Assembly (NCBI GenBank): GCA_903835075.1 | Contig: CAILLM010000006.1 | Coordinates: 1-54,981, forward strand | DNA length: 54,981 nucleotides | Reading direction: 5' to 3' | Source of the DNA: Candidatus Staskawiczbacteria bacterium | GTDB taxonomy: Bacteria > Patescibacteriota > Minisyncoccia > Minisyncoccales > Staskawiczbacteraceae | Shown here: one piece after another, positions 1 through 54,981 of the stretch | Numbering within the stretch: position 1 is the stretch's first letter | How the letters are laid out: every line of letters starts with the position of its first letter | The notes under the pieces: generated by a model | Databases searched by the model: none | What the model was told of the DNA's origin: nothing | What the model saw: only the letters and a program-made list of their open reading frames with translations | Made by a program: the position numbers and the translations under genes

Positions 1-272
1 GTAGAAGAATCAACTGCTTGACCGGTGATACTTACTGGTGAGCCGTCATCAGTCACTGCACCGGCATCTGAGTAGTCGGCGCCCACGATAATTGTCATTT
101 CTGCATCACCATTTAAGGTGATAATAGGAGCTGTTGTATCGAGCGTAATGACTGGAGGACGACCGGAACGTTCTGCCAATGCAGGCTTTGCACCAACATA
201 AAAACCGCTAATTATTAAAACAGAGACTGTTAAAAATACGAAACTATTTTTGAAAGATAGTACGATTTTCAT
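1..272 (-). CDS. Secreted protein with Ig-like (DUF5011-type) domain, 5' part only; runs off the window start
   Basis: Not in the ORF track. Manual translation from ATG at 272 gives MKIVLSFKNSFVFLTVSVLIISGFYVGAKPALA (signal peptide), then DTTAPIITLNGDAEMTIIVGADYSDAGAVTDDGS, typical of DUF5011/Ig-like repeats. No stop before base 1. Confidence 0.75.
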   Translation of the reverse strand, partial: MKIVLSFKNSFVFLTVSVLIISGFYVGAKPALAERSGRPPVITLDTTAPIITLNGDAEMTIIVGADYSDAGAVTDDGSPVSITGQAVDSS

Positions 273-392
273 TTTTTATTTTTTACCGAGTTAATCAAAT
301 TTACTTTTAAGCAAAATGTGACAAAGTAAAAATTTAAACAAGGTATTTTTTATTGCAATTTTAATTCTAATAATATCTGCTTGGAATTTATT

Positions 393-422
393 ATCATACA
401 ACAAGACCCCCCTTCTTGTCAA
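393..422 (-). promoter_or_regulatory. Sigma70-type promoter for the Ig-like gene
   Basis: TTGACA (422-417), 18-nt spacer, TATGAT (398-393); overlaps the last codons of the upstream ORF. Confidence 0.5.
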
Positions 423-1041
423 GTACCATGCTATTTTTTTCATATCCCCGTATAACTGCGACTAAGGTGCTTGAATTAAAAACTTGGGTTAATTCTAATT
501 GCAAAGCTTGGGCATATTGGATTTCTGCGGCGCGGATTTTAGCAGAGTTGGGGTATTTTGCAAAAATTGCCAATTCTACATCATCACGAACATAGTTTTT
601 ATTAGCATCAATGCCTGCAATAGTGGAATCATTTAATTTTTGGTTGGGCTGAGGTGGCAAATTTTTACCATTAACATCATTTATTGTTATTTTTTTACTT
701 GATATAAAATCAATTTTTTGCTGGGTTTTTTCTGCTTGCTCCTCACGCCAGCAACCATAAATATAGCACGTAAAAAACATAATAATAATGACCGTATAAA
801 CTATGCGGATAACGCACCATGCTGTATCAAATTTAGGAAACTTTTTTAAGAATTTTTCCTTGAAAAATAAGATAAAAATTGCAGGAAAAATCATAAACAA
901 TATAATAAAAAATCCAATGCCTAATTGGAATGAGTTTTCTGCAAAAAATAGTGCCACAATAAAATATGCAAGAAAAAGTAAAATAAAAATTCTACCCAAC
1001 CAAATCAGTGATTTAAAAATTTTGTTCATGTAGTGCTGCAT
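394..1041 (-). CDS. Hypothetical membrane protein (3 TM plus soluble domain with GIDANKNYVRDDVE motif), possibly C-terminally truncated
   Basis: 215-aa ORF with three hydrophobic segments and a DxNxNxxxDD Ca-binding-like motif. Confidence 0.7.
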   Translation of the reverse strand: MQHYMNKIFKSLIWLGRIFILLFLAYFIVALFFAENSFQLGIGFFIILFMIFPAIFILFFKEKFLKKFPKFDTAWCVIRIVYTVIIIMFFTCYIYGCWREEQAEKTQQKIDFISSKKITINDVNGKNLPPQPNQKLNDSTIAGIDANKNYVRDDVELAIFAKYPNSAKIRAAEIQYAQALQLELTQVFNSSTLVAVIRGYEKNSMVLDKKGGLVV

Positions 1042-1118
1042 TGTTTATTGTAACAATTATTTTATTTTACAATTTTTTGCCAAACAAAATCCATAGCCTC
1101 AAACTGTGGATAACTTTT

Positions 1119-1703
1119 TTACCATTTGCAACCAACGCTATTCTGCTGGGCTTGTTTTTCAGCTGATGCAATTTCTGTTTTATATTTTACGTCTGGCGGG
1201 TAAAAGCGTGCTACTGCCAAACCTTCTTGTACTAATTGAACATCCACATTTGTATTGTTTATAAAAATATACCGCAAACATCTGCCATATTGGTCTAAAT
1301 CGGTTTTGTCTTTTTCCAAAATAACTTGTTTACCTAAAACTAAATTTTCCAAGCGTTTTTTTGCTTGCTCATAACATGGGTAACCTTTTTCATCAGCATC
1401 CATGCCCAACAACCTAACGTGATAACCGCCTTCCACAACAACCGTGTCGCCATCAATTACTTTTGTGACAATTGTGTTGTTGCTAGCACCACAGGATATA
1501 GTACTTGTCGACGAATTTTTTATTATATCTGGGATAACCTTATTGCTTTCTGCCTCCCCGACTATTCCGTTATTCCGCGGAATATTGGAATAGTTATTCT
1601 GTAATCCCAAATAAACACCCACACTAATTATTAGTGCTCCCAAAATTATTGCCAAAAATATGCTTGCCCTGAGCGAAACCGAAGGGTTATTTTCTTTTAA
1701 CAT
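1119..1703 (-). CDS. Thermonuclease (staphylococcal nuclease family), membrane-anchored
   Basis: Motifs VIDGDT, VRLLGMDA, DQYGRCLRY and LVQEGLA; N-terminal TM helix. Confidence 0.92.
   Translation of the reverse strand: MLKENNPSVSLRASIFLAIILGALIISVGVYLGLQNNYSNIPRNNGIVGEAESNKVIPDIIKNSSTSTISCGASNNTIVTKVIDGDTVVVEGGYHVRLLGMDADEKGYPCYEQAKKRLENLVLGKQVILEKDKTDLDQYGRCLRYIFINNTNVDVQLVQEGLAVARFYPPDVKYKTEIASAEKQAQQNSVGCKW
1663..1686 (-). repeat. Family A palindromic repeat, in frame in the thermonuclease N-terminus
   Basis: CCCTTCGGTTTCGCTCAGGGCAAG on the minus strand; encodes NPSVSLRAS. Confidence 0.7.
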
Positions 1704-1717
1704 TATGTTATTTTAAT

Positions 1718-1761
1718 CCTTCGGCAAGCTCAGGACAAGCCCTTCGACTAACTCAGGACAA
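1718..1761 (+). repeat. Tandem pair of family A palindromic repeats (intergenic)
   Basis: CCTTCGGCAAGCTCAGGACAAG followed directly by CCCTTCGACTAACTCAGGACAA. Confidence 0.85.
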
Positions 1762-1766
1762 TATAT

Positions 1767-1794
1767 AAAAAAAGAGTCGGGATATTTTCCCGAC
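1767..1794 (-). terminator. Intrinsic terminator
   Basis: GTCGGGA/TCCCGAC stem with a U-tract on the minus strand, downstream of 1814..2533. Confidence 0.7.
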
Positions 1795-1813
1795 CTAACG
1801 ACAATTGAAAAAC

Positions 1814-2533
1814 TTATTGCCTTTGATAGATTGCCAATTGTTGTTCCCACACCTGCAAAAGTAGTCTTTGCATGGGCTCGCGAATGTATTGTTCTTGTTC
1901 TTCAAGAGCTGGCCTAAAAGGCGAACAACTGCTTTCAGCAAGAGCAATAACACCAGGATGCCGGCTTTCCATCTCGCCCAAGAGAACTCTCAGCCCCCTG
2001 ATGCCAGACAAACCAGTAAAGTTTTCCCATCCCAGTATGTACTGACCGCCTTTCGAAACTAACATGCGAGCATAATGTCTGGCGCGGGTATCACACTCAA
2101 CAACTGCTTTAAATATTCTAAAACGCGCAGATGCCTCCAAAGCAGATTGAGACCTCCCAACCACACTAGGCAGTAGCAGGACTCCCCTGTTTTCATAGCT
2201 CACTACCGCTTCTAAGGCAAGACCAAGCACAGGAGATGAAGGGTCACCATTCAAATAGTTAGGAGCTGGCTGAATTTGTCCGCATCTGTCAAAAAGATGT
2301 ACGATTTTCCCTGACCCGTCTTCGGGACTATAAAAATCGTCTTGCAACAAAGTTTCAAGCAAATCCTGAGTCAATGCGTAACTGGCAAACTGTTTGGAAA
2401 GCCAAGGCTCGTCAATCTCGTGAGCATCAAGCTCTAACTTCAAAAAACCAAACGCTTCCCTAATTATGCTCTCTTGGCTTACTAGCTGACTTTCGAGGGT
2501 GGCAACTGCCACTTCCAATTCTTCAGGTTTCAT
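1814..2533 (-). CDS. Hypothetical protein (orphan, GC higher than neighbours)
   Basis: 239-aa ORF with its own promoter and terminator; no motif recognised. Confidence 0.75.
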   Translation of the reverse strand: MKPEELEVAVATLESQLVSQESIIREAFGFLKLELDAHEIDEPWLSKQFASYALTQDLLETLLQDDFYSPEDGSGKIVHLFDRCGQIQPAPNYLNGDPSSPVLGLALEAVVSYENRGVLLLPSVVGRSQSALEASARFRIFKAVVECDTRARHYARMLVSKGGQYILGWENFTGLSGIRGLRVLLGEMESRHPGVIALAESSCSPFRPALEEQEQYIREPMQRLLLQVWEQQLAIYQRQ

Positions 2534-2574
2534 ATTTAGTATGTGGGTATTTTGGTATTCAAGGAACCGCCTTC

Positions 2575-2602
2575 ATACTAACAATTTTTAAAGATTTGTC
2601 AA
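2575..2602 (-). promoter_or_regulatory. Sigma70-type promoter
   Basis: TTGACA-16 nt-TAGTAT with a TGn extension. Confidence 0.6.
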
Positions 2603-2609
2603 CCCAAAC

Positions 2610-2645
2610 AAAAACCGCCCGCGACAATAATCGGGACGGTTTTTT
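2610..2645. terminator. Bidirectional terminator after clpB
   Basis: AAAAACCGCCCG...CGGGACGGTTTTT hairpin flanked by A and T tracts. Confidence 0.7.
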
Positions 2646-2651
2646 ATTTTT

Positions 2652-5393
2652 CTATTTTTTAGATTTGGTTAATTGCCGATTATTTTGCATTTTTGACAAA
2701 ACCTTGGATGTTTCCCTCGGGCGTAGCCCTACGGGCGAGCCAAATACTATTTTTCCACCTTGCTGATCTATAAATACCCTACTGCCTTCTGCAATTTCGT
2801 TGGCAACTATTTTTACAGATAATGGATCTAAAATTAAGCGTTGTATAACTCTTTTCAATGGGCGCGCTCCCAAATTTGAGTCAAAACCTTCTTTAACTAA
2901 TAATTCTTTTGCTTTTTCTGAAATACTTATTTTTATTTCTTTTGTGGCCAAACGTTTTTCAACTTTAGACAACTCTAAATCAACAATTGTTTTGATTTCT
3001 TCTTTTTTGAGGTAATTGAATATAACAATTTCATCAATTCTGTTTAAAAATTCTGGCCTAAAAGAATCACGTAAGGTATCAAATATTTTTTCTCGCATAT
3101 TTTCTCTTTGCACAATTTCTTCTTTATTACTAAAACCAAGTGAAGACATTTTGTTGATGTAGTCGCTTCCCAAGTTTGAAGTCATTATAATAATTGTATT
3201 TTTGAATGACACCAATCTGCCCTTAGAGTCAGTCAATCTGCCGTCTTCAAAAATTTGTAACAAAATATTAAACACATCGGGGTGGGCTTTTTCAACTTCA
3301 TCTAATAACAAAACCGAGTATGGTCTTCTTCGAACTTTTTCAGTTAACTGGCCCGATTCTTCGTAACCAATGTACCCCGGAGGGCTTCCAATTATCTTAG
3401 AAATTGTGTGACGTTCCATATATTCAGACATATCAAGGCGAATCATTGCTTTTTCGTCATCAAATAAAAATTCTGCCAATGCTCTGGCTGTTTCGGTTTT
3501 TCCCACACCAGTTGGCCCTAAAAACAAGAATGAACCCAATGGTTTATTTTCCTCAGAAATTCCTGCCCTAGCTCTTCTAATAGCTCTTGAAATTGCTGAA
3601 ATTGCCTCTTGTTGGCCAATAACTCTGCGGTTTAGAGTATCTTCCATTGTTTCCAATTTTTTGGCTTCTTCAGTAATTAAGCGGGTAACTGGAATTCCCG
3701 TCCAACGTGAAACAACTCTGGCGACCTCTTCTTCGGTAACTTCTTCTTTTAAGAATCTGTGTTCTTTTTGAATTTTAATTAATTTTTGTTCTGTGGCAGC
3801 TAATTCTTTTAATAATTCTGGAATTTTTCCATATTTTATTTCCGCTACTTTTTCTAAATCAGCTTCACGCTGAGCAATTTCGGTTTGATAAGACAAATTA
3901 TCAACTTTTTCACGAATGTCTTTAATTTTGTTAATTAATTCTTTTTCAGCGCCCCATTTCAAACGTAAAGATTTTGATTTTTCATTTAAGTCAGCCAATT
4001 CACGAGAAATTACTTTAAGCCTTCTTTCACTTCCCTTTTCTTTTTTAAGAGCTTGTTTTTCAATTTCCAATTTCATTATTGCCTCATTAAATTTTTCCAA
4101 TTCTTGGGGGTCAGACTCAATCTCTAACCTTAAAGCACTGGCTGCTTCATCCATTAAGTCAACTGCTTTATCTGGTAAAAATCTATCAGCAATGTAACGC
4201 GAGGCCAAGTCCACAGCAGCTTTAATTGCCGAATCTTTAATTTTTACTCCATGGTGAACCTCATATTTTTCTTTAATTCCACGCAACATTGCAGTAGCAT
4301 CTTCAATGCTTGGTTCTTGGACAAAAATTGGCTGAAACCTTCTTTCTAGCGCTGGATCTTTTTCAATATATTTTTGATACTCTCGTAAAGTTGTCGCTCC
4401 AATTGCGCGCAATTCGCCACGCGCCAAAGCTGGCTTTAATAAGTTTGAAGCATCAATTGCTCCCTCAGCAGCTCCTGCCCCCACTAAAGTGTGGAGCTCA
4501 TCAATAAACAAAATATATTTTCCAGCACTTCGTGAGAGTTCTTTCAATAAAGCCTTTATTCTGGTTTCAAATTCTCCACGATATTTTGTACCAGCAACAA
4601 GTGACCCTAAATCTAAAGAAATAACTTCTTTATTTTTCAAAAAATCTGGCACATTTCCCCTGGCAATTCTTTGGGCAAAACCTTCAACAATAGCTGTTTT
4701 TCCAACACCTGCCTCTCCAATTAAAACAGGGTTATTTTTTGTTCTTCTAGAAATTATTTGCATTAATCTTCTAACTTCATTGTCTCTACCAACAATTGGA
4801 TCAATTTTTCCAGCAGCTGCCAGGTTTGTTAAATTTCTAGTATATTTTTCTATTACCTGATATTTTGATTCGGGGTCGGGGTCAGTAATTCTTTCAGTCC
4901 CCCTTATTTGTGACAAAACCTTCATTACTGCTTCATAATCAAGTTTTGAATTCTTTAATCCTGCACCATCAATTCCCGATGGACTGCCAACTAAAAAATT
5001 AATTTTTTCTAAAATGTCTTTAGCGCCGGACTTTGTGTCTATTAAAGCTAAAAACAAATGTTCTATGGAAATAAATTCATCATTCATTTTTATGGCTTCT
5101 TGCCTTGCCCTATCTAAAACTTTTGCCATATCTTGCGTAAGATAAAACTGCCCAAATGCTTGTTGGGCTGCGACTGGTGGAATTCTTAAAATTTGCGCAT
5201 CAACTTTTTTAAGTAATAAGTCGGCATCAACCCCAAGTTTTTGTAAAATTGTAACTACAATTGACCCTTCTTGTGTTAGCAAAACAGACAATAAATGCAA
5301 AGCATCAATTTGTGATTGCCCTTTTTCTTGCGCCAATTGCTGTGCCTGCATTAATGCGTCCTGTGCTTTGTTGGTAAAATTTGCTCCGTTCAT
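2652..5393 (-). CDS. clpB: ATP-dependent chaperone ClpB
   Basis: Clp N domain, two AAA+ modules (GEAGVGKT, GPTGVGKT), GTKYRGEFE pore loop and a long coiled-coil M domain. Start reassigned to the ATG at 5393 (MNGANFT). Confidence 0.95.
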   Translation of the reverse strand: MNGANFTNKAQDALMQAQQLAQEKGQSQIDALHLLSVLLTQEGSIVVTILQKLGVDADLLLKKVDAQILRIPPVAAQQAFGQFYLTQDMAKVLDRARQEAIKMNDEFISIEHLFLALIDTKSGAKDILEKINFLVGSPSGIDGAGLKNSKLDYEAVMKVLSQIRGTERITDPDPESKYQVIEKYTRNLTNLAAAGKIDPIVGRDNEVRRLMQIISRRTKNNPVLIGEAGVGKTAIVEGFAQRIARGNVPDFLKNKEVISLDLGSLVAGTKYRGEFETRIKALLKELSRSAGKYILFIDELHTLVGAGAAEGAIDASNLLKPALARGELRAIGATTLREYQKYIEKDPALERRFQPIFVQEPSIEDATAMLRGIKEKYEVHHGVKIKDSAIKAAVDLASRYIADRFLPDKAVDLMDEAASALRLEIESDPQELEKFNEAIMKLEIEKQALKKEKGSERRLKVISRELADLNEKSKSLRLKWGAEKELINKIKDIREKVDNLSYQTEIAQREADLEKVAEIKYGKIPELLKELAATEQKLIKIQKEHRFLKEEVTEEEVARVVSRWTGIPVTRLITEEAKKLETMEDTLNRRVIGQQEAISAISRAIRRARAGISEENKPLGSFLFLGPTGVGKTETARALAEFLFDDEKAMIRLDMSEYMERHTISKIIGSPPGYIGYEESGQLTEKVRRRPYSVLLLDEVEKAHPDVFNILLQIFEDGRLTDSKGRLVSFKNTIIIMTSNLGSDYINKMSSLGFSNKEEIVQRENMREKIFDTLRDSFRPEFLNRIDEIVIFNYLKKEEIKTIVDLELSKVEKRLATKEIKISISEKAKELLVKEGFDSNLGARPLKRVIQRLILDPLSVKIVANEIAEGSRVFIDQQGGKIVFGSPVGLRPRETSKVLSKMQNNRQLTKSKK
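2714..2735. repeat. GC hairpin in the ClpB C-terminal extension
   Basis: CCCTCGGGCGTAGCCCTACGGG; encodes PVGLRPRE beyond the usual ClpB end. Confidence 0.5.
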
Positions 5394-5501
5394 AGATTTA
5401 TAAATTAGTATTTTAAGATGTTTATTAAATAGTATATGATAATCTGCTCGCAACCATCATTAAAAAAATGGATAAAAGGTTGTAAAATTTGCTCCGTTCA
5501 T
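5374..5501 (-). repeat. 20-bp direct repeat of the clpB start (5374-5393 and 5482-5501); the upstream copy begins a 13-aa mini-ORF
   Basis: ATGAACGGAGCAAATTTTAC occurs twice; 5501..5460 reads MNGANFTTFYPFF-stop. Confidence 0.85.
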
Positions 5502-5561
5502 TTTTGATATTTTTATTTATATTATTATTACGTTCTAATTTATTATTTTAGCTCACTACTC

Positions 5562-5599
5562 ATGATAAAGCAATAGCACTCTCAAGTCAAGAGTGACAA
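5562..5599 (-). promoter_or_regulatory. CIRCE (HrcA operator) overlapping the clpB promoter
   Basis: ATAGCACTC-N9-GAGTGACAA at 5573-5599 versus consensus TTAGCACTC-N9-GAGTGCTAA; TTGACT-17-TATCAT on the minus strand. Confidence 0.8.
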
Positions 5600-5608
5600 A
5601 TCTTATGT

Positions 5609-5638
5609 AAAAAAAGGCGGGTTCTGGTGAGAACCCGC
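5609..5638 (-). terminator. Intrinsic terminator of aroF
   Basis: GCGGGTTCT-GGTG-AGAACCCGC perfect stem with a U-tract on the minus strand. Confidence 0.85.
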
Positions 5639-5650
5639 ATCATAAAAGGG

Positions 5651-6673
5651 CTACATACTTCTGCCAGCGGCGAGAGCAAGAACCCTCAGCTCACTGCAAA
5701 GACGTGCAAAGTCCGAAAACGTCAGCGAATGTGCACCGTCGCATAGGGCCTTTTTGGGATTCGGATGAATCTCAATAATCAACCCATCTGTGTCACCAGC
5801 AACCGCCATCTTAGCATAACTGGGGACATACTGAAACTTCCCTGCCGTGTGGCTTGGATCGGTGATAATTGGCAAATGGGTCAACTGACGCAGAACTGGA
5901 ATTACTCCCACATCAAAGGTGAAGCGCGTGGAATTATCAAATGTTCTAATGCCACGATGGCAAAGAATAACATTCGGTTGGTCTCCATTGCAACGCAGGA
6001 TATAGTCTGCCGCCATCAACCATTCGTCGATAGTGGCTGTAAGCCCACGCTTGAGAAGTACCGGCTTGTGCGCTTTCCCGACCGCGTCAAGCAGCCGATA
6101 ATTTTGCATGTTGCGAGCACCAATTTGCAGAATGTCGGCGTAGCCCGCGATAAGCTGGACGTCTTGTTCGCTCGTCACTTCGGTGACAATAAGTAGTCCG
6201 GTTTCATCACGTGCTTCTGCAAGGATTTTCAAACCTTCCTCGCCAAGGCCTTGGAAGGCAAAAGGAGAGGTTCTCGGCTTAAATGCTCCTCCGCGCAGAA
6301 ATTGCGCCCCGCACTTTTTAGCCAACCTTGCGCAAGCCAATGTTGTCTCTCTGTCTTCCACTGCACAAGGTCCTGCCATTGTCACGAGCTGATTACCACC
6401 GATTTCGATGTTTCCAACTTTCACAACGCTATTGTCCTTTTTAAAGTCACGCGAAGCCAATTTATAGGGCTTTTGCATTCTCACGACTTGTTCCACGTTG
6501 GGCAGAACTTCAAAGACTCCCGTATCCAATTCTCCTGTGTTTGCCCCTAAAACGGCGATGACTGTCCGTTCTGTGCCGATATTCATCTGGACTTCACATT
6601 CGAGGTCTTTAACTCGTGCGATAACTACTTCTATATCTACTGGCTTTGCGCCTTTTCTCATTTCGATTATCAT
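5651..6673 (-). CDS. aroF: DAHP synthase type I-beta with N-terminal ACT/ferredoxin-like regulatory domain
   Basis: AGPCAVE, RGGAFKPRTSP, QIGARNMQN, DPSH and IEIHPNP motifs; N-terminal domain resembles the Thermotoga-type enzyme. Confidence 0.93.
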   Translation of the reverse strand: MIIEMRKGAKPVDIEVVIARVKDLECEVQMNIGTERTVIAVLGANTGELDTGVFEVLPNVEQVVRMQKPYKLASRDFKKDNSVVKVGNIEIGGNQLVTMAGPCAVEDRETTLACARLAKKCGAQFLRGGAFKPRTSPFAFQGLGEEGLKILAEARDETGLLIVTEVTSEQDVQLIAGYADILQIGARNMQNYRLLDAVGKAHKPVLLKRGLTATIDEWLMAADYILRCNGDQPNVILCHRGIRTFDNSTRFTFDVGVIPVLRQLTHLPIITDPSHTAGKFQYVPSYAKMAVAGDTDGLIIEIHPNPKKALCDGAHSLTFSDFARLCSELRVLALAAGRSM

Positions 6674-6725
6674 GGCGGTGTCTTTCGGTTGGTTTGGTTT
6701 GGTTTAATGTTGGGAATGAACTCAC

Positions 6726-6753
6726 AAAAAAGCTCCACTTTTTGAGAGGAGCT
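6726..6753 (-). terminator. Attenuator terminator in the aroF leader
   Basis: AGCTCC...GGAGCT stem followed by a U-tract, between the leader peptide and aroF. Confidence 0.8.
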
Positions 6754-6780
6754 CATTTGAATTTTTAATTTATTTCAGAA

Positions 6781-6858
6781 TTAAATACTCAAATCAACAC
6801 CCCTCGTAGGGAAGCTAAAGTAAAAAAAACAGATTTTGTTTGAGTTAACTTTATTCAT
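6781..6858 (-). CDS. Phe/Tyr-rich leader peptide (25 aa) of the aroF attenuator
   Basis: MNKVNSNKICFFYFSFPTRGVDLSI-stop; the FFYFSF cluster lies upstream of alternative hairpins. Confidence 0.75.
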   Translation of the reverse strand: MNKVNSNKICFFYFSFPTRGVDLSI

Positions 6859-6865
6859 TAAATAT

Positions 6866-6894
6866 AATCTAACAAATTTATTTTGATACGTCAA
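6866..6894 (-). promoter_or_regulatory. Sigma70-type promoter of the leader-aroF transcript
   Basis: TTGACG-17 nt-TAGATT with TGn; the leader ATG lies 7 nt past the -10 box. Confidence 0.7.
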
Positions 6895-6897
6895 GAC

Positions 6898-8100
6898 TTA
6901 TGGCTTTCTTTCTACTAATGTCACATCTATATCTATTTCTTTGCTACCCCTTAAAATATGTAAGGTAACTTTATCTCCCACGTTATAGTTTCTAATTATT
7001 TGTGATAAAGAATTATTGGTTGTAATTTTTTCACCATTAATTTGTAAAATAATATCTTTTTCTTTTATGCCAGCTTTTTGTGCAGGGGAACCAATTGTTA
7101 TTGCTGGCTCTCCATTATTTCCTTTCAAAACAAGCGCACCAGAATCAACCGAAAGCTTATAATCTTTTTTAACTTGCTCGTCAATTAAAATATACCTTAC
7201 TCCTAAAAATGGATACACAATTTTACTTGTTGCAATAACCTGCTGGATATCTTTTTTGGCCATATCAATTGGAATTGCAAAACCAATAGTTTGAGCTCCT
7301 TGTGCCATTGCAGTACTTATACCCATAACTTCACCTTTTAAATTAAGCAAAGGGCCGCCAGAATTCCCAGAATTAATGGCTGCGTCTGTTTGGATAATAC
7401 CTTCTAGTGTTTCCGAAAAAGAGCCCATTTGATCAGAAGCAGAAATTGTTCTTTGCAAACCCGATACTACTCCCACAGAAACAGTATTAGAAAATTGACC
7501 CAAAGCATTTCCAATAGCTATGGCTGTTTGACCAATTTGAATCCCAGACGAATCACCCAAAGTTGCTGGCTTGAACGATGCTCCATCACTTTTTATTTTT
7601 ATCACTGCCAAATCTTGCACTGGGTCTAGTGCCAAAACCTTTGCTGAATATTTTTTACCGTCACTTGTTAGAACCGTATAATCAGCTTTATTGTCAGAAA
7701 CTACATGTTTGTTGGTTAGAATCAACCCATCAACTGAAACAATAAAACCAGAACCTTCTCCAATTTCTTGATAAACTGGCAAATTCTTAGAAATAACAAT
7801 ACTTACCACTGAGGGAGAAGTGTTTCTAGCAACATCAATTATTGATTGCTCATATGAAGAATTAGACACATAGACACTTGGAGACTGGTCTTTTGGTTTT
7901 TGCACTTCTGGAACTTCAAAATATTTTAAAAATTTTTGGGTTTGCGAAGGAAAATACCGCAAAGCGCCCATGCTTGCAAAAAATCCGATAGAACATCCAA
8001 CAACAATCAATACAACAATCACCCAAAAATTTTTTGTTTTTAGATTTGCTATGGTTTTATTTTTTATTTCTTTTAAATTAAACTTTGGTAAATTGTACAT
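6898..8100 (-). CDS. htrA: HtrA/DegP-like trypsin serine protease with PDZ domain
   Basis: GSGFIV, LTNKHVV, DLAVIK, IQTDAAINSGNSGGPL, C-terminal PDZ and an N-terminal TM helix. Confidence 0.93.
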   Translation of the reverse strand: MYNLPKFNLKEIKNKTIANLKTKNFWVIVVLIVVGCSIGFFASMGALRYFPSQTQKFLKYFEVPEVQKPKDQSPSVYVSNSSYEQSIIDVARNTSPSVVSIVISKNLPVYQEIGEGSGFIVSVDGLILTNKHVVSDNKADYTVLTSDGKKYSAKVLALDPVQDLAVIKIKSDGASFKPATLGDSSGIQIGQTAIAIGNALGQFSNTVSVGVVSGLQRTISASDQMGSFSETLEGIIQTDAAINSGNSGGPLLNLKGEVMGISTAMAQGAQTIGFAIPIDMAKKDIQQVIATSKIVYPFLGVRYILIDEQVKKDYKLSVDSGALVLKGNNGEPAITIGSPAQKAGIKEKDIILQINGEKITTNNSLSQIIRNYNVGDKVTLHILRGSKEIDIDVTLVERKP

Positions 8101-8143
8101 ATTTATATACTTCTAAAAATTAAGATTAGTTTCACTTGTCGGC

Positions 8144-9286
8144 TTATTTCATTTCAGAAACAATAAAATCTACTAAATCTTCAGATGCTTTTGGTTTGGC
8201 TAATTTTTTGCAATTTTGCTTCATTTCTTCCAATTTTTTGCTATTTGAAAATAACTTAATTATTGCTTCAACCGGCCTTCTAGAACCAGGGGCTTTTATT
8301 CCTGCTCCTTGTTTTACAACATATTTAACATTGTCTTCTTCCTGCCCTGGAATAATATCATTAAACACCATTGGAAGGTTTTTTGACAAACACTCAGAAA
8401 CTGTCAGCCCGCCTGCTTTTGTTAATATTAAATCTGCAACTGACATATATTCGTCAATATTATCTATAAAATCAAACACCCTTATTGCTGGATAATTTTT
8501 TATTTTGGAATTCTGCAATTTTTCTTGTAAAATCTTATCACGCCCAGCTACAATTATAATTTGCAAATTTTTACTTTTTTTCTTTACGCCTTTAACAATT
8601 TTTAACAAATTACCGTAACTTATTCTCCCGCCTACTATTAATAAAATTGGCTTTGATTTGTCAAAATTTAAATTTTCTATAATTTTATTTTTGTCTGGTG
8701 TTTCGCTAAATTTTTTACTTATGGGAATGCCTGTTATTTTAATTACGTCTCCACTGGTGCCACGTTTAACTAAAGAATTTTTTATGTCTTGGTTGGCAAC
8801 AAAATAATAGTTGACGTCTTCATTGCTCCACAAAGAATGAAACCCAAAATCTGTACAAACATTGGCCGATGGTATGTTTATAATATTTTCTTTTTTAGTC
8901 AGTGATACCAACTGCATAGACAAGGGATTGGTGGAAATAATAAAGTTGGGGTTAAACTCTTCTATAAATTTTACTAGTCTAGATTTTCTGAGTATAACAC
9001 CTGAAATATTGCTCAAATGTTTATATCTGCCTCTGTAATTATAAAAATTATAGATTAATTTATAAAGAATAGGCGTGTTTATTATTGTTTGATTATAAAA
9101 CCAAGGCAAGCCATGCTTGAATATATCAAAGACAAAATCTAAAACATTAATGTTTTTAATTTCTATATCGGGATACATCAAAGCAAAATCTTCGGCGATA
9201 GCATTAGCTGCCGCGCCATGACCAGCTCCAAGAGGTGCATATAAAATTAAGACTTTCTTGTGCCCCAAAGGGTATTTCTTTTCCAT
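8144..9286 (-). CDS. MGDG synthase / UgtP-like glycosyltransferase (GT28)
   Basis: GAGHGAAA, VCTDFGFH, TGIPI, TKAGGLTVSE and PGQEEDN motifs. Confidence 0.88.
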   Translation of the reverse strand: MEKKYPLGHKKVLILYAPLGAGHGAAANAIAEDFALMYPDIEIKNINVLDFVFDIFKHGLPWFYNQTIINTPILYKLIYNFYNYRGRYKHLSNISGVILRKSRLVKFIEEFNPNFIISTNPLSMQLVSLTKKENIINIPSANVCTDFGFHSLWSNEDVNYYFVANQDIKNSLVKRGTSGDVIKITGIPISKKFSETPDKNKIIENLNFDKSKPILLIVGGRISYGNLLKIVKGVKKKSKNLQIIIVAGRDKILQEKLQNSKIKNYPAIRVFDFIDNIDEYMSVADLILTKAGGLTVSECLSKNLPMVFNDIIPGQEEDNVKYVVKQGAGIKAPGSRRPVEAIIKLFSNSKKLEEMKQNCKKLAKPKASEDLVDFIVSEMK

Positions 9287-9326
9287 GCTAGTTAATTATG
9301 ATAGAATTATATAATAAAATCATACT

Positions 9327-9719
9327 ATGAAAAACAATTTACTAAGATTATTTTTAGGTATAACATTTCTATCGGCGGGAATATATAGGATTTTTAATTG
9401 GAATCAGGCTGTTATAGAGTTTTCTAGGCTAAATCTTGATGGTGCCTATTATCTTATATTATTAATTATCTTATTGGAAGTTGTAGGAGGCTTATTACTG
9501 ATATTTAATATAAAAACAAAAGAAGTTCTTTTAACTTTTTCTGTATTTATAACAATTGCCCTAATAACTGCATTTATGGCAGATGGACAAAACATTATTT
9601 CTAATTTTAAAGAATTATTTATTTTTACTCCAAGCCCTACAGACACATTTTTACACTTTACTTATCTGGTAATTATAATCTCACTTCTTGGATCAATAAG
9701 AAAAAATAAACAAATTTAA
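9327..9719 (+). CDS. DoxX family membrane protein
   Basis: LLRLFLGITFLSAG and LEVVGGLLLI; four hydrophobic segments. Confidence 0.75.
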   Translation: MKNNLLRLFLGITFLSAGIYRIFNWNQAVIEFSRLNLDGAYYLILLIILLEVVGGLLLIFNIKTKEVLLTFSVFITIALITAFMADGQNIISNFKELFIFTPSPTDTFLHFTYLVIIISLLGSIRKNKQI

Positions 9720-9788
9720 TTGAACAAATTTTTTGCTTCATTCCAAATATCAGGTTGGTTGTGTACAACCTTCATCCAATACCACCAT
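9716..9788 (-). pseudogene. Orphan 3' end of a homolog of the adjacent glycoside hydrolase gene
   Basis: 9721-9788 matches 9895-9962 at 59/68 nt; it reads WWYWMKVVHNQPDIWNEAKNLFN-stop versus WWYWMKTVHNQPQIWNEAKNLFITK-stop. Confidence 0.88.
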
Positions 9789-9881
9789 GTCGCTCGTTCC
9801 TCGCTCCTTCAAAACCCTCGGTTTTGAATAATTTCCTACACGGGAGGAATTCTTCCTCCCGACCCCTCCTTGAATGGTGGT
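9781..9881. mobile_element. MITE/REP-like composite hairpin element
   Basis: Terminal inverted repeats ACCACCAT (9781-9788) and ATGGTGGT (9874-9881); internal hairpins TTCAAAACC/GGTTTTGAA and CGGGAGGAA/TTCCTCCCG. Confidence 0.55.
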
Positions 9882-9883
9882 TT

Positions 9884-10909
9884 TTATTTTGTGATGAACA
9901 AATTTTTTGCTTCATTCCAAATTTGGGGTTGATTATGAACAGTTTTCATCCAATACCACCATTCTACTCCCCAAAAGTAAAACTTGTCTAACCCAGACGC
10001 CTTAGCAAACTCAACATTTTGCTTAAATATTACTGGGTTCATTGTCTCTGCTTGCTCTTTCAAGGGAACATCATAAAATTGTCCCGAAACCCAAGGCTCG
10101 GCCTGCAGTTCTATACAAAATACTTCTTTACCAAATATTTTGTTAATAATCAAAGCTTTTCTGGAATAATATACTGGAGAGAAAAAAGAATGGAAATAAA
10201 AACCAAAACTATCAGTTATTCTTGTCCATGCTTCTCTGTACATGGTGTTGCCAACTACATCTCCAATTTTAGCTGCCCCAAACCAAGAAGAATATTCACC
10301 AGTATCAGAAACAATAACTTTTCTTGATGGATCTAAAAATTTCACTGTAGCCACCTCTTCTCTTAAAAAATCATTATTTTTATAATACCAATCAGGGCAC
10401 TCGCCAAAATAAAAAAATGGCTCATTTTCAACCTGCCAATAAATTATGGAGGGATTATTTTTGTATCTTTGGACAACTTCTTTTATATAATTTAAAGTTG
10501 CTTGTTTTTCCTGCGTCTCTTGTAATTTACTTGCCCATTTTGGAACATGGCATTCTGGCCACCTTCCGCTTTTCATTCCCACAACATATATAATTTTTAC
10601 ATTTTTCTCTTGTGCTTGAGATAATTGCCAATCAACATCATCAAAATAATATTTATCTTTTTCGCCCTCAATCCAATCCCATTGTGTATGTAATTTTATA
10701 TTTTTTACGCCCAGGTCATTTATTATGGCTGAATAAGCCTCTTTCCAGCTTAAGCCCAAAGACTGAGCCTGCATTTGAGAAAAATCCACACCCCAAGTAA
10801 TGTTTTTTTGGACTGGAGCTTTACCCACAAAAAAATAACAGAAAATAGACGCCAATAAAGCAAATATCGCCAACAATAAAATGCCAAGTCTTTTTAGTTT
10901 TTTTTTCAT
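9884..10909 (-). CDS. Clan GH-A glycoside hydrolase-like protein, membrane-anchored
   Basis: WQVENEP acid/base motif, IELQAEPW nucleophile region, N-terminal TM helix. Confidence 0.8.
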   Translation of the reverse strand: MKKKLKRLGILLLAIFALLASIFCYFFVGKAPVQKNITWGVDFSQMQAQSLGLSWKEAYSAIINDLGVKNIKLHTQWDWIEGEKDKYYFDDVDWQLSQAQEKNVKIIYVVGMKSGRWPECHVPKWASKLQETQEKQATLNYIKEVVQRYKNNPSIIYWQVENEPFFYFGECPDWYYKNNDFLREEVATVKFLDPSRKVIVSDTGEYSSWFGAAKIGDVVGNTMYREAWTRITDSFGFYFHSFFSPVYYSRKALIINKIFGKEVFCIELQAEPWVSGQFYDVPLKEQAETMNPVIFKQNVEFAKASGLDKFYFWGVEWWYWMKTVHNQPQIWNEAKNLFITK

Positions 10910-12232
10910 TTAATTTTTGCGTTCGGCAATTATTTTTTCTATATTATAGGTCCCCTTTTTCTCTATTTCCATAAAACCTTGTATGGCTAATTCAGCCAAA
11001 TCCCCAGAGTTTAGTGAATCATAAAACCATTGCTCTGCATACTTAGGGTTTTCTTGAGCCATACCACAACCAACATGCAACAACCATTTTTTATTAAAAT
11101 CTTCTTGAGAGCCTATTGGCGGAGCCACAATTATGGGCAACCCCAAGCCTGCATAAAAAGAAAGTTCGGAAGGTTTTGTCCATAAAACATCTGTTTCTCT
11201 TAATGCTTCATTGAATGTTTTAAAATATTCATCTGTTGTGATGCCAGATAAAATATGCACCCAACCATCTAATTTTAATTCTTTAATGTTATCTGCATAA
11301 TATTTTCTTAATTCTTCCCTTACACCAACTGCAATAATAAATCTTAGCTTCTTATTCTTTATTTTTTCTTTCAAGCTATTTATTGCTGCCAATGGTATTT
11401 CTTTTTGAGCGCCTGCGCCCCCTATGGAAAACATTATTGTTAGGGGATGATTTGATTTTTCTGGCAACTTACCCAAAGTTGCCTTCACCAAGGGGTTATA
11501 TATATTTCTATATTTTTTATAAGGATCTAAATTTATAAGCCTATGCCTTAAGTCATCTTTTAAAATTTCCAAATCTTCTCCCAAGTTTTCTTTTGGTAGG
11601 GGAAAACCTGTTAAAATTATATTTTTAGGGTCAACACCATAAAGTTTTAACCTGTCACGAGTCCAAGTGTTAGGAGTAAAATATTTAATTTTGCTTTTAT
11701 GCGGTTCTAATGAAACCCATGCCCTTGAGATGTCAGCATCACATATAACGCAATAAACATCATTTGGATACCCAATTGTTTCTGCCATAAAAGACGGAGT
11801 AAAAAAAGTAGATACTATTGGCAAAGGATTTTTTTTAAACCTTTCTATTAAATCCCTACCCCACCCTTTTTTTATAAAACTAAAAATATTTTTTAAAACA
11901 AAATCTGGTTGAGATAAATCTCTTTTAGGATAATATGCTAAAATCTTTTGAAATTTATCTAATATGGAAAACGCTAGGTTACCCAATAATGGGATATTTT
12001 TAAAACGTGAAATAAATTCATACAAAGAACGAGTTTGTTGCCAAAACTTTCTATCTTTTTCTGGAATACCGCTATAATTGTTGGCATTTATTACTCTGCC
12101 ACCAAAAGCCATGCCCCTTAAAGGATATGCTGTTCTTTGATGACCATAGCCCATGTCAGCAGCTATTACCCACGCCCTTCGACTTTGCTCAGGACCTTCG
12201 GCCTTTTTTTGTTTATCCAAATTCATATTCAT
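10910..12232 (-). CDS. GT-B fold glycosyltransferase-like protein (MGDG-synthase-related)
   Basis: MGYGHQR, VICDADI, TGFPL, TKPSEL and GSQEDFN parallel the GT28 motifs. Confidence 0.7.
   Translation of the reverse strand: MNMNLDKQKKAEGPEQSRRAWVIAADMGYGHQRTAYPLRGMAFGGRVINANNYSGIPEKDRKFWQQTRSLYEFISRFKNIPLLGNLAFSILDKFQKILAYYPKRDLSQPDFVLKNIFSFIKKGWGRDLIERFKKNPLPIVSTFFTPSFMAETIGYPNDVYCVICDADISRAWVSLEPHKSKIKYFTPNTWTRDRLKLYGVDPKNIILTGFPLPKENLGEDLEILKDDLRHRLINLDPYKKYRNIYNPLVKATLGKLPEKSNHPLTIMFSIGGAGAQKEIPLAAINSLKEKIKNKKLRFIIAVGVREELRKYYADNIKELKLDGWVHILSGITTDEYFKTFNEALRETDVLWTKPSELSFYAGLGLPIIVAPPIGSQEDFNKKWLLHVGCGMAQENPKYAEQWFYDSLNSGDLAELAIQGFMEIEKKGTYNIEKIIAERKN
12175..12203 (+). repeat. Family A repeat, in frame in the N-terminus of 10910..12232
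   Basis: CCCTTCGACTTTGCTCAGGACCTTCGGCC; encodes AEGPEQSRRA on the minus strand. Confidence 0.75.
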
Positions 12233-12278
12233 TTATTATACATTAAAATTAATAAAAAATTAACAGCACTAAATTACC

Positions 12279-12307
12279 TTGCAACCATTAAAAATCCGTG
12301 GTATTAT
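12279..12307 (+). promoter_or_regulatory. Sigma70-type promoter
   Basis: TTGCAA-17 nt-TATTAT with TGn. Confidence 0.6.
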
Positions 12308-12368
12308 ATTTATGACGTGCACTAAGGAACGCACGCCAACGTCCATTGAAAAACCATCACCCCCTATT

Positions 12369-12809
12369 ATGAAAAACCGACTAACTGCGACAGATATTGT
12401 AGGTGCATACGTATTTTGTTCCGATCCACGCGACCCGCTTCAGCAGGAAGCCATAGATAAATTGATGCCCAAAAACATAGGTGCTTGGGCACCAATAGCT
12501 CTGTTCGGAGGACCAATTGCTTTAGCCCGTCAAGGACCATCGTTAGATCCATGTTGTGAAATAATTTGCCACCAAATCCATTTCGCAGCAAAGAATTTCC
12601 CGAACTTCAAAACAGTTATCTTGATAGGCCATGATTGTGGCTACTATGCTGAGATAACTGAAAAAGAAGTTCTCCTGCCAGAAAAAAGAAATGACATCGC
12701 TGAAGCTAGACGATCCTTGGAGTGCAAGTTAACCGAGCTTGGCATTACAATTGAAATCAGGGCTTTCTTTTACGAGCCCGACGGATCTGGATTCACCGAG
12801 ATCAAATAG
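12369..12809 (+). CDS. Beta-carbonic-anhydrase-like Zn protein (divergent)
   Basis: CSDPR (CxDxR) and GHDCGYY Zn-ligand motifs. Start moved to ATG 12369 because the promoter overlaps the longer ORF start. Confidence 0.6.
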   Translation: MKNRLTATDIVGAYVFCSDPRDPLQQEAIDKLMPKNIGAWAPIALFGGPIALARQGPSLDPCCEIICHQIHFAAKNFPNFKTVILIGHDCGYYAEITEKEVLLPEKRNDIAEARRSLECKLTELGITIEIRAFFYEPDGSGFTEIK

Positions 12810-12837
12810 CCAAAGGGTCGTAAGACCATTCTCATAA

Positions 12838-12864
12838 CCGCAACAACAGTTGCGGATTTTTTTT
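12838..12864 (+). terminator. Intrinsic terminator
   Basis: CCGCAAC-AACA-GTTGCGG followed by a T tract. Confidence 0.8.
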
Positions 12865-12879
12865 ACTTGTATTCGTAGG

Positions 12880-14379
12880 CTATATAAAATTTTTTTTGTA
12901 TTTTTTGTTTAAGAAAAACGTGACTACAATTATGCCAATATATAAAACAACTAGCCAAATTATTGGGACGTTTGTTATGGATTTTGCCATCCATGGTTGT
13001 GAAAATAAATCTATAACCTTAACAAAATAGCTTAATAACACCCAACAAGGAATTGCCACAACAAATCCAAGCAAGCCCGAAAACACCCCCGTCACAGATG
13101 CCACAAACCCAAAAACCATAAGCCAATAAACAATTGGTAAAATTAGCATGTTGGTTATTGGCGAAACAAATGAAACATTACCAAAATTATAAATCATAAT
13201 TGGCAAAGTAAAAATTTGGGCAGCAAGGGTTGTTGAAACAATACCAATGAAATTATTTGCCTTATTATTATCCGAAATTTTTATTAAAAATTTAAAGAAT
13301 CTTTTAATTATGGGTTCTAAATAAACAAGACCTAAAACAGCCAGAAAAGAAAGCTGGAACCCAACATCAAACAACAATAACAGTGGATTTATAAAAATCA
13401 TTATTGCACAAGCCAAGGTCAATAATCGAGAGCTCATAACTTGCCTGCCTAAATGTTGTGATAAAAGAAAAATTATTCCCATAATACCCGCCCTAACTCC
13501 CGAAGGTGGCAAACCAGTTAAAATAACATATGCACAAATAAAAAACACCGCAACATAAAATGCCTGACCACGCCAAAGTCCAATGCCCACTAACAAGGTC
13601 ATAATTATTTCACTTAAAATTACAACGTGAGTGCCCGAAACCGCTATAACGTGACGCAAACCAGTAATGTTTAATTTGCTTTTTAGGTCGGGCGTCATTG
13701 CACCATTGTCTCCCAAAATTGTTCCTTCCATAATTAAACTTTGGGGTGGAGAAAAATTTCTAACAATGCTCTCGCGTAATTTTTGTTTAAAAAACAATAT
13801 CTTTTCATACAAATAAGAAAAAATATTATATTCATGCTTTTGTGATACTATCTCAACCCTTGGGAAAGCCATAACAGAATAAATGCCATCTTTCATTAAA
13901 TAATTCTGGTAATTAAATGTATCAGTATTTGTTGGGACTTCAAGCTTGCCTGTTAGTTTTATTTTGTCTAAATACTGATATTCAGGATAACGTTTTGTTG
14001 TTACTAAAATTTCACTCTCATTTACTTTTACTTTTATCCTCTGGATAGTATCTCTTAAATCTGGTTCCGCGCTGACGATACCTGTTAAAACTACTTGCCC
14101 TTTGCCATTTAATTTGCTTAATTTGTCATTGGCAATATTAAAATCTGAAATTTGTACGCGTAAAATTCCTAAAACCAAAAATAATAAACAAAATCCTACA
14201 ACAAAACTTAATTTTTTAAAGAAAAATGACAAGAAGACAGAAGCAATTCCCAAAACAAAAATCCCCAATACAAAACGCTGGATGATTTCCCCCGCTAAGC
14301 GGGGTCCGCCTAGTGCGGACAGAAATATTCCTGCTATAAATGACAAACAAAGAAAAAATAATGCCTTAGATGGGCTCAT
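12880..14379 (-). CDS. comEC: ComEC/Rec2 competence DNA-uptake channel (no MBL domain)
   Basis: DUF4131 region, GLRHVIAVSGTHV, SGVRAGIM and DVGFQLSF. Confidence 0.92.
   Translation of the reverse strand: MSPSKALFFLCLSFIAGIFLSALGGPRLAGEIIQRFVLGIFVLGIASVFLSFFFKKLSFVVGFCLLFLVLGILRVQISDFNIANDKLSKLNGKGQVVLTGIVSAEPDLRDTIQRIKVKVNESEILVTTKRYPEYQYLDKIKLTGKLEVPTNTDTFNYQNYLMKDGIYSVMAFPRVEIVSQKHEYNIFSYLYEKILFFKQKLRESIVRNFSPPQSLIMEGTILGDNGAMTPDLKSKLNITGLRHVIAVSGTHVVILSEIIMTLLVGIGLWRGQAFYVAVFFICAYVILTGLPPSGVRAGIMGIIFLLSQHLGRQVMSSRLLTLACAIMIFINPLLLLFDVGFQLSFLAVLGLVYLEPIIKRFFKFLIKISDNNKANNFIGIVSTTLAAQIFTLPIMIYNFGNVSFVSPITNMLILPIVYWLMVFGFVASVTGVFSGLLGFVVAIPCWVLLSYFVKVIDLFSQPWMAKSITNVPIIWLVVLYIGIIVVTFFLNKKYKKNFI
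14290..14320. repeat. Family C double hairpin, in frame in comEC
   Basis: CCCCGC-TAA-GCGGGG and GTCCGC-CTAGT-GCGGAC; encodes SALGGPRLAG. Confidence 0.75.
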
Positions 14380-14382
14380 TTA

Positions 14383-15114
14383 TCATTGCCTAAGTTGGCA
14401 ATCTTTAAAATATGATGATATTTTTTTTACTATTTGCTCTACGGTTTCTCGCTCAAATGGTCTAACTTTCTCAAACTCTGGGTCAATAGTTTTTTCTGCT
14501 CTAAAATTTTGCAAATAATACTTTACATCTGGCCCACCTATCCATTTAGCAATATCAATAAACTCTTCTGGTGTGTGCACAGTATTTACAACTGTTGTGC
14601 GAAACTCCCAATCAAAACTGCCTGCCCGCCCTGAGCTTGCCGAATGGGTTTTTAAAAATTCTACACTTTCTTTTATGTGGTCTATGGTAATTCCCTCTAT
14701 CATTAAATTTTTATATGCAGGGTTGTTTTGTGCAGTTTTTATGTCCATTGCCACATAATCAACCATTCTTGCTTCCACTAACTCTTTTAACATTTTTGGA
14801 TTAGAACCATTTGTGTCTAACTTTACTAAAAATCCTAAATGTTTTATTTTCTCTATAAAGCGTGGCAAATCTTTATTTATTGTTGGTTCTCCCCCACAAA
14901 TTACAACACCATCAAGCTGGCCCTGTCTTTGTTTTAAAAAATTAAAAAATTCCTCTTCTTGCATTCTTGGTTGTTTGGCAATTTTTAACGGTAAAACTAA
15001 CTCTGCCGAATAACACCACGGACATCTAAAGTTACATCCAGCCAAAAAAACCACACAGGCAATTTTGCTTGGAAAATCTATTAATGTTGATTTTTGTAAT
15101 CCTGCTATTATCAC
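14383..15114 (-). CDS. nrdG: Anaerobic ribonucleotide reductase activating protein (radical SAM)
   Basis: GCNFRCPWC (CxxxCxxC), GGEPT, KLDTNG and EFRTT; nrdD nearby. Confidence 0.9.
   Translation of the reverse strand: MIIAGLQKSTLIDFPSKIACVVFLAGCNFRCPWCYSAELVLPLKIAKQPRMQEEEFFNFLKQRQGQLDGVVICGGEPTINKDLPRFIEKIKHLGFLVKLDTNGSNPKMLKELVEARMVDYVAMDIKTAQNNPAYKNLMIEGITIDHIKESVEFLKTHSASSGRAGSFDWEFRTTVVNTVHTPEEFIDIAKWIGGPDVKYYLQNFRAEKTIDPEFEKVRPFERETVEQIVKKISSYFKDCQLRQ
14618..14648 (-). repeat. Family A repeat, in frame in nrdG
   Basis: CCCATTCGGCAAGCTCAGGGCGGGCAGGCAG; encodes HSASSGRAGS. Confidence 0.8.
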
Positions 15115-15116
15115 GG

Positions 15117-15139
15117 TCGTGTGAGCGGGGCGAACACGA
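15117..15139 (-). repeat. Family A-like hairpin abutting the nrdG start
   Basis: TCGTGTTCGCCCCGCTCACACGA on the minus strand. Confidence 0.55.
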
Positions 15140-15214
15140 TTGCTTCGGAAATTAGGCCGTGGGCATATCTATACATTTAGGCCGAATTTACGCTGAACAC
15201 CTTACTCTATTTAA

Positions 15215-15244
15215 TTAAGCTACTTCTTGTTGGTAACAACTTTC
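15215..15244 (-). pseudogene. Orphan 3' end of a Cys-rich family paralog
   Basis: Reads ESCYQQEVA-stop, matching the C-termini EACYQQEIV-stop and EQCYQQEII-stop of the two full paralogs. Confidence 0.75.
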
Positions 15245-15245
15245 G

Positions 15246-15264
15246 TCCTTCGGCAGGCTCAGGA
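15246..15264 (+). repeat. Family A repeat (intergenic)
   Basis: TCCTTCGGCAGGCTCAGGA. Confidence 0.85.
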
Positions 15265-15275
15265 TTCGGCCCCAT

Positions 15276-16997
15276 TTATACAATCTCTTGCTGATAACAG
15301 GCCTCGCAGTAAACTATTTCCGGTCTGTCGGGCGCATATGACGTTTCGAATTCATTGGTGCAACCTTCTTTCATGCAATGCCTATGCCAAAGCTTAATGG
15401 GGTTACGCCATGCAAACCTTGCATAATGCCTACAATTCTGACAAATTTGCGGTAGGGGTATATTAAGTTTTTTATAAAATTGAAGTTCTTGATTGGTAAT
15501 TTTAAATACTCCCGCACATTCATGATTGCATGCACCTGCATGAACGCAACTTATGACTTCTTTTAATATATTGTCATCTACATTTTTAGCATCATCTGGC
15601 AATTCAGAGCCTAATTTTGTAACATTAAATTTTTTGTTTTTGGCGTCTTGCCATATAAAACCATGATGTTCTGCCTCTTCTTTTGTAAAAGGGAAAAAAT
15701 CATTAGCAAACGACTGGTTATAAGCTATGGGACTCATTTCTGCTGGGAAAAATTCTCCATATTTATAAATACAACCATTTTTGTCTACATAGGGCATGTC
15801 ATTCATATGTTGGATAATTTTTGGAACAAGAGTCTCGTATTCTTCTTTTGTGTATTGTTTATTCAAAATACAATACTGTTTGTTACGCAAACTTACACAC
15901 CCAAACAATGAAGACGAATTTTGAACACAATAATAGCAATAAGATAGATTCGAAATAGTTGAGTAACACTGTGACGAAAAGCTAATATTGTATGCTCCAA
16001 TTCCCACTATAACCGATTCATAAATTAGTTCACTTCCCTCTCCAAAACCACTATGGTCATAAGAGTCTTTTGCAGGTCCAATACTAAAATTATGGCAATA
16101 TTTAACATTTTCACCATTAATAACTCTCCAACAGTATTGAGCATTTTTTGAATCTTTGATGTAATCTCCCAAAACATTAGCATTGTGCCTGCCGTGCATA
16201 AATTTATTCGGGAATTTTATCCAAAAACTAATGGCCTTATTTCGCATTTCCTCAATATTTTTTCTAGAGCTCAAATTAAATTCTTTTAACTTCTGAATGT
16301 ATTCTTCTTTTGAGTAGGCTTGGTTAAAAATATGATATGCCTTGCTTTTTAAATTAATACATCCAAAACAATTGTTACACCCTGTGCAATTCTTAGAAAA
16401 AATTATATCATTGCAATCTTCACAATCTACTGAATATAGCACCTTATAGCATTTAACCAAATTAACAGAATCATAACAAAGTTCTGACTCAATAAACATA
16501 TAACAGTCAAAAATATCTTTAGAGTTTGCTCCCCAAATAGAATAAGCAGAATTTTCCACAAAAGAAGCTGCAAAAGTGAGATAGCAATCTTTTGGGTCTG
16601 TGGCATTCATGCAATAGTCGCTTCTTACGGGATTGGTAAGAGACCTAGACATTAATGGAACTTGATAAAATAAATCTTTAAATTGCTCAAAAAATGGTCT
16701 TGAAAAATCATAGTCTCTGCCATATTGCATTGGATCCCAAGAATCAGAATACCATTCTGCCGTATCTAGCACTTTTACTGGAGAATCTTCATGGTAATTA
16801 GAAAAAATCTCTTTCCCATGAATATCTTTTTTTCTAAAAAGCCTCCATTCATTTCTCCACGCAAAGCGACGCTGTGTCCTACAATCTGGACAAAACGTTG
16901 GTGCCGGTACTTTTATTTTTTCGTAGAACACAAAATCATCGGGCTCAATTACAAAGTCCTTTTTACAATTTTGACATGTTTTAACTTCTTGCTCCAT
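15276..16997 (-). CDS. Cys-rich protein with N- and C-terminal zinc-ribbon motifs, function unknown (paralog 1)
   Basis: CQNC..CPDC N-terminus, central periodic Cys repeats, CQNC and CEAC C-terminus; paralog at 46732..48459. Confidence 0.88.
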   Translation of the reverse strand: MEQEVKTCQNCKKDFVIEPDDFVFYEKIKVPAPTFCPDCRTQRRFAWRNEWRLFRKKDIHGKEIFSNYHEDSPVKVLDTAEWYSDSWDPMQYGRDYDFSRPFFEQFKDLFYQVPLMSRSLTNPVRSDYCMNATDPKDCYLTFAASFVENSAYSIWGANSKDIFDCYMFIESELCYDSVNLVKCYKVLYSVDCEDCNDIIFSKNCTGCNNCFGCINLKSKAYHIFNQAYSKEEYIQKLKEFNLSSRKNIEEMRNKAISFWIKFPNKFMHGRHNANVLGDYIKDSKNAQYCWRVINGENVKYCHNFSIGPAKDSYDHSGFGEGSELIYESVIVGIGAYNISFSSQCYSTISNLSYCYYCVQNSSSLFGCVSLRNKQYCILNKQYTKEEYETLVPKIIQHMNDMPYVDKNGCIYKYGEFFPAEMSPIAYNQSFANDFFPFTKEEAEHHGFIWQDAKNKKFNVTKLGSELPDDAKNVDDNILKEVISCVHAGACNHECAGVFKITNQELQFYKKLNIPLPQICQNCRHYARFAWRNPIKLWHRHCMKEGCTNEFETSYAPDRPEIVYCEACYQQEIV

Positions 16998-17017
16998 ATT
17001 TCTAAATTAGTTATTCT

Positions 17018-17041
17018 TCAGGTTACCATATGGTAACCTGA
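17018..17041. promoter_or_regulatory. Perfect 24-bp palindrome (candidate operator or recombination site)
   Basis: TCAGGTTACCATATGGTAACCTGA, 20 nt upstream of the Cys-rich gene ATG. Confidence 0.7.
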
Positions 17042-17058
17042 GCTCTCAGGGCACTCTT

Positions 17059-17250
17059 CTATTTTTGCAAATCTAACATGAGCTTTTTTATGTTAACATC
17101 ATTTTTGAAGATTATAAAATTTCTGCCCATTTTGGTCGCTTTTATATTCCCCCGCCAAATTCTCTTAAGCACAGACACCTTGCTAATTCCCAACTCTTTG
17201 GCTAACTCAGTTGTTGTATAAAAATTATTCTGAATTATTTTATTGCTCAT
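17059..17250 (-). CDS. Small helix-turn-helix DNA-binding protein (excisionase/HTH_17-like)
   Basis: FYTTTELAKELGISKVSVLKRIWRGNIKATKMGRNFII fits the MerR/Xis-type winged HTH. Confidence 0.85.
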   Translation of the reverse strand: MSNKIIQNNFYTTTELAKELGISKVSVLKRIWRGNIKATKMGRNFIIFKNDVNIKKLMLDLQK

Positions 17251-17261
17251 GTCTCGCTTAC

Positions 17262-17289
17262 TGTCAGGCTACCATATGGTAACCTGACA
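17262..17289. promoter_or_regulatory. 28-bp palindrome with one mismatch, second copy
   Basis: TGTCAGGCTACCATATGGTAACCTGACA, 11 nt upstream of the HTH ATG. Confidence 0.7.
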
Positions 17290-17296
17290 AACTTAA

Positions 17297-18502
17297 CTAT
17301 TTTTGACAAACATAAAAAATTGGGGATTTAAAGGAATTGAACCCGTTCCACAAAGATGCCCTTCTTGATTCTGCATCTTTTTTTGATAATTCTCCCATAC
17401 CTTTAAAGTCTACCAAGCTAAAGCCGGCGTCTAAAATCTGCTGTTTTACTTCATTCACGCTGGAAAGGTGTAAAAACTGTTTTTGCTTTAACTTTTTACC
17501 CTCAGCATATCTTCTAAAAAACACATCGCCAAAATCTATTGCGCCACTCTTGAAAATTCTTTTACCCAACCAAAATAAAATAGTTTTTAAAGAATAATAT
17601 CTTTTGTGCGAAGTAAAAATATAAATTCCGCCGGGTTTTAAAACTCTATATATTTCATTTAAAGATTTTTGGCGAAATTGTTTACCAGGAATTTGTGCCC
17701 AGCCATTGTTTGCAAAAATAGCTCCGTCAAAAACATTATCACTAAAATCTAAATTGGTGGCATCACCCACAATGAATTTTATATCCAAATTTTGTGCTTT
17801 TGCATTTTCTTTAGCAATTTCAATCATCATGGGCGTAATATCAACGCCAATTACATAATAGCCCAATTTAAACAATGGAAAAGTCGTTCTTCCCGAGCCA
17901 CATCCAATATCAAGTATTTTAGAATTTTGCTGAAAATATTTCTTTATTAAAATTTCCTCACTTTCCCAAAATCCCACATTTGCATCTCTTTCATATCTTT
18001 TGCGAGTTACGTCTGAACCAAATTCATCAATGCTGTCCTGTTTTACTTTTTGAATATAATCCATTTTTTGTAGTTGCATGCATTTGCCAATATACTCCTC
18101 CGCTGCTATTTTATCTAAAAATCTTCCAACGGTTACTACTTTACCAGCACGATGGTCGAAAACGTGAGATACAAATTCAGTGAGTTTTTCTTGAATACTT
18201 GGACTGATTGATATTTCTTCTTCATTAAGTTTTGCTAAAATATTGTGGTCTTCTTTTCCATTTTCAGTTTGTTCCATCATTCCAATTGGTTCACATTCAA
18301 CAATCTCGCCCGTTTTTAATTTTTTATCGGTGATTATGAAGCAATCAAGATTATCTCCATCTCCACTGGTTGTTTCTAAAATAAAACCGTAAGGAAATGG
18401 GTATTCCCTTGATACAGTAATCGTTTTCTTGTACTCAAGTGTTTTTTCGTTATATAAGTTTTTCTGGTCAGAGCCAGCTTCATTTTCTATAAAGACTTTC
18501 AT
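17297..18502 (-). CDS. Family I inorganic pyrophosphatase fused to a class I SAM methyltransferase
   Basis: N-terminal YPFPYGFI and DGDNLD; C-terminal ILDIGCGSG, GDATNL and RVLKPGG. Confidence 0.82.
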   Translation of the reverse strand: MKVFIENEAGSDQKNLYNEKTLEYKKTITVSREYPFPYGFILETTSGDGDNLDCFIITDKKLKTGEIVECEPIGMMEQTENGKEDHNILAKLNEEEISISPSIQEKLTEFVSHVFDHRAGKVVTVGRFLDKIAAEEYIGKCMQLQKMDYIQKVKQDSIDEFGSDVTRKRYERDANVGFWESEEILIKKYFQQNSKILDIGCGSGRTTFPLFKLGYYVIGVDITPMMIEIAKENAKAQNLDIKFIVGDATNLDFSDNVFDGAIFANNGWAQIPGKQFRQKSLNEIYRVLKPGGIYIFTSHKRYYSLKTILFWLGKRIFKSGAIDFGDVFFRRYAEGKKLKQKQFLHLSSVNEVKQQILDAGFSLVDFKGMGELSKKDAESRRASLWNGFNSFKSPIFYVCQK

Positions 18503-18516
18503 ATTATTATCCTAAC

Positions 18517-18550
18517 AAAAAACCATCTCGATTAAAAGATGGCTTTTTTT
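18517..18550. terminator. Terminator downstream of nrdD
   Basis: AAAAAACCATCT...AGATGGCTTTTTTT. Confidence 0.7.
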
Positions 18551-18574
18551 ATTTTTTGATTATGCGGGCATTAC

Positions 18575-18646
18575 CTCGCCGTAGCTTTATGCGGAGGCGG
18601 GGATACTTTCTTCCATTGTCACGCCAGAGCTTTCAGCGGAAGCAGA
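18575..18646 (+). repeat. Two family B repeats forming the NrdD C-terminal tail and stop
   Basis: CTCGCCGTAGCTTTATGCGGAGGCGGG (18575-18601) contains the stop codon; a degenerate copy CGCCAGAGCTTTCAGCGGAAGCAG is at about 18622-18645. Confidence 0.65.
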
Positions 18647-20797
18647 TACTGCTTCGGTAACTTGCTGAGTTGTTTCCATTGGGAAAGCGAACTCTTTTCT
18701 TTCTTCAAATTCTTGCTTTTTACCTTTGTGCCATTGTTGAACAGGCCTTATGTAGCCGACAACCCTTGAATACACTTCACAAGGCTGTTTTATGGTGCAC
18801 TGAGGGCATTCAAAGTGTTCACCTGCAATATATCCATGGGTTGGGCAAATTGAGAATGTTGGAGTCAGTGTAATATATGGCAAGCTGTAATTTTCACAAA
18901 TTTTCTTTACCAAAGCTTTTGCCTGATTTGGATCTGAAACTTTTTCACCCAAGAAAATATGCAAAACTGTTCCACCTGTATATTTTGCCTGTAAGTCATT
19001 TTGTAAGTCTAAGGCTTCAAAAATATCATCTGTAAATCCTACTGGCAATTGGCTGGAGTTTGTGTAGTAAGGGACTTCTTTTGTTCCTGAAGTAATAATA
19101 TCTGGAAATTTTTCTCGGTCTGTACGAGCTTGCCTGTAGCTGGTTCCCTCTCCTGGAGTGGCTTCCAAGTTAAACAAGTTTCCTGTTTCTTCTTGGAACC
19201 TAACCATTGTGTCACGCATGAAATCCAAAACTTCAAGCGCAAACTTTTTGCCTTTTGGAGTTGTAATATCTTCTTCCAAAAAGTTAAGTAAAGCCTCATT
19301 CATTCCCATAATTCCAATTGTTGAGAAATGATTTCCAAAATAAGTATTTCTCATTTTTTTCATTTCTTCTAAGTAATGTCTGGAATATGGGTAAAGTCCT
19401 TTTTCCATAAAGTCATCTAATGCTTTTCTCTTAATTTCCAAACTTTCTTTTGCCAATTCCATTAATTTGGTTAATTTTTCAAAAAATTCTGTTTTTGTTT
19501 TTGAGGTATATCCAATTCTTGGCAAATTTATTGTAACTACTCCAATAGACCCTGTTTTTGGCGAAGAGCCAAACAATCCACCTCCTCTTTTATATAATTC
19601 TCTGTTATCTAATCTAAGCCTGCAACACATTGACCTGGCGTCGTCGGGGCTCATGTCGGACTGAATGAAGTTTGAGAAATAGTTAATTCCATATTTTGCT
19701 GTTGCTTCCCACATTGCAGTTAAGTTTGGGTTATCCCATTCAAAATCTTTTGTAATTGAAACTGTTGGAATTGGGAAAGTAAATGGTCTGCCCGAAGCAT
19801 CACCCTCCATTAATCCTTCATAAAATGCTCTAATAAACATATCCATTTCTGGCTGGAAATCGCCGTAAGTTTCATTTTGTGGTTCACCTCCAATAATTAC
19901 CGGTTGTTTTGCCAAGAAACTTGGCGCCTTAATGTCTAAAGAAACATTTAAAAATGGCGTTTGAAAACCAACGCGGGTTGGCACCATGCAGTTGTATAAA
20001 AATTCCTGCATAGATTGCTTAACTTGCTTGTAGTCTAGTTTGTCATACCTAATAAATGGTGCCAAAAGCGTGTCAAAGTTTGAAACCGCATTTGCTCCAG
20101 CTGTTTCTCCCTGCAAAGTAAACAAAACGTTAACCAATTGCCCCAAGGCTGTTCTAAAATGTTTTGGTGCTCGGCATTCTATTTTTCCGGAAACTCCGCC
20201 AAACCCTTTTACTAAAAAGTCATACAAATCCCAACCTGCGCAATAAGGAGCCAATAATTCTAAATTGTGAATGTGAAAATCTTCGCTTAAAGCAGCATCT
20301 CTAATTTCTTTAGGATAAATTTTGTTTAGCCAATATTTTTTTGAAATGTAAGAACCAACATATTGATTTAATCCTTGCAAAGAAAAAGTCATGTTGGCAT
20401 TTTCTTTAACTTGCCAATCAATTTCTTTTAAATAACTGTCCACTTTTTCAGAAGAATCGTCAGTTGCTTTTGTGGCTTCACGAATAGCTCTTCTTTGTTC
20501 GCGATACAAAACATAAGCCTTGGCGGTTTCAACCAAGCCTTCCAACATCAAGGCTTCTTCCACAATGTTTTGAACTTGCTCAATTGTTGGAATTTCCTCT
20601 TTTTTAAATCTGCGGTTCATTAAAGCAACCACTTTGTCGGAAACTCTTTTAGATTCTGGACCATTTCCTGAGTTTGTTGCAGTTACGGCCTTGTGAACGG
20701 CTTCGGCAATTTTCTCTTGGTCAAAATCAACAACCCTGCCGTCTCTTTTTCTAACTTTTTCTATATGGTTCTCTGTTTTTTTTATTTCTTCTGACAT
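18587..20797 (-). CDS. nrdD: Class III anaerobic ribonucleoside-triphosphate reductase with ATP cone
   Basis: VRKRDGR ATP cone, SMCCRL, EATPGEGTSYR, CPTH/CPQC and YSRVVGY glycyl-radical motif. Start set at MSEEIKK. Confidence 0.95.
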   Translation of the reverse strand: MSEEIKKTENHIEKVRKRDGRVVDFDQEKIAEAVHKAVTATNSGNGPESKRVSDKVVALMNRRFKKEEIPTIEQVQNIVEEALMLEGLVETAKAYVLYREQRRAIREATKATDDSSEKVDSYLKEIDWQVKENANMTFSLQGLNQYVGSYISKKYWLNKIYPKEIRDAALSEDFHIHNLELLAPYCAGWDLYDFLVKGFGGVSGKIECRAPKHFRTALGQLVNVLFTLQGETAGANAVSNFDTLLAPFIRYDKLDYKQVKQSMQEFLYNCMVPTRVGFQTPFLNVSLDIKAPSFLAKQPVIIGGEPQNETYGDFQPEMDMFIRAFYEGLMEGDASGRPFTFPIPTVSITKDFEWDNPNLTAMWEATAKYGINYFSNFIQSDMSPDDARSMCCRLRLDNRELYKRGGGLFGSSPKTGSIGVVTINLPRIGYTSKTKTEFFEKLTKLMELAKESLEIKRKALDDFMEKGLYPYSRHYLEEMKKMRNTYFGNHFSTIGIMGMNEALLNFLEEDITTPKGKKFALEVLDFMRDTMVRFQEETGNLFNLEATPGEGTSYRQARTDREKFPDIITSGTKEVPYYTNSSQLPVGFTDDIFEALDLQNDLQAKYTGGTVLHIFLGEKVSDPNQAKALVKKICENYSLPYITLTPTFSICPTHGYIAGEHFECPQCTIKQPCEVYSRVVGYIRPVQQWHKGKKQEFEERKEFAFPMETTQQVTEAVSASAESSGVTMEESIPASA

Positions 20798-20809
20798 AAA
20801 ATTGGGGAC

Positions 20810-20894
20810 AAAAAAAGGCATTTGATTTTAATTAGCTTATTGTTTAAAAATCATGACCCTCATTTCTAAACAATGAGTTTATTAAAATGCCTTT
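20810..20894 (-). promoter_or_regulatory. Long imperfect hairpin with U-tract in the nrdD 5' leader
   Basis: AAAGGCATTT (20814-20823) pairs with AAATGCCTTT (20885-20894); the inner arms 20829-20851 and 20862-20884 are mostly complementary. Confidence 0.5.
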
Positions 20895-20911
20895 CTAAAT
20901 TATTAATATTA

Positions 20912-20949
20912 TTTTCCCGCCGCAGCGGGATCCCGCTTTGGCGGGAAAA
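20912..20949. repeat. Family C double hairpin (intergenic)
   Basis: TTTTCCCGC-CGCA-GCGGGA-TCCCGC-TTTG-GCGGGAAAA. Confidence 0.85.
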
Positions 20950-20966
20950 TCGACTAGATTACTCCT

Positions 20967-21025
20967 ATTTTACTCTACCCAACAGCCCTGTCAAATCCTG
21001 ATTTACCTATACAACCTGTGGATAA
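20967..21025 (-). promoter_or_regulatory. nrdD promoter with upstream consensus DnaA box
   Basis: TTGACA-16-TAAAAT (20994-20967); TTATCCACA at 21025-21017. Confidence 0.6.
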
Positions 21026-21033
21026 CTCCATTT

Positions 21034-21987
21034 TTAAAATTTTGTTGCTATAACTGTAATTTTTAATTCTCCTTTTTTTAAATTATTATCTTTAACTGCA
21101 CCAAAAATTATTTCTGCTTTTGAGTCTACGTTTTTGGTTATAACTTTTGCTGCTTGCTGTATTTCATTTAACGTAACATCATTTCCAGCAACAGAAAATA
21201 AAACTCCTTTAGAACCTTGGATTGAAAAATCTAGCAATGGCGAACTAATAGCTTTTTCAGCTGCCACTACTGCCCTGTTTTCCCCCAAAGCTCTTCCTGC
21301 CCCAAACAATGCTTGACCAGAATTTTTCATAATAGAAACCACTGAAGCAAAATCAATGTTTATAATTCCAGGCACTAAAATTAAATCTGTAATTGATTGT
21401 ACTGCTTCCCGCAAAATATCGTCACAAATCAAAAATGCTTCTGAAACTGTAGTTTTTTCGTCAATAATTTTTAAAAGCTTATCATTAGATATAACCAACA
21501 AAGAATCCACATGGCTGCGTAAATTTTTTATTGATTCTACTGCAATGTTTTTTCTTTCTTGTCCTTCAAAAGAAAACGGCGTAGTAACCACCCCAATAGT
21601 TAAAATGCCAAGACTTTTTGCAATCTCGGCAACAACAGGCGAAGCCCCCGAACCAGTTCCTCCGCCCAACCCACAAGTCACAAAAACCATATCAGCCTTG
21701 CCCGCCGTAGCCTTGGCAGAGGCGGGTCCCCCACATAACGCTTCAATAATTTCTTCTCTAGATTCTTCTGCTGATTTTCTTCCCAAATCCGCATCCATTC
21801 CTGTACCAAGTCCCTTGGTAGTATCTTTCCCAATTAAAATTTTCTTATGACATTTTGAAAAGTGCAAAGCTTGAGCATCAGTATTTAATGCCATCAATTC
21901 TGCTCCCTGCATTTCGAACTTAGCCATTCTAGAAACCGTGTTAGAGCCCGAGCCTCCAACTCCTATAACTTTTATACTTGGTTGCAT
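21034..21987 (-). CDS. ftsZ: Cell division protein FtsZ (divergent, no C-terminal tail)
   Basis: IKVIGVGG, NTDAQAL, GLGGGTGSG and PFSFEG; adjacent to ftsA. Confidence 0.93.
   Translation of the reverse strand: MQPSIKVIGVGGSGSNTVSRMAKFEMQGAELMALNTDAQALHFSKCHKKILIGKDTTKGLGTGMDADLGRKSAEESREEIIEALCGGPASAKATAGKADMVFVTCGLGGGTGSGASPVVAEIAKSLGILTIGVVTTPFSFEGQERKNIAVESIKNLRSHVDSLLVISNDKLLKIIDEKTTVSEAFLICDDILREAVQSITDLILVPGIINIDFASVVSIMKNSGQALFGAGRALGENRAVVAAEKAISSPLLDFSIQGSKGVLFSVAGNDVTLNEIQQAAKVITKNVDSKAEIIFGAVKDNNLKKGELKITVIATKF
21698..21726 (+). repeat. Family B repeat, in frame in ftsZ
   Basis: TTGCCCGCCGTAGCCTTGGCAGAGGCGGG; encodes PASAKATAGK. Confidence 0.88.
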
Positions 21988-22002
21988 AACAATTCTATCC
22001 GT

Positions 22003-23229
22003 TTACGGGATGAAGTTTTTAAGCCACCTTTTAAGTTTGGCCCACCACCCCTGGATTGGGTTTATCATACCCCCATTTCCGTCTGGGTCAACCCCCTCCA
22101 AAACCAAACCAACTACTGTGGCCAACGCAGGATCATCTTGCAAACCAATTATGCCCTGTGGTTTTCCTATTTCACAAGATAATTTTAAAACTTCTTTTGT
22201 AAGTTCTTTTATTTTAGGAATTTTTGCACCACCACCAGTTATAACAATTCCTCCAGGCAAAGCACCTTGTCTATTAATTTTTTTCAATTCTTTTTGGACT
22301 AAATCCAAAATTTCTGAAACCCTTGGCTCAATAATATCCACCAAATTCTTTTTTGTAAAGTTAAGTGATTCTGAATTTTCAAAAATTTCTATTTTTCTTT
22401 TTGTTTGGTCTTTCTTATCTTTTTCAATTTTAGCAAACATGCATGCGCCATATTGTTTTTTAATTGACTCAGCAATTGGAACTTCTGTTTTAAGACCAAT
22501 AGCAATATCATTTGTAATATTTGCCGATCCAATTGGGAAAATTGCCAAATGAATTAAATCTCCCTCTTCAAAAACCGCCAAAGAAGTTGTGGCTGAGCCA
22601 ACATCAATCAAAGCAACCCCCAATTCTTTTTGTTGCGGAGTCAAAACAGCATTTGCCGCAGCTAGTGGCGAAGGAATCACATCTCTAATTTGTAATTTAG
22701 AACCCAAAACCGCTTGAGTTAAATTTGTAAAATATGGCTGAAAATAACAAAGTAACAACACTTTTGCCTCCAGCCTAACACCAGTTAAATTTTCAGGTTG
22801 CTTTATACCTCTTTGGTCATCAATAATAAATTCTTTAGGAATAACATCAAGTATCTCATCATTTTTAGAAGAAATATTTATTGCTCTAGTTGCCTGTAAA
22901 ACCCTATCAACATCTTCTTTAGAAATTCTTTGGTCTGCCCTTGAAACAGAAATTATGCCGTCTGAAGGAGTAACATACAAATGACTGCCTCCAATATTCA
23001 CATAAACAGAATCAATTCTTCTGTTACAATCTTTCTCAATCCCAGACATTATCATTTGTATATTTTTCACGGTTTCTTCAGCAGAAACAACTGCACCTTT
23101 TCTAAGTCCAAAAGAAGGAATTTCCGCATAAGACAAAACTTCCCAGTCATTTCCTTTTTTCTGAGCCACAAGCGCCTTAATGCTATGTGTCCCAATATCT
23201 AAACCAGTAATAATATTATTACGCGCCAT
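22003..23229 (-). CDS. ftsA: Cell division protein FtsA
   Basis: GLDIGT, IDVGSATT and ITGGG motifs; C-terminal amphipathic helix WWAKLKRWLKNF. Confidence 0.95.
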   Translation of the reverse strand: MARNNIITGLDIGTHSIKALVAQKKGNDWEVLSYAEIPSFGLRKGAVVSAEETVKNIQMIMSGIEKDCNRRIDSVYVNIGGSHLYVTPSDGIISVSRADQRISKEDVDRVLQATRAINISSKNDEILDVIPKEFIIDDQRGIKQPENLTGVRLEAKVLLLCYFQPYFTNLTQAVLGSKLQIRDVIPSPLAAANAVLTPQQKELGVALIDVGSATTSLAVFEEGDLIHLAIFPIGSANITNDIAIGLKTEVPIAESIKKQYGACMFAKIEKDKKDQTKRKIEIFENSESLNFTKKNLVDIIEPRVSEILDLVQKELKKINRQGALPGGIVITGGGAKIPKIKELTKEVLKLSCEIGKPQGIIGLQDDPALATVVGLVLEGVDPDGNGGMINPIQGWWAKLKRWLKNFIP

Positions 23230-23236
23230 AATTATT

Positions 23237-23662
23237 TTATTTTACTATAGATAAATATTTTTCTTGCTTTTCATCCATTATTTTTTCCTCTTTTCTGGAT
23301 TTTTCATGGTCATATCCACACAAATGCAATATTCCATGAACAAAAACTTTCAACATTTCTTTTTCAAATGCAACTCCATACTTCTTGGCATTTTCTCTAA
23401 CAACTTCTGGACAAATTACAATTTCGCCAAAAATATTTTCGTCATTTAACTCAAATGAAAGAACGTCTGTTGCTTTGTCCTTTTTACGAAACTGTTTATT
23501 TAGTTTCCTTATCTCTTCTTTATTAACAAAAGCCAAAGATAATATTTCTGTTTCTCTATTTTCGCCTTTTAATACAATTTTTGCAACTGTGGAAAAAACC
23601 TTTTTATCCACAGTTCCAAATAACACAGTTTTTTCTGTTAGATTACTTATCTCAATTTTCAT
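23237..23662 (-). CDS. ybeY: rRNA maturation endoribonuclease YbeY
   Basis: TDVLSF and HGILHLCGYDH. Confidence 0.95.
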   Translation of the reverse strand: MKIEISNLTEKTVLFGTVDKKVFSTVAKIVLKGENRETEILSLAFVNKEEIRKLNKQFRKKDKATDVLSFELNDENIFGEIVICPEVVRENAKKYGVAFEKEMLKVFVHGILHLCGYDHEKSRKEEKIMDEKQEKYLSIVK

Positions 23663-23664
23663 AA

Positions 23665-24192
23665 TTATCTTATAACTTTAAAACTAGAAAGAATTTGATT
23701 AAACATTGTTTGATAGTTTTCAGCTAATTCCTTTTCTTTAGTTTTATCTTTCAAAGGTATGTAATTATGTTCTGTTATTACGTATTTAAAATTATTATAG
23801 AAAAAAACTAGCTTATTTCTAACTTTAGTATAATTTTCTGGTACGCAATAGACTAAAACTTCAAAAACAACACCTTCATTATCTTTTTGATTTCCAAATT
23901 TAAATGCTCCCACTTCATACACCGCATTTTTATTTAATTTATCGTTCTTACAATTTTTTAAAATTTCAGCAATACTATTTTCCGAATAATTTGTATTTTC
24001 TTGTGCATGCCAACCGCTAGGAGTTTGCAATTCAAACCCGTAATATTTATTTTCTATAATATAATTATTTGGCTTAGCAAAAACCTTATATGCAAAAAAT
24101 CCACCAATTAACAAAACCAGCAGAATAACAATTCCTACAATATATATTTGAGGTATTTTTTTCTCTCGGCCCGAGGATTTTCTTTTTGCCAT
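23665..24192 (-). CDS. Hypothetical membrane-anchored protein (PsbP-like fold possible)
   Basis: N-terminal TM helix, YGFELQTPSGW and C-terminal FNQILSSFK. Confidence 0.7.
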   Translation of the reverse strand: MAKRKSSGREKKIPQIYIVGIVILLVLLIGGFFAYKVFAKPNNYIIENKYYGFELQTPSGWHAQENTNYSENSIAEILKNCKNDKLNKNAVYEVGAFKFGNQKDNEGVVFEVLVYCVPENYTKVRNKLVFFYNNFKYVITEHNYIPLKDKTKEKELAENYQTMFNQILSSFKVIR

Positions 24193-24223
24193 TATTATAT
24201 TTTACACCATTTTCAAATAAAAC

Positions 24224-24244
24224 AAAAACCGCCTTACGGCGGTT
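24224..24244 (-). terminator. Intrinsic terminator
   Basis: AACCGCC-TTAC-GGCGGTT-type stem with a U-tract on the minus strand. Confidence 0.7.
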
Positions 24245-24248
24245 CAAT

Positions 24249-24746
24249 TTATTTCGCTAATAGTTCTTTTACAATCTTTGACACTTCTCCACCATCAGCT
24301 CTGCCTTTTACTTTTGGTGCCAAGTCTGCCATTATTTTTCCCATTTCTTTCATTTCAGTAGCTCCTGTTTTTTTAATTGATTCAACCACCAATTCTCTTA
24401 AAGCTTCTGGGCTTAATTGCTCTGGCAAGTATTTTATTAAAATGTCTATTTCTTCTTGTTCCTTTTTAGCTAATTCTGGTCTGTTGCCTTGCTGGTATAA
24501 AACAATGGCATCTTTTCTTTTTTTAATTTCCACAGAAACAACTTCCAAAATTTGCTCATCTGTTAATTCCGATTCTTTTGCTAATTTGTCTTCTACAAAA
24601 TCGGGGTGTTCTTTAGAAATTTTATACCTAGCTTCTTTTTCTTTTGTGGTAACAGAAGCCAACAACATACGCAAAGTTCCAACCAAAACTTGGTTTCCTG
24701 CTTTCATGGCTTCATTAACAGAATTTTGTATTTGCTGTTTTAGCAT
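24249..24746 (-). CDS. GatB/YqeY domain protein
   Basis: AMKAG, KYLPEQLS, MGKIM and KGRADG; follows rpsU. Confidence 0.92.
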   Translation of the reverse strand: MLKQQIQNSVNEAMKAGNQVLVGTLRMLLASVTTKEKEARYKISKEHPDFVEDKLAKESELTDEQILEVVSVEIKKRKDAIVLYQQGNRPELAKKEQEEIDILIKYLPEQLSPEALRELVVESIKKTGATEMKEMGKIMADLAPKVKGRADGGEVSKIVKELLAK

Positions 24747-24965
24747 TTACTTAGGCTTTGCTAATTTGTCGGCTTTAACTTTCTCTGCTCTCAACTCAAT
24801 TCTTCTCAAAGCAGATCTCTTTTTAACCAAAGCAGACTTTGCTCTTTTATGAAATCTTTTCTTTCTGATTTCAAGCAAAACACCTGATTGTCTTACTGTT
24901 TTTGTAAAACGGTGTACCAAGTTTTGTGATGTTTCTTTTTGATTTTTTGTTACTTGTACTGGCAT
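24747..24965 (-). CDS. rpsU: 30S ribosomal protein bS21
   Basis: Basic 72-aa protein with LVHRFTKTVRQSGVLLEIRKKRF; rpsU-yqeY synteny. Confidence 0.8.
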   Translation of the reverse strand: MPVQVTKNQKETSQNLVHRFTKTVRQSGVLLEIRKKRFHKRAKSALVKKRSALRRIELRAEKVKADKLAKPK

Positions 24966-24994
24966 AGTAATAATTTTTAATTTCTAATTTTTAA

Positions 24995-26281
24995 TTAAAC
25001 TTTTTTTATTTTTTCTTTCATTTCACTTACGACCTTGTTGAGCTTAATTTCTGTTTGCGTTCCAGTATCCATGTCTCGTAAAACAATGAAGTCCTCTAAC
25101 GCTTCCTTTTGTCCAAAAATTAAAACCCATTTTATTTTCATTTTATTGGCTGCTCTTAATTGAGCTTTCAAAGAATCTTTTGAAAATGATTCTGCCACAG
25201 GAATTTTAGCATCTCTAAATTCCTCAAACAACTTCATTCCTTTTCTTTTTGCCAATTTACCCAATTGTGCTAAAAATATTTTTGGCTCATCAGTCTTAGG
25301 GCCTGTTTTCATTTCCCTGCTTTTCATCAAAGTCACAATGCGTTCCATGCCTGCTGCTGCTCCACAACCAGGAGTATCTCTTCCACCAAACGCTTTTGAA
25401 AGATTATCATATCTTCCACCGCCCGTCAATGTGCCCAAGGCTTTGCCATCTTCCGATGTCTCAACAATTTCAAAAACAGTTTTTGTATAATAATCTAGCC
25501 CACGCACCAAATATGGATTTAATGTGTATGGCAATTCAAACTCATCCAAAAATTCCAAAACTTGCTTAAAGTGTGCATGACATTTTTCACACAAGTGATC
25601 TATTATTTGCGGAGCACCTGCTTTTACTCTTTGGCACTTCTCTTCTTTACAATCTAAAATTCTCAAAGGATTATCTTTCAATCTTCTTTGGCAATCTGTG
25701 CACAAAGATGATTTGCGAGATTTAAAATAACTTGTTAAAATTTTCTTAAAATATGGTCTGCATTCAGAATCTCCAATAGAATTAACTTCGATTGTTAGGT
25801 GTTTAAACCCCAATTCTTTCAACACGTCATAGCTCATTTGTATTATTTGGCTATCAATTGCAGGATTAGCATCTCCAATAGCTTCAAATCCAAATTGGTG
25901 AAATTGTCTAAATCTTCCTGCTTGCGGTCTTTCATATCTAAAAAATGGTCCTTGGTACCAAAGTTTTACAGGTTGTGGCAAGTTGTGCATTCCATGCTCT
26001 AAATAACTTCTCATCACAGGAGCTGTCCCTTCTGGTCTCAAACAAACCAAATCATTTCCTTTTGTTCTAAAAGAATACATTTCTTTTCCAACAATATCCG
26101 TGTCATCTCCAATGGCTTTTTGAAAAACTTCAGCAAACTCCAAAATAGGTGTTTCTATTTTATCAAAACTATAATACCCTGCCACAGACTCTACAACCTT
26201 ATTTATTCTTTTAAAATAAATCTGGTCTTCAGGCAAGACATCGTGCATTCCAGTTAAAGTTTGATATTTTATTTTTGACAT
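24995..26281 (-). CDS. hisS: Histidine--tRNA ligase
   Basis: LRPEGTA, FRYERPQAGRFRQFHQ, LVRGLDYY and GGGRYD. Confidence 0.97.
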   Translation of the reverse strand: MSKIKYQTLTGMHDVLPEDQIYFKRINKVVESVAGYYSFDKIETPILEFAEVFQKAIGDDTDIVGKEMYSFRTKGNDLVCLRPEGTAPVMRSYLEHGMHNLPQPVKLWYQGPFFRYERPQAGRFRQFHQFGFEAIGDANPAIDSQIIQMSYDVLKELGFKHLTIEVNSIGDSECRPYFKKILTSYFKSRKSSLCTDCQRRLKDNPLRILDCKEEKCQRVKAGAPQIIDHLCEKCHAHFKQVLEFLDEFELPYTLNPYLVRGLDYYTKTVFEIVETSEDGKALGTLTGGGRYDNLSKAFGGRDTPGCGAAAGMERIVTLMKSREMKTGPKTDEPKIFLAQLGKLAKRKGMKLFEEFRDAKIPVAESFSKDSLKAQLRAANKMKIKWVLIFGQKEALEDFIVLRDMDTGTQTEIKLNKVVSEMKEKIKKV

Positions 26282-26305
26282 TTATTTTTTATTTTTATTT
26301 TTAAA

Positions 26306-26959
26306 TTAATAACTAGGTCTAACAATTTCTGTCATAGAGGTTATAGGTAAAATCCTCAAAGCAGCCTTCCCAATTATATATTTTACAGGTACTGCTCCCC
26401 AAAATCTTGAATCATATGAATTTAATCTATTATCCCCCAAAACAAAATATTCATTTGGTTTTACAATAATTTGTTTATCTAATAGTGAGGGAACATAATT
26501 GTTTGATAAATTATACCCATATGTTTTTACATCACTTGGTATATATTTTTCATCAAGCACAACTTTCTTGCCATTTTCTGTTATTTCTACTTTACCCCCC
26601 ACAATATCAATTGTATCTCCAGGCACTCCAATAACTCTTTTAATAAATCTTTCTCCTTTATACCCAGGTATAAAACTAGCATCAAACACCACCACATCCC
26701 CTCTTTGCGGGGTAGAAAGTCTGTAAGAAATTTCATCAACAATTAAATAATTTCCATTTTGAAAATTAGGCATCATTGAACTCCCACTCACAATAAATGG
26801 TTGAAATAGAAAATAACGTATTGGAAGAACAATAATAAAAGCTATAACAGCTATTTTAAGAAGCTCAAATGCAGTTGACCAAAATTTCCCAGCAGGCTTT
26901 TTGCCTGTCTGAGGACTTTCTAGCTTTATTTCCTCACTTCCCATATTGTTTTCTTCCAT
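26306..26959 (-). CDS. lepB: Signal peptidase I
   Basis: SGSSMMP, FIKRVIG and GDNRLNSYDSR. Confidence 0.95.
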   Translation of the reverse strand: MEENNMGSEEIKLESPQTGKKPAGKFWSTAFELLKIAVIAFIIVLPIRYFLFQPFIVSGSSMMPNFQNGNYLIVDEISYRLSTPQRGDVVVFDASFIPGYKGERFIKRVIGVPGDTIDIVGGKVEITENGKKVVLDEKYIPSDVKTYGYNLSNNYVPSLLDKQIIVKPNEYFVLGDNRLNSYDSRFWGAVPVKYIIGKAALRILPITSMTEIVRPSY

Positions 26960-27063
26960 CTAATATAGCTTAAATTGACTGATTAATACGCTTATAGTAT
27001 CATATTTTCCAGGTAATTGCAAGTACCACAAAAAGTGCTATAATTATCCAAATAATACAAAAC

Positions 27064-27609
27064 ATGACAATAATAATTGGCTTGGGCAACCCAGGCGAAC
27101 AATACAAAAACACTCGCCATAACGTTGGTTTTATGGCAATTGACCAATTTGCCAATGAAAACAACTTCCCCACTTTTATTTTGCAAAAAAAGGCGAAAGC
27201 ACTTGTTTCTGAGCAAAATGATGTTATTTTAATAAAACCCCAGACATTTATGAATGATTCTGGCAAATCTGTACGAGAAATAACAAAAAACAAGCCCGCC
27301 GACAGTTTGGTTGTAATTCATGACGATATTGATTTACCCTTAGGAAAAATAAAAATAGTCAAAGAAAGGGGTTCGGCCGGCCACAGAGGAGTGGAATCCA
27401 TTATTCAAAGCATTGGCAACGATGGCTTGATTAGGGTTAGAATTGGGATTGCTTCTGACCAAAAAATTGAAGCCATGAAAGTAGTTTTAAAAAACTTTTC
27501 ACCAGACGAGCAACCAATTATTGACCAAGTAATTAAAAAAACCGCCGTGGCACTTAATTCTTTGATAAATGAAGGGTTAGACAAAACCATGAATGAATAT
27601 AATAAATAA
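27064..27609 (+). CDS. pth: Peptidyl-tRNA hydrolase
   Basis: GLGNPG, TRHNVGF, KPQTFMN and HDDIDL. Confidence 0.96.
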   Translation: MTIIIGLGNPGEQYKNTRHNVGFMAIDQFANENNFPTFILQKKAKALVSEQNDVILIKPQTFMNDSGKSVREITKNKPADSLVVIHDDIDLPLGKIKIVKERGSAGHRGVESIIQSIGNDGLIRVRIGIASDQKIEAMKVVLKNFSPDEQPIIDQVIKKTAVALNSLINEGLDKTMNEYNK

Positions 27610-27617
27610 AATTTAAC

Positions 27618-27652
27618 AAAAAAATCCATTCTGTTTAATGAGTGGATTTTTT
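27618..27652. terminator. Bidirectional terminator between convergent genes
   Basis: AAAAAAATCCATTC...GAGTGGATTTTTT. Confidence 0.75.
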
Positions 27653-27659
27653 ATTTATT

Positions 27660-30463
27660 CTATTTCTGTAACTGACCAATCTGTAAAGTTAAAAGTCGTA
27701 TTACTTCTGTTAACAAAGAAATAATTTGTTGTTTAAGTTGGGCAATAAGTTGTGTTTTTTGTTGCGAAGGATCTATATTTGGATTATCGGTTTGTGGAAT
27801 TTCTACTACATCTATGGGCGTTAGAGTAAAGTTTGCTAAAATTGTATGAGGTTGGGTGACGTTAGTAAATGTATATGTTGATTTAGCTCCAATTGAAACA
27901 TTATCAATTAATACATCTGATATTTGGTAACCTGTATTTGGCGTTATGCTAAATGTATAGTTACCTCCTTGCGCAATACTTTGACTACCGGGGCTTATTG
28001 AGCCATTTGGAGTTACATAAACTGAAATAGAATAAGACATGGATCCTCCACTGGCCGCCCTTGTTGCCGTAATTGTATATGTATTTGTAGTCGAGCCATC
28101 TTGAGCTGTAACTACTGTAGTGAGTGTGTTGCTTCCAATATTTAATGTAATTGATCCAGGAGCGTTCCCAGAAGTTACTGGGGTTCCATTTACTGTAATT
28201 GTAGCATTGGCTTGGTTGGCTGTTGGGGTAACAGTTAAGTTAGTAACTCCGTTGGCAACGCTGGCAGTATATGAAGTTGTTCCCGAAGAAAATGTTGGAC
28301 TAAGGGAGCCTTGAGAAATTTCGAGGTTGGAGAGCGTGGCGTCGGTACTAGAAACAACATATGTCATTGAACTTGAATCTGTCCAACCTTGTCCATTTGT
28401 AAAAGTCAAAGTTTTTGTTCCTGCTGTGGCTGGTATGTATGTGAATGTAAAACTGGTTGCACCGTTTGCTGGAGTGACAGTTACCGTGCTAACTCCGGGG
28501 CTACCAACGCTTGGCGTAAATGTTCCACCGTTACTTCCATCGCTTAATGTTACAGTTTCGTCGCCGGTGAAAGTTGAGCCAGAAGCAATTGTTACGGTAA
28601 AATTAGTAGAGGCTTGCCCCTGACTGCCCGTGGTAGAGCCGGCTATAGTGTAACCAGTGGTCGAGGCGTAAGGAATTTCTCGATTAGCAATTTTAGCATA
28701 ACCCTGTGCGGTAGGATGTGGTTCTGCCTGATCATCGGTTGTGTTAATCCAATTATCAGTAGAAATATATTGAATAGCTGTGTCAGTGGGATTACTTGCC
28801 TTGTATGCAGCAACCGCTGTTTGCATAGCAGTATTATAATTTACACGATTAACGTTACTACGAGGGAAAATACCTTCAAGATATATCGGCTTTCCAGCTC
28901 CAATTTGTGTACGGATATTACCAATCATTGTATAATAGTCTCCCGTAAAAGTGCCAGCCTGACCAACTGATCCAATAGTAGTTACTCCGAGGTCATTGGT
29001 TCCATATCGCACCCATACACGAGATGATGTAGCAGGTATATTACTTGCATGATCTCTGCCATAGATACTCATTGTCGTCCCACCCACTGCAACCCTTCGT
29101 GCGACACTACCGATATTATTAGTAACGATATATGAATCTCCTTGCCGGTCATCAGTTATTATCCAATCCGCGCTAATTGAATCACCATAAAAAGTTTCTA
29201 TATTTGGCGATACCTTAGCTACCGCAGATAAGCTTCCTGTATCTATTTCAAAATACGATACATTGGTACTACCAAAGATTGGCATAACCCAATACTGATG
29301 TGAATGTGTTGTATCAAGGCCACTGGCCAATACTGTACGGGTTAGATTTGTTGCAGTACTAATTGTCGCTGTAGTGGCTATTTGTACCCCATCTTGATAA
29401 ACAGCATAAGTTATAGCAGAATAATCCCAAATGGCAACAAAAGATGTGTTTGATGTAAATCTAAACGATTGCCCTCCTTGAAAAGAATAATAAACGCCCG
29501 AACGTGGTATTGTATAAAGAGAAACATAAGACGGATCAGTACTCAAATAATATTGTGTTCCCCATGAGCCAGAAGGAATTGAAAGTGATGGACTAGCTCC
29601 CGCAACAAGGATGCCCGTAGAGCCATCGATACCAATGGAGTTGCTGGCCTTGTATTTATCGTAAACAGTTATATTGTGCAGGGTATCTGTTGACGAAGAC
29701 AATATCGGTTGGATAAAGAAATTTGTATAATTGGCTGGCAATGGAGATAACGCTGCCGTCCAAGTTGTAGTATTGCCATCGACTACAGTAGAACCTAAAT
29801 CAGTTTTAGATGTATAATCAACCATCGCGAACGCCACGTCTGTACCAGTAGCAGAAAAATCGATCCTTCCATTGTAAAAACCATTTGTCCAAAATAAAGT
29901 TCTATTTGCAAAAACACCATTGGGAGCTGAAGTCGAACACGATTCAGAGCACTGAATTGCACTATTAGAAGCTGGAAAAAATGTAACCGTACGACTACTA
30001 TTGTTTGTAACAGAAACACCTGTTTGTCCTGTTGGAGTGTTGCTTGCCCCATCGGTTAGATTACTTCCGCTACTAGTTGCCAAATCAACAGTAACAACCC
30101 TGCCAGATGCAATTGGAAAGTTGAGAACCAACGTCACTGTCGACCCTGTGGCAGTAGCGGTGACCGGATAAACGTTATATTTTGAATTTGGGTCTATGCT
30201 TTTTACAGTAAATCCAGTAATCCCGCTTGACGGAGACAATGAACCGCTTACGCCTCCGATATTCGCAGTAAGCGTTTTTCCATCACTTGCTAAGGTTGCC
30301 GAAGAAACAATTAAACTCGCGGAAGCCCTAGCTGAATTAGTAAATCCCAAAAATAAAAAACCAACGCAAAATAAAAGTGCGATGGTTTTGGTTAAAAATT
30401 TCGGGGAATTATTTGCTCTCTCTCTCTCTCTCTCTCGGGTTTCGTTTTGATGACTTGAAACAT
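27660..30463 (-). CDS. Large secreted/surface protein (SGNH/GDSL hydrolase plus cadherin-like beta-sandwich and Ig-like domains); 5' end frameshifted at a (GA)n tract
   Basis: FYGDSIS, GTND and DQAEPHPT SGNH motifs; DATLSNLEISQGSLSPTFSSG cadherin-like repeat; Ser/Thr-rich; C-terminal coiled coil. The signal peptide is in frame upstream of 30350, but ATG 30463 is out of frame by 2 nt. Confidence 0.8.
30416..30436. repeat. (CT)10C / (GA)10G microsatellite
   Basis: 21-nt dinucleotide tract between the start codon and the signal peptide. Confidence 0.95.
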
Positions 30464-30474
30464 ATCATTTTTTA

Positions 30475-31302
30475 TTAAATTAATTTTTTAATTTTATTTA
30501 GGCCCTTAAAGCTATTTTTAGAAACAATAGGCCGGCCTAATCTTTTTTCTAATTTCTTTCTAGCTCCGCCGGCGATACTTCCACCAGCAATAGCATCTCT
30601 TTTCAATTTTACAACTCCTTGCGAGTTTTCAGTTCTATGAATTTCGGTTGTTGACCTTTCGCCCAACATAACAAAAATCAATTCTAGGTCGTCCATGTGG
30701 TCCCGCAAATTTTCACGATTTAAATTTTTATGTTTTTTATATTCGCTGGGAGTAATGCCAAAAGTTGCTTTTGAAATTTCGGCTGTCAATATCTCGTAAT
30801 CTTTTTGCTCTTTTACTCCCCTATTTTTCCATTCATCAGTTAATTCTTCACGGATAAAAATTCCACGCATTCGTTTCTCAATCCAATCGTCCGGATATCC
30901 TTTCAATTTATAAAGTAATCTGGTTCTTTTGGTTGCCAATTCGGGATTTTCTATTTCTTGTACTCGCTCATAACCAACTTTTGCTAACCAACGTTTAAAC
31001 GGCTCAGCTTTTGCCGAAGGAATTGACTGAATAATTCTGAAAGTACCTTCTGTGTTAGCACAATCAGTTTCATATTTTTTCCCATCAGAAGATTCTAATT
31101 TCAGTTGTCGACAAATTGTCGATAACTCAATTTTTTCTTCATCTTTCACTCTAATTTTCATTCTATACCAATAATCATTAGCATCAATGCTATCTGTTAA
31201 AGCACCGCATACATCTACAACTGAAAACCACCACTCATTTTGGAAAAGTATCTTTCTTATCTTTTTGCCTTTAAAAATTGCTATTTTTGCTTCTTTTTCC
31301 AT
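30475..31302 (-). CDS. Bro-N domain (phage antirepressor-like) DNA-binding protein
   Basis: WWFSVVDV, RIIQSIPSAKAEPFKRWLA and NLRDHMDDLELIF. Confidence 0.88.
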   Translation of the reverse strand: MEKEAKIAIFKGKKIRKILFQNEWWFSVVDVCGALTDSIDANDYWYRMKIRVKDEEKIELSTICRQLKLESSDGKKYETDCANTEGTFRIIQSIPSAKAEPFKRWLAKVGYERVQEIENPELATKRTRLLYKLKGYPDDWIEKRMRGIFIREELTDEWKNRGVKEQKDYEILTAEISKATFGITPSEYKKHKNLNRENLRDHMDDLELIFVMLGERSTTEIHRTENSQGVVKLKRDAIAGGSIAGGARKKLEKRLGRPIVSKNSFKGLNKIKKLI

Positions 31303-31383
31303 TTAATTATTATATAAAAAATAAGATTAAACTGCAACTTAAATTTGACCATTTATTGCACTTGTCATATTATTAGCCAATAA

Positions 31384-33390
31384 ATGGATGATAAAAATTT
31401 AAACCAAATTTTAATTGTTGGAATTACCCCCTACTTTTTGGAAAAGGAGGCTTTTTGGTTTAATGAAAACCTTCAACAAATTTTAGAAGCCCGAAGTACT
31501 CAAAACTTTTTTGAAGACAATATAATTTTTTTACAAAACAACCAAAGCTACCAATTTTCACAATTTATTAGAAAACTTGATGAAATGGGCTATGAAAAAG
31601 TTTTTAAAGTTTCAGACCCTGGAGAATTTGCCCAACATGGTGGGATTATAGATGTCTTCCCTATCAACATGCTCCAAGCCGTACGAATTGATTTTCTCGG
31701 GAATGAGGTGGATAGTATGCAGTTGTTAGATGAAAAAAAGTTTTACCCGCCTAAATTTTCCGAAGAAAAATTTGTGCGGGCGAGAGAAATATTGCTAAAA
31801 CGGTTAAAGTCGCAAAAAATATATTCTGAATTAAAAGGTTTAAAGCCAGGCGATTATTTGGTTCACCTAGACCATGGAATTGGGCAATTTATAGGAATAG
31901 AAAAATTTTCCCGCCTTAGCGGGACCCCGCTCGAGGCGGGGGAAACTGACGAATATTATGTTTTACAATATGACAAAGAAGATAAGCTTTTCGTTCCGTT
32001 AGGATTGGAAAGAAAATTATCAAAATATGTTGGGTTCCAAGATCCAAAAGTTTCACGACTGGGATCAGCCTTGTGGCAAAAAACAAAACGAGCCATAAAA
32101 GAAAACGTTGAAAAGCTTGCTAAAGAACTCTTGCAATTATATTCACAAAAAGAAATTACCGAACGCGCCCCTTATGCACAAGATCCTGACATGGAGTCTC
32201 AATTTAGGGCTAGCTTTCCATTCCAAGAAACACCTGACCAACTGCAAACCATAGAAGATATCAAAAATGACTTACAAAAAACAAAACCAATGGACCGCAT
32301 TGTTTGTGGTGATGTTGGTTTTGGAAAAACAGAAGTGGCAATGCGAACTGCCCTAATGGCTGTAGCCGACAACAAACAAACAGCCTTAATCTGCCCCACC
32401 GCCATTTTAGCAAACCAACATTTTAATTCTTTTAAAGAAAGGTTTAAAAACTTGCCAGTTAGAATTTCTGTAATTTCTAGTTTGCAAACAAAAACAGAAC
32501 AACAAAAGATTATCAAAGATTTAAAAGATGGCAGAATAGACATTTTAATTGGCACACATAGACTTTTGTCACGTGATATAGAGTTTAAAAATTTACAACT
32601 TTTAATAATAGATGACGAACAAAAATTTGGCGTAAAGCAAAAAGAAAAATTACGTCATTTAAAAAGCAATTTAGACATTTTAAGTTTGTCGGCCACGCCA
32701 ATTCCCCGCACAATTTATTTTGCGCTTTCTTCGCTTAAAAGCATCAGTTTGATGCAAACTCCGCCAATGGGTAGGCAGGCTATAAAAACAGAAATAATGC
32801 AGTACAAAGACGAAACTATTAAACGCATAATAAATTCTGAGCTTGAAAGAAAGGGCCAAGTTTATTATTTGCATAATCGCGTTCAAACTATTGAAACTAA
32901 AGCCCACCAATTGAAAAAGCTAATTCCTGGCGCAAAAGTTGGAATTGTTCACGGTAAAATGCCAGAAAAACATTTAATAAAAATAATGGATGAGTTCCAA
33001 AAAGAAAAAATAAACGTATTAATTGCTACAACCATAATTGAAAACGGAATAGACTTTCCAAACGTAAACACCATTATAATAGAAGACGCCACCAAGCTTG
33101 GGCTTTCACAAGCTCACCAAATAAGGGGACGTGTTGGCAGGTCTGGCACAAAAAGTTTTGCATATTTTATGTACGAAAAAAAGAATTTGACACCGCTAGC
33201 ACAAGAAAGATTAAAAGTATTAGAAGATGCACAGGAATTAGGAGCAGGATATAGAATTGCTATGCGCGACCTAGAGTTGCGAGGTGCAGGAAACATTTTA
33301 GGACGCGAACAGTCGGGCGCTATAAATAGAATCGGTTTAAATTTATATTCTCAGATGATGTCTGAAAGTATAGAAAAGTTCCGCCAATAA
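31384..33390 (+). CDS. mfd: Transcription-repair coupling factor, short form
   Basis: UvrB-interaction segment (GGIIDVFP), CarD-like YLVHLDHGIG, GDVGFGKT, DDEQKFG, SATPIPR and RDLELRGAG. Confidence 0.9.
   Translation: MDDKNLNQILIVGITPYFLEKEAFWFNENLQQILEARSTQNFFEDNIIFLQNNQSYQFSQFIRKLDEMGYEKVFKVSDPGEFAQHGGIIDVFPINMLQAVRIDFLGNEVDSMQLLDEKKFYPPKFSEEKFVRAREILLKRLKSQKIYSELKGLKPGDYLVHLDHGIGQFIGIEKFSRLSGTPLEAGETDEYYVLQYDKEDKLFVPLGLERKLSKYVGFQDPKVSRLGSALWQKTKRAIKENVEKLAKELLQLYSQKEITERAPYAQDPDMESQFRASFPFQETPDQLQTIEDIKNDLQKTKPMDRIVCGDVGFGKTEVAMRTALMAVADNKQTALICPTAILANQHFNSFKERFKNLPVRISVISSLQTKTEQQKIIKDLKDGRIDILIGTHRLLSRDIEFKNLQLLIIDDEQKFGVKQKEKLRHLKSNLDILSLSATPIPRTIYFALSSLKSISLMQTPPMGRQAIKTEIMQYKDETIKRIINSELERKGQVYYLHNRVQTIETKAHQLKKLIPGAKVGIVHGKMPEKHLIKIMDEFQKEKINVLIATTIIENGIDFPNVNTIIIEDATKLGLSQAHQIRGRVGRSGTKSFAYFMYEKKNLTPLAQERLKVLEDAQELGAGYRIAMRDLELRGAGNILGREQSGAINRIGLNLYSQMMSESIEKFRQ
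31746..31780. repeat. GC-clamped hairpin, in frame in mfd
   Basis: CCCGC-CTAAATTTTCCGAAGAAAAATTTGT-GCGGG; encodes PPKFSEEKFVR. Confidence 0.65.
31906..31945. repeat. Family C double hairpin, in frame in mfd
   Basis: TTTTCCCGC-CTTA-GCGGGA-CCCCGC-TCGAG-GCGGGGGAAA; encodes FSRLSGTPLEAGE. Confidence 0.82.
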
Positions 33391-33457
33391 AGCTGTTTTA
33401 AATTTTTGTGTTATTATAAGTTATATTCTTACATTAAAAATAATTTAAAAAAAGTAA

Positions 33458-35488
33458 ATGAAAAGTTTAGTAATTGTAGAGAGTCCCACCAAAGCAAAAA
33501 CAATCCAAAAATTTTTAGGAAGTGACTTTGTAATTAAGTCGTCTTTTGGTCATGTGCGAGATTTACCAAAAAAAGAATTGGGAGTGGATGTTGAAAATGG
33601 GTTTAAGCCAAAATATGTTATTCCAACAAAAGCTAAAAAGGTTGTAGCTGAACTCAAAAAAGAGTCAGCAAAGGCCGACCAAACCATACTTGCCACCGAC
33701 GAAGACCGCGAGGGCGAATCAATTGCTTGGCACTTACAAGAAGCTTTAAAATTAAAAAATCCTCAGAGAATTGTTTTTCATGAAATTACCAAAACCGCAA
33801 TTGAAAAAGCTTTGCAGTCGCCACGCCACATAGACACGAACTTAGCCGAAGCCCAACAAGCCAGAAGAATTTTAGATAGAATTGTAGGTTACAAAATTTC
33901 CCCATTTCTTTGGAAAAAAATTGCCAAGGGTCTTTCTGCGGGACGCGTACAATCAGTAGCAGTAAGGCTAATTGTTGAACGCGAAAGAGAAATAGAAAAA
34001 TTTATTGCCCAAGAATACTGGGGGCTTGAAGCTTTGTTAAAAAAATCTGAAGAAGAGTTTAATGCTTCACTTATAAAAGTTGATGACAAAGTTTTAGACA
34101 AGCTAGAAATAAAAAACAAAGAAGAAGCAGACAAAATTTTAACAGACTTAAATAATTCAGATTATATTGTAAGCTCAGTAGAAAAAAAAGAAACAAGAAA
34201 AAAGTCTTCTCCCCCATTCACTACTAGTACCTTGCAACAAGCAGCTTGGCAGAAATTTAAATTTTCAGCAAAAATGACAATGTCTTTAGCTCAAAGGTTA
34301 TATGAAGAAGGAAACATAACTTACCACCGCACAGACTCCTTAAACCTTTCTGAAGACTCATTAAATTCAGCAAAAGACTTTATCAACCAAGAATATGGTC
34401 AAAACTATTGGGCTGGTCAACCCGTAAGGTATAAAACAAAGAGCAGTGGAGCCCAAGAAGCCCACGAAGCCATAAGGCCAGCCGACGCCAGTAAAACACC
34501 CCAATCCCTTGCAGGCCTCGATGCCAGACAATTGAAGCTTTACACCTTAATTTGGCAAAGGTTTATTGCCAGTCAAATGGCACCAGCTGTTTTTGACTCT
34601 GTTTCAGCTGACATTAAAGCCCGCAATTATACATTTCGAGCTAACGGTCAAACATTAAAATTTGATGGATACTTAAAAGTTTATCCAACAAAGTTTGAAG
34701 AAACTACTCTCCCCGACCTAGAAGAAAAAGACAACTTAAATCTTGTAGAACTAAAATCTCTTCAACACTTTACCGAGCCCCCAGCCCGCTACACTGAAGC
34801 CAGCCTAGTAAAAACTTTAGAAAAATATGGCATTGGCAGGCCATCAACTTACGCCCCAATTATTTCAACTATACAAGCCAGAAATTATGTAACAGAAAAT
34901 GAACAAAAAAGGTTTGTACCAAGTGAAATGGGAATACTAGTAAATGATGTATTAGTTGAAAATTTTCCAGAGATAGTTGATGTAGATTTCACAGCTAAAA
35001 TGGAAAAAGATTTAGACAGTGTTGCAGAAGGCAAAGATGAATGGTCTAAAACATGCAAAGATTTTTATACTCCTTTTGCCAAAAATTTAGCTGAAAAATA
35101 TAAAGACGTAGAAAAAAAAGATTTAGTAAAAGAAACAGACAAAATTTGCCCAAAATGCGGTGCTCCACTAATTGAACGACTTGGAAGATTTGGCAGATTT
35201 TATGCCTGTTCAAAATTTCCCGAATGCAAACATACAGAATCAGTAGAGGGCGATAAAAATAATTTAAATATAGTTTGTCCTAAGTGTAAAGAAGGAAAAT
35301 TAGTAGCACGAAAAACAAAAAAAGGTAAAATTTTTTACGGTTGCAACAGTTTTCCAAAATGTGATTTTGCTTTATGGGACAAACCAATAGATGAGCTCTG
35401 TCCAAAATGTGACTCAATCCTAATAGAAAAAAACAAAAAACTAATTAAGTGCTCCAACAAGGAGTGTGACTATCAAAAAGACAGGTAG
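33458..35488 (+). CDS. topA: DNA topoisomerase I
   Basis: IVESPTK, ATDEDREGE, SAGRVQ, ITYHRTD and C-terminal zinc fingers. Confidence 0.97.
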   Translation: MKSLVIVESPTKAKTIQKFLGSDFVIKSSFGHVRDLPKKELGVDVENGFKPKYVIPTKAKKVVAELKKESAKADQTILATDEDREGESIAWHLQEALKLKNPQRIVFHEITKTAIEKALQSPRHIDTNLAEAQQARRILDRIVGYKISPFLWKKIAKGLSAGRVQSVAVRLIVEREREIEKFIAQEYWGLEALLKKSEEEFNASLIKVDDKVLDKLEIKNKEEADKILTDLNNSDYIVSSVEKKETRKKSSPPFTTSTLQQAAWQKFKFSAKMTMSLAQRLYEEGNITYHRTDSLNLSEDSLNSAKDFINQEYGQNYWAGQPVRYKTKSSGAQEAHEAIRPADASKTPQSLAGLDARQLKLYTLIWQRFIASQMAPAVFDSVSADIKARNYTFRANGQTLKFDGYLKVYPTKFEETTLPDLEEKDNLNLVELKSLQHFTEPPARYTEASLVKTLEKYGIGRPSTYAPIISTIQARNYVTENEQKRFVPSEMGILVNDVLVENFPEIVDVDFTAKMEKDLDSVAEGKDEWSKTCKDFYTPFAKNLAEKYKDVEKKDLVKETDKICPKCGAPLIERLGRFGRFYACSKFPECKHTESVEGDKNNLNIVCPKCKEGKLVARKTKKGKIFYGCNSFPKCDFALWDKPIDELCPKCDSILIEKNKKLIKCSNKECDYQKDR

Positions 35489-35500
35489 TCATGCAAAAAA

Positions 35501-37234
35501 ATGCCACGAGACATCCAAAAAGTAATTCAAAAAAGCTCAAATCCAAAACTGATTGAATTAGCTTTTGAATTTGCCAACACTGCCTACAAAAATAAATATA
35601 GGTTGTCGGGAGAAAATTATATTGCTCGTGCTGTTAGAGTGGCTTTAATGTTAGATGACATGAACCTAGACCCCACTACAATTGCCTTGGGGCTTCTTTG
35701 CGATATTTTAGATGATGTACCAGAATCAGCACGAAAAATTCAGCTAAAAGAAATAGAAAAACATTTTAGTAAAGAAATAAGTCGCCTAGTTGAAAGAAGC
35801 TCTAAATTAGAGAAAGTCCGCTATTCTTTATACATCGGCATAAAAGAAAAAAATAGCTTTGCAAAAGATAAAATTGAAAATTTAAGAAAAATGTTTTTGG
35901 CTCTAGCTGGTGACTTAAGAGTAGTTTTAGTAAATCTTGTCTCTAGGCTAGATCAATTAAATTTTCTACACTATTCACCAGAGAACAAACAAAAAATATT
36001 TGCCTTAGAGACATTACAAGTTTTTGTACCAGTTGCCAGAAGACTTGGCTTGTCTGAAATAAGAAGAAGTCTTGAAGACGTAGCTTTTTCATATTTATTC
36101 CCAGAAAAATTTAAATGGCTAAAAGAAAACATAAAAGAGCAATATGAAGAAAGGGAAAAATATTTAAAAAAAATTATTCCTCAATTTAAAAAAATATTTA
36201 AAAAAGAAAGAGTTCAAATTTTAGATATAAATTACAGGTCAAAATCATACTGGAGCACTTACCAAAAACTAGCCAAGCACTCAATGAATTTTGATGAAAT
36301 TTATGACTTGCTTGCAATACGAATAATAACCCCAAATATTGAAAGTTGTTATCGCGTTTTGGGCATAATACATAAACACTTCAAACCAATTTCCGAAGAA
36401 ATAAATGATTATATTGCCAAGCCAAAGCTCAATGGATACAGGTCTTTGCATACAACTATTTTTTCTCATGAAGGCAAAATATCAGAAGTCCAAATAAGAA
36501 CCGAAGAAATGCAAAAAGAAGCTGAGTATGGAGTTTGCGCTCATTGGGCATATAAAGAAAAAATTAACATTAATAAAGAGGCTGGAAACATTGAATGGCC
36601 TAAAGACATTCCCGATTTTTGGAAGTCTTTTAAAATTGATTTTTTCACAAACAAAATTTTTTGTTTCACGCCAAAAGGAGATGTCATTTCTCTACCAAGA
36701 AATTCAACCCCAATTGATTTTGCATATGCAGTACACTCACAAATTGGCAATCACTGTGAATCGGCAAAAATAGATAATAAAATTGTCCCATTAAATCATA
36801 TTTTAAAAAATGGAGATGTCGTAGAAATAACTATAAATAAAAACAAAAAGCCATCTAAAGACTGGTTAAGATTTGTAAAAACATCTTTAGCAAAATCTAA
36901 TATAAAAAAACTAACTGAAGAAAACACCTCGGTTTTCAGGTTTCCTATACCTAATTTTTTAAGAGACAAATTAAAAGAATTTTCCGAAGCTTCAAAGAAA
37001 AAAAGAGAAGATAAAAAAAAGCTAGAAGAAAGGCACTCAAAACAAATATATATTGCAGGGCAAAAAGGAATGCTTATCCACGTTGCCAAATGTTGCAATC
37101 CCCAACCTGGAGATAAAATTAAAGCCTACCTTGCCCAAAACAGAGCAACGGTTTTACACCGAACATCTTGCCGTAATCTTAAAAAAATAATTGAAAAATT
37201 TCCCGAAAAAGTCATAGATGCGTCATGGGAGTAG
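35501..37234 (+). CDS. RelA/SpoT homolog (degenerate HD domain, synthetase, TGS, CC region; no ACT)
   Basis: DLLAIRII, DYIAKPKLNGYRSLHT, EVQIRT, AEYGVCAHW, TPIDFAYAVH and AKCCNP. Confidence 0.9.
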   Translation: MPRDIQKVIQKSSNPKLIELAFEFANTAYKNKYRLSGENYIARAVRVALMLDDMNLDPTTIALGLLCDILDDVPESARKIQLKEIEKHFSKEISRLVERSSKLEKVRYSLYIGIKEKNSFAKDKIENLRKMFLALAGDLRVVLVNLVSRLDQLNFLHYSPENKQKIFALETLQVFVPVARRLGLSEIRRSLEDVAFSYLFPEKFKWLKENIKEQYEEREKYLKKIIPQFKKIFKKERVQILDINYRSKSYWSTYQKLAKHSMNFDEIYDLLAIRIITPNIESCYRVLGIIHKHFKPISEEINDYIAKPKLNGYRSLHTTIFSHEGKISEVQIRTEEMQKEAEYGVCAHWAYKEKININKEAGNIEWPKDIPDFWKSFKIDFFTNKIFCFTPKGDVISLPRNSTPIDFAYAVHSQIGNHCESAKIDNKIVPLNHILKNGDVVEITINKNKKPSKDWLRFVKTSLAKSNIKKLTEENTSVFRFPIPNFLRDKLKEFSEASKKKREDKKKLEERHSKQIYIAGQKGMLIHVAKCCNPQPGDKIKAYLAQNRATVLHRTSCRNLKKIIEKFPEKVIDASWE

Positions 37235-37281
37235 TTGAAAAATAACAGAAAACGTGATAAATTATAGAGGAGACAAAAAAT

Positions 37282-37365
37282 GCCGAGGTGGTGAAATTGG
37301 CAAACACGTCGGACTCAAAATCCGATGCCCTTAAAAGCTTGGGGGTTCAAGTCCCCCCCTCGGCA
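37282..37365 (+). tRNA. tRNA-Leu(CAA)
   Basis: Acceptor stem GCCGAGG/CCTCGGC, anticodon arm TCGGA-CTCAAAA-TCCGA, long variable arm, T arm GGGGG-TTCAAGT-CCCCC; CCA not encoded. Confidence 0.95.
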
Positions 37366-37387
37366 CACTTCGATAAACTCAGCGCAG
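37366..37387 (+). repeat. Degenerate family A repeat directly 3' of the tRNA
   Basis: CACTTCGATAAACTCAGCGCAG. Confidence 0.6.
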
Positions 37388-37392
37388 ACACT

Positions 37393-37424
37393 TAAAAAAC
37401 GCGACCAATTGGTCGCGTTTTTTA
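37393..37424. terminator. Bidirectional terminator (perfect palindrome)
   Basis: TAAAAAACGCGACCAATTGGTCGCGTTTTTTA. Confidence 0.8.
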
Positions 37425-37425
37425 T

Positions 37426-38172
37426 TTACACTTCGTATTCTTCAAGGGGTTGAGAAAATATTATTTTCAGGCCGGTGGCGGGAATTGCTTCTGCAACTCT
37501 CTGACGCGTCTCATCATTAAAGGCTCGTTTAAAATGACCCAATGCCAAGCATTTTACATTTTGTCTTTTTGCCATTTCAAAAACATCAACTGCAGCAACG
37601 TGACCTGGAAGCCTTTTTTCAAACATATAACACTCATGCATTAGAATATCCGCATCCTTATAAATTTTTTCTGTTTCGTCATCAAATGGGCCATCTCCAC
37701 TATAACAAACGATGTTTTTTCCATCATCAATTCTAATTGCCAAGTTATATGCTGTGTGCCCAGTTTTTGCGAAACTCAATTTTAGCCCGTTAAAATCAAC
37801 TTGCTGTTTGTCATCCACAACTACAAATTTTATTTCAAATCCATAACTATTTATTCCAAAATAAGCATGCTCGGTAAGTCTTTCAATATCTGTTTTAAGC
37901 TGGGCCGAACAAATTATTGTTAATTCTTTTTTTCTTTCTTCTTCAAGCATTCTTCCCAAAAGTGCAGGCACCCCAAACAAATGGTCAGAATGCCTATGAG
38001 TAATATACAAAGCATCAATTAAAGAATAATCTTTTGTATATTTCCAAAGTTGCCTCACAGCCGAATCCCCGCAGTCTAACATTAATACGGCTTTATCGGA
38101 AATAACTAAATGCGAATGATTTGGATACCTTTCATCAAACGCTTCCCCATTCCCTAAAAATATTATTTTCAT
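37426..38172 (-). CDS. Ribonuclease Z-like metallo-beta-lactamase fold hydrolase
   Basis: MKIIFLG, LDCG, THRHSDH, YSGDG and HEC; start reassigned to 38172. Confidence 0.88.
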   Translation of the reverse strand: MKIIFLGNGEAFDERYPNHSHLVISDKAVLMLDCGDSAVRQLWKYTKDYSLIDALYITHRHSDHLFGVPALLGRMLEEERKKELTIICSAQLKTDIERLTEHAYFGINSYGFEIKFVVVDDKQQVDFNGLKLSFAKTGHTAYNLAIRIDDGKNIVCYSGDGPFDDETEKIYKDADILMHECYMFEKRLPGHVAAVDVFEMAKRQNVKCLALGHFKRAFNDETRQRVAEAIPATGLKIIFSQPLEEYEV

Positions 38173-38174
38173 AT

Positions 38175-38672
38175 TTATATTAAAGTTAATAAATAATAAA
38201 TTATTATAGCAGAAAAAAATCCAACCACAGCACCTGCCAACACGTCTCTTAACCAATGCACTCCGCAAAAAACTCTAGCAATTGCTACAAAACAAGATAA
38301 TATCAAAAAAACAAACGATAGAAATTCGCTATAAAAAACTAAACAAAATGACATTCCAAAAACAAGTGAAGCATGACGCGAAGGAAATGACGGATTCTTG
38401 GGGATAGCAATTAGTAAATTTGTAGTTTTCAGCCTAGCTGGCCTTTTTTCTATGTAAAAAATATAAATTATTTTGCTTACAACAAAAGCAGAAAATAAAC
38501 CAGCCAGCGTTGGGTAAAAAAACATTTCTAAATTTCTCCTAGAAAATGAAACAATTAACAAATAAACCATCATCAAGGGCAAAAGATATATAGCGCAAAA
38601 AACAGCAAACCCATCAAGTATTTTTGATTTTCCTGCAAGGCTATTTATATTTTTGAACATCGATAAACTCAT
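38175..38672 (-). CDS. PAP2 family phosphatase (undecaprenyl-diphosphatase-like)
   Basis: KRP, PSFPSRH and ARVFCGVHWLRD. Confidence 0.88.
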   Translation of the reverse strand: MSLSMFKNINSLAGKSKILDGFAVFCAIYLLPLMMVYLLIVSFSRRNLEMFFYPTLAGLFSAFVVSKIIYIFYIEKRPARLKTTNLLIAIPKNPSFPSRHASLVFGMSFCLVFYSEFLSFVFLILSCFVAIARVFCGVHWLRDVLAGAVVGFFSAIIIYYLLTLI

Positions 38673-39913
38673 TTTGGTAGTGGAAATTTTTTACAAAATC
38701 TCTTAATTTCTTCACGAACTTTTTTAACAGACTTTTCATCAGAAATAACGCGGTTGTACCATTCGGCAATTTTCTTCATTTCTTTTTCTTTCATTCCACG
38801 TGTAGTTATAGCGGGTGTACCAATTCTTATTCCCGAAGGCTTAAACGGCGGAGCTGGGTCATAAGGAATAGTATTTTTATTAACAGTAATCCCCGCCTCT
38901 TCAAGCCTAGTAGCAGCATCGGTTCCAGAAATATTTTTATTCCGCAAATCTATAAGAATTAAATGATTGTCTGTACCCCCAGAAACAATTTCAAACCCAT
39001 ACTTTTTCAATTCTGCAGATAAGGCTTTGGCATTTTTTACAATTTGATGTGCATATTTTTTAAATGCAGATGTTGAAGCTTCTTTAAGACAAACTGCAAT
39101 TCCAGCAATTTGATGCATGTGTGGGCCACCCTGAAATCCAGGGAAAATTGCTTTATCAATTTTTTTTGCTAAATCAGGATCTTTATCTAACCCCTTTTGA
39201 GTGACCATAATCATTCCACCTCTTGGCCCACGTAAAGTCTTATGAGTTGTAGTGGAAATAATGTGAACATGTGGTACAGGACTTGGGTGAGCGCCTCCAG
39301 CAACTAGTCCCGAAATGTGAGAAATATCGGCAACTAAATAAGCACCCACGGAATCGGCAATTTCTCCTAATTTTTTCCAATCAAAAATTCTAGAATAAGC
39401 AGTGGCTCCTACCCAAATTAACTTTGGCTTACTTTCTCGTGCCAACTTTTCCATTGCAACATAATCAAGCAAGCCCGTTTTTTCATCAACGCCATATTGC
39501 ACTGGCTTAAAAAATTTAGCTGAAAAATTTACTTTCCAGCCATGTGTTAAGTGCCCACCCATAGGAAGTGCCATGCCCATAGTGACATCCCCTGGTTCAC
39601 AAACTGCCAAGTGCACAGCGGCGTTGGCTGGCGAACCAGAATATGGTTGAACATTTGCATGTGGCACTTTAAACAGCTTTTTTGCCCTGTCTATACATAA
39701 ATTCTCCAAAATATCATAATATTTTAACCCGGAATAATATCTCTTCCCAGGGTAACCCTCAGCATACTTATCGGTTAAAATAGATCCCAATGCCTCACGA
39801 ATAGCCGGAGTACAATGATTCTCTGATGGAATCATCTCCAAAGAAGTTTTTTGTCTTTCCGTCTCTAGGTCAATTAATTTTGTAATTTGAGGGTCTTGTT
39901 TTTTTAATTTCAT
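38669..39913 (-). CDS. glyA: Serine hydroxymethyltransferase
   Basis: KYAEGYPGKRYY, GGHLTHG and TTTHKTLRGPRGG. Confidence 0.97.
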   Translation of the reverse strand: MKLKKQDPQITKLIDLETERQKTSLEMIPSENHCTPAIREALGSILTDKYAEGYPGKRYYSGLKYYDILENLCIDRAKKLFKVPHANVQPYSGSPANAAVHLAVCEPGDVTMGMALPMGGHLTHGWKVNFSAKFFKPVQYGVDEKTGLLDYVAMEKLARESKPKLIWVGATAYSRIFDWKKLGEIADSVGAYLVADISHISGLVAGGAHPSPVPHVHIISTTTHKTLRGPRGGMIMVTQKGLDKDPDLAKKIDKAIFPGFQGGPHMHQIAGIAVCLKEASTSAFKKYAHQIVKNAKALSAELKKYGFEIVSGGTDNHLILIDLRNKNISGTDAATRLEEAGITVNKNTIPYDPAPPFKPSGIRIGTPAITTRGMKEKEMKKIAEWYNRVISDEKSVKKVREEIKRFCKKFPLPK

Positions 39914-40473
39914 TTTCTTATAATTTTTATATTTTCTCCTGACAAATCTATTATGGCTGATGGCTTATTTTTTGGCAACTCTCCAGCGTCAGCAACAAGT
40001 ACATCTTCATTTTTAAATTGCCTCAAAACATCTTTTATTTTTACTGTTGCTGGTTTACCAGAAATATTAGCTGAAGTCTGGGCTAGTGGCTTCTTAAATT
40101 CATCTAAAACCAAACTTAAAAACTTATACTTTGGAATTCTAATTCCAATTGTTTTTATCGGGCCTCGCCCGCCGAAGCCTTGGCGAAGGCGGGAATTTAA
40201 AATTAATGTTATATTATTATGTTTCAAAAGTTCTGCTTCGTTTTCATTTACAAAAGCAACCTTACTTGCTATTTTGACATCTTTAACAAAAACTCCCAAT
40301 GGTTTTGACTTGTCTCTTCTTTTAATTTTAAAAATACTTTCTACTGCCTTTTTATTTGAGGCATCGCAAACCAACCCATAAACCGTGTCTGTAGGAAAAA
40401 CCAAAACTGCTCCTTTTTTAAGAGCAGTAATTATTTTGCTTATATTATTTTTATTGGCTTTTATTATTTCCAT
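39910..40473 (-). CDS. tsaC: L-threonylcarbamoyladenylate synthase (TsaC/YrdC)
   Basis: PTDTVYGL, KRRDKSKP, GIRIP and TSANISG. Confidence 0.92.
   Translation of the reverse strand: MEIIKANKNNISKIITALKKGAVLVFPTDTVYGLVCDASNKKAVESIFKIKRRDKSKPLGVFVKDVKIASKVAFVNENEAELLKHNNITLILNSRLRQGFGGRGPIKTIGIRIPKYKFLSLVLDEFKKPLAQTSANISGKPATVKIKDVLRQFKNEDVLVADAGELPKNKPSAIIDLSGENIKIIRK
40168..40193 (+). repeat. Family B repeat, in frame in tsaC
   Basis: CCCGCCGAAGCCTTGGCGAAGGCGGG; encodes SRLRQGFGG. Confidence 0.88.
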
Positions 40474-41194
40474 TTAAAAAATATTCTAATTTTTTGACAT
40501 CTTCGGGTCTTCCGAAGTCCATCCAAAACCCATTAATTTTATTTATTTTTACCCCTTTCTCCTTAGCCAATAAAGAAACCGCATCTGTAATTTCGTATTC
40601 TCCTCTGGGAGACTTTTCTATTTGCCCCAATTTATCAAAAATTTCAGGAGTAAATTTGTACATACTCACATTTATTAAGTTGCCAAAAAACTCTTTGGCC
40701 CGCCCTGAGCCGAGCTGAAGGGGCTTTTCTACTATTTTTGTTAAAAACTCGCCATCGGCAACCAATACCCCAAAATTTTCTGGATGCTCATTCTCTATCC
40801 CAGAAACATAGCTAAATTCATCATCTATATTTATTGCTTTTAAGTCTTCCGCTGAATAATAGTTGTCCCCACTTACATATAAAAATTGCTCGTTTATATC
40901 CTTAACACACATCAATGGCACAGCTGTCCCATTTTTTTCATTAAAGTTAAAAAACTCAAATTGATTAATAACTTTTACATTATACTTATACTCTTTCAAA
41001 AATTCTTCTATCGACTGACCCTGGTACCCAACAATCAAAGTAATATCTTTATAGCCCGCTTCCAATAAATTATCTAAAACATAAGCCAAAAATGGCTTGC
41101 CGTTAACTTCAATCAAATGCTTTGGCTTATCTTGAGACAATTCTCCCATGCGGGTCCCCTTGCCTGCAGCACAAATAACAACTTTATTCACCAT
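40451..41194 (-). CDS. Sugar-phosphate nucleotidyltransferase
   Basis: AAGKGTRM, KPKHL, VEKP, SPRGEYEITD and WMDFG. Confidence 0.9.
   Translation of the reverse strand: MVNKVVICAAGKGTRMGELSQDKPKHLIEVNGKPFLAYVLDNLLEAGYKDITLIVGYQGQSIEEFLKEYKYNVKVINQFEFFNFNEKNGTAVPLMCVKDINEQFLYVSGDNYYSAEDLKAINIDDEFSYVSGIENEHPENFGVLVADGEFLTKIVEKPLQLGSGRAKEFFGNLINVSMYKFTPEIFDKLGQIEKSPRGEYEITDAVSLLAKEKGVKINKINGFWMDFGRPEDVKKLEYFLNGNNKSQ
40697..40723 (-). repeat. Family A repeat, in frame in the nucleotidyltransferase
   Basis: GCCCTTCAGCTCGGCTCAGGGCGGGCC; encodes PLQLGSGRA right after EK. Confidence 0.78.
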
Positions 41195-41750
41195 AGCCAA
41201 GATTAAATGCTTTAATATTAAGTTCTAAATATTTTTCAGGGATAACGTTTTTTATAGCTGTTAATGCAGACTCTTTTTTAATTGGCATTAATTTATTGGC
41301 AACAGCATGCCCCACCATGTACAAAGTACAAACAACTTCATTTTGCAATTTTTCTTTACAATCTTCAGATGCTGGCACCAAATAAAAATTACTTTTAAAG
41401 CCTCTAAGTTGTTTTATAATTTCTTCTTTTGTTGGAGCTCCAGGAATTGGTAAAATATAATTATTAACCAAAAGTCTTGTTTGTTTGCCAGCCTTAGCTG
41501 ATTCTCTCAAACCTTCCATTGCTTCCAAGGCTAAAATTAAATCTGCTTGCCCATTAGAAACCATAGGTGAAAAAACTTTTTTGCCAAACCTAATATGAGC
41601 CTCAACGCTCCCACCTCTTTGTGAAAGGCCATGAAGCTCAGAAGATTTTACATCATACCCCTCAACAACTGCTGCTTCATCAATTACTTGAAGCAAGGTA
41701 ATTATTCCCTGTCCACCAACTCCTGTTAAAATTAAATTAAAATTTTCCAT
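41184..41750 (-). CDS. iorB: Indolepyruvate:ferredoxin oxidoreductase beta subunit
   Basis: GVGGQG, ELHGLSQRGGSV and NIKAF. Confidence 0.9.
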   Translation of the reverse strand: MENFNLILTGVGGQGIITLLQVIDEAAVVEGYDVKSSELHGLSQRGGSVEAHIRFGKKVFSPMVSNGQADLILALEAMEGLRESAKAGKQTRLLVNNYILPIPGAPTKEEIIKQLRGFKSNFYLVPASEDCKEKLQNEVVCTLYMVGHAVANKLMPIKKESALTAIKNVIPEKYLELNIKAFNLGYGE

Positions 41751-41754
41751 AGTA

Positions 41755-43374
41755 TTAAGATTTTTTTTGTCTGCGCTCTAATAGTGCGCAAATTCTTTTA
41801 CAAATTATTAATGAAATTTCATCTTTTTCTAAAAATTCCTTAACTGTGCTTTCCAATTCCTTTATACTAATGGGGTCTAAAACTTTGATATGCTTTACCC
41901 CACAAGCTTTAGCAATTTCTTCTATACTAACTTGCGTTGTGTCTTCCCCCATTAAAGTTTTTCCCATTCCAGGGTTTGGCTGGTGACCTGTCATTGCTGT
42001 GATCCTATTATCCAAAATAACCATCAATGGTTTTGATTTATTATAAACAGCGTTTAAAAGTGGCGAAATTCCTGCATGAAAAAATGTTCCATCTCCCATT
42101 ATAGAAATTACTTTTTGATTGGTGGACTTTGAGACTCCATGACCAATTCCTAAACTAGCTCCCATAGAAAACAACGTATCTTGTATGTTGTGTGGGGCAA
42201 ACCCTGCAATCATATTACACCCAATATCCCCTGTAAAAATAGCATTAGGTGCAACTCTTTTTAAGGTTGGGAAAACATACCAATATGGGCAACCTTCACA
42301 TAGCCTAGCGGTTCTTCTTGGTAAATCAATTTTCTTTACTTTAAATTCTAAAAATTTCTTGCCTGTTATTTTTGCCAATGCAACACAAACTTTTTCTGTG
42401 TTTAATTCTCCGATTATTGGCAAAACATTTTTTCCAAAAATTTGCAACTTTAAATTTTCTATTTTCGCTAAAACATTAACCTCTCTTTCTATATAGCCAT
42501 CTAATTCTTCAACAACTAAAAGTTTTTTTAATGGATGAATAAATTTTTTAATTTTATCTTCTGGTAATGGGTAAAAAAATCCAAGTTTTAAAATTGGCAA
42601 ATCTAATTTCAAAACTTCTAAAGCCTCTTTAACGTGCAGATATGAAACACCAGAAGTTATAACCCCAACCTTATTCTTTGATGAATCTATTAAATTTATT
42701 TTTGACTTCTCAGCAAATATCTGAATTTTTTTAATCTTATCTAAAAGCTCTTTCTTCATCTCCATTGTTCGTGGAGGCATTGTAGCAAACTGATAAGGAT
42801 TTTTTTCAAATTGCCCTTTTTTAAATTCAGCATTTTTTTTAACATCTTCAAACGTTACTGGCATTTTTTGGTGATTAACCCTTGTCGTCGTATGCAAAAT
42901 AACAGGTGTATTAAACTTCTCTGAAATTTCAAAACCTAGTTTTGTAAAATCATAACACTCTTGAGGATCAGCTGGTTCTAATGTTGGAATGTGCCCAAAC
43001 TGTGAATAAATTCTTGTGTTTTGTTCTGTTTGAGCCGAGCTCCAGCAAGAGGGATCATCAGCAATAACAATAACCATGGCCCCCTTGGTGCCAGTGTAGG
43101 CTAATGGCAACAAAGAGTCCGAACAAACATTAATTCCAAAACTTTTCATGCTAACCAAGGTTTTTAACCCCGAAAAGCTGGCTCCAATTGCCGACTCTAG
43201 GCCAACCTTTTCATTGGTTGCCCACTCTACATAGACCCCATTTTGTGCGGCAATTTTGGCAAAATCGTCTCCAATTTCTGCTGAAGGGCATCCAGGATAT
43301 CCTGAAACATAAGAAACCCCTGAATCTATGGCTGCTTGGATTATTGCATTGTTTCCTAATAATATTTTTTTCAT
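41755..43374 (-). CDS. iorA: Indolepyruvate:ferredoxin oxidoreductase alpha subunit (no C-terminal ferredoxin domain)
   Basis: GYPGCPSAE, NEKVGLE, LCEGCP, GDIGC, GDGTFFH and LDNRITAMTGHQ. Confidence 0.9.
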   Translation of the reverse strand: MKKILLGNNAIIQAAIDSGVSYVSGYPGCPSAEIGDDFAKIAAQNGVYVEWATNEKVGLESAIGASFSGLKTLVSMKSFGINVCSDSLLPLAYTGTKGAMVIVIADDPSCWSSAQTEQNTRIYSQFGHIPTLEPADPQECYDFTKLGFEISEKFNTPVILHTTTRVNHQKMPVTFEDVKKNAEFKKGQFEKNPYQFATMPPRTMEMKKELLDKIKKIQIFAEKSKINLIDSSKNKVGVITSGVSYLHVKEALEVLKLDLPILKLGFFYPLPEDKIKKFIHPLKKLLVVEELDGYIEREVNVLAKIENLKLQIFGKNVLPIIGELNTEKVCVALAKITGKKFLEFKVKKIDLPRRTARLCEGCPYWYVFPTLKRVAPNAIFTGDIGCNMIAGFAPHNIQDTLFSMGASLGIGHGVSKSTNQKVISIMGDGTFFHAGISPLLNAVYNKSKPLMVILDNRITAMTGHQPNPGMGKTLMGEDTTQVSIEEIAKACGVKHIKVLDPISIKELESTVKEFLEKDEISLIICKRICALLERRQKKS

Positions 43375-43375
43375 T

Positions 43376-45811
43376 TTATATGACTATGTTGATTAATTTA
43401 TTATACACAAAAACTATTTTTTTTACCTCGGCGTCACCAATTAGGACTTTTATTTTTTCAGATTTTAAAACTAATTTTTCAACTTCTTTTTGTGAAGAAC
43501 CAGCCTTCATTTCTATTTTGTCGCGTACTTTCCCGTTTATTTGTACTATTAAAAGTACTCTTTTTTCTTCAATTAATTTTTCATCATACTTTGGCCATTT
43601 CTGTTGGCAACATAGATCTTTGTTACCCAAACTTACCCATAGTTCTTCGGCTAAGTGCGGAGCAAACGGAGAAAAAATTCTCAAAAAGTCAGCCAAGTCT
43701 TTTTTATCTAAACCATTTTCCGAAGTCTGCCATGCGTTTACAAATTCCATCATTGAGCTAATTGCAGTATTAAATTTTAAATTTTCAACATCTTCCCCAA
43801 CTTTCTTAATTGTTTTATGTAAAACTTTTTTCAGCGCCTCATCAGTCTTAGTAGCCATTTTCTTCTGTGCAGCTAAATTGTAAACTTTATCAACAAATCT
43901 TCGGCAACCCACCACCCCCTTCGTATCCCAGGGAATCATTTGCTCAAATGGTCCCATAAACATTTCATAAATTCTTAAAGTATCGGCGCCATATTGCTTT
44001 ATAATTGTATCGGGGTTTATAACATTTCCTTTTGACTTAGACATTTTGATTCCGCCTTCTCCCAAAACCATTCCATGCGAAGTTCTTTTTTTATAGGGCT
44101 CTGAACCAACACTTGCTGGCACTGCTTTAATGTCCCATAAAAATTTAAAAATAAACCTTGAATATAACAAATGCAAAGTTGTGTGCTCCATCCCTCCGTT
44201 ATACCAATCAACAGGCATCCAATATCTCATAGCTGAGTCATCAGATAATTTTTTATTATTTTTTGGGTCTATGTATCTTAAAAAATACCAATTGCTTCCT
44301 GCCCAATTTGGCATAGTGTCGGTTTCTCTTTGTGCAGGACCCTTGCAATTTGGGCAATCAGTTTTAACCCATTTTTCAATTAAAGAAAGTGGAGATTCTC
44401 CTGTGCCAGTTGGCTTATATTTTTTGACATTAGGTAGCTTTATCGGTAAGTCTTTTTCTTTAACCGGTTGCCAACCGCATTTTTTACAAAATACCATTGG
44501 AATTGGCTCGCCCCAATAATGCTGTCGTGAAAAAACCCAATCTCTCAACTTATAAGTTATTTTTGAGTTTGCTAATCCTTTAGCTGAAAGCCATTCAATT
44601 ATTTTTGGTCTAGCATCAGCAGACTTTAAACCATCAAATTCTTGAGAGTTATAAAGTGTTCCGTCGTCTTCAAAACATTCTTCTAAGTTTTTTACTTTTT
44701 GGGTTAATTCTTCATTGTCAGGTTTTATGGAAGTACGTAAAGGTATCCCATATTTCTTTGCCATTTTAAAATCTCTTTTATCATGGGCATCAGCAAAAAC
44801 AGCTCCCGTACCATAGTGGTCTAAAACAAAGTCAGCTGTCCAAACTGGCATTTCTTCGTTGGTTACAGGATTTCTAACCATAATCCCTTTCAACTGCACC
44901 CCTGTAATTTCTTTATCTTGATTTGTCCTGTCCATATCTGACGCGTTCTTCGCACCTTCTCTATATGCCAAAACTTCTTCAATATTTTCAATTTTATTTC
45001 TGTATTTATCAATAAAACTGTGCTCTGGAGACAAAATTAAAAATGTTCCAGAAAAAATTGTATCAACCCTGGTTGTAAAAACTTCTAAGTCTTCATCAAT
45101 TCCCTCAACATGAAATTTAACCACTGCTCCATGCGACTGGCCAATCCAATCTCTTTGTTGAGTTTTAATTTTTTCTAGATAGTCAACATCCTCTAAATCT
45201 TTAATTAATCTTTCAGCATAATTGGTAATTTTTATCATCCACTGATCTTTTTCCTTTTTTTCTACTTTTGTCCCACACCTCTCACACTTTCCATCAATTA
45301 CTTCTTCATTAGCTAAACCAATCTTATCTTTCGGACACCAATTTATAGAAATTTTACTTTTGTACGCTAATCCATTTTTAAATAATTGTATAAAAATCCA
45401 CTGCGTCCATTTATAATATTTTGGATCTGTTGTATCAATTTCACGGCTCCAATCAAAAGACAAACCTAAGTTCTGCATTTGACTTCTAAAATTATCTGTA
45501 TTCTTCTTTGTAACTACCGATGGGTGAACTCCTTTTTTAATAGCATAATTTTCTGTTGGTAAACCAAAAGCATCCCAACCCATTGGATACAAAACATTAT
45601 AACCTTGCATTCGGCGTTTGCGGGCAATTATGTCAAAAGCAGTAAAGCTTCGGCAATGCCCTACATGAAGCCCATCTCCCGAAGGGTATGGAAACTCCAC
45701 CAAAAGATAATATTTCTTCTTTTTAGAGCCATTTTTAGCCTTAAAAACGCCCGACGAGTACCACTTATTCTGCCATTTCTGCTCTATTTTTTTAGGATTA
45801 TATTTTGCCAT
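43376..45811 (-). CDS. leuS: Leucine--tRNA ligase
   Basis: FPYPSG, HVGH, SRQHYWG and KMSKS. Confidence 0.97.
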   Translation of the reverse strand: MAKYNPKKIEQKWQNKWYSSGVFKAKNGSKKKKYYLLVEFPYPSGDGLHVGHCRSFTAFDIIARKRRMQGYNVLYPMGWDAFGLPTENYAIKKGVHPSVVTKKNTDNFRSQMQNLGLSFDWSREIDTTDPKYYKWTQWIFIQLFKNGLAYKSKISINWCPKDKIGLANEEVIDGKCERCGTKVEKKEKDQWMIKITNYAERLIKDLEDVDYLEKIKTQQRDWIGQSHGAVVKFHVEGIDEDLEVFTTRVDTIFSGTFLILSPEHSFIDKYRNKIENIEEVLAYREGAKNASDMDRTNQDKEITGVQLKGIMVRNPVTNEEMPVWTADFVLDHYGTGAVFADAHDKRDFKMAKKYGIPLRTSIKPDNEELTQKVKNLEECFEDDGTLYNSQEFDGLKSADARPKIIEWLSAKGLANSKITYKLRDWVFSRQHYWGEPIPMVFCKKCGWQPVKEKDLPIKLPNVKKYKPTGTGESPLSLIEKWVKTDCPNCKGPAQRETDTMPNWAGSNWYFLRYIDPKNNKKLSDDSAMRYWMPVDWYNGGMEHTTLHLLYSRFIFKFLWDIKAVPASVGSEPYKKRTSHGMVLGEGGIKMSKSKGNVINPDTIIKQYGADTLRIYEMFMGPFEQMIPWDTKGVVGCRRFVDKVYNLAAQKKMATKTDEALKKVLHKTIKKVGEDVENLKFNTAISSMMEFVNAWQTSENGLDKKDLADFLRIFSPFAPHLAEELWVSLGNKDLCCQQKWPKYDEKLIEEKRVLLIVQINGKVRDKIEMKAGSSQKEVEKLVLKSEKIKVLIGDAEVKKIVFVYNKLINIVI

Positions 45812-45858
45812 AGTATTTTCCTATAATAGCACAATCATATAAATTTTAAAGCCCCAAC

Positions 45859-45885
45859 AAAAAACCGCCCTTTGGGGCAGTTTTT
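45859..45885. terminator. Terminator after tatD
   Basis: AAAAAACCGCCC-TTT-GGGGCAGTTTTT. Confidence 0.65.
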
Positions 45886-45886
45886 A

Positions 45887-46729
45887 CTATATTTTAAACA
45901 ATTTTTTAGCGTTTGCAGTTGTTGCAGAGGCAACTTCATCAAAACTTAGACCTTTTAGATCGGCTATTTTCTGGATAACGTGTTTTACAAATATTGGCTC
46001 GTTTCGGGCGTCCTTCGCTGTTCCCTCCTTCGCCAAGGCTACGGCGGGCAAGGGTGTTAGATAAGGGCAGTCAGTTTCAACTACAATTTTATCTAAAGGA
46101 ATTTTTCTAATGATTTCATCAATATCAAATTTAAAAATAATTCCATTAATTCCAATACAAAAACCTAAAGCTAAATATTTTTCTGCTTCTTCCCATGTTC
46201 CTGTAAAACAATGAATTGTTCCTGAGACTTTGTGTTTTTCTAAAATTGCCAAAGCATCTTCATGGGCCATTCTGCAGTGCACAATTAAGGGCAGGCCCAA
46301 CTCCTCTGCTAACTCAATTTGCTGAATAAAAACTTTTCTTTGATTTTCTTTAAATTCTTCTTTTTTTGTTGTGCCTTTTGGTTTGTAATAGTAGTCCAAA
46401 CCAACTTCACCAATTGCCACCACTTTTTTTGACTTTGCTAATTCTCTGTATTTTTCCTTATCAAAAACCTCTCCAAGGGGAGCAAAATCACCTTCATCTA
46501 AGTCCATATGCAACTTCATTAAATCAGTTTTTATATGAATTGGGTGCATTCCAATTGCAGCATATATTCCTTCATTTTTTTCTGCCAACTCAATAGCATG
46601 TTGTGAGGTTTCATATTTTGTACCAACATCTATGCAAACACCCCCCGCCACTTGCGTGCGTTTTATTACCTCACCCCTATCGGCATCATACGCCTTAAAA
46701 TTTAAATGACTATGTGTGTCTATTATCAT
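45887..46729 (-). CDS. tatD: TatD family hydrolase
   Basis: IDTHSH, GMHP, IGEVGLDY, HCR, HCF and ETDCPY; start reassigned to 46729. Confidence 0.95.
   Translation of the reverse strand: MIIDTHSHLNFKAYDADRGEVIKRTQVAGGVCIDVGTKYETSQHAIELAEKNEGIYAAIGMHPIHIKTDLMKLHMDLDEGDFAPLGEVFDKEKYRELAKSKKVVAIGEVGLDYYYKPKGTTKKEEFKENQRKVFIQQIELAEELGLPLIVHCRMAHEDALAILEKHKVSGTIHCFTGTWEEAEKYLALGFCIGINGIIFKFDIDEIIRKIPLDKIVVETDCPYLTPLPAVALAKEGTAKDARNEPIFVKHVIQKIADLKGLSFDEVASATTANAKKLFKI
46023..46051 (-). repeat. Family B repeat, in frame in tatD
   Basis: TTGCCCGCCGTAGCCTTGGCGAAGGAGGG; encodes LPAVALAKEG between PYLTP and RNEP. Confidence 0.88.
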
Positions 46730-46731
46730 GA

Positions 46732-48459
46732 TTATATTATTTCTTGTTGATAACATTGCTCGCAATAGACTATTTCTGACCTATCTGGTGCATAAGAGGT
46801 TTCAAATTCATTGTTGCAACCTTCGTTCATACATTTTCTGTGCCAAAGTCTCATAGAACTTTGGTTTTTAACTCTTCTTACGTGTCTACAATTATGACAC
46901 AAATGCGGAATCGGCAACTTATGAAATCTATAAAAATCCAATTCCTGCTTTGTAATTTTGAAAGCCGTTGTGCATCTACAAGCACATTCGCCTTTGTGGG
47001 CACAACCCATAGTTTCTTTTAATATGTCATCTGTAACGTCTTTTATATTATCTGATAGTTTCTCTGACTCCAATGTAACTTTATAATCTTTTTGCCCAGC
47101 TTCTTGCCACCTGAAGCCTTGGTCTAAAGCTTGCTGCTTGGTTATAGGGAAATCATCTGCAGCCACTGTTTCATTATAAGCAAACGGAGCAAGCTCTGGC
47201 GGGAAAAATTCTCCATATTTATATGTCCTGCCTTTCACATCAACATACGGCATTTCGTCCATGTGCTTAATAATCTTTGGCACCAACTCCTCATACTCTT
47301 TTCTAGTATATTGTTTATTAAAAATACAATATTGTTTTTGTTGCAAGCCCACACAGCCGAAAAGGTTAGACGAAGAATTGCATAACATGCAATAAGTACA
47401 ATTATGTGCTGCTTTTGTAACTCTGTAACTCAGCTTTATATTAGAGCATTCTTCTCCGCAACTTGATACTTCATATATAAGCTCTATATTTTGCCCGTAA
47501 AGCGAAACGTCCATGGCATCTTTAGTGGTTGGAGTTATCATATATTGAATATACCTACAGTCTTCGCCGTTTTGGACATAATAAGAATCGCGAACATTTT
47601 TAGAATTGTTAATATACTCTCCGGAAATGTTGAAATTATGTTTTCCGTGGGCAAAACGCACAATACTTTTTGAAAAAATATCCTCAACTTTCTCTTTAAA
47701 CGCTTCTACATTCTTTGCTGACCCAAAATCAAATTCCGCAAATTTTTTCTTATATTCTTCTTTGCTGTATGGCTGATTAAAAATATGATATTGCTTGTTG
47801 CGCAAATTAACGCAACCAATACAATTCATACAACCCTGCAAATTTTTAGAAAACCAAATATCCACACAATCCTCACAATCGGTTGAAAAAAATACTTTGC
47901 TCGATTTAACTACATAAAATGATTCATAGCAATATTCCGAAAATTGTAACCTTGTAGTGTCGATACAATTTTTGATATTATTTGCCCAAGCCGAATACAT
48001 ACAATCCTCGCCCCACGTGACAACAAAAGTTAAATAACAATTTTTTAAGCCAGTTGCTCCCGAGCAATAATCACTATTTTCATCATACCACATCGTCTGA
48101 CTGGCTCTAGGAACTTTTAAAGATAACTCTCGGAGCTGTTCAAAAAATGGCTTAGAAAAATCATAATCTTTTTCATATTCCATCGGGTCCCATTTATCTG
48201 AAAACCAAATGTCTTTTTCATAAACCTTGTATGGAGAATCCGGATGAATTATAGAAAAAATTGTTTCTCCGCTCCAGTCGCTCTTCCTTTTATAAAGCAC
48301 GCGGAAATCTCTCCAAGCCAGACGCCTTTGAGCACGACATTTTGGACACCAAGTTGGCGCTGGCACCTTCATTTTTTCATAGAATGCAAAGCCATCTGGC
48401 TCTATAGTAAAGTCTTTTTTACAGTTTTGACATGATTTAGCTTCACTCCTTTCTTCCAT
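46732..48459 (-). CDS. Cys-rich zinc-ribbon protein, function unknown (paralog 2)
   Basis: Shares CQNCKKDF, KVPAPT, YKYGEFFP and NEFETSYAPDR..IVYCE.CYQQEI with 15276..16997. Confidence 0.88.
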   Translation of the reverse strand: MEERSEAKSCQNCKKDFTIEPDGFAFYEKMKVPAPTWCPKCRAQRRLAWRDFRVLYKRKSDWSGETIFSIIHPDSPYKVYEKDIWFSDKWDPMEYEKDYDFSKPFFEQLRELSLKVPRASQTMWYDENSDYCSGATGLKNCYLTFVVTWGEDCMYSAWANNIKNCIDTTRLQFSEYCYESFYVVKSSKVFFSTDCEDCVDIWFSKNLQGCMNCIGCVNLRNKQYHIFNQPYSKEEYKKKFAEFDFGSAKNVEAFKEKVEDIFSKSIVRFAHGKHNFNISGEYINNSKNVRDSYYVQNGEDCRYIQYMITPTTKDAMDVSLYGQNIELIYEVSSCGEECSNIKLSYRVTKAAHNCTYCMLCNSSSNLFGCVGLQQKQYCIFNKQYTRKEYEELVPKIIKHMDEMPYVDVKGRTYKYGEFFPPELAPFAYNETVAADDFPITKQQALDQGFRWQEAGQKDYKVTLESEKLSDNIKDVTDDILKETMGCAHKGECACRCTTAFKITKQELDFYRFHKLPIPHLCHNCRHVRRVKNQSSMRLWHRKCMNEGCNNEFETSYAPDRSEIVYCEQCYQQEII

Positions 48460-48468
48460 AATTTGTTT

Positions 48469-48488
48469 AGGTTGCCCTAGGGCAACCT
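48469..48488. promoter_or_regulatory. Perfect 20-bp palindrome, covariant of the 17018/17262 motif
   Basis: AGGTTGCCCTAGGGCAACCT, 9 nt upstream of the paralog 2 ATG. Confidence 0.7.
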
Positions 48489-48495
48489 GGGACTT

Positions 48496-49917
48496 TTATT
48501 TTTCTATTCGTGGAAATAATGGCACTGATTGTTTATTTGCCAACTGTTGTAATATTTTTTCTGCAATTTCGGGCAAAAAGGGTTGCAACAAAATTCCGAT
48601 TTCTTTTATGGCAAAAAATAAATCACTTATAACTTGCTGGTTTTGAGTTTGCCACAACTTTTCTTCATTTATATATTTGTCACAAAAACCAATAATTTCC
48701 CAAACACTTGCTAAAGCTTCATTAAATTTAAATTCTTCTAAAGATTTTTTGTAATTTTGTTTAGCTCCTTTAATTGCTTCTGTTATTTTTTTGCTCGGTT
48801 TCGATTCCTTAAATTCAATTTTAGATGAAATTCCCAATGTTCTAGCCACTAGATTTCCAATTCCACCGGCTAAGTCTGAATTGTACCTTTGTTCAAATTT
48901 TTCAAAAGTAAAATCTCCATCTTCAGTTGAAACAATTTCACGAAGCAAATAATACCTAACTGCATCAACTCCATATTTTGCCACCAACTCAAACGGATCA
49001 ATTACATTACCCAAGGACTTAGACATTTTTTGGCCATCAACATTTATAAACCCGTGTACAAAAACAGATTTCGGCAATTCTAATTTTGCTGACAAAAGCA
49101 TGGCTGGCCAAAAAATTGTATGAAACTTCATTATGTCTTTTCCTATGCAGTGTACATCGGCTGGCCATAATTTTTTAAATTGCTTTGCTTCTTGGTCATA
49201 TCCAATAGCTGAAATGTAGTTTGGCAAAGCATCACACCAAACATACATTACTTGCTCTGAATCACCAGGAACTTCAAACCCCCAGTATTTATCTTTTGTC
49301 CTAGAAAAACTAACGTCATCCATGCCCTGTTTCAACATGGCCAAAGTCTCATTCTTTTTTCCTTCGGGGATAATTTTTAATTTTCCACTCTTAATTATTT
49401 TTTCAATTTGCTCTGTATATTTTGAAAGTTTGAAAAAATAGTTTTCTTCTTCCACCAACTCCAATTCCTTTAAATGAATTACACACTTTCCATCAATCAT
49501 TTCTTTTTCGGTTTTAAAAGCTTCGCAACCAGGGCAATAATAACCTTTATATTTTTTCTTATAAATATCTCCACTTGCATCTAATTTTTCCCAAAGTTTT
49601 TGTACCGCTGGTTTATGCCTAAGCTCATCAGTGGTTCTAATAAAATCACTATTAGATATATTTAAAACCTTTGTCAGATTTCTAAATTTCTCTGAAATTT
49701 CATCAGCATACTCTTTTGGTTCTTTGCCTAGCTCTCTGGCAACTCTTAAGGTTTTGATACCATGCTCGTCTGTACCAGTTAAAAAAAATACTTCTTCTCC
49801 CAAGCTTTTATGATATCTTGCTAATACGTCTGCCTGCACAGCTTCCAACGCAAAACCAATGTGCGGAGGCGCATTTGTGTAAGGAATACTAGTTGTGATA
49901 TAAAATTTTTTTGACAT
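48496..49917 (-). CDS. metG: Methionine--tRNA ligase (short form)
   Basis: HIGF, GTDEHG, YVWCDAL, GKDI and KMSKS. Confidence 0.96.
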   Translation of the reverse strand: MSKKFYITTSIPYTNAPPHIGFALEAVQADVLARYHKSLGEEVFFLTGTDEHGIKTLRVARELGKEPKEYADEISEKFRNLTKVLNISNSDFIRTTDELRHKPAVQKLWEKLDASGDIYKKKYKGYYCPGCEAFKTEKEMIDGKCVIHLKELELVEEENYFFKLSKYTEQIEKIIKSGKLKIIPEGKKNETLAMLKQGMDDVSFSRTKDKYWGFEVPGDSEQVMYVWCDALPNYISAIGYDQEAKQFKKLWPADVHCIGKDIMKFHTIFWPAMLLSAKLELPKSVFVHGFINVDGQKMSKSLGNVIDPFELVAKYGVDAVRYYLLREIVSTEDGDFTFEKFEQRYNSDLAGGIGNLVARTLGISSKIEFKESKPSKKITEAIKGAKQNYKKSLEEFKFNEALASVWEIIGFCDKYINEEKLWQTQNQQVISDLFFAIKEIGILLQPFLPEIAEKILQQLANKQSVPLFPRIEK

Positions 49918-49963
49918 AATATGTTATAATTATCTAATTCTATAACTTTTTAACTAAATTTCA

Positions 49964-50455
49964 ATGATTTTATTTGTACACATGTTGTTTGGTGCTGCTG
50001 TGGGGTCTTCTATGAAATATATACCACTAGCCATAATTATGGCATTTTTAAGTCACTATTTCTTAGATTTCATTCCTCACATAGATTATGATGTGCGAAC
50101 AAAAAAAGGAAAATATTTATACGGACGTCTACCCGCAATTACAAAAGTATTTTTTGACATGTGCCTAGGATTTTTACTTATTTTTATATTTTCCAAATCA
50201 ACCCTGCCTACTGGCAAGCAAACTATAATTTATCTATATGCAATCATAGCAATTATTCCAGACAGTTTGACTGTTTTGAGTGGCATTTTTCCAAATAAAA
50301 TATTAAAGGCTCATACCCATATTCATACTCAAAAGGTCCACTTTTTAAAGGAAGACCCTTCGGCAGGCTCAGGGCAAGAAAAAATCTCCAGGTTTTGGAG
50401 AATTTTTAGCCAAATAGCCACAGTTATAATTTCTATAATTCTAATCAGACTCTAG
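49964..50455 (+). CDS. Hypothetical membrane protein (metal-dependent hydrolase-like H/D motifs)
   Basis: HMLFG, SHYFLDFIPH and IIPD motifs; several TM segments. Confidence 0.7.
   Translation: MILFVHMLFGAAVGSSMKYIPLAIIMAFLSHYFLDFIPHIDYDVRTKKGKYLYGRLPAITKVFFDMCLGFLLIFIFSKSTLPTGKQTIIYLYAIIAIIPDSLTVLSGIFPNKILKAHTHIHTQKVHFLKEDPSAGSGQEKISRFWRIFSQIATVIISIILIRL
50356..50378 (+). repeat. Family A repeat in frame, plus a degenerate CCTGCCTACTGGCAAGC hairpin near 50203-50219
   Basis: CCCTTCGGCAGGCTCAGGGCAAG encodes PSAGSGQ. Confidence 0.85.
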
Positions 50456-51475
50456 CCCCTCTTGTTTTCTTTTTTCTAAAAATTCTTTTACGAATTCATA
50501 TATAATACCAAAAATTGGAACGGCAAAAATTATACCTAGAAACCCAAAAATTTTAGCGCCCAACAATAAAGAAACCAAAACTAAGACTGGCGGAATATCA
50601 GTCATTTTTTTCATTAATAATGGAGTCAAAAGCTTGTTCTCTATTTCTTGAACCAAGGTTACCGCAATTAAAACATACAGCACTGTCATCCAGTTTCCAG
50701 TTGAAACGGCAATAATTGTTATTAGCAAAATACTCGTTATCCATGGTCCAATATATGGTATAAAATTTAAGAATCCTGAAATCAAAGCCAAAAGAAAGGC
50801 ATATTTCACCCCAAAAATATAAAATACTATATATGAAGCAATCCCAATAAAAAGACATGCTAACAATCTTGCCCCAAACCATCCTGCAACTTTTGTTTGG
50901 ACTCTCTCAAAAATGTTTTTAATTTGCTCCTCATATCTTGGGGGACAAACCAACAACAAAACTTTTTCCACTGCGCCATCTTCTAAAGAAAGGAAAAATG
51001 ACATTGTTAATATAGAAACAGTTGCTGCTATCCCACCAAAAAATACCATCAAGGCTTTTATTATGCTTTGCGAGCTTTGCTGCAAATTATTGGAAAGAAT
51101 ACTGGTGAAACCATCAAAGTTTTGAGCAGTATCAACGCCAAATTGCCTTAAAACTGGGCTTACTTGCTCGAAATATGCTGGTAAATATTGGAGAAATTGA
51201 CGTATTTCAGAAACAAACACTGGAGCTGTAACATAAATTAGAAGCCCCAAAACTCCAAATATTGAAATATATACTAAAAATACAGCTATAACTTTTGGAA
51301 TATGTAGTCTCCTCAAAAAATAAATCGCAGGATCTAACAAAATAGAGACTGCCAATGCAGAAAAAAGCCAAAGAGCAATTTCTTTAGCTAAATATATAAT
51401 ATAGAAAATAAAAATCGCTACAAATATTTTTGCAATTGTTGCCCATGAAATTTCTAGAATATGTTCATTTGCCAT
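50441..51475 (-). CDS. AI-2E family transporter
   Basis: LLDPAI, NFIPYIGP, QEIENKLLTP and GIIFAVP. Confidence 0.9.
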   Translation of the reverse strand: MANEHILEISWATIAKIFVAIFIFYIIYLAKEIALWLFSALAVSILLDPAIYFLRRLHIPKVIAVFLVYISIFGVLGLLIYVTAPVFVSEIRQFLQYLPAYFEQVSPVLRQFGVDTAQNFDGFTSILSNNLQQSSQSIIKALMVFFGGIAATVSILTMSFFLSLEDGAVEKVLLLVCPPRYEEQIKNIFERVQTKVAGWFGARLLACLFIGIASYIVFYIFGVKYAFLLALISGFLNFIPYIGPWITSILLITIIAVSTGNWMTVLYVLIAVTLVQEIENKLLTPLLMKKMTDIPPVLVLVSLLLGAKIFGFLGIIFAVPIFGIIYEFVKEFLEKRKQEGLESD

Positions 51476-52756
51476 TTAAAATTTTAACAATTTTTTAATT
51501 TTTTCTGATTCTGCCTCTTCATAAGGACCGATAACTGCTAAGTTTAATTTTTCTAAAGCAAAAATATCTTCTGCAACTTTTTTTATATCATCTACAGTAA
51601 CTGCATCAATTTTTTCAAATTTTTCTTCTGGAGTAAGAATATTTTTTTCCAACAATTCTTGTAATCCATAAAATGTAGCTTGATTGTCAGACGAGTCCAA
51701 AGATAATGATGTGGCTCCCTTTATATAGTCTTTTGCTTTTTGTAATTCTTTTTCTGTAATTTTATTATCTCTTAAATCTTTATATTCTTCTAAAATTAAT
51801 TGCACAGACTTTTCTAAGTTTTTATGGTCAATTCCAGCTTGTGTTACCAAATATCCAACATCAGTAGCATTATCAACCGAAGTATGAATAGAATATGCTA
51901 AGCCATTTCTTTCGCGCACTTTTATAAATAACCTAGAGCTCATATTCCCTCCCAAAATAACAGACAAAAGAGCTAGTGCAGATCTTCTTTCATCAAACAA
52001 GTCATAAGCTCTTACTCCCAAACAAAAATGCGTTTGATCTGTTTTTTTATAATGCAACAAAATTTCAGGCTCTGATTGTTTTTCTATTACTTTAAGCTTT
52101 TCGCCTTCACTATTTTTTTCTATATCTTTAAAATACATTTTCACTTTTTCTTCCATTTCTTCAGACTTCATACCTCCAGCCATACAAATAATCACATTTG
52201 AAGAAGAATAATGTGACTTATAATAATTAATAACCTGCTCTTTAGTAAAACTGGATATATTTTCTTTTTCTCCAATCACTCTCCATCCTGCAGGCTGGTC
52301 ACCATATAAAAGCCCCTCCCACAAGTCACCAATGTAAGCTGTTGGGGTGTCTAAATACATGTTTACTTCTTCTATTATCACACCCTTTTCTCTTTCCATT
52401 TCTTTCTCATCAAACTGAGAATTTAAAAAAATATCAGAAATCCAATCTAGGGCAACATCTGCATGCCTTTTATCTACTTTTGCCCAAAAACCCGTTACTT
52501 CTTTTGAGGTAAAGGCATTATATTCTCCGCCAACAGAATCTAATGTTTCTGAAATGCTTAAAGTAGTTGGACGCTTTTTAGTTCCTTTAAAAAACATGTG
52601 CTCTAAAAAATGTGAAATCCCATTTATATCTTTTGTTTCATATTTAGAACCAGCCCCCACTAATATCAAAACTGTCACAGAATTTGCACTTTCTGCAGGA
52701 ACAGTAATAACTCTTAATCCGTTTTCTAAAGTTATTTTTTTATATGAGTTTGCCAT
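51476..52756 (-). CDS. M16 family zinc peptidase (pitrilysin-like)
   Basis: HFLEH (HxxEH), NAFTS and GGNMSSRLF. Confidence 0.93.
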   Translation of the reverse strand: MANSYKKITLENGLRVITVPAESANSVTVLILVGAGSKYETKDINGISHFLEHMFFKGTKKRPTTLSISETLDSVGGEYNAFTSKEVTGFWAKVDKRHADVALDWISDIFLNSQFDEKEMEREKGVIIEEVNMYLDTPTAYIGDLWEGLLYGDQPAGWRVIGEKENISSFTKEQVINYYKSHYSSSNVIICMAGGMKSEEMEEKVKMYFKDIEKNSEGEKLKVIEKQSEPEILLHYKKTDQTHFCLGVRAYDLFDERRSALALLSVILGGNMSSRLFIKVRERNGLAYSIHTSVDNATDVGYLVTQAGIDHKNLEKSVQLILEEYKDLRDNKITEKELQKAKDYIKGATSLSLDSSDNQATFYGLQELLEKNILTPEEKFEKIDAVTVDDIKKVAEDIFALEKLNLAVIGPYEEAESEKIKKLLKF

Positions 52757-54062
52757 TTATATAATTTATTAATTCTTTTACATCCACTTTTTCTTGCTTC
52801 ATTGTGTCCCTATCGCGAACTGTTACCTCCCCGCTTTCTAATGTTTGGAAATCAACAGTTATGCAAAAAGGTGTTCCAATTTCATCTTGGCTATAATATC
52901 TTTTTCCAATGTTTCCCCTGTCGTCAAAAGCAGTAGTAAATTGCTTTTTAAGCATATCGTAAACTTCTTTGGCTTTTTCAACCAATTCTGGTTTATTTTT
53001 CAACAAAGGGAATACTGCCACTTTATATGGCGCCAAACTTGGTTTCAACTTCAAAACAACTCTTTCTGCCTCTTCAGTATAAGCATCTGTAATTACGGCA
53101 AGCATAATTCTATCCAAACCAAATGTAGGCTCTATGACATATGGTACAAAGTCCTCGCTCGTCTCTTCGTTCTTGTATTTTAGAGGAGCTCCTGACAATT
53201 TTATATGATTGTTAAGGTCATAGTCCGTACGGTTTGCAATGCCACCTATTTCGTCCCAACCAAAAGGAAAATTATAATAAGTGTCTACTGTTCTTTTAGA
53301 GTAGTGGGCCAACTCATTTTTATCTAATTCAACTTCTTTTATATTGTCTTTTGAAACGCCTAGATCTTCTATAAAAAAATTCTGTTGATATGCCAACAAT
53401 TCAGAAAATGCATTTTCATCTTCACTGGGTTTTACAAAATATTCAAATTCTGCAATTGTAAATTCTTTTGTTCTAAATATGAAGTTTCCAGTTGTAATTT
53501 CGTTACGAAAACATCGGCCAACCTGCGCAATTCCAAATGGCAATTTTTGCCTCATAGAATCCATTATCAATTTAAAATCAACAAACATGGTTTGTGCAGT
53601 TTCGCCGCGCAAATAAACAGTAGATGTTTGATCCTCTACTGGACCAATAAATGTCTTGAATAGTAAATTAAAATTTTTGGGCTCTGTCCACTCAACTTTT
53701 TCTTTATGCGTATTTTCATGTTTTTTTATTTCTTCTGCTTTGTCCAAACGTAATCTGGCATGACAAATTTTACATTCAACTAAAGGGTCTGTAAAATTTT
53801 TGATATGGCCTGAAGCCTCCCAAACTTTTGGGTTCATAATAATTGGCCCCCTAACGCCCACTATATCACCTCTCTCATGAACAAACTTTTTCCACCAAAG
53901 GTTTTTTATATTATTGAAAAGCTCCGCCCCCAATGGTCCATAGTCATAACTATTAGCTAAACCTCCATAAATTTCAGACCCAGGGAAAATAAAACCGCGC
54001 CTTTTACATAAAGACACTATTTTGTCTAATGAATCTGTATTTTTAACTTCATTTTTTACCAT
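52740..54062 (-). CDS. glyQS: Glycine--tRNA ligase (homodimeric type)
   Basis: IYGGLANSYDYGPLG, LRGETAQ, FRNEIT and IGKRYYSQDEIGTP. Confidence 0.96.
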   Translation of the reverse strand: MVKNEVKNTDSLDKIVSLCKRRGFIFPGSEIYGGLANSYDYGPLGAELFNNIKNLWWKKFVHERGDIVGVRGPIIMNPKVWEASGHIKNFTDPLVECKICHARLRLDKAEEIKKHENTHKEKVEWTEPKNFNLLFKTFIGPVEDQTSTVYLRGETAQTMFVDFKLIMDSMRQKLPFGIAQVGRCFRNEITTGNFIFRTKEFTIAEFEYFVKPSEDENAFSELLAYQQNFFIEDLGVSKDNIKEVELDKNELAHYSKRTVDTYYNFPFGWDEIGGIANRTDYDLNNHIKLSGAPLKYKNEETSEDFVPYVIEPTFGLDRIMLAVITDAYTEEAERVVLKLKPSLAPYKVAVFPLLKNKPELVEKAKEVYDMLKKQFTTAFDDRGNIGKRYYSQDEIGTPFCITVDFQTLESGEVTVRDRDTMKQEKVDVKELINYINGKLI

Positions 54063-54169
54063 AAAATATCTTATAATTTTAATTAATTCATCTTACCCTT
54101 TAAAGCCCTCAATTTCAATATATCCCTCTTTTTTGTAACAAAAAACTGCCTAAAGCGGTTTAAATTAGC

Positions 54170-54981
54170 TTAATCTGATGATTGTGGGGGCTGGTCTTGT
54201 GGTGTTATTACTGGCAGAGCCTCTGGCGCAACAACCAAAACCGTAGCGCTAATTTGTTTCATCACAATAAAATCTCCGCTGTCCCATTTTCCAATTGAAG
54301 CTGAAAATGTTAAGTTTTGACCGCTATTAGCGGATACTTTCCCCGTAATATCCAACACCCCTCCTTGCAAGTTGTTTAGTATGGGCAGTTTCCATTCTAA
54401 ATTGTCTAAAGATTTTGGCACAGAAGACACAACATCAAACCCGGGCGTTGGATCAATTTTTATACTAAGATTTTCCAAGGGGTAATCAATATTTGAAGAA
54501 TAACTAACTGTATAATTAAAATCTCGTCCCTGCGCCACAGTAGTCGGCAAGCCAAAATTTAAAACTATTGGACTAGCATCAATTTTAGTTACAACCGTTG
54601 CATCAGATTCATATGTGGCAGTTATATTCTCTGGTATATAAGACAACGATGCTTTAGCAGTTTCCAAATCACCGTCTTTACCCAGAAGTCTTGCTTTAAA
54701 TTTAACAAATTCTTGATCCCCAGGATATATATCGTTTAATGTTTGCATAAACAATGTTTTTCCATCCTCAGTTAGAGAATTATCTGGCAACTCAAAAGTT
54801 AACTTTGCTTTCTGTAAAACAAAATTGCCATTATTTTTATACTGTACAGTGTATTCTATTTCATCCCCTATTTTTGCAGTATCAGGTCCCAAAATTTCCA
54901 ACTTTAAAATTTCCTTTGAGAACATTCCATTTTGATAGTACAAAAAAGAAAGAATACCTAAAATTATAATTACAAATATAA
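54170..54981 (-). CDS. Membrane-anchored Ig-like (DUF11-like) protein; 5' end lies beyond the window
   Basis: The frame stays open to the window end through a hydrophobic stretch; GDEIEYTVQYKNNG motif. Confidence 0.7.
   Translation of the reverse strand, partial: IFVIIILGILSFLYYQNGMFSKEILKLEILGPDTAKIGDEIEYTVQYKNNGNFVLQKAKLTFELPDNSLTEDGKTLFMQTLNDIYPGDQEFVKFKARLLGKDGDLETAKASLSYIPENITATYESDATVVTKIDASPIVLNFGLPTTVAQGRDFNYTVSYSSNIDYPLENLSIKIDPTPGFDVVSSVPKSLDNLEWKLPILNNLQGGVLDITGKVSANSGQNLTFSASIGKWDSGDFIVMKQISATVLVVAPEALPVITPQDQPPQSSD

Follow-up and report, generated by a model that had tools for sequence, protein, structure and literature searches.

Ssn nucleases (cd10448) and their NTS/SRM repeats have been described by Chenal et al. 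(2025, PMC11893778), and, as far as the available text of that paper goes, the repeat reported here (family A) resembles them in three ways: it is a short hairpin, directional and with its 5' tag unpaired, it is present in high numbers, and it lies beside a single-domain GIY-YIG gene of ~90 aa. Several features separate the two: none of 75 family A copies matches the published degenerate SRM pattern, the repeats lie upstream of the nuclease gene in family A but on both sides in Ssn, and 55% of family A copies are located in ORFs compared with 2% of NTS in N. meningitidis (PMC11893778). Neither Patescibacteria nor CPR is mentioned in the main text of the Ssn paper.

The CGTC- and GTAG-tagged REPs, some of which are intragenic, are stem-loops of 20–40 bp that carry, like family A, a four-base tag at one of their ends, fall into sub-families whose stems vary by compensatory changes, and include some in-frame copies within ORFs (Di Nocera et al. 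2013, PMC3733652). CGTC REPs are said there to have no dedicated transposase. Their tag (CGTC, TGTC or CCTC) lies outside the stem and is not matched by the CYTG tag of family A, in which TGTC arises solely by overlap with a TCC stem; their stem of 8–9 bp starts from AT and has a CCA tail, whereas family A has a 4-bp outer stem and neither of these. GTAG REPs of the RAYT type have a GTAG tag and a Y1 HUH gene between repeats, and family A has neither. Family A strings are absent from the text and four supplements of PMC3733652, a comparison that does not extend to its consensus figures.

The initial annotation had likened the repeat to RPE and REP sequences, and while the likeness is fair, family A belongs to neither described family. 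RPEs are also palindromic and in frame within apparently functional housekeeping genes (PMC3733652), and in-frame insertion into conserved genes, missing from orthologs, is likewise seen for family A. The differences are that family A falls well short of RPE-1 in length, occurs in another phylum, does not have the CGTC tag found in RPE-4/6, and, where RPEs give one conserved peptide, is translated in five combinations of strand and frame. MITEs have terminal inverted repeats and a fixed-length target duplication, whereas family A has a one-sided tag and net insertions of 4–9 codons. By these comparisons, family A falls outside the published Ssn/SRM, CGTC/GTAG-REP and RAYT definitions, yet probably works like them. 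No description of family A, or of such repeats in CPR, was found in literature that excluded most subscription journals and bioRxiv supplements, which are not searchable, and the portion of PMC6006769 available contains none of its motifs.

Sequence and copy number of the repeat

Family A is a dispersed, imperfect DNA hairpin of 23–24 bases, and the strand that reads CTGAG is here called the hairpin strand. It is built from a one-sided 5' CYTG tag, a covarying stem and conserved tandem G-A mismatches. Among 75 genome copies the tags include CCTG (24), CTTG (17) and TTTA (6), the stems CCC/GGG (31), TCC/GGA (11), CAC/GTG (3) and TGG/CCA (2), and at the three stem pairs of the CTGAG strand there are 15 G-T compared with 5 A-C pairs. 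This pattern of stem and core is a constraint at the DNA level. The copies had been called palindromes, and a hairpin with a covarying stem is indeed present, but the palindromy is weak, with a 4-bp outer stem followed by non-canonical pairs and a T-rich tail. Thermodynamic folding revealed no significant stability (z-scores -1.0 to +1.2), a result that is uninformative because standard energy models lack terms for sheared G-A pairs. There is a short form with a GAA loop and a long-loop form with a nested GC-GAA-GC; the GNA triloops and nested GC-GAA-GC are DNA mini-hairpin motifs, and the G-A core may be related to the similar core of CGTC-3 REPs.

A strict core pattern (TTCGRY-N2-3-RCTCAG) was found eight times in the window, i.e., the whole stretch of 54,981 nt analyzed, whereas 200 dinucleotide shuffles gave 0.015 on average and never more than 1. 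Across the whole genome (G000, 794 kb, probably of Patescibacteria/Staskawiczbacteria type) there are 69 strict copies, 38 within ORFs and 31 intergenic, and none with a reversed-pattern control; a looser pattern gave 86 matches against 5–19 in Markov simulations. About ten copies had been reported for the window, and all ten places carry the sequence given or a related one. A shared consensus holds for the eight that match the strict core, while the repeat at 15117 belongs to a long-stem subfamily and that at 40697 differs from the core by one G>A substitution.

Two intergenic copies on the minus strand, at 1717..1739 (with a TCC/GGA stem) and 1740..1762, form a head-to-tail pair. Another, at 15246..15270 (minus strand), has a partial 5' unit and separates the 3' end that a Cys-rich gene now has from an older, duplicate 3' end; this second version of the gene family's final ten codons (15215..15245, minus strand) abuts the hairpin and resembles the 3' end of the ortholog in the sister genome G004. 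The copy at 37366..37388 (minus strand, CAC stem) begins right after the discriminator base of its target, tRNA-Leu(CAA) (37282..37365, plus strand). The related intergenic long-stem repeat (15112..15142, plus strand) keeps the tandem G-A core with a different stem, and its subfamily has five copies in the genome. A ComEC gene is also encoded in the window.

Insertion of family A into proteins

Five copies are coding, and all five peptides attributed to them were found in the ORFs concerned. In the thermonuclease (SNase, Pfam PF00565; 1119..1703, minus strand), a 24 nt copy with a CTTG tag and GAA loop (1663..1686, plus strand) is in frame near the N-terminus as PSVSLRAS, and in a gene with a DUF6938 and a weak glycosyltransferase match (10910..12232, minus strand), a copy that has a further, partial unit at its 5' side (12175..12202, minus strand) encodes EGPEQSRR in the N-terminal leader. 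The anaerobic ribonucleotide reductase activase NrdG2 (14383..15114, minus strand; above the TIGR02495 cut-off) has gained eight residues from a 24 nt copy (14625..14648, plus strand) in the connector between helix 144-156 and strand 167-175. In the sugar-phosphate nucleotidyltransferase (NTP_transferase PF00483; 40451..41200, minus strand), a 24 nt copy with one core substitution (40699..40722, plus strand) adds eight residues directly past the invariant EKP motif, while in a small hydrophobic (membrane) protein that matches neither a Pfam nor an NCBIfam family (49964..50455, plus strand), a 23 nt copy (50356..50378, minus strand) gives a net eight residues (PSAGSGQ). The peptides had been described as unrelated; the readings do vary, but four of the five copies are read from the same strand and three start in the same frame.

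Comparison with orthologs shows family A to be an insertion. The site is empty, and the protein exactly eight residues shorter, in 27 of 29 nucleotidyltransferase and 28 of 29 NrdG2 orthologs, and in 14 of 18 orthologs of the membrane protein (truncated L118 omitted), of which two others carry family A and two differ in length. Motif-less orthologs of equal length, which would speak against indels, were looked for, and the orthologs were shorter instead. The interpretation given in the initial annotation is supported by this outcome. Neither the thermonuclease copy nor the glycosyltransferase-like copy is a clean indel, and both are located in N-termini that vary: seven of eight thermonuclease orthologs are 4–10 aa shorter and G021 has a different repeat family there (L128-L130 omitted), and the glycosyltransferase-like copy is present also in G004 and G024 (partial L092, L094 and L096-L098 omitted). 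Checked against structure models, two inserts fall in predicted loops; in the AlphaFold model of the nucleotidyltransferase the insert block has a pLDDT of 55 compared with 88–90, and in that of NrdG2 the insert lies in the helix-strand connector with a pLDDT of 71. From these models of two of the five host proteins, and the N-terminal position in two others, the inserts are predicted to fall in loops or termini and leave the fold undisturbed.

Among 507 ortholog pairs formed with the sister genome G004, 26 contain family A insertions (29 blocks in all), with net gains of 4 (one block), 5 (five), 6 (three), 7 (six), 8 (twelve), 9 (one) and 17 residues (one), and family A or another GC-rich insert occurs in 95 of the 507 pairs. 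Supposedly streamlined CPR genomes thus gain DNA-derived peptide loops, in ~5% of conserved proteins from family A alone, which is relevant to the annotation, alignment and phylogenomics of these bacteria. No constant target duplication was seen in the junctions compared, which are variable, and their positions are imprecise because the closest relative genomes share at best ~81% DNA identity.

That the motif is due to chance, a convergent peptide or an assembly artefact is hardly credible. Weak palindromy would fit such an origin, and against it stand the eight copies where 0.015 are expected, the five strand/frame readings, and the bridging of copies by run contigs; the exact ortholog indels and shuffle statistics refute it. 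Logan contigs from one study, possibly that from which the sequence came, run without any difference across the copies at 40697 (in 2 runs) and 50356 (in 3 runs), making an assembly artefact unlikely. Among the joints listed in run contigs, which drop rare variants, none skips a family A copy, and close strains with empty alleles, sought in metagenomes, were not found, as no match exceeded 58% identity.

Orientation and placement

The orientation of coding copies in G000 is opposite to that of intergenic copies. In 25 of the 31 intergenic copies the hairpin strand is the G-rich, majority-gene strand, a bias of the same kind as is known for the single-stranded DNA elements IS200/IS605, and between co-directional genes it is the sense strand in 21 of 27. 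Coding copies are transcribed from the strand opposite the hairpin strand in 31 of 38 cases, a bias that is absent in G024 (7:7). Six of 45 tRNAs carry family A, in each case starting exactly at the tRNA 3' end, and all six copies are transcribed from the non-hairpin strand. A role mainly at the RNA level, which has been proposed for REPs, with the hairpin serving as mRNA stabilizer, terminator or tRNA trailer, might explain the conservation of the motif, and the sense orientation between co-directional genes, along with G-T and tandem G-A pairs that suit RNA too, is compatible with this. The opposite transcription of the coding and tRNA-adjacent copies argues against it, the only Rfam match in the window was the tRNA, with none for family A, and an RNA role would leave the making of copies unexplained; we regard it as highly improbable.

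Sites shared between genomes

Eleven of the 65 evaluable coding copies of G012, G017 and G024 coincide with a copy in G000 (one with an offset). At the eight sites common to G000 and G012 or G017, sister genome G004 is empty in seven and unclear in one. Several shared-site copies have identical junctions or rare variants in common, and certain copies that are intact in G000 have decayed in G004. Three copies in one paralog family separate a new 3' end from a duplicate old 3' end, matching the remains that a homology-anchored join would leave. All of these, along with the ComEC gene, could be accounted for by a domesticated host system analogous to SsnA/NTS of Neisseria, in which the hairpins would label DNA for a nuclease modulating natural transformation, and would spread and persist through selection and the exchange of short patches between lineages by recombination, instead of selfish copying. 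At the shared NrdG2 site, however, the flanks match vertical descent, with G000 nearer to G004, so that any transferred patch is shorter than ~40 nt, and copy numbers of 0 to 80 within one bacterial family are burst-like rather than those of a maintained signal. We consider such a system doubtful, although it is compatible with a nuclease partner of the kind described below. As proposed in the initial annotation, we infer that family A is selfish, to which a host-domesticated role is the alternative.

A candidate nuclease partner

Outside the window, two inverted family A units are found between a tRNA-Met and the ATG of a small GIY-YIG gene (G000:C4:65588-65845), with the long-loop form directly upstream of the gene. 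The best PDB matches of the encoded protein are the UPF0213 proteins 1zg2 and 1ywl, and NCBIfam gave no useful name for small GIY-YIG proteins. It lacks the C-terminal motif of cd10448, the Ssn family, but two motif-bearing proxies (L178, L181) group within its broad clade, on a long and weakly supported branch, in a quick LG+G4 tree (rows L003, L005, L190, L196 and L200 omitted). UPF0213 proteins have so far been regarded as repair enzymes. Both 1zg2 and 1ywl were assigned to the bacterial Slx1 family, with Slx1-like proteins predicted to act in repair and no repeat association described in the text available (Dunin-Horkawicz et al. 2006, PMC1564403).

Homologs of this nuclease, with loci taken from 30 of 50 matches and duplicates and rows of <55 aligned residues excluded, have a hairpin within 250 nt at 16 of 21 distinct loci when identity is at least 55%, falling to 4/12 (50–55%), 1/21 (45–50%) and 4/34 (<45%); the control gave 3 in 98,399 nt. 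Records whose titles name Levybacteria, Blackburnbacteria, Kaiserbacteria, Chloroflexi and Pirellulales also show the association. Within the bacterial family, the median copy number is 29.5 in the eight genomes whose homolog is hairpin-flanked, compared with 8 in 70 others (P=7e-4, with kin that are not independent), and three genomes with such a nuclease have just 13–17 copies; the set of eight replaced one chosen by E-value cut (13 genomes, median 38 versus 6.5) that mixed two nuclease clades. The sister nuclease clade at the same tRNA-Met locus has no upstream hairpin at any of 10 loci, and a downstream hairpin at one.

We therefore favor, with moderate confidence, the reading of family A as a non-autonomous single-stranded DNA hairpin element with this single-domain UPF0213/Slx1-like GIY-YIG protein as its putative cognate nuclease and agent of mobilization. 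Like SsnA at NTS, the nuclease would bind the CTGAG strand and cut close to the tag, and host recombination or end-joining would then insert the freed hairpin at new sites, possibly where DNA is single-stranded during transformation or on the lagging strand. Survivors would be frame-preserving events at termini and loops, mainly in the TGA-free orientation, which yields small polar peptides. GIY-YIG nucleases cut DNA but are not known to join it. Nuclease and hairpin form a candidate pair of enzyme and substrate, open to in vitro testing within days, and, if real, this pair would extend site-specific single-stranded DNA nucleases past the published Ssn set to UPF0213-like proteins. A broader proposal, that a clade of ~85-aa UPF0213 GIY-YIG proteins recognizes tandem G-A single-stranded DNA hairpins and drives their reversible writing and erasing in CPR, with the same codons of housekeeping genes filled, precisely emptied or laterally patched across species and loops remodelled, seems unlikely to us; if true, loop remodelling would, with sister hairpin families, affect as much as one fifth of the proteins of a streamlined genome.

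Adjacency may partly reflect a shared target, because both the element and small GIY-YIG genes favor tRNA 3' ends. Another enzyme or a replication error might then spread the hairpin, through template switching, a phage or tRNA-targeting recombinase, or an HUH transposase, and the GIY-YIG gene would be a passenger at tRNA hot spots or be regulated by the hairpin. High copy numbers without a detected hairpin-flanked nuclease point this way: G017 (52), G015 (38) and G008 (37) have the hairpin-less sister-clade gene, and G005 (53) and G021 (50) only distant, hairpin-less matches. So do the exact start at tRNA 3' ends, the IS200/IS605-like bias of intergenic copies, and a core at G000 C10:15552 that is inverted relative to the G024 copy between unchanged stems. 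The core is found also in viral contigs, with different tags and no GIY-YIG match within 300 nt of 135 loci. Against such a mover stand the steep climb of association with identity to one nuclease clade, its reach into the records named above, and the five other small GIY-YIG genes of G000, which have other palindromes or none, and never family A; we rate it as quite improbable beside the nuclease partner.

The CTTG/GTTC tags resemble IS91 targets, and a search for IS91-type Y2 proteins gave no match in the genome and none in the controls, which makes it uninformative. A Y1 transposase was rejected as partner, as the single PF01797 match in the genome, its only Y1 transposase-like gene, has palindromes of a different kind on its flanks, and no family A pair lies closer to this gene than ~800 nt, beyond another ORF.

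Abundance and distribution of family A

Family A, a hairpin element of 23–24 nt, is a genuine family of insertions that extends across the phylum. Its strict core, TTCGRY-N2-3-RCTCAG, is found eight times in the window (mean of 0.015 and maximum of 1 in 200 shuffles) and 69 times in the whole genome (G000; 794 kb, 35% GC), of which the window is contig C6, while a reversed-pattern control gave no match in G000. All ten places listed in the initial annotation carry the motif or a relative of it, although the copy at 40697 has one core substitution and that at 15117 is one of five genome copies of a long-stem subfamily; the five listed peptides were each located in the ORF named for them. At least one copy is present in 75 of the 79 genomes of the host's family (range 0–80 per genome). 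Across the phylum the pattern was matched in 157 of 201 genomes, and about 54 of 200 (a hand count) have at least five copies, against four or fewer for the control in every genome. Contigs from runs of one study span two of the window copies and show no differences. A family A-like match at C9:43767 of G000 (also in G024, L505) lies inside what may be a T-box leader; this match could have arisen by chance or by an old insertion.

Coding copies as insertions

That the coding copies are insertions, as initially proposed, is now almost certain. The nucleotidyltransferase (40697) has gained exactly 24 nt directly after an invariant EKP motif, at a site that is empty in 27 of 29 orthologs and holds other GC-rich repeats in the remaining two; in G004 and G021 family A is found at a different site of the gene. 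NrdG2 (14618) and the membrane protein (50356) each gained exactly eight residues, the former site being empty in 28 of 29 orthologs and filled in G012, the latter exactly empty in 14 of 18, filled in G005 and G021, and of other length in two. The thermonuclease (1663) and GT-like (12175) copies are not clean indels and sit in N-terminal regions that vary among orthologs; the latter copy is common to G000, G004 and G024. AlphaFold models place the nucleotidyltransferase and NrdG2 inserts in low-confidence loops within otherwise confident folds. Comparison with about 770 kb of the sister genome G004, through 507 reciprocal best hits of median 77% identity, revealed 29 family A insertion blocks across 26 genes, mostly of 5–8 residues, and family A or another GC-rich insert, a class defined by a crude filter, in 95 of the 507 genes.

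Orientation

Coding and intergenic copies of G000 differ in orientation (Fisher P = 2e-7, with crude ORF calls): 31 of the 38 in genes are read from the TTCG strand, and for 25 of the 31 between genes the CTGAG (hairpin) strand coincides with the majority-gene, G-rich strand. A lower ORF cut-off gave a coding split of 32:6. The TGA within CTGAG blocks one frame and could itself produce a bias, but it predicts only 60:40 against the 32 of 38 observed (P = 0.001). The coding splits of G012 (28:5) and G017 (17:6) agree, while that of G024 (7:7) does not. Replication or transcription likely sets a default orientation, which selection on peptide or mRNA then reverses within genes.

Anatomy and junctions

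Read 5' to 3' on the CTGAG strand, the unit has a CYTG tag followed by an outer stem of 4 bp. Inside this stem come an invariant GA facing GA, a G-C pair and a bulged pyrimidine, and the loop of 2–3 nt is closed by C-G (or T-A). Both sheared G-A pairs and GNA triloops are found in stable mini-hairpins of DNA. Since the core is fixed by the search pattern, only stem, loop and tag are free to be counted, and among 75 copies the stems were CCC/GGG (31), TCC/GGA (11), TCC/GGG (6), CAC/GTG (3) and TGG/CCA (2), with CCTG (24) and CTTG (17) as tags. Stem mismatches on the CTGAG strand were G-T in 15 cases versus A-C in five. Folding with ViennaRNA gave no significant stability for family A. Junctions are variable, and no constant duplication was found in comparisons where the closest relatives share 81% DNA identity. 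At 6 of 45 tRNA genes, including the tRNA-Leu of the window, the element begins right after the discriminator base. The copy at 15246 and two on contig C2 separate a new 3' end from the duplicated old 3' end of Cys-rich paralogs; no other case was seen among 265 distinct copies, and the three may represent one event.

Site reuse among genomes

A quick tree of 18 genomes and three genes placed G000 and G004 as sisters (SH-aLRT 99), and rejected trees forcing G000 with G012, by the common NrdG2 insert (p-AU 0.0002), or with G005 and G021, by the common membrane-protein insert (p-AU 0.002). Copies were mapped from G012 (63, with loci for 60 of its 80 matches), G017 (51) and G024 (25), and of the 65 coding copies that could be evaluated, 11 coincide in position with one of G000, a single one of these being offset. 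Seven of the eight coincident copies from G012 or G017 are empty in G004 and one is unclear. Several coincident copies have rare variants or identical junctions in common, and one carries an inverted core inside unchanged stems. Some copies have decayed in G004 yet are intact in G000. The pattern may have arisen by repeated insertion at hot spots, by lateral transfer of short patches or by precise loss.

Association with a GIY-YIG nuclease

G000 encodes UvrC and six small GIY-YIG proteins. One gene (C4:65588-65845) sits between two tRNA-Met genes. The long-loop form of family A is found upstream of it at the tRNA end, and a short unit in inverted orientation precedes its ATG by five bases; the other five genes have different palindromes or none. 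The product of the C4 gene matches the UPF0213 structures 1zg2 and 1ywl, described as bacterial Slx1-family members in PMC1564403. At a distance of up to 250 nt, a hairpin accompanies 16 of the 21 distinct homologs with 55% identity or more, 4 of 12 at 50–55%, 1 of 21 at 45–50% and 4 of 34 below that, compared with three in 98,399 nt of control sequence. The nuclease's own subclade is hairpin-flanked in all eight rows (six distinct). Median copy number is 29.5 in the eight genomes of the family that have a flanked homolog versus 8 in 70 others, kin among them not being independent. Three findings speak against a pairing: the upstream hairpin is absent from 10 of 10 loci of a sister clade next to the same tRNA, three genomes with a flanked nuclease have only 13–17 copies, and no flanked homolog was found in several high-copy genomes (G005, G021, G017, G015 and G008). 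Viral contigs carry the same core with GTTC, CYTG or TGTCA tags, and no GIY-YIG gene was found within 300 nt at 135 such loci. The most likely reading of family A is a non-autonomous ssDNA hairpin element that has the UPF0213-like nuclease as its partner, and the evidence for this pairing is good but correlative. With somewhat less assurance, we infer that the element is mobilised by this nuclease together with host repair.

In relatives, genes of the hairpin-less sister clade (L248–L262) likewise sit between two tRNA-Met genes, and their stop codon overlaps the next tRNA. Most of the five other small GIY-YIG genes of G000 (L002–L006; C2:64548, C9:15975, C2:48432, C1:18422 and C4:5087) have their own inverted repeats, and several are located at the 3' end of a tRNA gene whose tail is duplicated, which suggests several nuclease-palindrome pairs within one genome. 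A Y1 transposase was rejected as the partner of family A: the sole Y1/RAYT-like gene of G000 (C8:99542-100270) has on each side a near-perfect palindrome of 23 nt, the same one twice, which bears no relation to family A.

Comparison with described repeats

Family A works like RPEs and tagged REPs (PMC3733652) and like NTS/SRM repeats with Ssn (PMC11893778). The published SRM pattern is matched by none of the 75 copies, and relative to tagged REPs family A differs in its CYTG tag, short stem and lack of an attached RAYT. By these tests family A belongs to none of these families, though the supplements of PMC11893778 and the consensus figures of PMC3733652 could bear on kinship. Evidence on whether the nuclease belongs to cd10448, the family of the Ssn nucleases, is mixed: its sequence lacks a C-terminal motif of cd10448, yet two proxy sequences with that motif (L178, L181) nest in the same broad clade, on a long, weakly supported branch. 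No description of family A or of such repeats in CPR was found in the literature searched.

Other repeats in the window

A second GC-rich hairpin family is found in frame in ftsZ (21695-21726; +11 aa vs G004), a Sua5/TsaC gene (40162-40193) and tatD (46017-46059; +9 aa), and occupies family A sites in relatives (the thermonuclease of G021, uvrC of G004). A third palindrome family (about 50200-50225) encodes STLPTGKQ in the same membrane protein as the 50356 copy, in a loop that holds the third family in G018 and family A in G017. Further GC-rich in-frame inserts relative to G004 occur at about 2705 (clpB/clpC, +9 aa) and 14292 (comEC, +6 aa). In the nucleotidyltransferases of G024 (L010) and G004 (L012), a short palindrome replaces six bases just after EKP without a change in length; empty alleles already contain its 3' arm, as expected from template switching.

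Two Cys-rich proteins of about 570 aa (15276-16997 and 46732-48459) had no Pfam match, nor the first an NCBIfam match; G000 encodes 12 paralogs of this family and G004 gave 22 hits, often with several genes in a row. A perfect or near-perfect 24-nt palindrome is present at 17018-17041 and about 17262-17288, with some 220 nt between, and the same type follows several Cys-rich paralogs in both genomes. A 68-nt direct repeat (9721-9788 and 9895-9962, 87% identical) represents the 3' end of a glycoside-hydrolase-like gene, duplicated just downstream of it.

Follow-up and report, generated by a model that had tools for sequence, protein, structure and literature searches.

Small repeat-marked elements that probably bring replacement ends to genes of a Candidatus Staskawiczbacteria bacterium

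We analysed a stretch of 54,981 nt (the window) from Candidatus Staskawiczbacteria bacterium (Patescibacteriota; GCA_903835075.1, contig CAILLM010000006.1). Three genes in it, clpB, a glycoside hydrolase gene and a Cys-rich gene, each adjoin a displaced copy of their own start or end (Table 1). The orphan termini that a sequence-only reading had pointed out at the 5' end of clpB and at the 3' ends of the other two genes are thus real, and each lies directly next to a copy from a recurrent family of repeats. Read on one strand, the three sites have a common order of working gene end, spacer, hairpin body and displaced end. The inserts are 31-96 nt long and non-coding (n=3), with an endonuclease ORF absent from each, and their bodies belong to three different repeat families, numbered 1 (hydrolase), 2 (Cys-rich) and 3 (clpB). 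The term hairpin needs qualification for the latter two, because only the hydrolase insert folds better than its shuffles (z -4.9), compared with z 0.4 for the Cys-rich segment and z 0.0 for the clpB segment. As the sequence-only reading had stated, no transposase was detected among the 16 window proteins scanned against Pfam.

Table 1. Genes, displaced ends and inserts in the window
Feature	Position	Strand	Basis
clpB, intact, 913 aa	2652..5393	-	Pfam Clp_N, AAA, ClpB_D2-small
AT-rich spacer of clpB insert, new leader ahead of working start	5394..5446		sequence
Family-3 body, weak hairpin with conserved ends	5447..5483	+	recurring copies
Displaced clpB 5' end (MNGANF), now start of a 13-codon upstream ORF	5482..5501	-	exact 20-nt duplicate
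Sigma-70-like promoter and, at 5573-5599, CIRCE-like operator; both lie upstream of the clpB remnant	5562..5599	-	sequence
DoxX-family gene, stop codon overlapping that of the hydrolase remnant	9327..9719	+	Pfam DoxX
Displaced hydrolase 3' end (WWYWMKVVHNQPDIWNEAKNLFN-stop)	9716..9787	-	repeat of the gene's last codons
Family-1 body	9789..9871	-	nhmmer E 4e-23; fold z -4.9
10-nt antisense arm; its complement in the gene spans junction 9961/9962	9872..9881	-	sequence
Glycoside-hydrolase-like gene, intact	9884..10909	-	Pfam Glyco_hydro_2_C, E 3.5e-8
comEC (Competence domain)	12880..14379	-	neighbour by conserved gene order
Displaced Cys-rich 3' end (ESCYQQEVA-stop)	15215..15244	-	peptide repeat, stop-anchored scan
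Family-2 insert: short imperfect arm (15268-15275) and REP-like mini-hairpin (15245-15267)	15245..15275	-	sequence
Cys-rich 573-aa gene, multicopy family, intact	15276..16997	-	no Pfam or NCBIfam hit

The working 5' end of clpB consists of its first 20 nt (5374-5393), and this start agrees with that of 21 relatives. The remnant repeats it exactly, and the 20-mer occurs only twice in the genome. No antisense arm was seen in the family-3 body at clpB, nor does family 3 as a whole show one, which counts against the proposed mechanism there. A homologue of the insert is present in one of the 21 relatives (G017), where the two end copies differ at three sites, all synonymous. The inverted repeat of the operator at 5573-5599, which resembles the CIRCE consensus, is found ahead of clpB in many insert-free relatives too. 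The CIRCE-like operator with its promoter is a host regulatory site outside the insert.

At the hydrolase gene, which is present in 37 of 41 genomes, the last 25 codons of the working 3' end (9884-9961) recur in the remnant with 87% identity over 68 nt. Before the last codon, the two differ by five synonymous and two replaced codons. A DoxX-like neighbour follows this gene also in the insert-free genomes G004 and G007 (by eye). The family-1 body comprises a purine-rich linker, hairpin 1, a conserved hairpin 2, a small hairpin and a closing stem, and the antisense arm reaches 17 nt in G022. In the Cys-rich gene, the EACYQQEIV-stop of the working 3' end (15276-15305) is repeated as ESCYQQEVA-stop. 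Eleven paralog ends of this family were read in the genome. The junction is the same in four copies, namely the window copy, two behind paralogs of contig C2 and a single one of G017; arms of 7 nt in the copies of C2 and G017 match the working end.

An assembly artefact can be ruled out by Logan contigs, by the hydrolase insert in five other genomes and by the copies in relatives. The clpB and Cys-rich remnants are covered together with their genes with 0 differences, and the hydrolase insert by a pair of contigs sharing 30 nt within its repeated body, neither of which spans the insert alone; this coverage comes from one study, and three of its four runs are possibly the window's own source. 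Among the joints listed at the hydrolase gene none skips the insert, in contigs that drop rare variants. A depth-2 contig joining 15244 to 15307, an empty Cys-family end, was rejected as an excision product, as it shows 85% likeness and is probably from another organism. Neither an excised circle nor a same-strain empty site was seen, and no RNA dataset occurred among the matches listed.

In a stop-anchored scan of the genome, 3' ends scored at least 30 in 9 of 725 genes, both window 3' remnants included, against 0.67 expected. For 5' ends the count was 2 of 725 against 0.5 expected, with clpB scoring 33. Of the five 3' remnants outside the window, a regex search assigned one of the three bodies to four and nhmmer did so for the fifth, whereas the same three-body regex matched 9 of 718 other gene ends; the family-1 regex behind these genome counts missed two of three copies. 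The expected enrichment of repeats at remnant junctions was thus borne out. It does not follow that palindromes act as generic join points, as had been suggested, because the family-2 repeat gave 61 regex hits and only 3 of these copies have a remnant. With a strict family-2 pattern the 26 genomes yielded 3 hits, of which one had no connection with a remnant. Family 3 has 6 copies in the genome, 5 adjoining a gene-end remnant (by eye), and occurs also in G017 and at metagenome loci. A metagenome search with a loose pattern (29 loci, minus 4 duplicates and 2 short rows) yielded apparent true members with a remnant in 8 of 24 rows, again by eye. At one dnaX-like start (L300) the element unit is repeated in tandem.

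Family 1 could be followed across genomes. The hydrolase insert lies at the same base in 6 of the 25 genus genomes carrying the hydrolase gene. On two trees its distribution is patchy, the sisters G024, G018 and G010 being free of it. Open inner branches number 12 of 24 in one tree and 10 of 19 in the other; one old insertion followed by many precise losses may be an alternative to repeated gain on these trees. Sorted by eye, 36 of the 76 analysable family-1 copies, which include kin and are not independent, follow a tRNA or tmRNA. The other 40 comprise 28 at protein termini (24 at 3' and 4 at 5' ends of about 17 genes, named from their peptides), 8 with tRNA-type remnants and 4 unassigned. 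Hairpin-1 pairs vary yet remain paired in 69-75 of the 76 copies, and in eight copies the body is circularly permuted. The arm scored at least 10 in 44 of 76 copies as against 5% of 316 shuffled pairs, and a flanking direct repeat exceeded the threshold in 47 of 76 as against 0.3%. When arms were compared with both ends in 30 pairs, the working end fitted better in 22, equally in 6 and worse in 2, and arms of at least 7 nt (n=23) end at most 3 nt from the junction. Rfam gave no family-1 match at gathering score (best overlap Clostridiales-2, 23 bits versus 58.6), which speaks against a known structured RNA family, and the exact family-1 core was found in 0 viral contigs, which speaks against a phage origin.

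Over 348 codons, the 30 protein end pairs show 118 synonymous differences and 94 that replace an amino acid (pS 0.66, pN 0.11), a count that includes two mis-parsed pairs (L133 and L139) and is biased toward synonymous differences inasmuch as remnants were partly recognised by peptide likeness. Since working and displaced ends differ mostly silently, both were coding ends and the remnant is not a decayed duplicate. The displaced ends and this coding-type divergence agree with the proposal that the remnants mark terminus-replacement events. The differences, being synonymous and not adenine-specific, also exclude the template of a diversity-generating retroelement; the sole RT gene lies on another contig, and none of the three bodies was seen in its flanks. 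In G022, identity to the insert-free sister is 0.92 in the 120 nt ahead of the junction, 0.67 in the working end and 0.80 in the remnant, so that the foreign tract begins at the junction. The other sisters are too distant for this comparison. The remnant is closer to insert-free relatives also in G021 and G009, whereas G023 and G041 favour neither end; for this genome, it is the working end of the hydrolase gene that resembles the three nearest insert-free relatives more (0.70/0.80/0.83 versus 0.67/0.71/0.76 for the remnant). This comparison had counted G022 among the insert-free genomes, and G022 was redone separately. The ends are identical or nearly so in G023, L185, L199, L044 and the window clpB, which fits local copying or conversion.

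The sequence-only reading had suggested looking for RAYT-like or GIY-YIG nucleases elsewhere in the genome, and one RAYT-like and six small GIY-YIG genes were found. Across 50 loci, a small GIY-YIG gene lies between a terminus and its palindrome-marked remnant in 23 (by eye), two of them protein 5' ends, and an automated repeat score was positive at 14 of 30 loci versus 7%. Elsewhere in this genome, and in the genus, there are thus cassettes whose insert contains the endonuclease gene. Bodies of families 1 and 3 were not found near any of the 50 loci, so the link to a helper consists in the shared layout only; the family-2 repeat precedes one GIY-YIG gene of this genome. We tentatively regard a small GIY-YIG nuclease as the leading candidate for a helper or mobiliser, though the odds are somewhat against it. 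The single Y1_Tnp gene scores 31 bits versus the RAYT cut-off of 80. Four serine recombinase genes and one tyrosine recombinase gene lie on other contigs, and the three bodies were not seen by eye in the 400-500 nt flanking them. IS110 (PF01548) was not found in the genome.

Taken together, the three sites are probably separate insertions of tiny protein-less mobile elements, each of which brought a replacement terminus and displaced the resident one. The layout, the fixed junction, the many targets, the patchy presence and the coding-type divergence of the ends are direct observations, as is, for family 1, an arm complementary to the working end as far as the junction; the same layout recurs at other loci of families 2 and 3. 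The mobile unit would consist of replacement end, arm and body, and would move as folded single-stranded DNA, with competence as a plausible carrier. Cleavage would take place at the foot of the arm stem and behind the closing stem, with a nuclease for cutting in probably supplied from elsewhere. The body's 3' end would be ligated to a fixed base of the resident terminus, and pairing with the replacement end would resolve the left side at the junction or close to it. The gene would stay whole because the element brings a spare gene end, and only insertions near gene ends would survive because only those leave the gene whole. New targets would probably arise by copying a gene end back on itself beside the body. 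A bolder and rather doubtful extension sees in family 1 a protein-less, self-programming element of single-stranded DNA, whose constant folded body carries a target-copied arm and which, with one helper nuclease, could enter any gene end together with a spare terminus. No prior description of such elements was found in listings of mainly open-access papers, though the supplements of RNA-motif surveys may include these bodies.

Similar sites could arise by passive homing through transformation, an element-bearing allele replacing an empty one by RecA crossovers with no dedicated nuclease. Long upstream homology would serve as one arm and the remnant as a short second one, with the antisense arm matched by template-switch correction. 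comEC is present in 24 of 26 genus genomes, and Saccharibacteria, the one group for which competence has been shown, take up DNA naturally by way of comEC (PMC10633639). The remnants of G041 and G021 are mosaics whose first 53 nt are identical to the working end and then differ, and derived changes at the remnant start are common to different hosts (L068 and the C8 copy of this genome), as are T-loop inserts in tRNA remnants. Such homing explains spread at one gene, but not first arrival at about 17 protein genes and many tRNAs, and these first arrivals share one fixed body end. Moreover, the foreign tract of G022 does not begin upstream of the junction, and for exchange through RecA the synonymous divergence of about 0.66 is high. 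We therefore judge it unlikely. Somewhat less likely still are inherited, decaying scars that local duplication or replication slippage left at hairpins, or attL/attR scars left by integrase islands and since shrunken. In favour of such scars are end pairs that in some copies are nearly identical, long fold-backs that pair perfectly from the stop codon onward, eight bodies that close a longer insert after a tRNA, and the recombinase genes; against them stand a pN/pS of about 0.16, remnants mostly open to the in-register stop, the lack of any body in the recombinase-gene flanks, and one body at many unrelated targets, unlike integrases, which are site-specific (PMC4383910).

The explanation put forward by the sequence-only reading, homology-facilitated illegitimate recombination (HFIR) leaving one homologous and one microhomology junction, favoured by palindromes and enriched near comEC, has little left in its favour. 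The two ends do behave as diverged coding alleles, a repeat stands beside every counted remnant, and none of the three remnants is more than 10 kb from comEC (P 0.0015, post hoc). Yet microhomology at family-1 junctions is 0 nt in 23 of 30 and 1 nt in 7 of 30 (that of families 2 and 3 was read only by eye), one junction base recurs in six species, presumably through independent events, the antisense arm is left without explanation and most repeat copies have no remnant. We hold this mechanism, largely refuted by the fixed junctions, to be very improbable. As to comEC, 8 of the 11 protein-gene remnants counted in the genome lie outside the window, and the clustering of three within 9.8 kb has an unbiased P of 0.058. 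Linkage between comEC and the hydrolase gene is seen in 17 insert-free as well as 5 insert-bearing genomes, so the proximity of comEC to the remnants is likely a coincidence of gene order, and a role for its position finds no support.

If separate insertion holds, selfish DNA in near-spaceless genomes would enter the end of a conserved essential gene and pay with a replacement end. Short foreign termini enter ribosomal, replication and chaperone genes and can mislead annotation and gene trees. Regulation can change as well, as the clpB remnant forms an upstream ORF between the CIRCE-like operator and the real start. Should the antisense arm pick the site, the element would be a compact programmable integrator, a natural case of DNA-guided retargetable integration that also exchanges the termini of proteins and tRNAs among species of Patescibacteria. 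The cassette-borne 80-aa GIY-YIG proteins offer an experimental handle on an abundant, unexplained CPR gene family.

Restoration of a target gene is familiar from the prophage e14 in icd, and reportedly from integrase islands at the dusA 5' end. Integrase islands, in the account of Islander (PMC4383910), likewise have a regenerated gene and a displaced fragment at their two ends, and target the tRNA T-arm and protein termini; unlike them, the present inserts carry no integrase, are far below Islander's 2-kb floor and occupy many unrelated sites. IS200/IS605 elements (PMC5934647; PMC3733652) have a short sequence 5' of a hairpin that is able to pair with the last four bases, and their base-paired selection of targets sets a precedent for the family-1 arm, where pairing of guide and cleavage site is possible in the predicted fold. 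The guide of IS608 is 4 nt, with no replacement terminus in those accounts. Unlike IS200/IS605 or REP/RAYT systems, no TnpA is found here, the RAYT-like gene being flanked by its own, different palindrome; a strand bias as in IS200/IS605 was sought in 13 copies and was absent (7 with the skew, 6 against). In HFIR, incoming foreign DNA takes the place of resident sequence in a competent cell (PMC6382021), whereas the present junctions are fixed, lack microhomology and carry a conserved element. The closest analogue appears to be the endonuclease cassettes of fungal mitochondria that replace gene ends: in Allomyces macrogynus atp6 and in Glomus atp6, atp9, cox2 and nad3, mobile endonuclease ORFs (mORFs) make gene hybrids (PMC3630166). 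In that account, mORFs too bring an in-frame foreign terminus with the native one downstream, and GIY-YIG is among their enzymes. Their native end is closer to insert-free relatives, as here in G022, G021 and G009, but not in this genome. They carry the endonuclease gene and measure about 0.5-1 kb, whereas the present elements are bacterial, non-coding and 30-200 bp long, and, unlike mORFs as described there, also replace 5' ends, set one structured body at many targets and, in family 1, bear an antisense arm.

Three orphan gene termini had been reported from the window by a sequence-only reading, and all three proved real. The clpB start has an exact second copy of its first 20 nt 108 nt upstream, the glycoside-hydrolase-like gene a second copy of its last 25 codons 96 nt past its stop, and the Cys-rich gene a second copy of its last nine codons 31 nt past its stop. 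These displaced copies are called remnants here, and the termini in use by the intact genes working ends. Assembly artefact was contradicted by separately assembled contigs that matched the region with no differences; at the hydrolase insert the match consists of two contigs overlapping by 30 nt inside the repeated body, no single contig spanning it. These contigs come from a single study, and the window may itself derive from three of its four runs. Across the genome (794 kb, 35% GC, 98% complete), a stop-anchored scan of 725 ORFs, each at least 300 nt long, gave nine matches at score 30 against 0.67 with swapped flanks as the control; these comprised seven remnants, one apparent tandem paralog and one apparent chance match. 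A start-anchored scan gave three matches at score 25 against 1.5, the remnants among them being clpB and a site on contig C7, and two further short 5' remnants were found by eye. With about 11 remnants per 725 genes from scans and inspection, remnants are therefore rare in this genome, yet real.

All three sites share one same-strand order, working end, spacer, hairpin body and remnant, read on the coding strand for 3' ends and on the template strand for 5' ends. Family 1, at the hydrolase gene (fold z −4.9 for its segment), has an 83-nt multi-hairpin body preceded by an arm that is complementary to the gene sequence spanning the junction; family 2, at the Cys-rich gene, has a short arm followed by a REP-like mini-hairpin; family 3, at clpB, shows no arm and consists of a weak hairpin whose ends are conserved. 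Among 3' remnants outside the window, a body was detected in four of five by regex and in the fifth by nhmmer, compared with 9 of 718 other gene ends carrying one of the three bodies (Fisher P = 3e-7, using 4/5), which bears out the enrichment of repeats at remnants. The suggestion that palindromes are preferred join points was not supported for family 2, where remnants occur at only 3 copies for 61 regex hits. Three of the 11 paralog ends of this genome are followed by the family-2 insert, always at one and the same codon, as is 1 of the 28 ends inspected in relatives. A remnant adjoins five of the six family-3 copies in this genome, and one of 21 relatives has the clpB copy in common; in metagenomes, 8 of the 24 rows scored add further examples, most of them at 5' ends and one with the whole unit repeated in tandem.

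Among the 25 genomes of the genus with a hydrolase gene, 6 have the insert, at one and the same base. These carriers are scattered both on a tree of the gene's upstream part and on a clpB tree, with insert-free sisters for G000 (the window genome), G022 and G009; because many inner branches of the trees are open, gains and losses of the insert are indistinguishable. In the genome collection an exact 29-base family-1 core had matches on more than 118 stretches, and DNA was retrieved for 80 of them. Public records containing it belong, by their titles, mostly to Patescibacteria lineages, and it matched no viral contigs. Pooled with genus loci and freed of duplicates, 95 cores comprised 79 canonical, 8 circularly permuted (L138, L151, L164, L172, L173, L181, L186, L200; hairpin-1 strands in swapped order) and 8 others. 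Of the 76 copies that could be analysed, 36 stand behind a tRNA or tmRNA and 28 at a protein terminus; another 8 terminate in tRNA-type remnants, no intact tRNA having been called close by, and 4 have no assigned target type. Such orphan tRNA-type remnants were seen on contig C8 and at L057, L125, L135, L187 and L198, one beside a phage-like ORF, and their bodies may close larger inserts. Judged from peptides, we take the protein targets to include rpsI, rpsG, rpsJ, rplK, fusA, gyrB and uvrA and, at 5' ends, pth, rplP and dnaX.

For the protein targets, 30 pairs of working end and remnant were compared (the 28 copies, with G021 and G023 appended manually). Over 348 codons, synonymous changes between the two ends number 118 and replacement changes 94 (pS 0.66, pN 0.11), unlike a freely decaying duplicate, and on this codon pattern both ends were therefore coding until recently. 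The remnant continues directly into the downstream neighbour, which varies among carriers (DoxX in the window genome, a glycosyltransferase-like gene in four others). Identity of G022 to its insert-free sister was 0.92 just before the junction, 0.67 in the working end and 0.80 in the remnant; G021 and G009 pointed the same way, G023 and G041 were ties, and G000 pointed the opposite way. The best reading of these alignments is that the working end comes in with the element and that copies later exchange sequence.

We consider it probable that these are mobile mini-elements that replace gene termini and are cut at fixed structural positions. An element would enter through such cutting, bringing the replacement terminus with it. 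The sequence-only reading had instead invoked homology-facilitated illegitimate recombination, tied to the nearby comEC. Of the 24 genomes with a detected comEC, 22 do have it no more than about 4 kb from the hydrolase gene, 5 of them with the insert and 17 without; given the linkage in non-carriers, the proximity of comEC is likely incidental. The clustering of 3 of the 11 remnants within a 9.8-kb span gives P = 0.058 by simulation (a P of 0.0015 for nearness to comEC was post hoc). The junctions are fixed in position, and microhomology between body and remnant is 0 or 1 nt in the 30 pairs, a poor fit to the process as it is set out in PMC6382021, so that we regard this mechanism as very improbable. 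Competence is plausible as a route of the elements into the cell; natural competence through comEC is described for Saccharibacteria (PMC10633639). Passive homing by transformation is an improbable account of the inserts, and local duplication or scars of islands a still less probable one.

The arm scored at least 10 in 44 of 76 family-1 copies, compared with 5% of shuffled pairs, and in 22 of the 30 pairs its match to the working end exceeds that to the remnant. All 23 arms of at least 7 nt end within 3 nt of the junction, and several are long fold-backs that start at the stop codon and bear host-specific silent variants. That the arm is a true guide seems to us possible, though less likely than not; alternatively, it may be a fold-back product, a mere marker of the element's left end.

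A search for RAYT or GIY-YIG enzymes elsewhere in the genome had been suggested, and it recovered one RAYT-like gene, flanked by its own palindrome, and six small GIY-YIG proteins plus one long. Four serine recombinases, one tyrosine recombinase and one reverse transcriptase are also encoded; IS110 had no match in the genome. Of the six small genes, two are flanked by a tRNA on one side and, on the other, by a copy of that tRNA's 3' end that is split by a palindrome. Among 96 GIY-YIG matches listed for the genus, 50 were inspected by eye; 23 of these had a duplicated terminus, with a palindrome marking the remnant in almost every case. Most of these were tRNA 5' or 3' ends; the two at protein 5' ends have the clpB layout plus an internal ORF. 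No body of family 1 or 3 lay close to any of the 50 loci, and the link is therefore one of layout and not of a common body. A GIY-YIG nuclease is a tentative candidate for the helper of the mini-elements; a search for solved relatives gave a single one, an uncharacterised UPF0213 protein. At L365, L366, L374 and L368, GIY-YIG genes lie between inverted repeats that are inserted just past a start codon, the repeat end forming a new GTG start.

The window, contig C6 of its genome, encodes clpB, DAHP synthase, a protease, glycosyltransferases, DoxX, the glycoside-hydrolase-like gene, comEC, a radical-SAM gene and the Cys-rich gene. At clpB, the regulatory signals lie upstream of the remnant, and the real start is therefore now separated from them by an upstream ORF of 13 codons and by a hairpin. 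Other palindromic inserts occupy the clpB starts of G022, G015, G012 and G009 (L106, L108, L113, L117), and in three of these four the end of the insert provides a GTG start codon.

Coordinates of features in the window and elsewhere in its genome
Location	Feature	Remark
Window 5440-5599	Hairpin, upstream ORF, CIRCE-like operator and promoter	Operator and promoter upstream of clpB remnant
Window 6724-6846	Weak Phe_leader match (29.5 bits; gathering 55)	Precedes the DAHP synthase gene; candidate attenuator
Window 14285-14311	In-frame GC-rich palindrome insert	comEC
Window 14620-14645	In-frame GC-rich palindrome insert	Radical-SAM gene
Window 15112-15150	Repeated element ending in GTG start of radical-SAM gene	Several copies genome-wide; plain ATG in relative G004
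Window 17018-17287	24-nt palindrome, twice, flanking a 64-aa ORF	Just upstream of Cys-rich gene; ORF presumably a small helix-turn-helix protein
Window 21690-21726	In-frame GC-rich palindrome insert	ftsZ
C7:29805	5' remnant	
G000:C2:64548-68973	GIY-YIG gene, tRNA-Gln, reverse transcriptase (526 aa, C-terminal extension), serine recombinase, methyltransferase-like gene	Possibly a retron-like defence island
G000:C8:111480-111560	Family-1 body with orphan tRNA-type remnant	

An earlier description of these elements was not found in the open-access literature. Endonuclease cassettes of fungal mitochondria likewise replace gene ends (PMC3630166), and integrase islands likewise restore the target gene (PMC4383910); the window inserts carry no enzyme, however, and fall outside both enzyme-defined groups. 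For the family-1 arm, guide pairing in IS608 (PMC5934647) offers a precedent.

Follow-up and report, generated by a model that had tools for sequence, protein, structure and literature searches.

The window, that is the whole stretch of DNA that we analysed, comprises 54,981 nucleotides of one contig of a Candidatus Staskawiczbacteria bacterium genome. The assembly consists of 794,466 bases on 11 contigs and is 97.9% complete; genomes of the family range from 0.4 to 1.0 Mb. Our analysis did reveal evidence for a leader-peptide attenuator between a gene for an htrA-family protease (8100-6898) and aroF, a 340-aa ORF (6673-5651) for a DAHP synthase. All parts lie on the minus strand and are given here with their positions in the window:

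6898..8100, minus strand: htrA-family protease, the upstream neighbour in a conserved htrA-[leader-cargo]-clpB slot
6889..6894, minus strand: -35 hexamer TTGACG, 3 nt past the htrA stop codon
6866..6871, minus strand: TG-extended -10 hexamer TAGATT; from the spacing, +1 is expected at about 6859
6781..6858, minus strand: leader ORF of 25 codons, with no room for a Shine-Dalgarno sequence, conserved in relatives
6811..6828, minus strand: putative control codons 11-16 (Phe Phe Tyr Phe Ser Phe), from the leader translation
6796..6816, minus strand: segment 1:2 hairpin (core 6812-6800), weak, -5.9 kcal/mol alone
6744..6805, minus strand: predicted antiterminator 2:3, -23.5 kcal/mol alone, which takes the 5′ arm of the terminator and covaries in 17 leaders
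6726..6754, minus strand: predicted intrinsic terminator 3:4 with U tract, -10.8 kcal/mol, with covariation; predicted 3′ end at about 6726
5651..6673, minus strand: aroF, type I-beta DAHP synthase of 340 aa with an N-terminal ACT/ferredoxin-like domain, assigned from NCBIfam, Pfam and PDB
5617..5638, minus strand: intrinsic terminator from a consensus scan that closes the aroF unit and separates aroF from clpB

A preliminary description of this DNA had placed a promoter TTGACG-17-TAGATT in front of a start codon at about +1. This arrangement is present, with the two hexamers at 6894-6866 separated by a 17-nt spacer and the leader ATG (6858-6856) beginning 7 nt past the -10 hexamer, which puts it at about +1/+2. 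Taken alone the promoter is at chance level (9 of 12 consensus matches; 14 such sites found versus 11.9 expected). No terminator was detected between htrA and the leader by consensus scan. The peptide of 25 aa containing FFYFSF corresponds to the ORF at 6858-6781, in which this motif occupies codons 11-16. Translation was also described as leaderless, which holds strictly for this locus but less so for its relatives, in which the gap between -10 hexamer and ATG has a median of 10 nt (60 leaders), leaving few untranslated bases and no Shine-Dalgarno sequence. Among 68 homologous leaders, five carry a Shine-Dalgarno-like tetramer, and 60 are preceded at promoter spacing by a hexamer that agrees with TTGACA in five or six of its positions.

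The leader had been regarded as a sensor of Phe and Tyr. Aromatic codons are indeed there, but with four Phe codons and one Tyr codon the sensor of this genome appears to be mainly one for Phe, because a Cys codon stands where many relatives have Trp. The preliminary description further suggested slippage at a T8 run (6829-6822) that covers the Phe codons. We rejected slippage as a designed feature, since T8 occurs in only 2 of 58 aromatic leaders, the commonest run being six. A shift of frame past the run would lead to a stop at leader nucleotide 68, with the switch kept and fewer sensor codons, or at nucleotide 42, with predicted read-through; the run might thus be a possible source of noise only.

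Folding of the 144-nt leader gives -36.2 kcal/mol (z = -3.57), a value reached in 0 of 200 shuffles. The described CCCT-ACG-AGGG hairpin directly behind the control codons (6811-6801) can form and has 84% of its cells paired in the alignment, but 30-362 of 500 shuffles reach its scores and it shows no covariation beyond them. This 1:2 hairpin is predicted to fold on the nascent RNA prior to segment 3 and to be displaced by 2:3 on longer RNA. The long-range pairing of GAGGGG with CTCCTC is present as well, but folding prefers a register two bases further 3′, in which GAGGGG (6805-6800) and ATTTGAGT (6794-6787) pair with ATTCAAAT (6762-6755) and a C/T tract (6751-6744). The AGCTCC/GGAGCT-U terminator said to be overlapped by this pairing was found by folding with a stem at 6753-6748/6736-6731, one T-T mismatch in its extension and five more T to 6726; its predicted 3′ end lies 52 nt before the aroF start. 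Its U tract has 5-6 U only, and it is absent from the consensus scan listing, in which the 1:2 hairpin appears instead. A U tract follows the hairpin in all 20 aroF leaders.

Antiterminator and terminator are mutually exclusive and both covary. Specifically, in alignment A1, which contains 17 of the 20 leaders (L048, L049 and L051 of family f17 were excluded as too divergent), pairing amounts to 88.6% for the antiterminator, where 25 two-sided changes occur, and to 96.1% for the terminator, where there are 14; in each case 0 of 500 shuffles reach these values, and slid controls of the antiterminator did not exceed 59.8%; these covariation counts are inflated by relatedness, and the consensus structure was taken from one member of A1. 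A 1:4 helix is 87% paired with covariation not above shuffles.

The effect of ribosome position was modelled by folding at equilibrium with the ribosome footprint masked, for which a general background value of footprint size was used. When the A site was placed on the first aromatic codon, the terminator was favoured, with a probability exceeding 0.5, in 1 of 20 leaders; this rose to 4 of 20 on the last one (11 of 20 with a footprint longer by 3 nt), to 18 of 20 three codons past the last aromatic codon and to 20 of 20 at the stop codon. The modelled flip thus comes just after the control codons; at this locus it falls on codons 17-18. Leaders with Cys codons behaved similarly, with the flip just past these codons in 9 of 9 modelled. 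In naked leader RNA the terminator was favoured in only 4 of 20 leaders, and at this locus the antiterminated fold lies 3.7 kcal/mol below the terminated one. Because untranslated RNA prefers the antiterminator in the folding model, the default state is predicted to be on, and translation past the control codons would turn aroF off.

Out of 7724 short ATG ORFs in this genome 189 are aromatic-rich, 13 of these are followed by a terminator-like hairpin, and one has a promoter too. The single parts are weak, but their combination at the aroF leader is beyond chance, since it is the sole ORF to pass all filters and its leader folds with z = -3.57. In the best window of 20 leaders, 126 of 160 in-frame codons are aromatic versus 40 and 53 in the other two frames; shuffling of the same 24 nt gave 61 +/- 4.5 aromatic codons and a maximum of 77 in 5000 shuffles. 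The in-frame aromatic codons far exceed what T-richness leads one to expect.

Searches for aroF in sets of 61, 79, 401 and 401 genomes yielded 21 genomes that carry an ACT-type orthologue or what is left of one. A conserved upstream ORF, which the preliminary description had proposed to look for, was found: an aromatic-rich leader with terminator precedes aroF in 16 of 20 assessable genomes from six families (one of the 21 is contig-cut), and four metagenome loci add further leaders before aroF. In protein-based scans, 11 loci came from the genome collection and 18 from the metagenome collection, but only four had an assessable leader. The four assessable genomes with aroF and no leader are G239, G043, G119 and G803, and no leader was present at the 11 more distant homologue loci that were inspected from the two collection scans (L011-L015, L017, L027, L029-L031 and L033).

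A covariance model (R1) was built from A1, whose members match it by construction. At E 0.01 it matches 42 of 79 genomes of the family and 60 of 150 genomes of the order. Among 24 new loci in the order, nine carry Cys-rich leaders before cysK-like genes, five carry aromatic leaders before a gene for ADH synthase, the archaeal-type first enzyme, and one carries an aromatic leader before pheA; aroC is present in all five genomes in which ADH synthase has such a leader. Another 40 loci comprise 20 Ile-rich, four Cys-rich, two to three His-rich and one Leu-rich leader. Four tested genes behind Ile leaders are citramalate synthases above the cut-off, and one represents the regulatory end alone. Independently of the model, we found Phe-only leaders before pheA in three genomes and a Tyr-rich leader before a tyrA operon. 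The leader codons thus appear to follow the regulated pathway, and because one scaffold swaps its codons together with the pathway downstream, we consider this the strongest evidence that the codons would act as the sensor. The proposed architecture of pheA/trp-type attenuation is supported by the conserved upstream ORF, the covarying antiterminator and terminator, and codon swaps that match the pathway.

A number of further elements of this kind were observed. A second near-leaderless, attenuator-like element of this genome lies on contig C9 before mraZ (L109:2044-2175, plus strand), where a strong promoter, a Leu-rich leader of 25 codons, an antiterminator and a terminator precede a 124-aa ORF for which no Pfam or other match was obtained. 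In G015 a Leu-rich leader takes the same slot upstream of mraZ in front of a different ORF (L207). Many of the Ile-rich leaders (L184-L206, L209, L210) are situated directly upstream of a murE-type gene, and their cargo is citramalate synthase, a lone regulatory domain or small unrelated Cys-containing ORFs; no Ile-type leader motif was found in this genome. Contig C3 of G087 carries tandem attenuators between htrA and aroF, one of Ile/Leu type (L188) and one aromatic (L127), with a 76-aa ORF between them. In G036 (L113:2132-3250, minus strand) a Tyr-rich leader is followed by a 326-aa ORF with no Pfam match, which by eye may resemble a class I tRNA-synthetase-like fold, and then by tyrA and an aminotransferase gene. 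In G052 (L099, L110) a pheA gene that has a Phe leader is followed by an aromatic leader without aroF, and an ORF for a stand-alone LeuA allosteric domain lies nearby. The ORFs downstream of the His-containing leaders L190, L194 and L204 gave no clear match to the histidine pathway. In L167, L181 and L195 the 5′ part of the leader is interrupted by what appear to be inserted palindromic repeats.

Taken together, we consider it very probable that a ribosome-mediated transcription attenuator controls aroF. In the sequence, promoter, leader ORF, hairpins and aroF follow one another in this order, with the leader ORF reaching into the antiterminator hairpin. A 70S ribosome would load on the 5′-proximal AUG. 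If it stalled anywhere on codons 11-16, segment 2 would be left free, 2:3 would form and transcription would continue according to the model; once past codon 17 it would cover segment 2, and the terminator would form and end transcription at about 6726. With no ribosome present the antiterminator would be preferred, making translation the off signal. RNA polymerase is predicted to enter aroF only when charged tRNA-Phe, and to a lesser extent charged tRNA-Tyr, is scarce. Counting against an attenuator are the short U tract, the lack of covariation beyond shuffles in the 1:2 and 1:4 helices, the effect of footprint length on the modelled flip and the four assessable aroF genes that have no leader. 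It is also hard to see what a switch for aroF would gain a genome that lacks the downstream pathway, and at 10 of 38 loci of the family nothing aromatic is matched by the first downstream ORF.

It might be argued that there is no switch at all and that a constitutive terminator for htrA or for a small RNA happens to follow an incidental T-rich ORF. The hairpin could end htrA transcripts, given the lack of a terminator between htrA and the leader, AT-rich genomes are rich in Phe-rich short ORFs (189 of 7724 here), and the element persists where aroF is gone. However, the in-frame aromatic codons amount to double the expectation from local shuffling, the antiterminator covaries, a promoter stands directly in front of 60 of 68 leaders, and, on an unchanged scaffold, Cys or Ile codons take the place of the aromatic ones when the downstream gene differs, all of which makes a constitutive terminator very improbable. 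We hold as equally small the chance that sensing takes another route, either through a T-box or riboswitch that binds tRNA or a ligand, or through control of aroF translation. The latter would have a parallel in leaderless sensor ORFs of mycobacteria, which act on a downstream ribosome-binding site as far as the available text of the report goes (bioRxiv 10.1101/834739). In the present case no T-box or riboswitch was among the six Rfam matches to E 10 in window positions 5400-7200, the terminator lies 52 nt before the aroF start and leaves the aroF initiation region uncovered, and a U tract stands behind the hairpin in 20 of 20 aroF leaders.

Control of clpB by the attenuator is unlikely here, since aroF has a terminator of its own and clpB is served by a separate promoter that carries an inverted repeat. 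In some relatives clpB lies within about 300 nt of the leader. The inverted repeat over the clpB promoter (window 5573-5598, minus strand), which we assume to be CIRCE-like, occurs in front of 5 of 21 related clpB genes; a search for HrcA in this genome gave no match. Downstream of clpB a 239-aa ORF (window 1814-2533, minus strand) gave no NCBIfam or Pfam match. Elsewhere in the window, a pair of Cys-rich paralogues, 573 and 575 aa long, resemble each other at their ends (15276-16997 and 46732-48459, minus strand).

The aroF product scores above the cut-offs of PRK08673 (448.6; cut-off 335), TIGR01361 (367.6; 267.75) and PF18152 (51.9; 27), and its domain order is PF18152 followed by PF00793. 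The best PDB matches are the Thermotoga-type structures 1rzm and 3pg9 (E 3e-95), aligned over the full length. Like the T. maritima DAH7P synthase, with which it shares length, domain order, the N-terminal ACT/ferredoxin-like domain and the metal and substrate motifs, it keeps Cys103, His275, Glu301 and Asp312, presumably the metal ligands, and KPRTS and GARN, which we take to be substrate motifs, in a comparison with 1rzm and 25 homologues. It differs from the T. maritima enzyme by one Glu-to-His change in the C-x-R-G motif and by Gln29 and Asn31 in the ACT domain, at positions that we assume to contact Tyr/Phe in that enzyme. Some conserved motif positions vary among aroF orthologues. In 7 of 7 pairs pN was 0.11-0.19 versus a pS of 0.71-0.87, which indicates that aroF is under purifying selection. 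Because of its family membership the enzyme is likely to be active and feedback-sensitive. At 48.9% the GC content of aroF is well above the 35.5% of the genome (rank 11 of 379 long ORFs). A recent foreign origin was rejected despite this, as aroF is nested among its relatives in a quick tree of 39 rows and few outgroups, where it groups with sequences of the same genus and family (SH-aLRT 95 and 97).

The DAHP synthase had been described as a lone enzyme, and no downstream enzyme was detected for any pathway family that we searched. Family searches with working positive controls, T. maritima with its whole aromatic pathway among them, found in this genome no aroB, archaeal dehydroquinate synthase, aroD of types I and II, aroE, aroC, chorismate mutase type II, pheA or tyrA. 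The aroA-like match is MurA, aroA was counted as absent, and tblastn gave no match for ADH synthase in this genome. The search covered pathway families other than shikimate kinase, AroH-type chorismate mutase and the trp genes. Transketolase N-terminal domains are present in this genome. Two adjacent ORFs of 539 and 188 aa (window 41184-43374, minus strand) presumably encode indolepyruvate:ferredoxin oxidoreductase-like subunits, whose substrates would be aromatic 2-oxo acids. Of the 21 aroF genomes, aroB was found in two, aroC in one and a prephenate dehydrogenase domain in six; in the order pheA occurs in 56 of 401 genomes and aroC in 11 of 300, two figures that come from different samples.

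Within the family, the aromatic element is present in 38 of 79 genomes with the leader intact at 35 of these 38 loci, and aroF is patchy (6 of 79 genomes). The first cargo at the 38 loci is a full aroF in five, an ACT-like domain alone in 14, pheA in four, an unnamed family in three, an aroF remnant in one and an unmatched ORF in ten, with one locus cut by the contig end. Copies of aroF are broken in G185, truncated in G119 and reduced to a C-terminal remnant in G070. The switch outlives the enzyme in the family and often drives a detached regulatory domain only. These stand-alone ACT-like proteins of 66-108 aa have an additional C-terminal motif in common and are similar to the DAHP-synthase domain in the Atlas; pN is lower than pS in 15 of 15 pairs, but the difference is weak. 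The unnamed cargo family (244 aa) has a weak match to pheA (probability 33.8).

As to the purpose of a regulated first enzyme, our first choice, held tentatively and at somewhat less than even chance, is that DAHP leaves the cell or that a host or partner finishes the pathway, because the genome lacks the downstream steps. Related members of the superphylum have been described, in the accessible text, as ectosymbionts with incomplete amino-acid pathways (bioRxiv 10.1101/2022.04.20.488981). It is possible, though doubtful, that switch and enzyme are slowly decaying relics of a once complete pathway with DAHP as a dead end. Complete-looking pathways with the same leader do exist in the order (aroC in 5 of 5 ADH-synthase genomes; 11 of 300 overall), aroF is patchy (6 of 79) with broken, truncated and remnant copies, and some of its conserved motif positions vary among orthologues. 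On the other hand, synonymous sites are saturated and pN remains at 0.11-0.19 although aroB is absent from 19 and aroC from 20 of the 21 genomes, which points to long selection without the pathway, and leaders are intact at 35 of 38 family loci.

Alternatively, the element might sense starvation in general and occupy a fixed gene slot, with aroF as one of many exchangeable cargos. This would fit with the element in 38 of 79 family genomes and a full aroF at only five loci, with the deviating GC content of aroF, and with the same pattern for the Ile-type leader. We regard it as improbable, since genes of the aromatic pathway, or pieces of them, still make up 24 of 38 cargos and the grouping of aroF with its genus and family speaks against a recent import from outside. 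Less probable still is a pathway that is complete by way of too divergent or unrelated enzymes, or of genes missing from the assembly. The genome is in 11 contigs at 97.9% completeness, many of its genes have no family match, and shikimate kinase, AroH-type chorismate mutase and the trp genes lay outside the search; yet nine family searches with working positive controls gave nothing in this genome, and the same absence is seen in 19-20 of 21 aroF genomes. Apart from these, we put forward with little confidence that these epibiotic bacteria keep the starvation switches to steer biosynthesis in the host. Once their own tRNA-Phe became uncharged, they would produce either the committed-step enzyme, pushing DAHP into the host pathway, or the detached ACT domain as a decoy relieving feedback on the host enzyme. 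If true, this would also explain the lone citramalate synthase and the detached regulatory domain behind Ile leaders.

The best Rfam match of the leader is RF01859 Phe_leader, with 29.5 bits (E 0.022) against a gathering score of 55, so that it is not a member of this family. Enteric leaders terminate by default through 1:2 when they are not translated. Unlike the E. coli leaders, the leader described here has no Shine-Dalgarno sequence, and its untranslated RNA is predicted to read through. It resembles E. coli pheL-pheA, pheM-pheST and trpL in its tandem cognate codons, exclusive hairpins and a switch by ribosome position, as these are outlined in the available sections of a recent paper (PMC11802643). 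According to the same sections, which describe the work of Neshat et al. (2014), C. glutamicum aroR-aroF likewise has a leader with Phe and Tyr codons before a DAHP synthase gene, with read-through on Phe limitation, and its Phe-Tyr-Phe leader reacts to Phe but is insensitive to Tyr, in line with the Phe-dominated reading suggested here; the accessible part of an earlier study also notes the C. glutamicum aroF leader (PMC4046766). Our leader differs from this system in that it belongs to an unrelated lineage, has 5-8 aromatic codons, often with Trp in relatives, and precedes an ACT-type I-beta enzyme in a genome without the rest of the pathway. In T. maritima, by comparison, the whole aromatic pathway accompanies the related enzyme. 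The polycysteine leaderless ORFs of mycobacteria are similar in that a leaderless sensor ORF and a stalled ribosome reshape the RNA, as described in the available text (bioRxiv 10.1101/834739), and Cys versions exist on the present scaffold too. Those ORFs expose a ribosome-binding site and act on translation, as far as the accessible portions of both reports indicate (bioRxiv 10.1101/834739; PMC9031893), whereas here a U-tract terminator lies 52 nt upstream of the start.

The mechanism is classical; what is new is the lineage, the near-leaderless start, the predicted default-on state and the orphan or fragmentary cargo. In the literature that our search covered, mostly openly available main texts, leader-peptide attenuation is not reported for Patescibacteria/CPR, and the available text of a review of the group and of a metabolic survey does not mention attenuation. 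Patescibacteria are described with incomplete amino-acid pathways in the accessible parts of two studies (PMC13293708, PMC7304191). A lineage-specific scaffold that is re-tuned to Phe/Tyr/Trp, Cys, Ile and, probably, Leu and His would mean that these bacteria monitor tRNA charging, and that their transcription and translation are coupled tightly enough for such a switch. Leader codons may furthermore hint at the function of genes behind them that lack annotation. Of most use, in our view, a regulated and conserved first enzyme without its pathway, together with detached regulatory domains behind the same kind of switch, would offer a testable handle on metabolite exchange with, or manipulation of, the host.

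Follow-up and report, generated by a model that had tools for sequence, protein, structure and literature searches.

BldC, Xis and RdfS are solo MerR-like winged-HTH proteins of the HTH_17 and TIGR01764 families, represented by PDB entries 6ama, 4j2n and 8dgl. In the accessible portion of the BldC report, the bases are contacted by Lys26 and Arg30 of helix 25-34, and binding takes place at direct repeats arranged head to tail (PMC5859096). Within the Patescibacteria, HTH antitoxin-like genes linked to Doc/Fic, together with 241-aa fusions, carry the same HTH domain as the family described here and a related upstream palindrome.

Palindromic sites separate accessory genes in integrons, where the attC site spans 57-141 bp and contains RYYYAAC and GTTRRRY boxes. 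CALINs by definition lack an integrase, and the sites described here likewise have none adjoining. REP/RPE elements are also short palindromes dispersed between and within genes. SPDIR microindels of Acinetobacter baylyi arise by a single-stranded DNA process in which, according to the accessible part of the source, short patches from elsewhere in the genome are copied at microhomologies and leave clustered substitutions (10.1101/2024.07.02.601687).

The window, a stretch of 54,981 nucleotides from a Candidatus Staskawiczbacteria bacterium, resembles each of these systems in part. Its relevant features are as follows.

14383..15114, minus strand: radical SAM activase of nrdG type, right-hand core gene flanking insertion 1
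15215..15263, minus strand: remnant of the 3' end of a second Cys-rich gene, read from the sequence as the last nine codons and the stop, beside a REP-like repeat
15276..16997, minus strand: Cys-rich paralog 1, 573 aa with 32 Cys, no significant Pfam or NCBIfam family
17020..17039, no strand: bracket site 3' of the HTH gene, perfect ACC type, 24 bp including TC/GA flanks
17059..17250, minus strand: solo winged-HTH gene, 63 aa, HTH_17, predicted BldC/Xis-like fold; V25, L28 and K29 fit an ACC-type site
17266..17285, no strand: bracket site 5' of the HTH gene, ACC type with one mismatch, likely an autoregulatory operator
17297..18502, minus strand: inorganic pyrophosphatase-SAM methyltransferase fusion, accessory gene
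18587..20821, minus strand: nrdD, left-hand core gene flanking insertion 1
45887..46729, minus strand: tatD, right-hand core gene flanking insertion 2
46732..48459, minus strand: Cys-rich paralog 2, 575 aa with 32 Cys
48469..48488, no strand: orphan site, perfect GCC type, unlike the ACC sites of the window's HTH protein
48496..49917, minus strand: metG, left-hand core gene flanking insertion 2

The three palindromes, two Cys-rich paralogs, single HTH gene and two split gene pairs reported in an earlier note on this DNA were all confirmed from open reading frames, coordinates and a shuffle test, with three palindrome matches in the window against 0.01 expected. The gap from palindrome to ATG is 22 nt for 17020-17039, 9 nt for 48469-48488 and 15 nt for 17266-17285. 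The first of these holds a double position, 19 nt past the HTH stop codon and 22 nt ahead of the ATG of Cys paralog 1. As claimed, the palindromes at 17020 and 48469 differ by two paired changes, at positions 6/15 and 9/12, and the Cys-rich genes that they precede encode proteins with 53% identity.

The fusion, HTH and Cys genes lie between nrdD and nrdG, and Cys paralog 2 lies between metG and tatD. Both pairs have empty forms in relatives, and nrdD and nrdG are direct neighbours at 21 of 30 loci. In the related genome G021, tatD is immediately preceded by a GCC site whose 9-nt leader is nearly identical, and an unfused methyltransferase has a site at its head; the window's pyrophosphatase-methyltransferase fusion has none. 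The regions 13923-20922 and 46368-49772 are each spanned by a single public contig with no difference (from one study, possibly of the same DNA source). An Rfam search returned one tRNA and nothing else.

The HTH protein belongs to the HTH_17/excisionase family, with 29.6 bits against a cut-off of 27 for PF12728 and 31.6 against 28.8 for TIGR01764. Its model (pLDDT 78) has a predicted topology of two helices, a two-strand wing and a third helix, and it appears to share with BldC, Xis and RdfS both size and the register of base-reading residues, as far as the accessible source describes the latter. Foldseek paired the model with 6ama at probability 1.00, TM 0.63 and E 0.067; every structural match had E above 0.02, so the fold likeness is suggestive and not significant by E-value. 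A sequence search of solved structures with the HTH protein gave nothing at E 0.01. A phage origin was rejected, as no relatives of the HTH protein were found in viral contigs and the matches in BFVD were all short, to zinc ribbons, with E above 0.03.

Of 96 solo HTH homologs whose flanks were complete, at least 59 are bracketed on both sides, at least 79 have an upstream site and at least 66 a downstream site; these counts are lower bounds because the site finder overlooked 19-bp variants visible by eye, and are partly circular because the site consensus was derived from the same data, which leaves the residue-base link unaffected. All 147 bracket sites are inverted repeats, and 57 of 59 bracket pairs are of one type against a shuffle mean of 18.6. 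An order-wide survey found the pattern in 4 of 151 genomes, the same four that carry the solo HTH gene. Genome G297, from another family, also has a solo HTH gene with both sites.

The letters of the upstream site follow three residues of the protein. Q25 accompanies G6 in 31 of 31 cases and I/V25 accompanies A6 in 50 of 50; F28 is paired with A7 (40/40) and L28 with C/T (39/39, two with differing arms having been dropped); Y29 is paired with TC (5/5) and K/E29 with GG (65/65, 11 dropped). Across 86 rows, columns 25, 28 and 29 gave no errors, the next-best columns gave 9, 6 and 1, and no other column was error-free. All three residues fall in helix 24-33 of the structure model. Since the site letters covary with residues of this predicted helix, the palindromes are likely binding sites, and hence operators, of the HTH family, and a dimer very probably occupies the two half-sites. 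A palindrome at the gene's own promoter that covaries with the recognition helix, as looked for in an autoregulatory repressor, was found. Trait changes coincide on the HTH tree (4 and 4; 6 and 6); the tree is poorly resolved and its supported branches hold just one independent pair, so statistically the co-evolution is no more than putative. This protein-DNA code is new in this analysis. A search of openly accessible papers found neither the HTH-palindrome family nor the Cys family described; the latter may be listed elsewhere, for instance in the family tables of 10.1101/335083.

In contrast to BldC as the accessible report presents it, the solo HTH family is linked to a 20-bp inverted repeat rather than direct repeats, a predicted mode of binding. 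It also differs from BldC, Xis and RdfS in lacking the MerR coiled coil and a nearby partner integrase and in having a site on each side. Its longer relatives, in HTH and Doc toxin operons or as 241-aa fusions, mostly have a single related site, upstream only. This Doc/Fic-type arrangement is likely the ancestral autoregulatory setting; relative to it, solo genes have shed both the C-terminal part and the partner gene and acquired a downstream site, and their site types have diversified to at least seven.

Zinc knuckles are predicted at the two ends of the Cys-rich protein, around two predicted beta-solenoid segments, and C8, C11, C36, C39, C484, C541, C546, C564 and C567 are invariant in its family. 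Profile matches were to treble-clef families, weak and under the cut-off, a sequence search of solved structures gave a LIM-like C-terminal knuckle and nothing more, and ESM Atlas clusters were unnamed or 'putative zinc-binding'. Foldseek against the PDB with the whole model gave no match below E 6, and the best structural match of the whole-protein model was to beta-helix proteins (Z 4.6, rmsd 3.0 over 90 residues). On the model, the protein appears to have no clear structural relative. Genome G021 holds 23 matches to the family of about 1.7 kb each, up to about 5% of its 0.8 Mb.

The earlier note had suggested that the window's HTH protein controls a Cys-rich regulon through one shared motif. 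The covariation makes it very likely that the HTH family reads the palindromes, but the single-motif Cys regulon did not stand. Each variant goes with a different HTH paralog, and the 48469 site has the same letters as both sites at the paralog on contig C9. Genome-wide there are 15 sites, where four shuffles gave 0-1, together with three HTH and 12 Cys-rich paralogs. Of the 15 sites, 9 are not 5' of a Cys gene, and just 6 of the 12 Cys-rich paralogs have a site. The 20-bp site is absent from the other 6, from about 50 of 69 Cys paralogs in the genus and from 28 of 28 in distant Patescibacteria, and orthologous Cys genes have differing site types or none. A Cys-specific regulon was therefore rejected; two of the three findings named beforehand as counting against the proposal were made: scatter at unrelated intergenic positions and paralogs without the motif. 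Exchange of Cys genes through homogenised ends was also set aside, with a weak difference in first-35-codon identity (0.739 within and 0.717 between genomes). Shared Cys-gene leaders are nonetheless plain in G038 and G021.

Sites number 4-18 per genome and are 20-24 bp long. Some overlap stop codons. In a nucleotidyltransferase gene, a conserved motif is overwritten by a site, in frame and with length kept, in 2 of 20 orthologs; these are the sole in-gene cases among 229 distinct sites in the loci studied, and both are in the same place, possibly from a single inherited event. In G038, one flank is common to five core types. Sites are stacked beside palindromes of PaaX-like and other regulators, and orphan copies exist too for the palindromes at the genome's PaaX-like, ArsR-like, Rrf2 and MarR genes. 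The favoured explanation, with a probability of about 0.55, is that the palindromes are private operators of solo 60-residue winged-HTH repressors, and that stray copies are pasted by host short-homology recombination with no dedicated integrase.

A regulon of several specificities is a possible, though doubtful, alternative, in which selection would keep orphan sites as portable promoter-operators and HTH paralogs, acting in trans, would adjust the expression of Cys-rich genes and further accessory genes. Consistent with it, 14 of the 15 genome sites can be assembled from AAC/AAT, ACC and GCC, the half-site classes that go with the three resident paralogs, and sites lie mostly 8-60 nt 5' of an ATG with co-directional genes on either side. 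The TAACCT right arm resembles a -10 box in a leaderless-looking genome, where TA[TAG][AG]AT peaks 6 nt before the ATG and a Shine-Dalgarno-like motif occurs at just 6 of 317 operon heads. The genes 3' of sites, however, share no common function (methyltransferase, GNAT, HD, HAD, hydrolase, DUFs, gltX, lepA, gatB-like, tatD), the variation among Cys orthologs again counts against regulation, and sites also occur 3' of genes and within one gene. G021 has seven GCC sites and one HTH gene, of ACC type, and both G021 and G042 contain site types whose matching HTH gene was not found. Orphan arms are nearly all intact even there, which fits selection and very recent copying equally.

The earlier note also raised palindrome-tagged cassettes. 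The sites do mark junctions, but boundaries are imprecise and the same junctions accept inserts without a site. Integrase-less recombination at attC-like sites, or at att sites served by a trans-acting recombinase of the serine or tyrosine class, the HTH protein being an Xis-like directionality factor, is unlikely. Genes are gained and lost beside sites, the modelled fold is Xis/RdfS-like, and G297 shows the same arrangement in another family. Of 59 bracket pairs, 29 agree in the central 6 bp, where 16 would be expected within helix class; such agreement would follow from a duplication on entry. The rest of the genome contains four serine recombinases, six small GIY-YIG genes, one Y1 gene and one Xer-like gene that could act in trans. 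Nevertheless, the sites are perfect 20-24 bp dyads with ragged boundaries that clip stop codons, and they lack R/L boxes, extrahelical bases and a fixed orientation; RYYYAAC and GTTRRRY boxes accompany 0 of 235 within a 50-nt context. Asymmetric bracket pairs are direct in 8 cases, inverted in 4 and different in 11. Mid-site crossover between types is unsupported, as mixed-arm sites are all one-base neighbours and no AAC/GCC hybrid occurs, though these are the commonest types. The sole tyrosine recombinase of this 98% complete genome is Xer-like (107 against a cut-off of 265 for TIGR02249), no excision joint lay at a site among the joints listed, and viral-contig relatives are again missing. 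A search at the genome's three HTH loci found no integrase of the kind encoded with a directionality factor on an excisable element, though such an enzyme may act in trans.

It is quite improbable that a trans-acting Y1 (RAYT) or GIY-YIG nuclease spreads REP/RPE-like hairpins to which the HTH protein later adapted. Length of 20-24 bp, intergenic bias and in-frame tolerance are REP-like traits in the accessible part of PMC3733652, and both repeats of this sort and small GIY-YIG genes abound in the genome. However, the sites have no flanking RAYT, and the GTAG/CGTC tag is near just 7 of 235, so that a tagged REP identity was rejected along with attC. Y1 genes occur in 2 of 5 site-rich genomes, away from sites; the one at C8:99854 has none, the nearest being about 20 kb off. 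The low copy number sets the sites further apart from REP/RPE elements, the in-gene case is a substitution rather than an insertion, and site type tracks a matching DNA-binding protein, not a nuclease.

Operator dispersal by host short-homology recombination is thus inferred in preference to a Cys-family regulon and attC-type cassettes. An HTH dimer would bind both half-sites and repress its own gene, the upstream site often being positioned where a leaderless -10 box would be. More tentatively, protein-bound or self-folding sites of 20-30 bp may persist as short fragments and anneal, SPDIR-like, wherever microhomology is available, for example at the invariant outer arms or a half-site present by chance. 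This would put sites at junctions with a turnover of accessory genes, and the Cys-rich genes would be the commonest passengers there, not the system's purpose, with some perhaps repressed incidentally. Protein protection of donor fragments is our own addition to SPDIR as described; in the accessible source, SPDIR is known from Acinetobacter baylyi and its donors have no known operator-site bias, and its extension to Patescibacteria is by analogy.

The HTH family offers a natural, nearly error-free three-residue DNA recognition code in a 60-residue protein, and its HTH-site pairs could yield orthogonal mini-repressors. Dispersed palindromes of Patescibacteria tied to specific DNA-binding proteins also bear on how short palindromic repeats originate and spread without a transposase. 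Speculatively, operators bound by protein could behave as mobile DNA that needs no transposase, every small DNA-binding protein seeding its own site genome-wide, codons included, and bracketed solo HTH genes could be minimal selfish elements whose code diversifies under competition. If true, regulation would be rewired, and a Cys-rich gene family of 10-20 copies shuffled, by a general mutational route.

The mini-HTH gene of the window is flanked by sites on both sides. The positions reported in the earlier note for both Cys-rich ORFs, the HTH ORF and the three 20-bp palindromic sites are borne out (three matches against 0.01 expected), and both loci are identical in public contigs, all from one study that is possibly the source of the same DNA. 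Homologs with an organism name, for the Cys-rich and the HTH protein alike, are mainly from Candidatus Staskawiczbacteria, which marks the genome as one of Patescibacteria. The features are as follows.

15276..16997, minus strand, Cys-rich gene
17020-17039, site
17059..17250, minus strand, HTH gene (63 aa)
17266-17285, site
46732..48459, minus strand, Cys-rich gene
48469-48488, site

The 17020 site lies 19 nt 3' of the HTH stop codon, which gives the HTH gene a site on either side, a point absent from the earlier note. The surrounding genome (G000; 794 kb, 98% complete, with the window as contig C6) contains 15 sites, against 0-1 in four shuffles, together with 12 Cys-rich paralogs and three close HTH paralogs. 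The HTH paralogs differ in their own site type, or half-site class.

window, ACC
contig C9, GCC
contig C5, AAC

The 48469 site is identical to both C9 sites. Of the 12 Cys paralogs, six carry a site at 8-22 nt ahead of the ATG and six lack one; the remaining sites adjoin HTH genes or precede unrelated genes. A degenerate AGGTT-N10-AACCT at 9752-9771, 3' of the DoxX gene, pairs at just 6 of 10 positions and is probably chance or a decayed site.

Solo HTH homologs of at most 75 aa number 99 distinct proteins from 169 loci. Among the 96 with full flanks, a site lies upstream of 79, downstream of 66 and on both sides of 59. The bracketing sites are of one type in 57 of 59 pairs (18.6 in shuffles), and foreign types account for 2 of the 66 downstream sites. 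Base 6 of the upstream site follows residue 25 (Q with G, 31/31; I/V with A, 50/50), base 7 follows residue 28 (F with A, 40/40; L with C/T, 39/39; two dropped), and bases 2-3 follow residue 29 (Y with TC, 5/5; K/E with GG, 65/65; 11 with differing arms dropped). When all columns were scanned over 86 rows, only these three residues were error-free, and the runners-up had 9, 6 and 1 errors. All three fall in helix 24-33 of the AlphaFold model. In a tree built without this helix the trait changes coincide (4 and 4; 6 and 6), but just one independent pair of coinciding changes falls on supported branches.

The structures nearest the HTH model are MerR-type domains, Xis, BldC and RacA, at high probability with E above 0.02. 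The account of BldC in PMC5859096 has bases read by helix 25-34 via Lys26 and Arg30, and a one-residue offset based on secondary structure would place these at HTH positions 25 and 29. A BldC-type direct-repeat binder does not fit the mini-HTH family, whose associated site is a palindrome.

Order-wide, 4 of 151 genomes carry the pattern, the same four that carry a solo HTH; one belongs to another family, and its only two sites bracket its HTH gene. Relatives of greater length (an 85-aa HTH that precedes a Doc toxin; 241-aa fusions) mostly have one related site, upstream, which suggests that the solo family stems from an autoregulatory setting. Bracketing, residue-base code and co-occurrence uphold the tie between HTH and palindromes proposed earlier, and the palindromes likely belong to the HTH as its predicted operators.

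The Cys-rich family is a passenger and is not defined by the palindrome. The claim that one palindrome marks this family fails: a site precedes 19 of 69 full-length copies from six genus genomes (20 matches minus one spurious; two further copies show a 19-bp variant) and none of the 28 copies in nine distant genomes. Well-supported ortholog groups vary in locus and in which site they have, if any, and unrelated palindromes stand ahead of other copies. The family is present in 12 of 201 phylum genomes, mostly in multiple copies (at most 23 matches, in the relative G021), and a protein search returned 7989 matches among 8000 candidates. The protein model (pLDDT 85, pTM 0.87) has knuckles with invariant cysteines at both ends and two variable Cys-rich segments between them, which match beta-helix proteins weakly (best Z 4.6). 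At a guess from this model, the protein could be a cytoplasmic zinc-stabilised binding scaffold with a diversifying solenoid surface. Tandem arrays of ~270-aa paralogs with common ends (C2:2255-11257 and C8:66-4155) form a second expanded family.

Both insertion junctions accept inserts with or without a palindrome. nrdD and nrdG are neighbours in 21 of 30 loci; in the other nine they are split or nrdD is not nearby, four having a site and five unrelated genes. Across 25 genus loci, metG and tatD abut in 5, lie 373-776 bp apart in 11, and are further apart or unresolved in 9. Within 1.5 kb past metG, a site before tatD occurs only in the window's genome, with three further on in G021. The earlier picture of modules splitting gene pairs stands as to empty forms, found in relatives at both junctions, and holds in part as to the palindrome, which some inserts lack. 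In G021 a GCC site directly precedes tatD with a 9-nt leader near-identical to the window's, so the 48469 site is probably part of the metG-tatD junction, the Cys ORF having arrived behind it.

In relatives, a segment of 400-780 bp between metG and tatD has 39-49% GC against 35% for the genome (L070, L073, L081, L084, L090, L385, L388-L390, L392, L397, L398, L400, L402); its start is often promoter-like and its end terminator-like. Rfam gave no match in seven loci scanned, and the segment is possibly an unknown RNA or a fast-evolving small gene. Beside nrdG at L101 and L102 (G027, G040) are inserted reverse-transcriptase-like ORFs and small accessory genes which, by eye from translations, resemble diversity-generating retroelements.

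The sites also seem to wander into new contexts. A nucleotidyltransferase motif is conserved in 18 of 20 orthologs; the G021 and G038 copies have a few codons replaced in frame, with length kept, which turns a native half-site into a full GCC site. These two are the sole in-gene examples among the 229 sites and could stem from a single event. Some sites overlap or replace stop codons, others are stacked next to other palindromes, and in G038 one 20-nt flank is attached to five different cores. G021 has one ACC-type HTH, yet 7 GCC, 2 AAC and 1 GTC sites; in G042 the HTH is of ATCTT type, yet the sites are AGGTT. A real regulon is possible: site arms are intact, an ATG follows most sites, and the right arm might double as a -10 box in what looks like a leaderless genome.

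Site-specific recombination cassettes are favoured by shared central bases in 29 of 59 bracket pairs (16 expected), while mixed bracket orientation and the lack of hybrids between distant site types count against them; an integron is ruled out, with neither attC boxes nor an integron integrase. Recombinases and nucleases encoded at other places in the genome could act on the sites in trans. Four large serine recombinase genes (C4:136162, C8:4931, C2:67569, C4:159072) are present, none adjoining a site. Tagged REPs are rejected as an identity, the sites mostly lacking the tag and showing no transposase linkage. The dispersal proposed for the predicted operators, by ragged patch copying where short homologies occur, resembles SPDIR (10.1101/2024.07.02.601687); as a further hypothesis, donor patches would be biased towards protein-bound DNA. 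The window encodes ComEC, and competence genes are described as prevalent across the phylum (PMC12455944). GC-rich REP-like repeats lie at 14628, 15247, 46020-46050, 50357 and about 40700, and several are in frame within nrdG, tatD and the nucleotidyltransferase gene.

Such wandering is not limited to the mini-HTH family. Own palindromes bracket two PaaX-like genes and one ArsR-like gene, while Rrf2 and MarR genes are preceded by a single one; all four kinds have orphan copies, one of which lies in frame within the nuclease gene of the window.

C3:25564-26194 and C8:46583-47235, two PaaX_M genes (179 aa), each between copies of its own 30-bp palindrome
window 1562-1594, 33-bp element in frame in the SNase linker of nuclease gene 1119..1703; brackets the ArsR-like gene on C10
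C3:62238 (Rrf2) and C4:99192 (MarR), regulator genes with upstream motifs

Orphan PaaX_M palindromes adjoin Cys genes and groEL. G038 and G040 carry the 33-bp ArsR-type element, same or variant, elsewhere in the SNase linker. The Rrf2/MarR motifs recur as orphans at a Cys-prfB junction and elsewhere, and those at the same junction differ between G000 and G021. A 236-aa gene (C5:11538-14350) that lies between a Cys gene and one of the HTH paralogs has many copies of a 12-14 bp palindrome around and within it.

The mini-HTH family is apparently new to the literature, no account being found in the papers searched. As read from sequence, it is a real family of self-bracketed genes whose recognition code can be read and whose predicted operators appear to wander. 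The mini-HTH is predicted to work like an autoregulated repressor, with a predicted operator that resembles a REP in its behaviour. The Cys-rich genes, abundant as they are, pose a separate puzzle.

Follow-up and report, generated by a model that had tools for sequence, protein, structure and literature searches.

The window analysed here, a stretch of 54,981 nt from the tiny genome of Candidatus Staskawiczbacteria bacterium (assembly G000), contains the genes of an anaerobic ribonucleotide reductase (nrdD), FtsZ, a threonylcarbamoyl-AMP synthase (tsaC) and a TatD nuclease. All four were assigned by their open reading frames (ORFs) and by NCBIfam matches above the cut-offs (TIGR02487, TIGR00065, TIGR00057 and TIGR00010, respectively), and each carries a short palindrome of a family termed B. 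A search of the window with the family-B pattern CCCGCCGwAGCCTTGGC..AGGCGGG returned three matches with 0 mismatches, at 21701 (+), 40168 (+) and 46032 (-), versus a chance expectation of 0.04; three or more were reached in 0/100 shuffles. With the CTTG/CTCG tail included, each of these three copies is 30 nt long.

18560..18562: probable original nrdD stop, as judged from the sequence
18564..18568 (+): GCGGG, 5 bp, also present at the right end (18597-18601) of the nrdD copy; likely its target duplication
18569..18601 (+): family-B variant at the nrdD end, 33 nt, loop TTTAT
18587..20821 (-): nrdD, host gene (ORF and NCBIfam)
18613..18646 (+): family-B copy, older and decayed, whose translation VSASAESSGVTM is part of the NrdD tail
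21034..21987 (-): ftsZ, host gene (ORF and NCBIfam)
21697..21726 (+): family-B copy in ftsZ, translated PASAKATAGK; net +33 bp
39910..40473 (-): tsaC, host gene (ORF and NCBIfam)
40164..40193 (+): family-B copy in tsaC, translated SRLRQGFGGR; common to sister genome G004
45887..46732 (-): tatD, host gene (ORF and NCBIfam)
46023..46052 (-): family-B copy in tatD, translated LPAVALAKEG; opposite orientation relative to the gene

The element strand is read in two frames by FtsZ and TsaC, and the other strand is read by TatD. The three translations of near-identical copies listed in an earlier note on this DNA (PASAKATAGK, SRLRQGFGG, LPAVALAKEG) are all present in the ORFs, as are the NrdD stop supplied by the variant copy (TAA at 18587-18589, minus strand) and the decayed copy upstream of it, whose alignment with a copy in rpoA (contig C3) beats 2000/2000 shuffles. 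One study supplies contigs from four runs on lake-water DNA, two of which may be the source of the assembly, and these contigs rule out an assembly artefact. Identical contigs bridge the nrdD, ftsZ and tsaC copies in 4/4 runs each and the tatD copy in 3/4, the fourth run's contig stopping 20 nt beyond it.

Insertion status and effect on host proteins

The ftsZ insert is missing in 28/29 other orthologues, family-B copies are lacking in tsaC of 22/23 relatives and in tatD of 17/21, and the nrdD stop copy is absent from 23/23 other NrdD ends (C-termini of relatives being VPA, IAA or TAV followed by the stop). Since relatives thus have empty alleles for all four genes, as the earlier note had proposed to check, the family-B copies are insertions of a dispersed element. 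Most copies of G000 are missing from G004, against which the tatD insert is net +27 bp, and copies similar to the decayed nrdD copy are present in G006 and G012. Within the population of this organism, no empty allele was seen in the four runs, whose contigs drop rare variants; two joints skipping the ftsZ copy were set aside as low-depth contigs of 85% likeness.

The genome holds about 20 copies, with 14 strict folds where five Markov controls contained none, so the motif does occur elsewhere in the genome. No enrichment of copies in genes was found among 22 relaxed matches genome-wide: 16/22 lie inside called ORFs, which make up 89% of the genome. The statement that all copies touch core genes therefore holds within the window and fails beyond it, some matches lying outside ORFs and one gene host encoding a 1659-aa uncharacterised protein; these same figures speak against a preference for essential genes. 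Several copies are decayed or common to other species. An exact 24-mer of the element was found in many phyla and in viral contigs, with a GIY-YIG gene at most 700 nt away in 3/80 GTDB loci and 0/42 viral loci.

The flank consensus of 162 loci displays CTTG-Y at the 5′ end and GTAG/GAAG internally. Simple DNA folding gave -3.6 to -7.6 kcal/mol by a method that cannot score G-A pairs; the GWA/GAA loop may contain sheared G-A pairs. A search against Rfam (window, 7 G000 loci, 20 cassettes) returned only tRNA, tmRNA and sub-threshold matches. Among copies outside ORFs, small in number and compared with GC skew by eye, no replication-strand bias was evident.

At the junctions, a short direct repeat is weak but real (mean shared word 3.53 vs 3.05 +/- 0.07; 0/300 shuffles; in 110/153 distinct loci). 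Clear 5-bp duplications occur at three tRNA 5′ ends and at nrdD, and none was found at the ftsZ, tatD and IF2 junctions. A fixed target duplication as a general rule was rejected, at least 4/5 matches at the best offset being found in only 11/153 loci. Junctions are imprecise, with altered flanks, and net insert lengths vary, mostly as multiples of three in genes. Identity 3′ of the element is about 0.6 over 18 nt versus about 0.78 further out (13 sites), which may be an alignment effect.

In structure predictions, the FtsZ insert would lie in a coil between helix 77-85 and strand 100-107 and the TatD insert in a low-confidence loop; the TsaC insert occupies a loop of 0-14 aa in relatives, and the predicted structures of the insert-bearing proteins keep their fold. 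In the TatD tree, lineages in four separate positions carry an insert at this tatD site, and hairpins of other families have entered the loops of ftsZ and tsaC as well. Coding copies favour one orientation (20/25, p 0.004), and 18 of these 20 are read in the xAKASA-type frame, although 5-6 of the 6 frames are open. The nrdD copy most likely turned a terminus IPA-stop into IPASA-stop, a gain of two residues in NrdD. The absence of the inserts from most orthologues, together with unrelated peptides filling the same loops, fits tolerance, and the inserts are likely merely tolerated by their host proteins.

A nuclease cassette at tRNA ends

The fold, stem-GWA-GC-loop-GC-GAA-stem, precedes the genes of one clade of stand-alone GIY-YIG proteins of 80 aa. 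It lies within 250 nt upstream in 61/69 clade loci, versus 0-1 in 20 shuffles, and downstream of the nuclease gene in 3/69. A tRNA is located just upstream in 49/69 clade loci, and in 46 of these 49 the first hairpin (H1) begins at most 12 nt from the tRNA end. The cassette layout is tRNA-CCA, hairpin H1, spacer, inverted hairpin H2 and the 80-aa GIY-YIG gene; the exact 24-mer is present in only 3/69 cassettes. Outer-stem pairs differ in type, with G-U pairs at some stem positions, and the GWA/GAA loop is constant; as the scanner requires stem pairing, only the variety of pairs is informative.

In a quick tree of 81 columns, whose clade rows were mostly fetched by likeness to a B-linked query, 96/96 fold-bearing genes fall inside one 114-row clade (SH-aLRT 90), and 0/40 rows outside it bear the fold. 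PF01541 was above cut-off in 3/3 proteins scanned, and the median length is 81 aa (n=96). The clade consensus retains Tyr, Gly, Arg, His and Glu positions, which we take to be catalytic residues. The only solved relative found was PDB 1zg2 (Slx1-like/UPF0213), at E 6e-7.

No clade member was found in G000 (best score 73 versus 93-151 for members). Six genus relatives carry the clade nuclease (7 genes), and in G000 a duplicated tRNA-Glu end (C9:15861) is followed by an H1 almost identical to that of the G008 cassette. A viral search with the nuclease gave 10 pattern matches, none confirmed. Among the titles and opening lines of abstracts listed from mostly open-access literature, no paper describing a tRNA-end GIY-YIG cassette was found. 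In the same literature, no paper combined GIY-YIG with palindromic and repetitive extragenic palindromic sequences, and none contained any of four element strings or two insert peptides.

Relation to known systems and origin of the copies

The Ssn nucleases (SsnA, cd10448) with their NTS/SRM hairpins (Chenal et al., 2025; PMC11893778) resemble the present system in that a small single-domain GIY-YIG gene adjoins an oriented hairpin of 20-50 nt that is also dispersed in the genome, and their authors raise a mobile origin. However, five SRM-flanked proteins, presumably of cd10448, form their own clade (SH-aLRT 96, quick tree) outside the 114-row clade, and 0/5 window copies fit the published SRM degenerate pattern on either strand. 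The Ssn gene is flanked by the hairpin, which here lies upstream in 61/69 loci and downstream in 3/69. Our cassette is anchored at tRNA CCA ends, whereas "tRNA" is absent from the main text of that paper, and most family-B copies are in genes, as opposed to 2% of NTS.

The Rickettsia RPE (reviewed in PMC2229807 and PMC3733652) are likewise palindromes in frame in conserved genes, in several frames and apparently tolerated, but they measure 105-146 bp and are Rickettsia-restricted, whereas family B spans 30-33 bp, has an identical core in many phyla and has a candidate mobiliser. REP/REPIN sequences with RAYT transposases, including GTAG and CGTC families (Di Nocera et al., 2013; PMC3733652), are similarly imperfect palindromes of 20-40 bp in several copies, some intragenic and some giving stops, with inverted pairs beside the cognate enzyme gene. 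Family B differs by lacking a terminal GTAG/CGTC tag in the flank consensus, by having a GIY-YIG nuclease instead of an HUH enzyme as partner, by its number of about 20 copies per genome and by tRNA anchoring. MITEs have terminal inverted repeats common with a transposase element and a fixed duplication, whereas duplications are short, variable and often absent here. The prokaryotic Slx1-like/UPF0213 stand-alone GIY-YIG proteins, probable repair enzymes (PMC1564403), share the minimal domain without extra domains; "palindrom" does not occur in that paper, and in this genus the UPF0213-like proteins branch apart from the clade described here.

As the same fold marks small nuclease genes directly behind tRNA genes in many bacteria, it is likely that this nuclease spread the inserts as stray copies. 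We consider it fairly probable that the copies are inserted hairpins of 30-33 bp, spread by the tRNA-end clade nuclease cutting single-stranded DNA (ssDNA) at the hairpin and likely pasted by host repair at short matches. By analogy with SsnA, the nuclease may recognise the hairpin fold as ssDNA; its nicks would seed microhomology-primed copying with no true transposase, and selection would filter the surviving gene inserts as in-frame, Ala/Ser-rich and loop-located. The copies in this genome would likely be orphans of a cassette that the lineage had earlier or met in trans. Several points speak against this mechanism. No clade member was found in G000, and G000, G004 and G024 have no cognate nuclease among the loci fetched, yet hold 8, 11 and 12 copies. 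Few exact 24-mer loci have a GIY-YIG gene nearby, few cassettes carry the exact 24-mer, and the ftsZ, tatD and IF2 junctions show no duplication. The clade was defined in a quick tree whose rows were mostly fetched by likeness to a B-linked query, and the association would fit either partner moving the other. GIY-YIG enzymes are not known to join DNA.

The hairpin could instead be linked to the cassette but moved by another enzyme, such as an HUH/Y1 protein in trans, or by host recombination in replication or DNA uptake, the nuclease being a passenger at tRNA ends. One Y1 transposase and a ComEC-like protein are encoded in G000, copies persist in genomes in which the search for a cognate nuclease found none, and ssDNA hairpins are recognised by HUH enzymes, which can also rejoin DNA (PMC11893778). 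However, the Y1 gene of G000, the one genome compared in this respect, has its own unrelated repeat at only three places in or around the gene, on which ground a RAYT partner of family B was rejected. HUH chemistry is precise, unlike the junctions and net lengths seen here, and the fold tracks one GIY-YIG clade, so we regard this explanation as unlikely. Less likely still is an RNA role of the fold, as a leader for processing or regulating the tRNA-nuclease transcript, with copies spreading via RNA or reverse transcription and acting on mRNA. H1 does begin, in transcribed orientation, at the CCA end of the tRNA, coding copies are mostly in the same sense, and G-U pairs occur; but the cassette carries the fold in both orientations (H1, H2), a search of 20 cassettes gave no Rfam match to it, the orientation bias accompanies one reading frame and fits peptide selection, copies outside ORFs have no clear strand bias, and RNA is ignored by SsnA (PMC11893778).

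According to the earlier note, the element is active and supplies essential proteins with loops and tails; in a stronger form of this reading, it is active at present and the additions are useful. Sister genomes do differ in many copies, and the repeated filling of the tatD site and of the ftsZ and tsaC loops would agree with this. Against it stand the missing gene enrichment, the absence of inserts from most orthologues and the unrelated peptides in the same loops, the decayed or common copies, the failure to find a cognate nuclease in this assembly or an empty allele in the four runs, and, for the RPE in guanylate kinase, an effect that is neutral or slightly harmful (PMC2229807). We therefore hold it to be very improbable. 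Inserts do sit in loops, but the tail is slight, NrdD likely having gained only its two residues. Insertion and dispersal are supported; essential-gene preference and current activity are not. The copies are best read as offspring of a tRNA-end GIY-YIG cassette, non-autonomous and tolerated, Ssn/REP-like in their working and RPE-like in their look.

More broadly, we tentatively suggest, as a possibility that we rate below that mechanism, that a non-Ssn, 80-residue GIY-YIG clade and its paired hairpin leader form a minimal selfish element, which would home to tRNA CCA ends and spread 30-bp hairpins without a transposase via ssDNA nicks and host repair; each of the several hairpin families in genomes of this kind would then have a nuclease clade of its own. 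In-frame palindrome insertion as a phenomenon is already known. The entry of very short palindromes into protein genes in the absence of a dedicated transposase has been a question ever since the Rickettsia RPEs, and CGTC repeats also apparently lack one according to the 2013 survey (PMC3733652). In the present case, a single repeat family is linked to a single clade of small nucleases and to an exact genomic anchor, so the question can be put to the test with a protein of 80 aa and an oligonucleotide of 40 nt. The inserts also serve as a natural map of the loops that tolerate insertion in FtsZ, TsaC and TatD. The Ssn concept of nucleases that act site-specifically on ssDNA would gain a second clade, maybe one reading a fold instead of a fixed sequence, and the broader suggestion, if true, would supply the long-missing agent that moves protein-coding palindromes, together with a new group of ssDNA nucleases that read structure.

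Distribution of the family-B hairpin

The genome G000 (794 kb, 35% GC, 11 contigs, 97.9% complete; the window is its contig C6) is contained in lake-water metagenome runs; by size and gene content it can be read as a genome of Patescibacteria (CPR). Three exact matches to the pattern of the earlier note were found in the window (0.04 expected), bearing out the near-identical copies reported for ftsZ, tsaC and tatD. The variant said to supply the nrdD stop codon and its decayed neighbour are likewise present. All four host gene names score above curated cut-offs.

Family-B copies in the window (all host genes on the minus strand)
21697-21726, copy in ftsZ, 30 nt including tail
40164-40193, copy in tsaC, 30 nt including tail
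46023-46052, copy in tatD, 30 nt including tail
18569-18601, variant at the nrdD end, containing the NrdD stop codon
18613-18646, decayed copy in nrdD

Read on its strand X, the element is CTTG-CCCGCC-GWA-GC-loop-GC-GAA-GGCGGG; its outer stem leads through a purine-rich 3x3 internal loop to a small hairpin at the apex. Absence of the motif elsewhere in the genome would have counted against the earlier note; a strict fold search detected 14 copies in G000 and none in any of five Markov genomes of order 3. A relaxed, uncontrolled search gave 22 copies, one or two of them doubtful: 16 inside called ORFs, one at an ORF end and five outside. Since ORFs cover 89% of the genome, family B is not in excess inside genes.

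Of the 26 genomes of the genus, 19 carry 1-14 copies (up to 2 mismatches; reversed control pattern, 0). At least 120 GTDB loci contain the exact 24-mer of the element, 80 of which by title belong to Alphaproteobacteria, Acidobacteriota, Verrucomicrobiota, Bacteroidota, Patescibacteria and others; 42 viral loci contain it as well. Copies nested within GTCAT-type (SRM-like) hairpins were seen in Alphaproteobacteria and others (fetched loci L168, L173, L196, L199, L221, L240).

The window holds further repeats. A double-hairpin family (14290-14322, 20916-20947, 31910-31941; one copy between ftsZ and nrdD) is read as SRLSGTPLEAG in Mfd and SALGGPRLAG in a ComEC-like gene, and a similar unit lies upstream of a GIY-YIG gene at contig C2:64548. 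A GCTCAGG-core family (14611-14646, 40694-40720, 50354-50377, ~1665-1750, 12177, 15248), found outside ORFs too, yields HSASSGRAGSF in NrdG, LQLGSGRAK in a nucleotidyltransferase, and DPSAGSGQ. The CCTGCC..GGCAGG family has a window copy at 50201-50221 (LPTGKQ) and recurs often in the rest of the genome, there as LPAGRQ. At 37282-37395, tRNA-Leu leads directly into a CACTTCG hairpin, and elsewhere in G000 this start is also seen behind tRNA-Arg, -Met, -Lys, -Glu and -Val. Elsewhere in G000, the Y1 transposase gene (L001, C8:99506-100351) has its own 23-bp palindrome on its flanks and a third copy in frame inside. Paralogous Cys-rich proteins of ~575 aa are encoded at 15276-16997 and 46732-48459 (DNA 71-79% alike over parts).

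Empty and filled sites in relatives

The window copies are insertions: the empty alleles called for in the earlier note exist for ftsZ, tsaC, tatD and the nrdD stop copy. The FtsZ site is empty in 28 of 29 other orthologues fetched; the ftsZ site of relative G010 holds a different hairpin family (L030). Among 23 other TsaC orthologues, one truncated sequence omitted, the copy is common to the sister genome G004, and 21 have a native loop of 0-14 residues; the tsaC of G013 (L054) carries a sequence that matches the NTS consensus of the published Ssn nucleases except for the first base. Unrelated hairpin families occupy the family-B loops in L054 and L030. Short inserts were also noticed in other FtsZ loops of G010, G012, G018, G022 and G023.

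The TatD site, split or partial matches omitted, is empty in 17 of 21 others and filled in G024, G006, G015 and G041, where the G041 insert is translated in another frame. A quick TatD tree from which the loop was excluded scatters the filled alleles over four places, suggesting repeated insertion at this site, although loss or gene conversion may have produced this distribution instead. Split tatD matches in G009 (L085/L091) and G021 (L086/L090), lie in longer open frames (356 and 340 aa) and are interrupted by ~70 and ~105 nt, perhaps larger in-frame inserts.

The NrdD stop copy is found in none of 23 others, and G006 and G012 carry a copy at the upstream, decayed-copy site. Removal of one 33-nt unit restores a relative-like ...ESIPA-stop, so that, judging by sequence, NrdD likely gained two residues. 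As to insertion boundaries and target duplication, the nrdD stop copy has GCGGG at either end; no duplication was found at the ftsZ, tatD and IF2 junctions.

Compared with the 739 kb fetched of the roughly 800 kb of G004, the 22 G000 sites comprise 11 called empty, 4 shared (one wrongly called, holding another hairpin family in G004), 6 partial and 1 without orthologue; the commonest net gains are 33 or 27 bp. Of 153 distinct pattern loci, 43 were set aside for neighbouring family motifs; in the other 110, words common to left junction and right end have a mean length of 3.53 nt, compared with 3.05 +/- 0.07 when partners are shuffled (0/300). At the tRNA-Asp, -Leu and -Gly genes of G000, the right arm of the X-fold is the tRNA's own 5' end, and GCGGG or GCGGA is repeated at the left junction.

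A GIY-YIG partner and its cassette

Among 80 GTDB 24-mer loci with full flanks, a tRNA is present at 12, and at 3 the element is preceded by a tRNA and followed, 30-42 nt on, by a GIY-YIG gene; none of the 42 viral loci has such a nuclease beside the 24-mer. One 80-aa nuclease from a 24-mer locus served as query, and of the best 80 of 496 confirmed metagenome loci (one 94% identical to the query) 69 had enough upstream DNA. The fold lies within 250 nt upstream in 61 of these 69 (0-1 in 20 shuffles), as H1 in 45, H2 in 38 and both in 26, with a tRNA just upstream in 49; a downstream fold and the exact 24-mer each occur in 3. For 46 of the 49 loci with a tRNA, H1 starts at the end of that tRNA (33 being tRNA-Ala), its stem pairs with the tRNA CCA, and CAAG-CCA is a frequent H1 end. 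The H1 arm is repeated just before the inverted H2 in 36 of 47 cassettes. In sequence, the free element equals an H1 altered at one stem pair, or an H2 stem with an H1 tail.

A quick tree of 154 GIY-YIG proteins, most collected by likeness to the query, places all 96 with the upstream fold inside one 114-row clade (SH-aLRT 90); the fold is absent from all 40 rows outside it. Five SRM-flanked proteins group in a clade of their own. Among the 30 genus loci fetched, 6 of 25 relatives have a clade member. The six small GIY-YIG genes of G000 all lie outside the clade, with other repeats, and G000 retains an H1 following a duplicated end of tRNA-Glu, near-identical to the cassette H1 of G008. Two small GIY-YIG genes of G000 (L006, C1:18346-18750; L004, C9:15860-16250) have their starts within a few bases of a tRNA 3' end; after each gene come a hairpin and 16-20 nt copied from the same tRNA end.

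Possible spread and consequences for host proteins

Family B resembles the Rickettsia palindromic elements (RPE) in appearance, and it lacks defining features of Ssn, REP/RAYT, RPE and MITE alike. Most likely, it works like an Ssn/REP pair. A search of the non-subscription literature found no published description of the hairpin or of a tRNA-anchored GIY-YIG cassette. SsnA, a 94-aa GIY-YIG protein, binds its own hairpin as ssDNA and cuts adjoining it on one strand only, ignoring dsDNA and RNA (PMC11893778). By analogy, the clade nuclease may have SsnA-like activity on the family-B hairpin, and host repair may copy the nicked hairpin DNA into new sites through short matches. We lean towards such nicking and copying as the means of spread; it would explain why junctions are loose, duplications short and lengths variable. 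However, most free copies lie far from any nuclease, genomes in which the cognate nuclease was not found hold 8-12 copies, and the GIY-YIG fold is not known to join DNA.

Of the copies in the 30 genus loci, 20 are coding and read from the strand opposite to X, and another 5 are coding and read from X; the other 5 are non-coding or at an edge (orientation bias 20/25, p 0.004; kin are not independent). An Ala/Ser-rich frame is used in 18 of the 20 opposite-strand copies, with 5-6 of 6 frames open. The FtsZ model (pLDDT 91.8) places the insert in a coil between helix 77-85 and strand 100-107, and the TatD model (pLDDT 81.2) at residues 223-244, a low-confidence stretch that includes a predicted short helix at 228-235; His7, His9, Glu109, His152, His174 and Asp221 are invariant in the TatD alignment. 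This pattern of orientation, frame and loop position would fit random insertion, with selection then favouring harmless loops.
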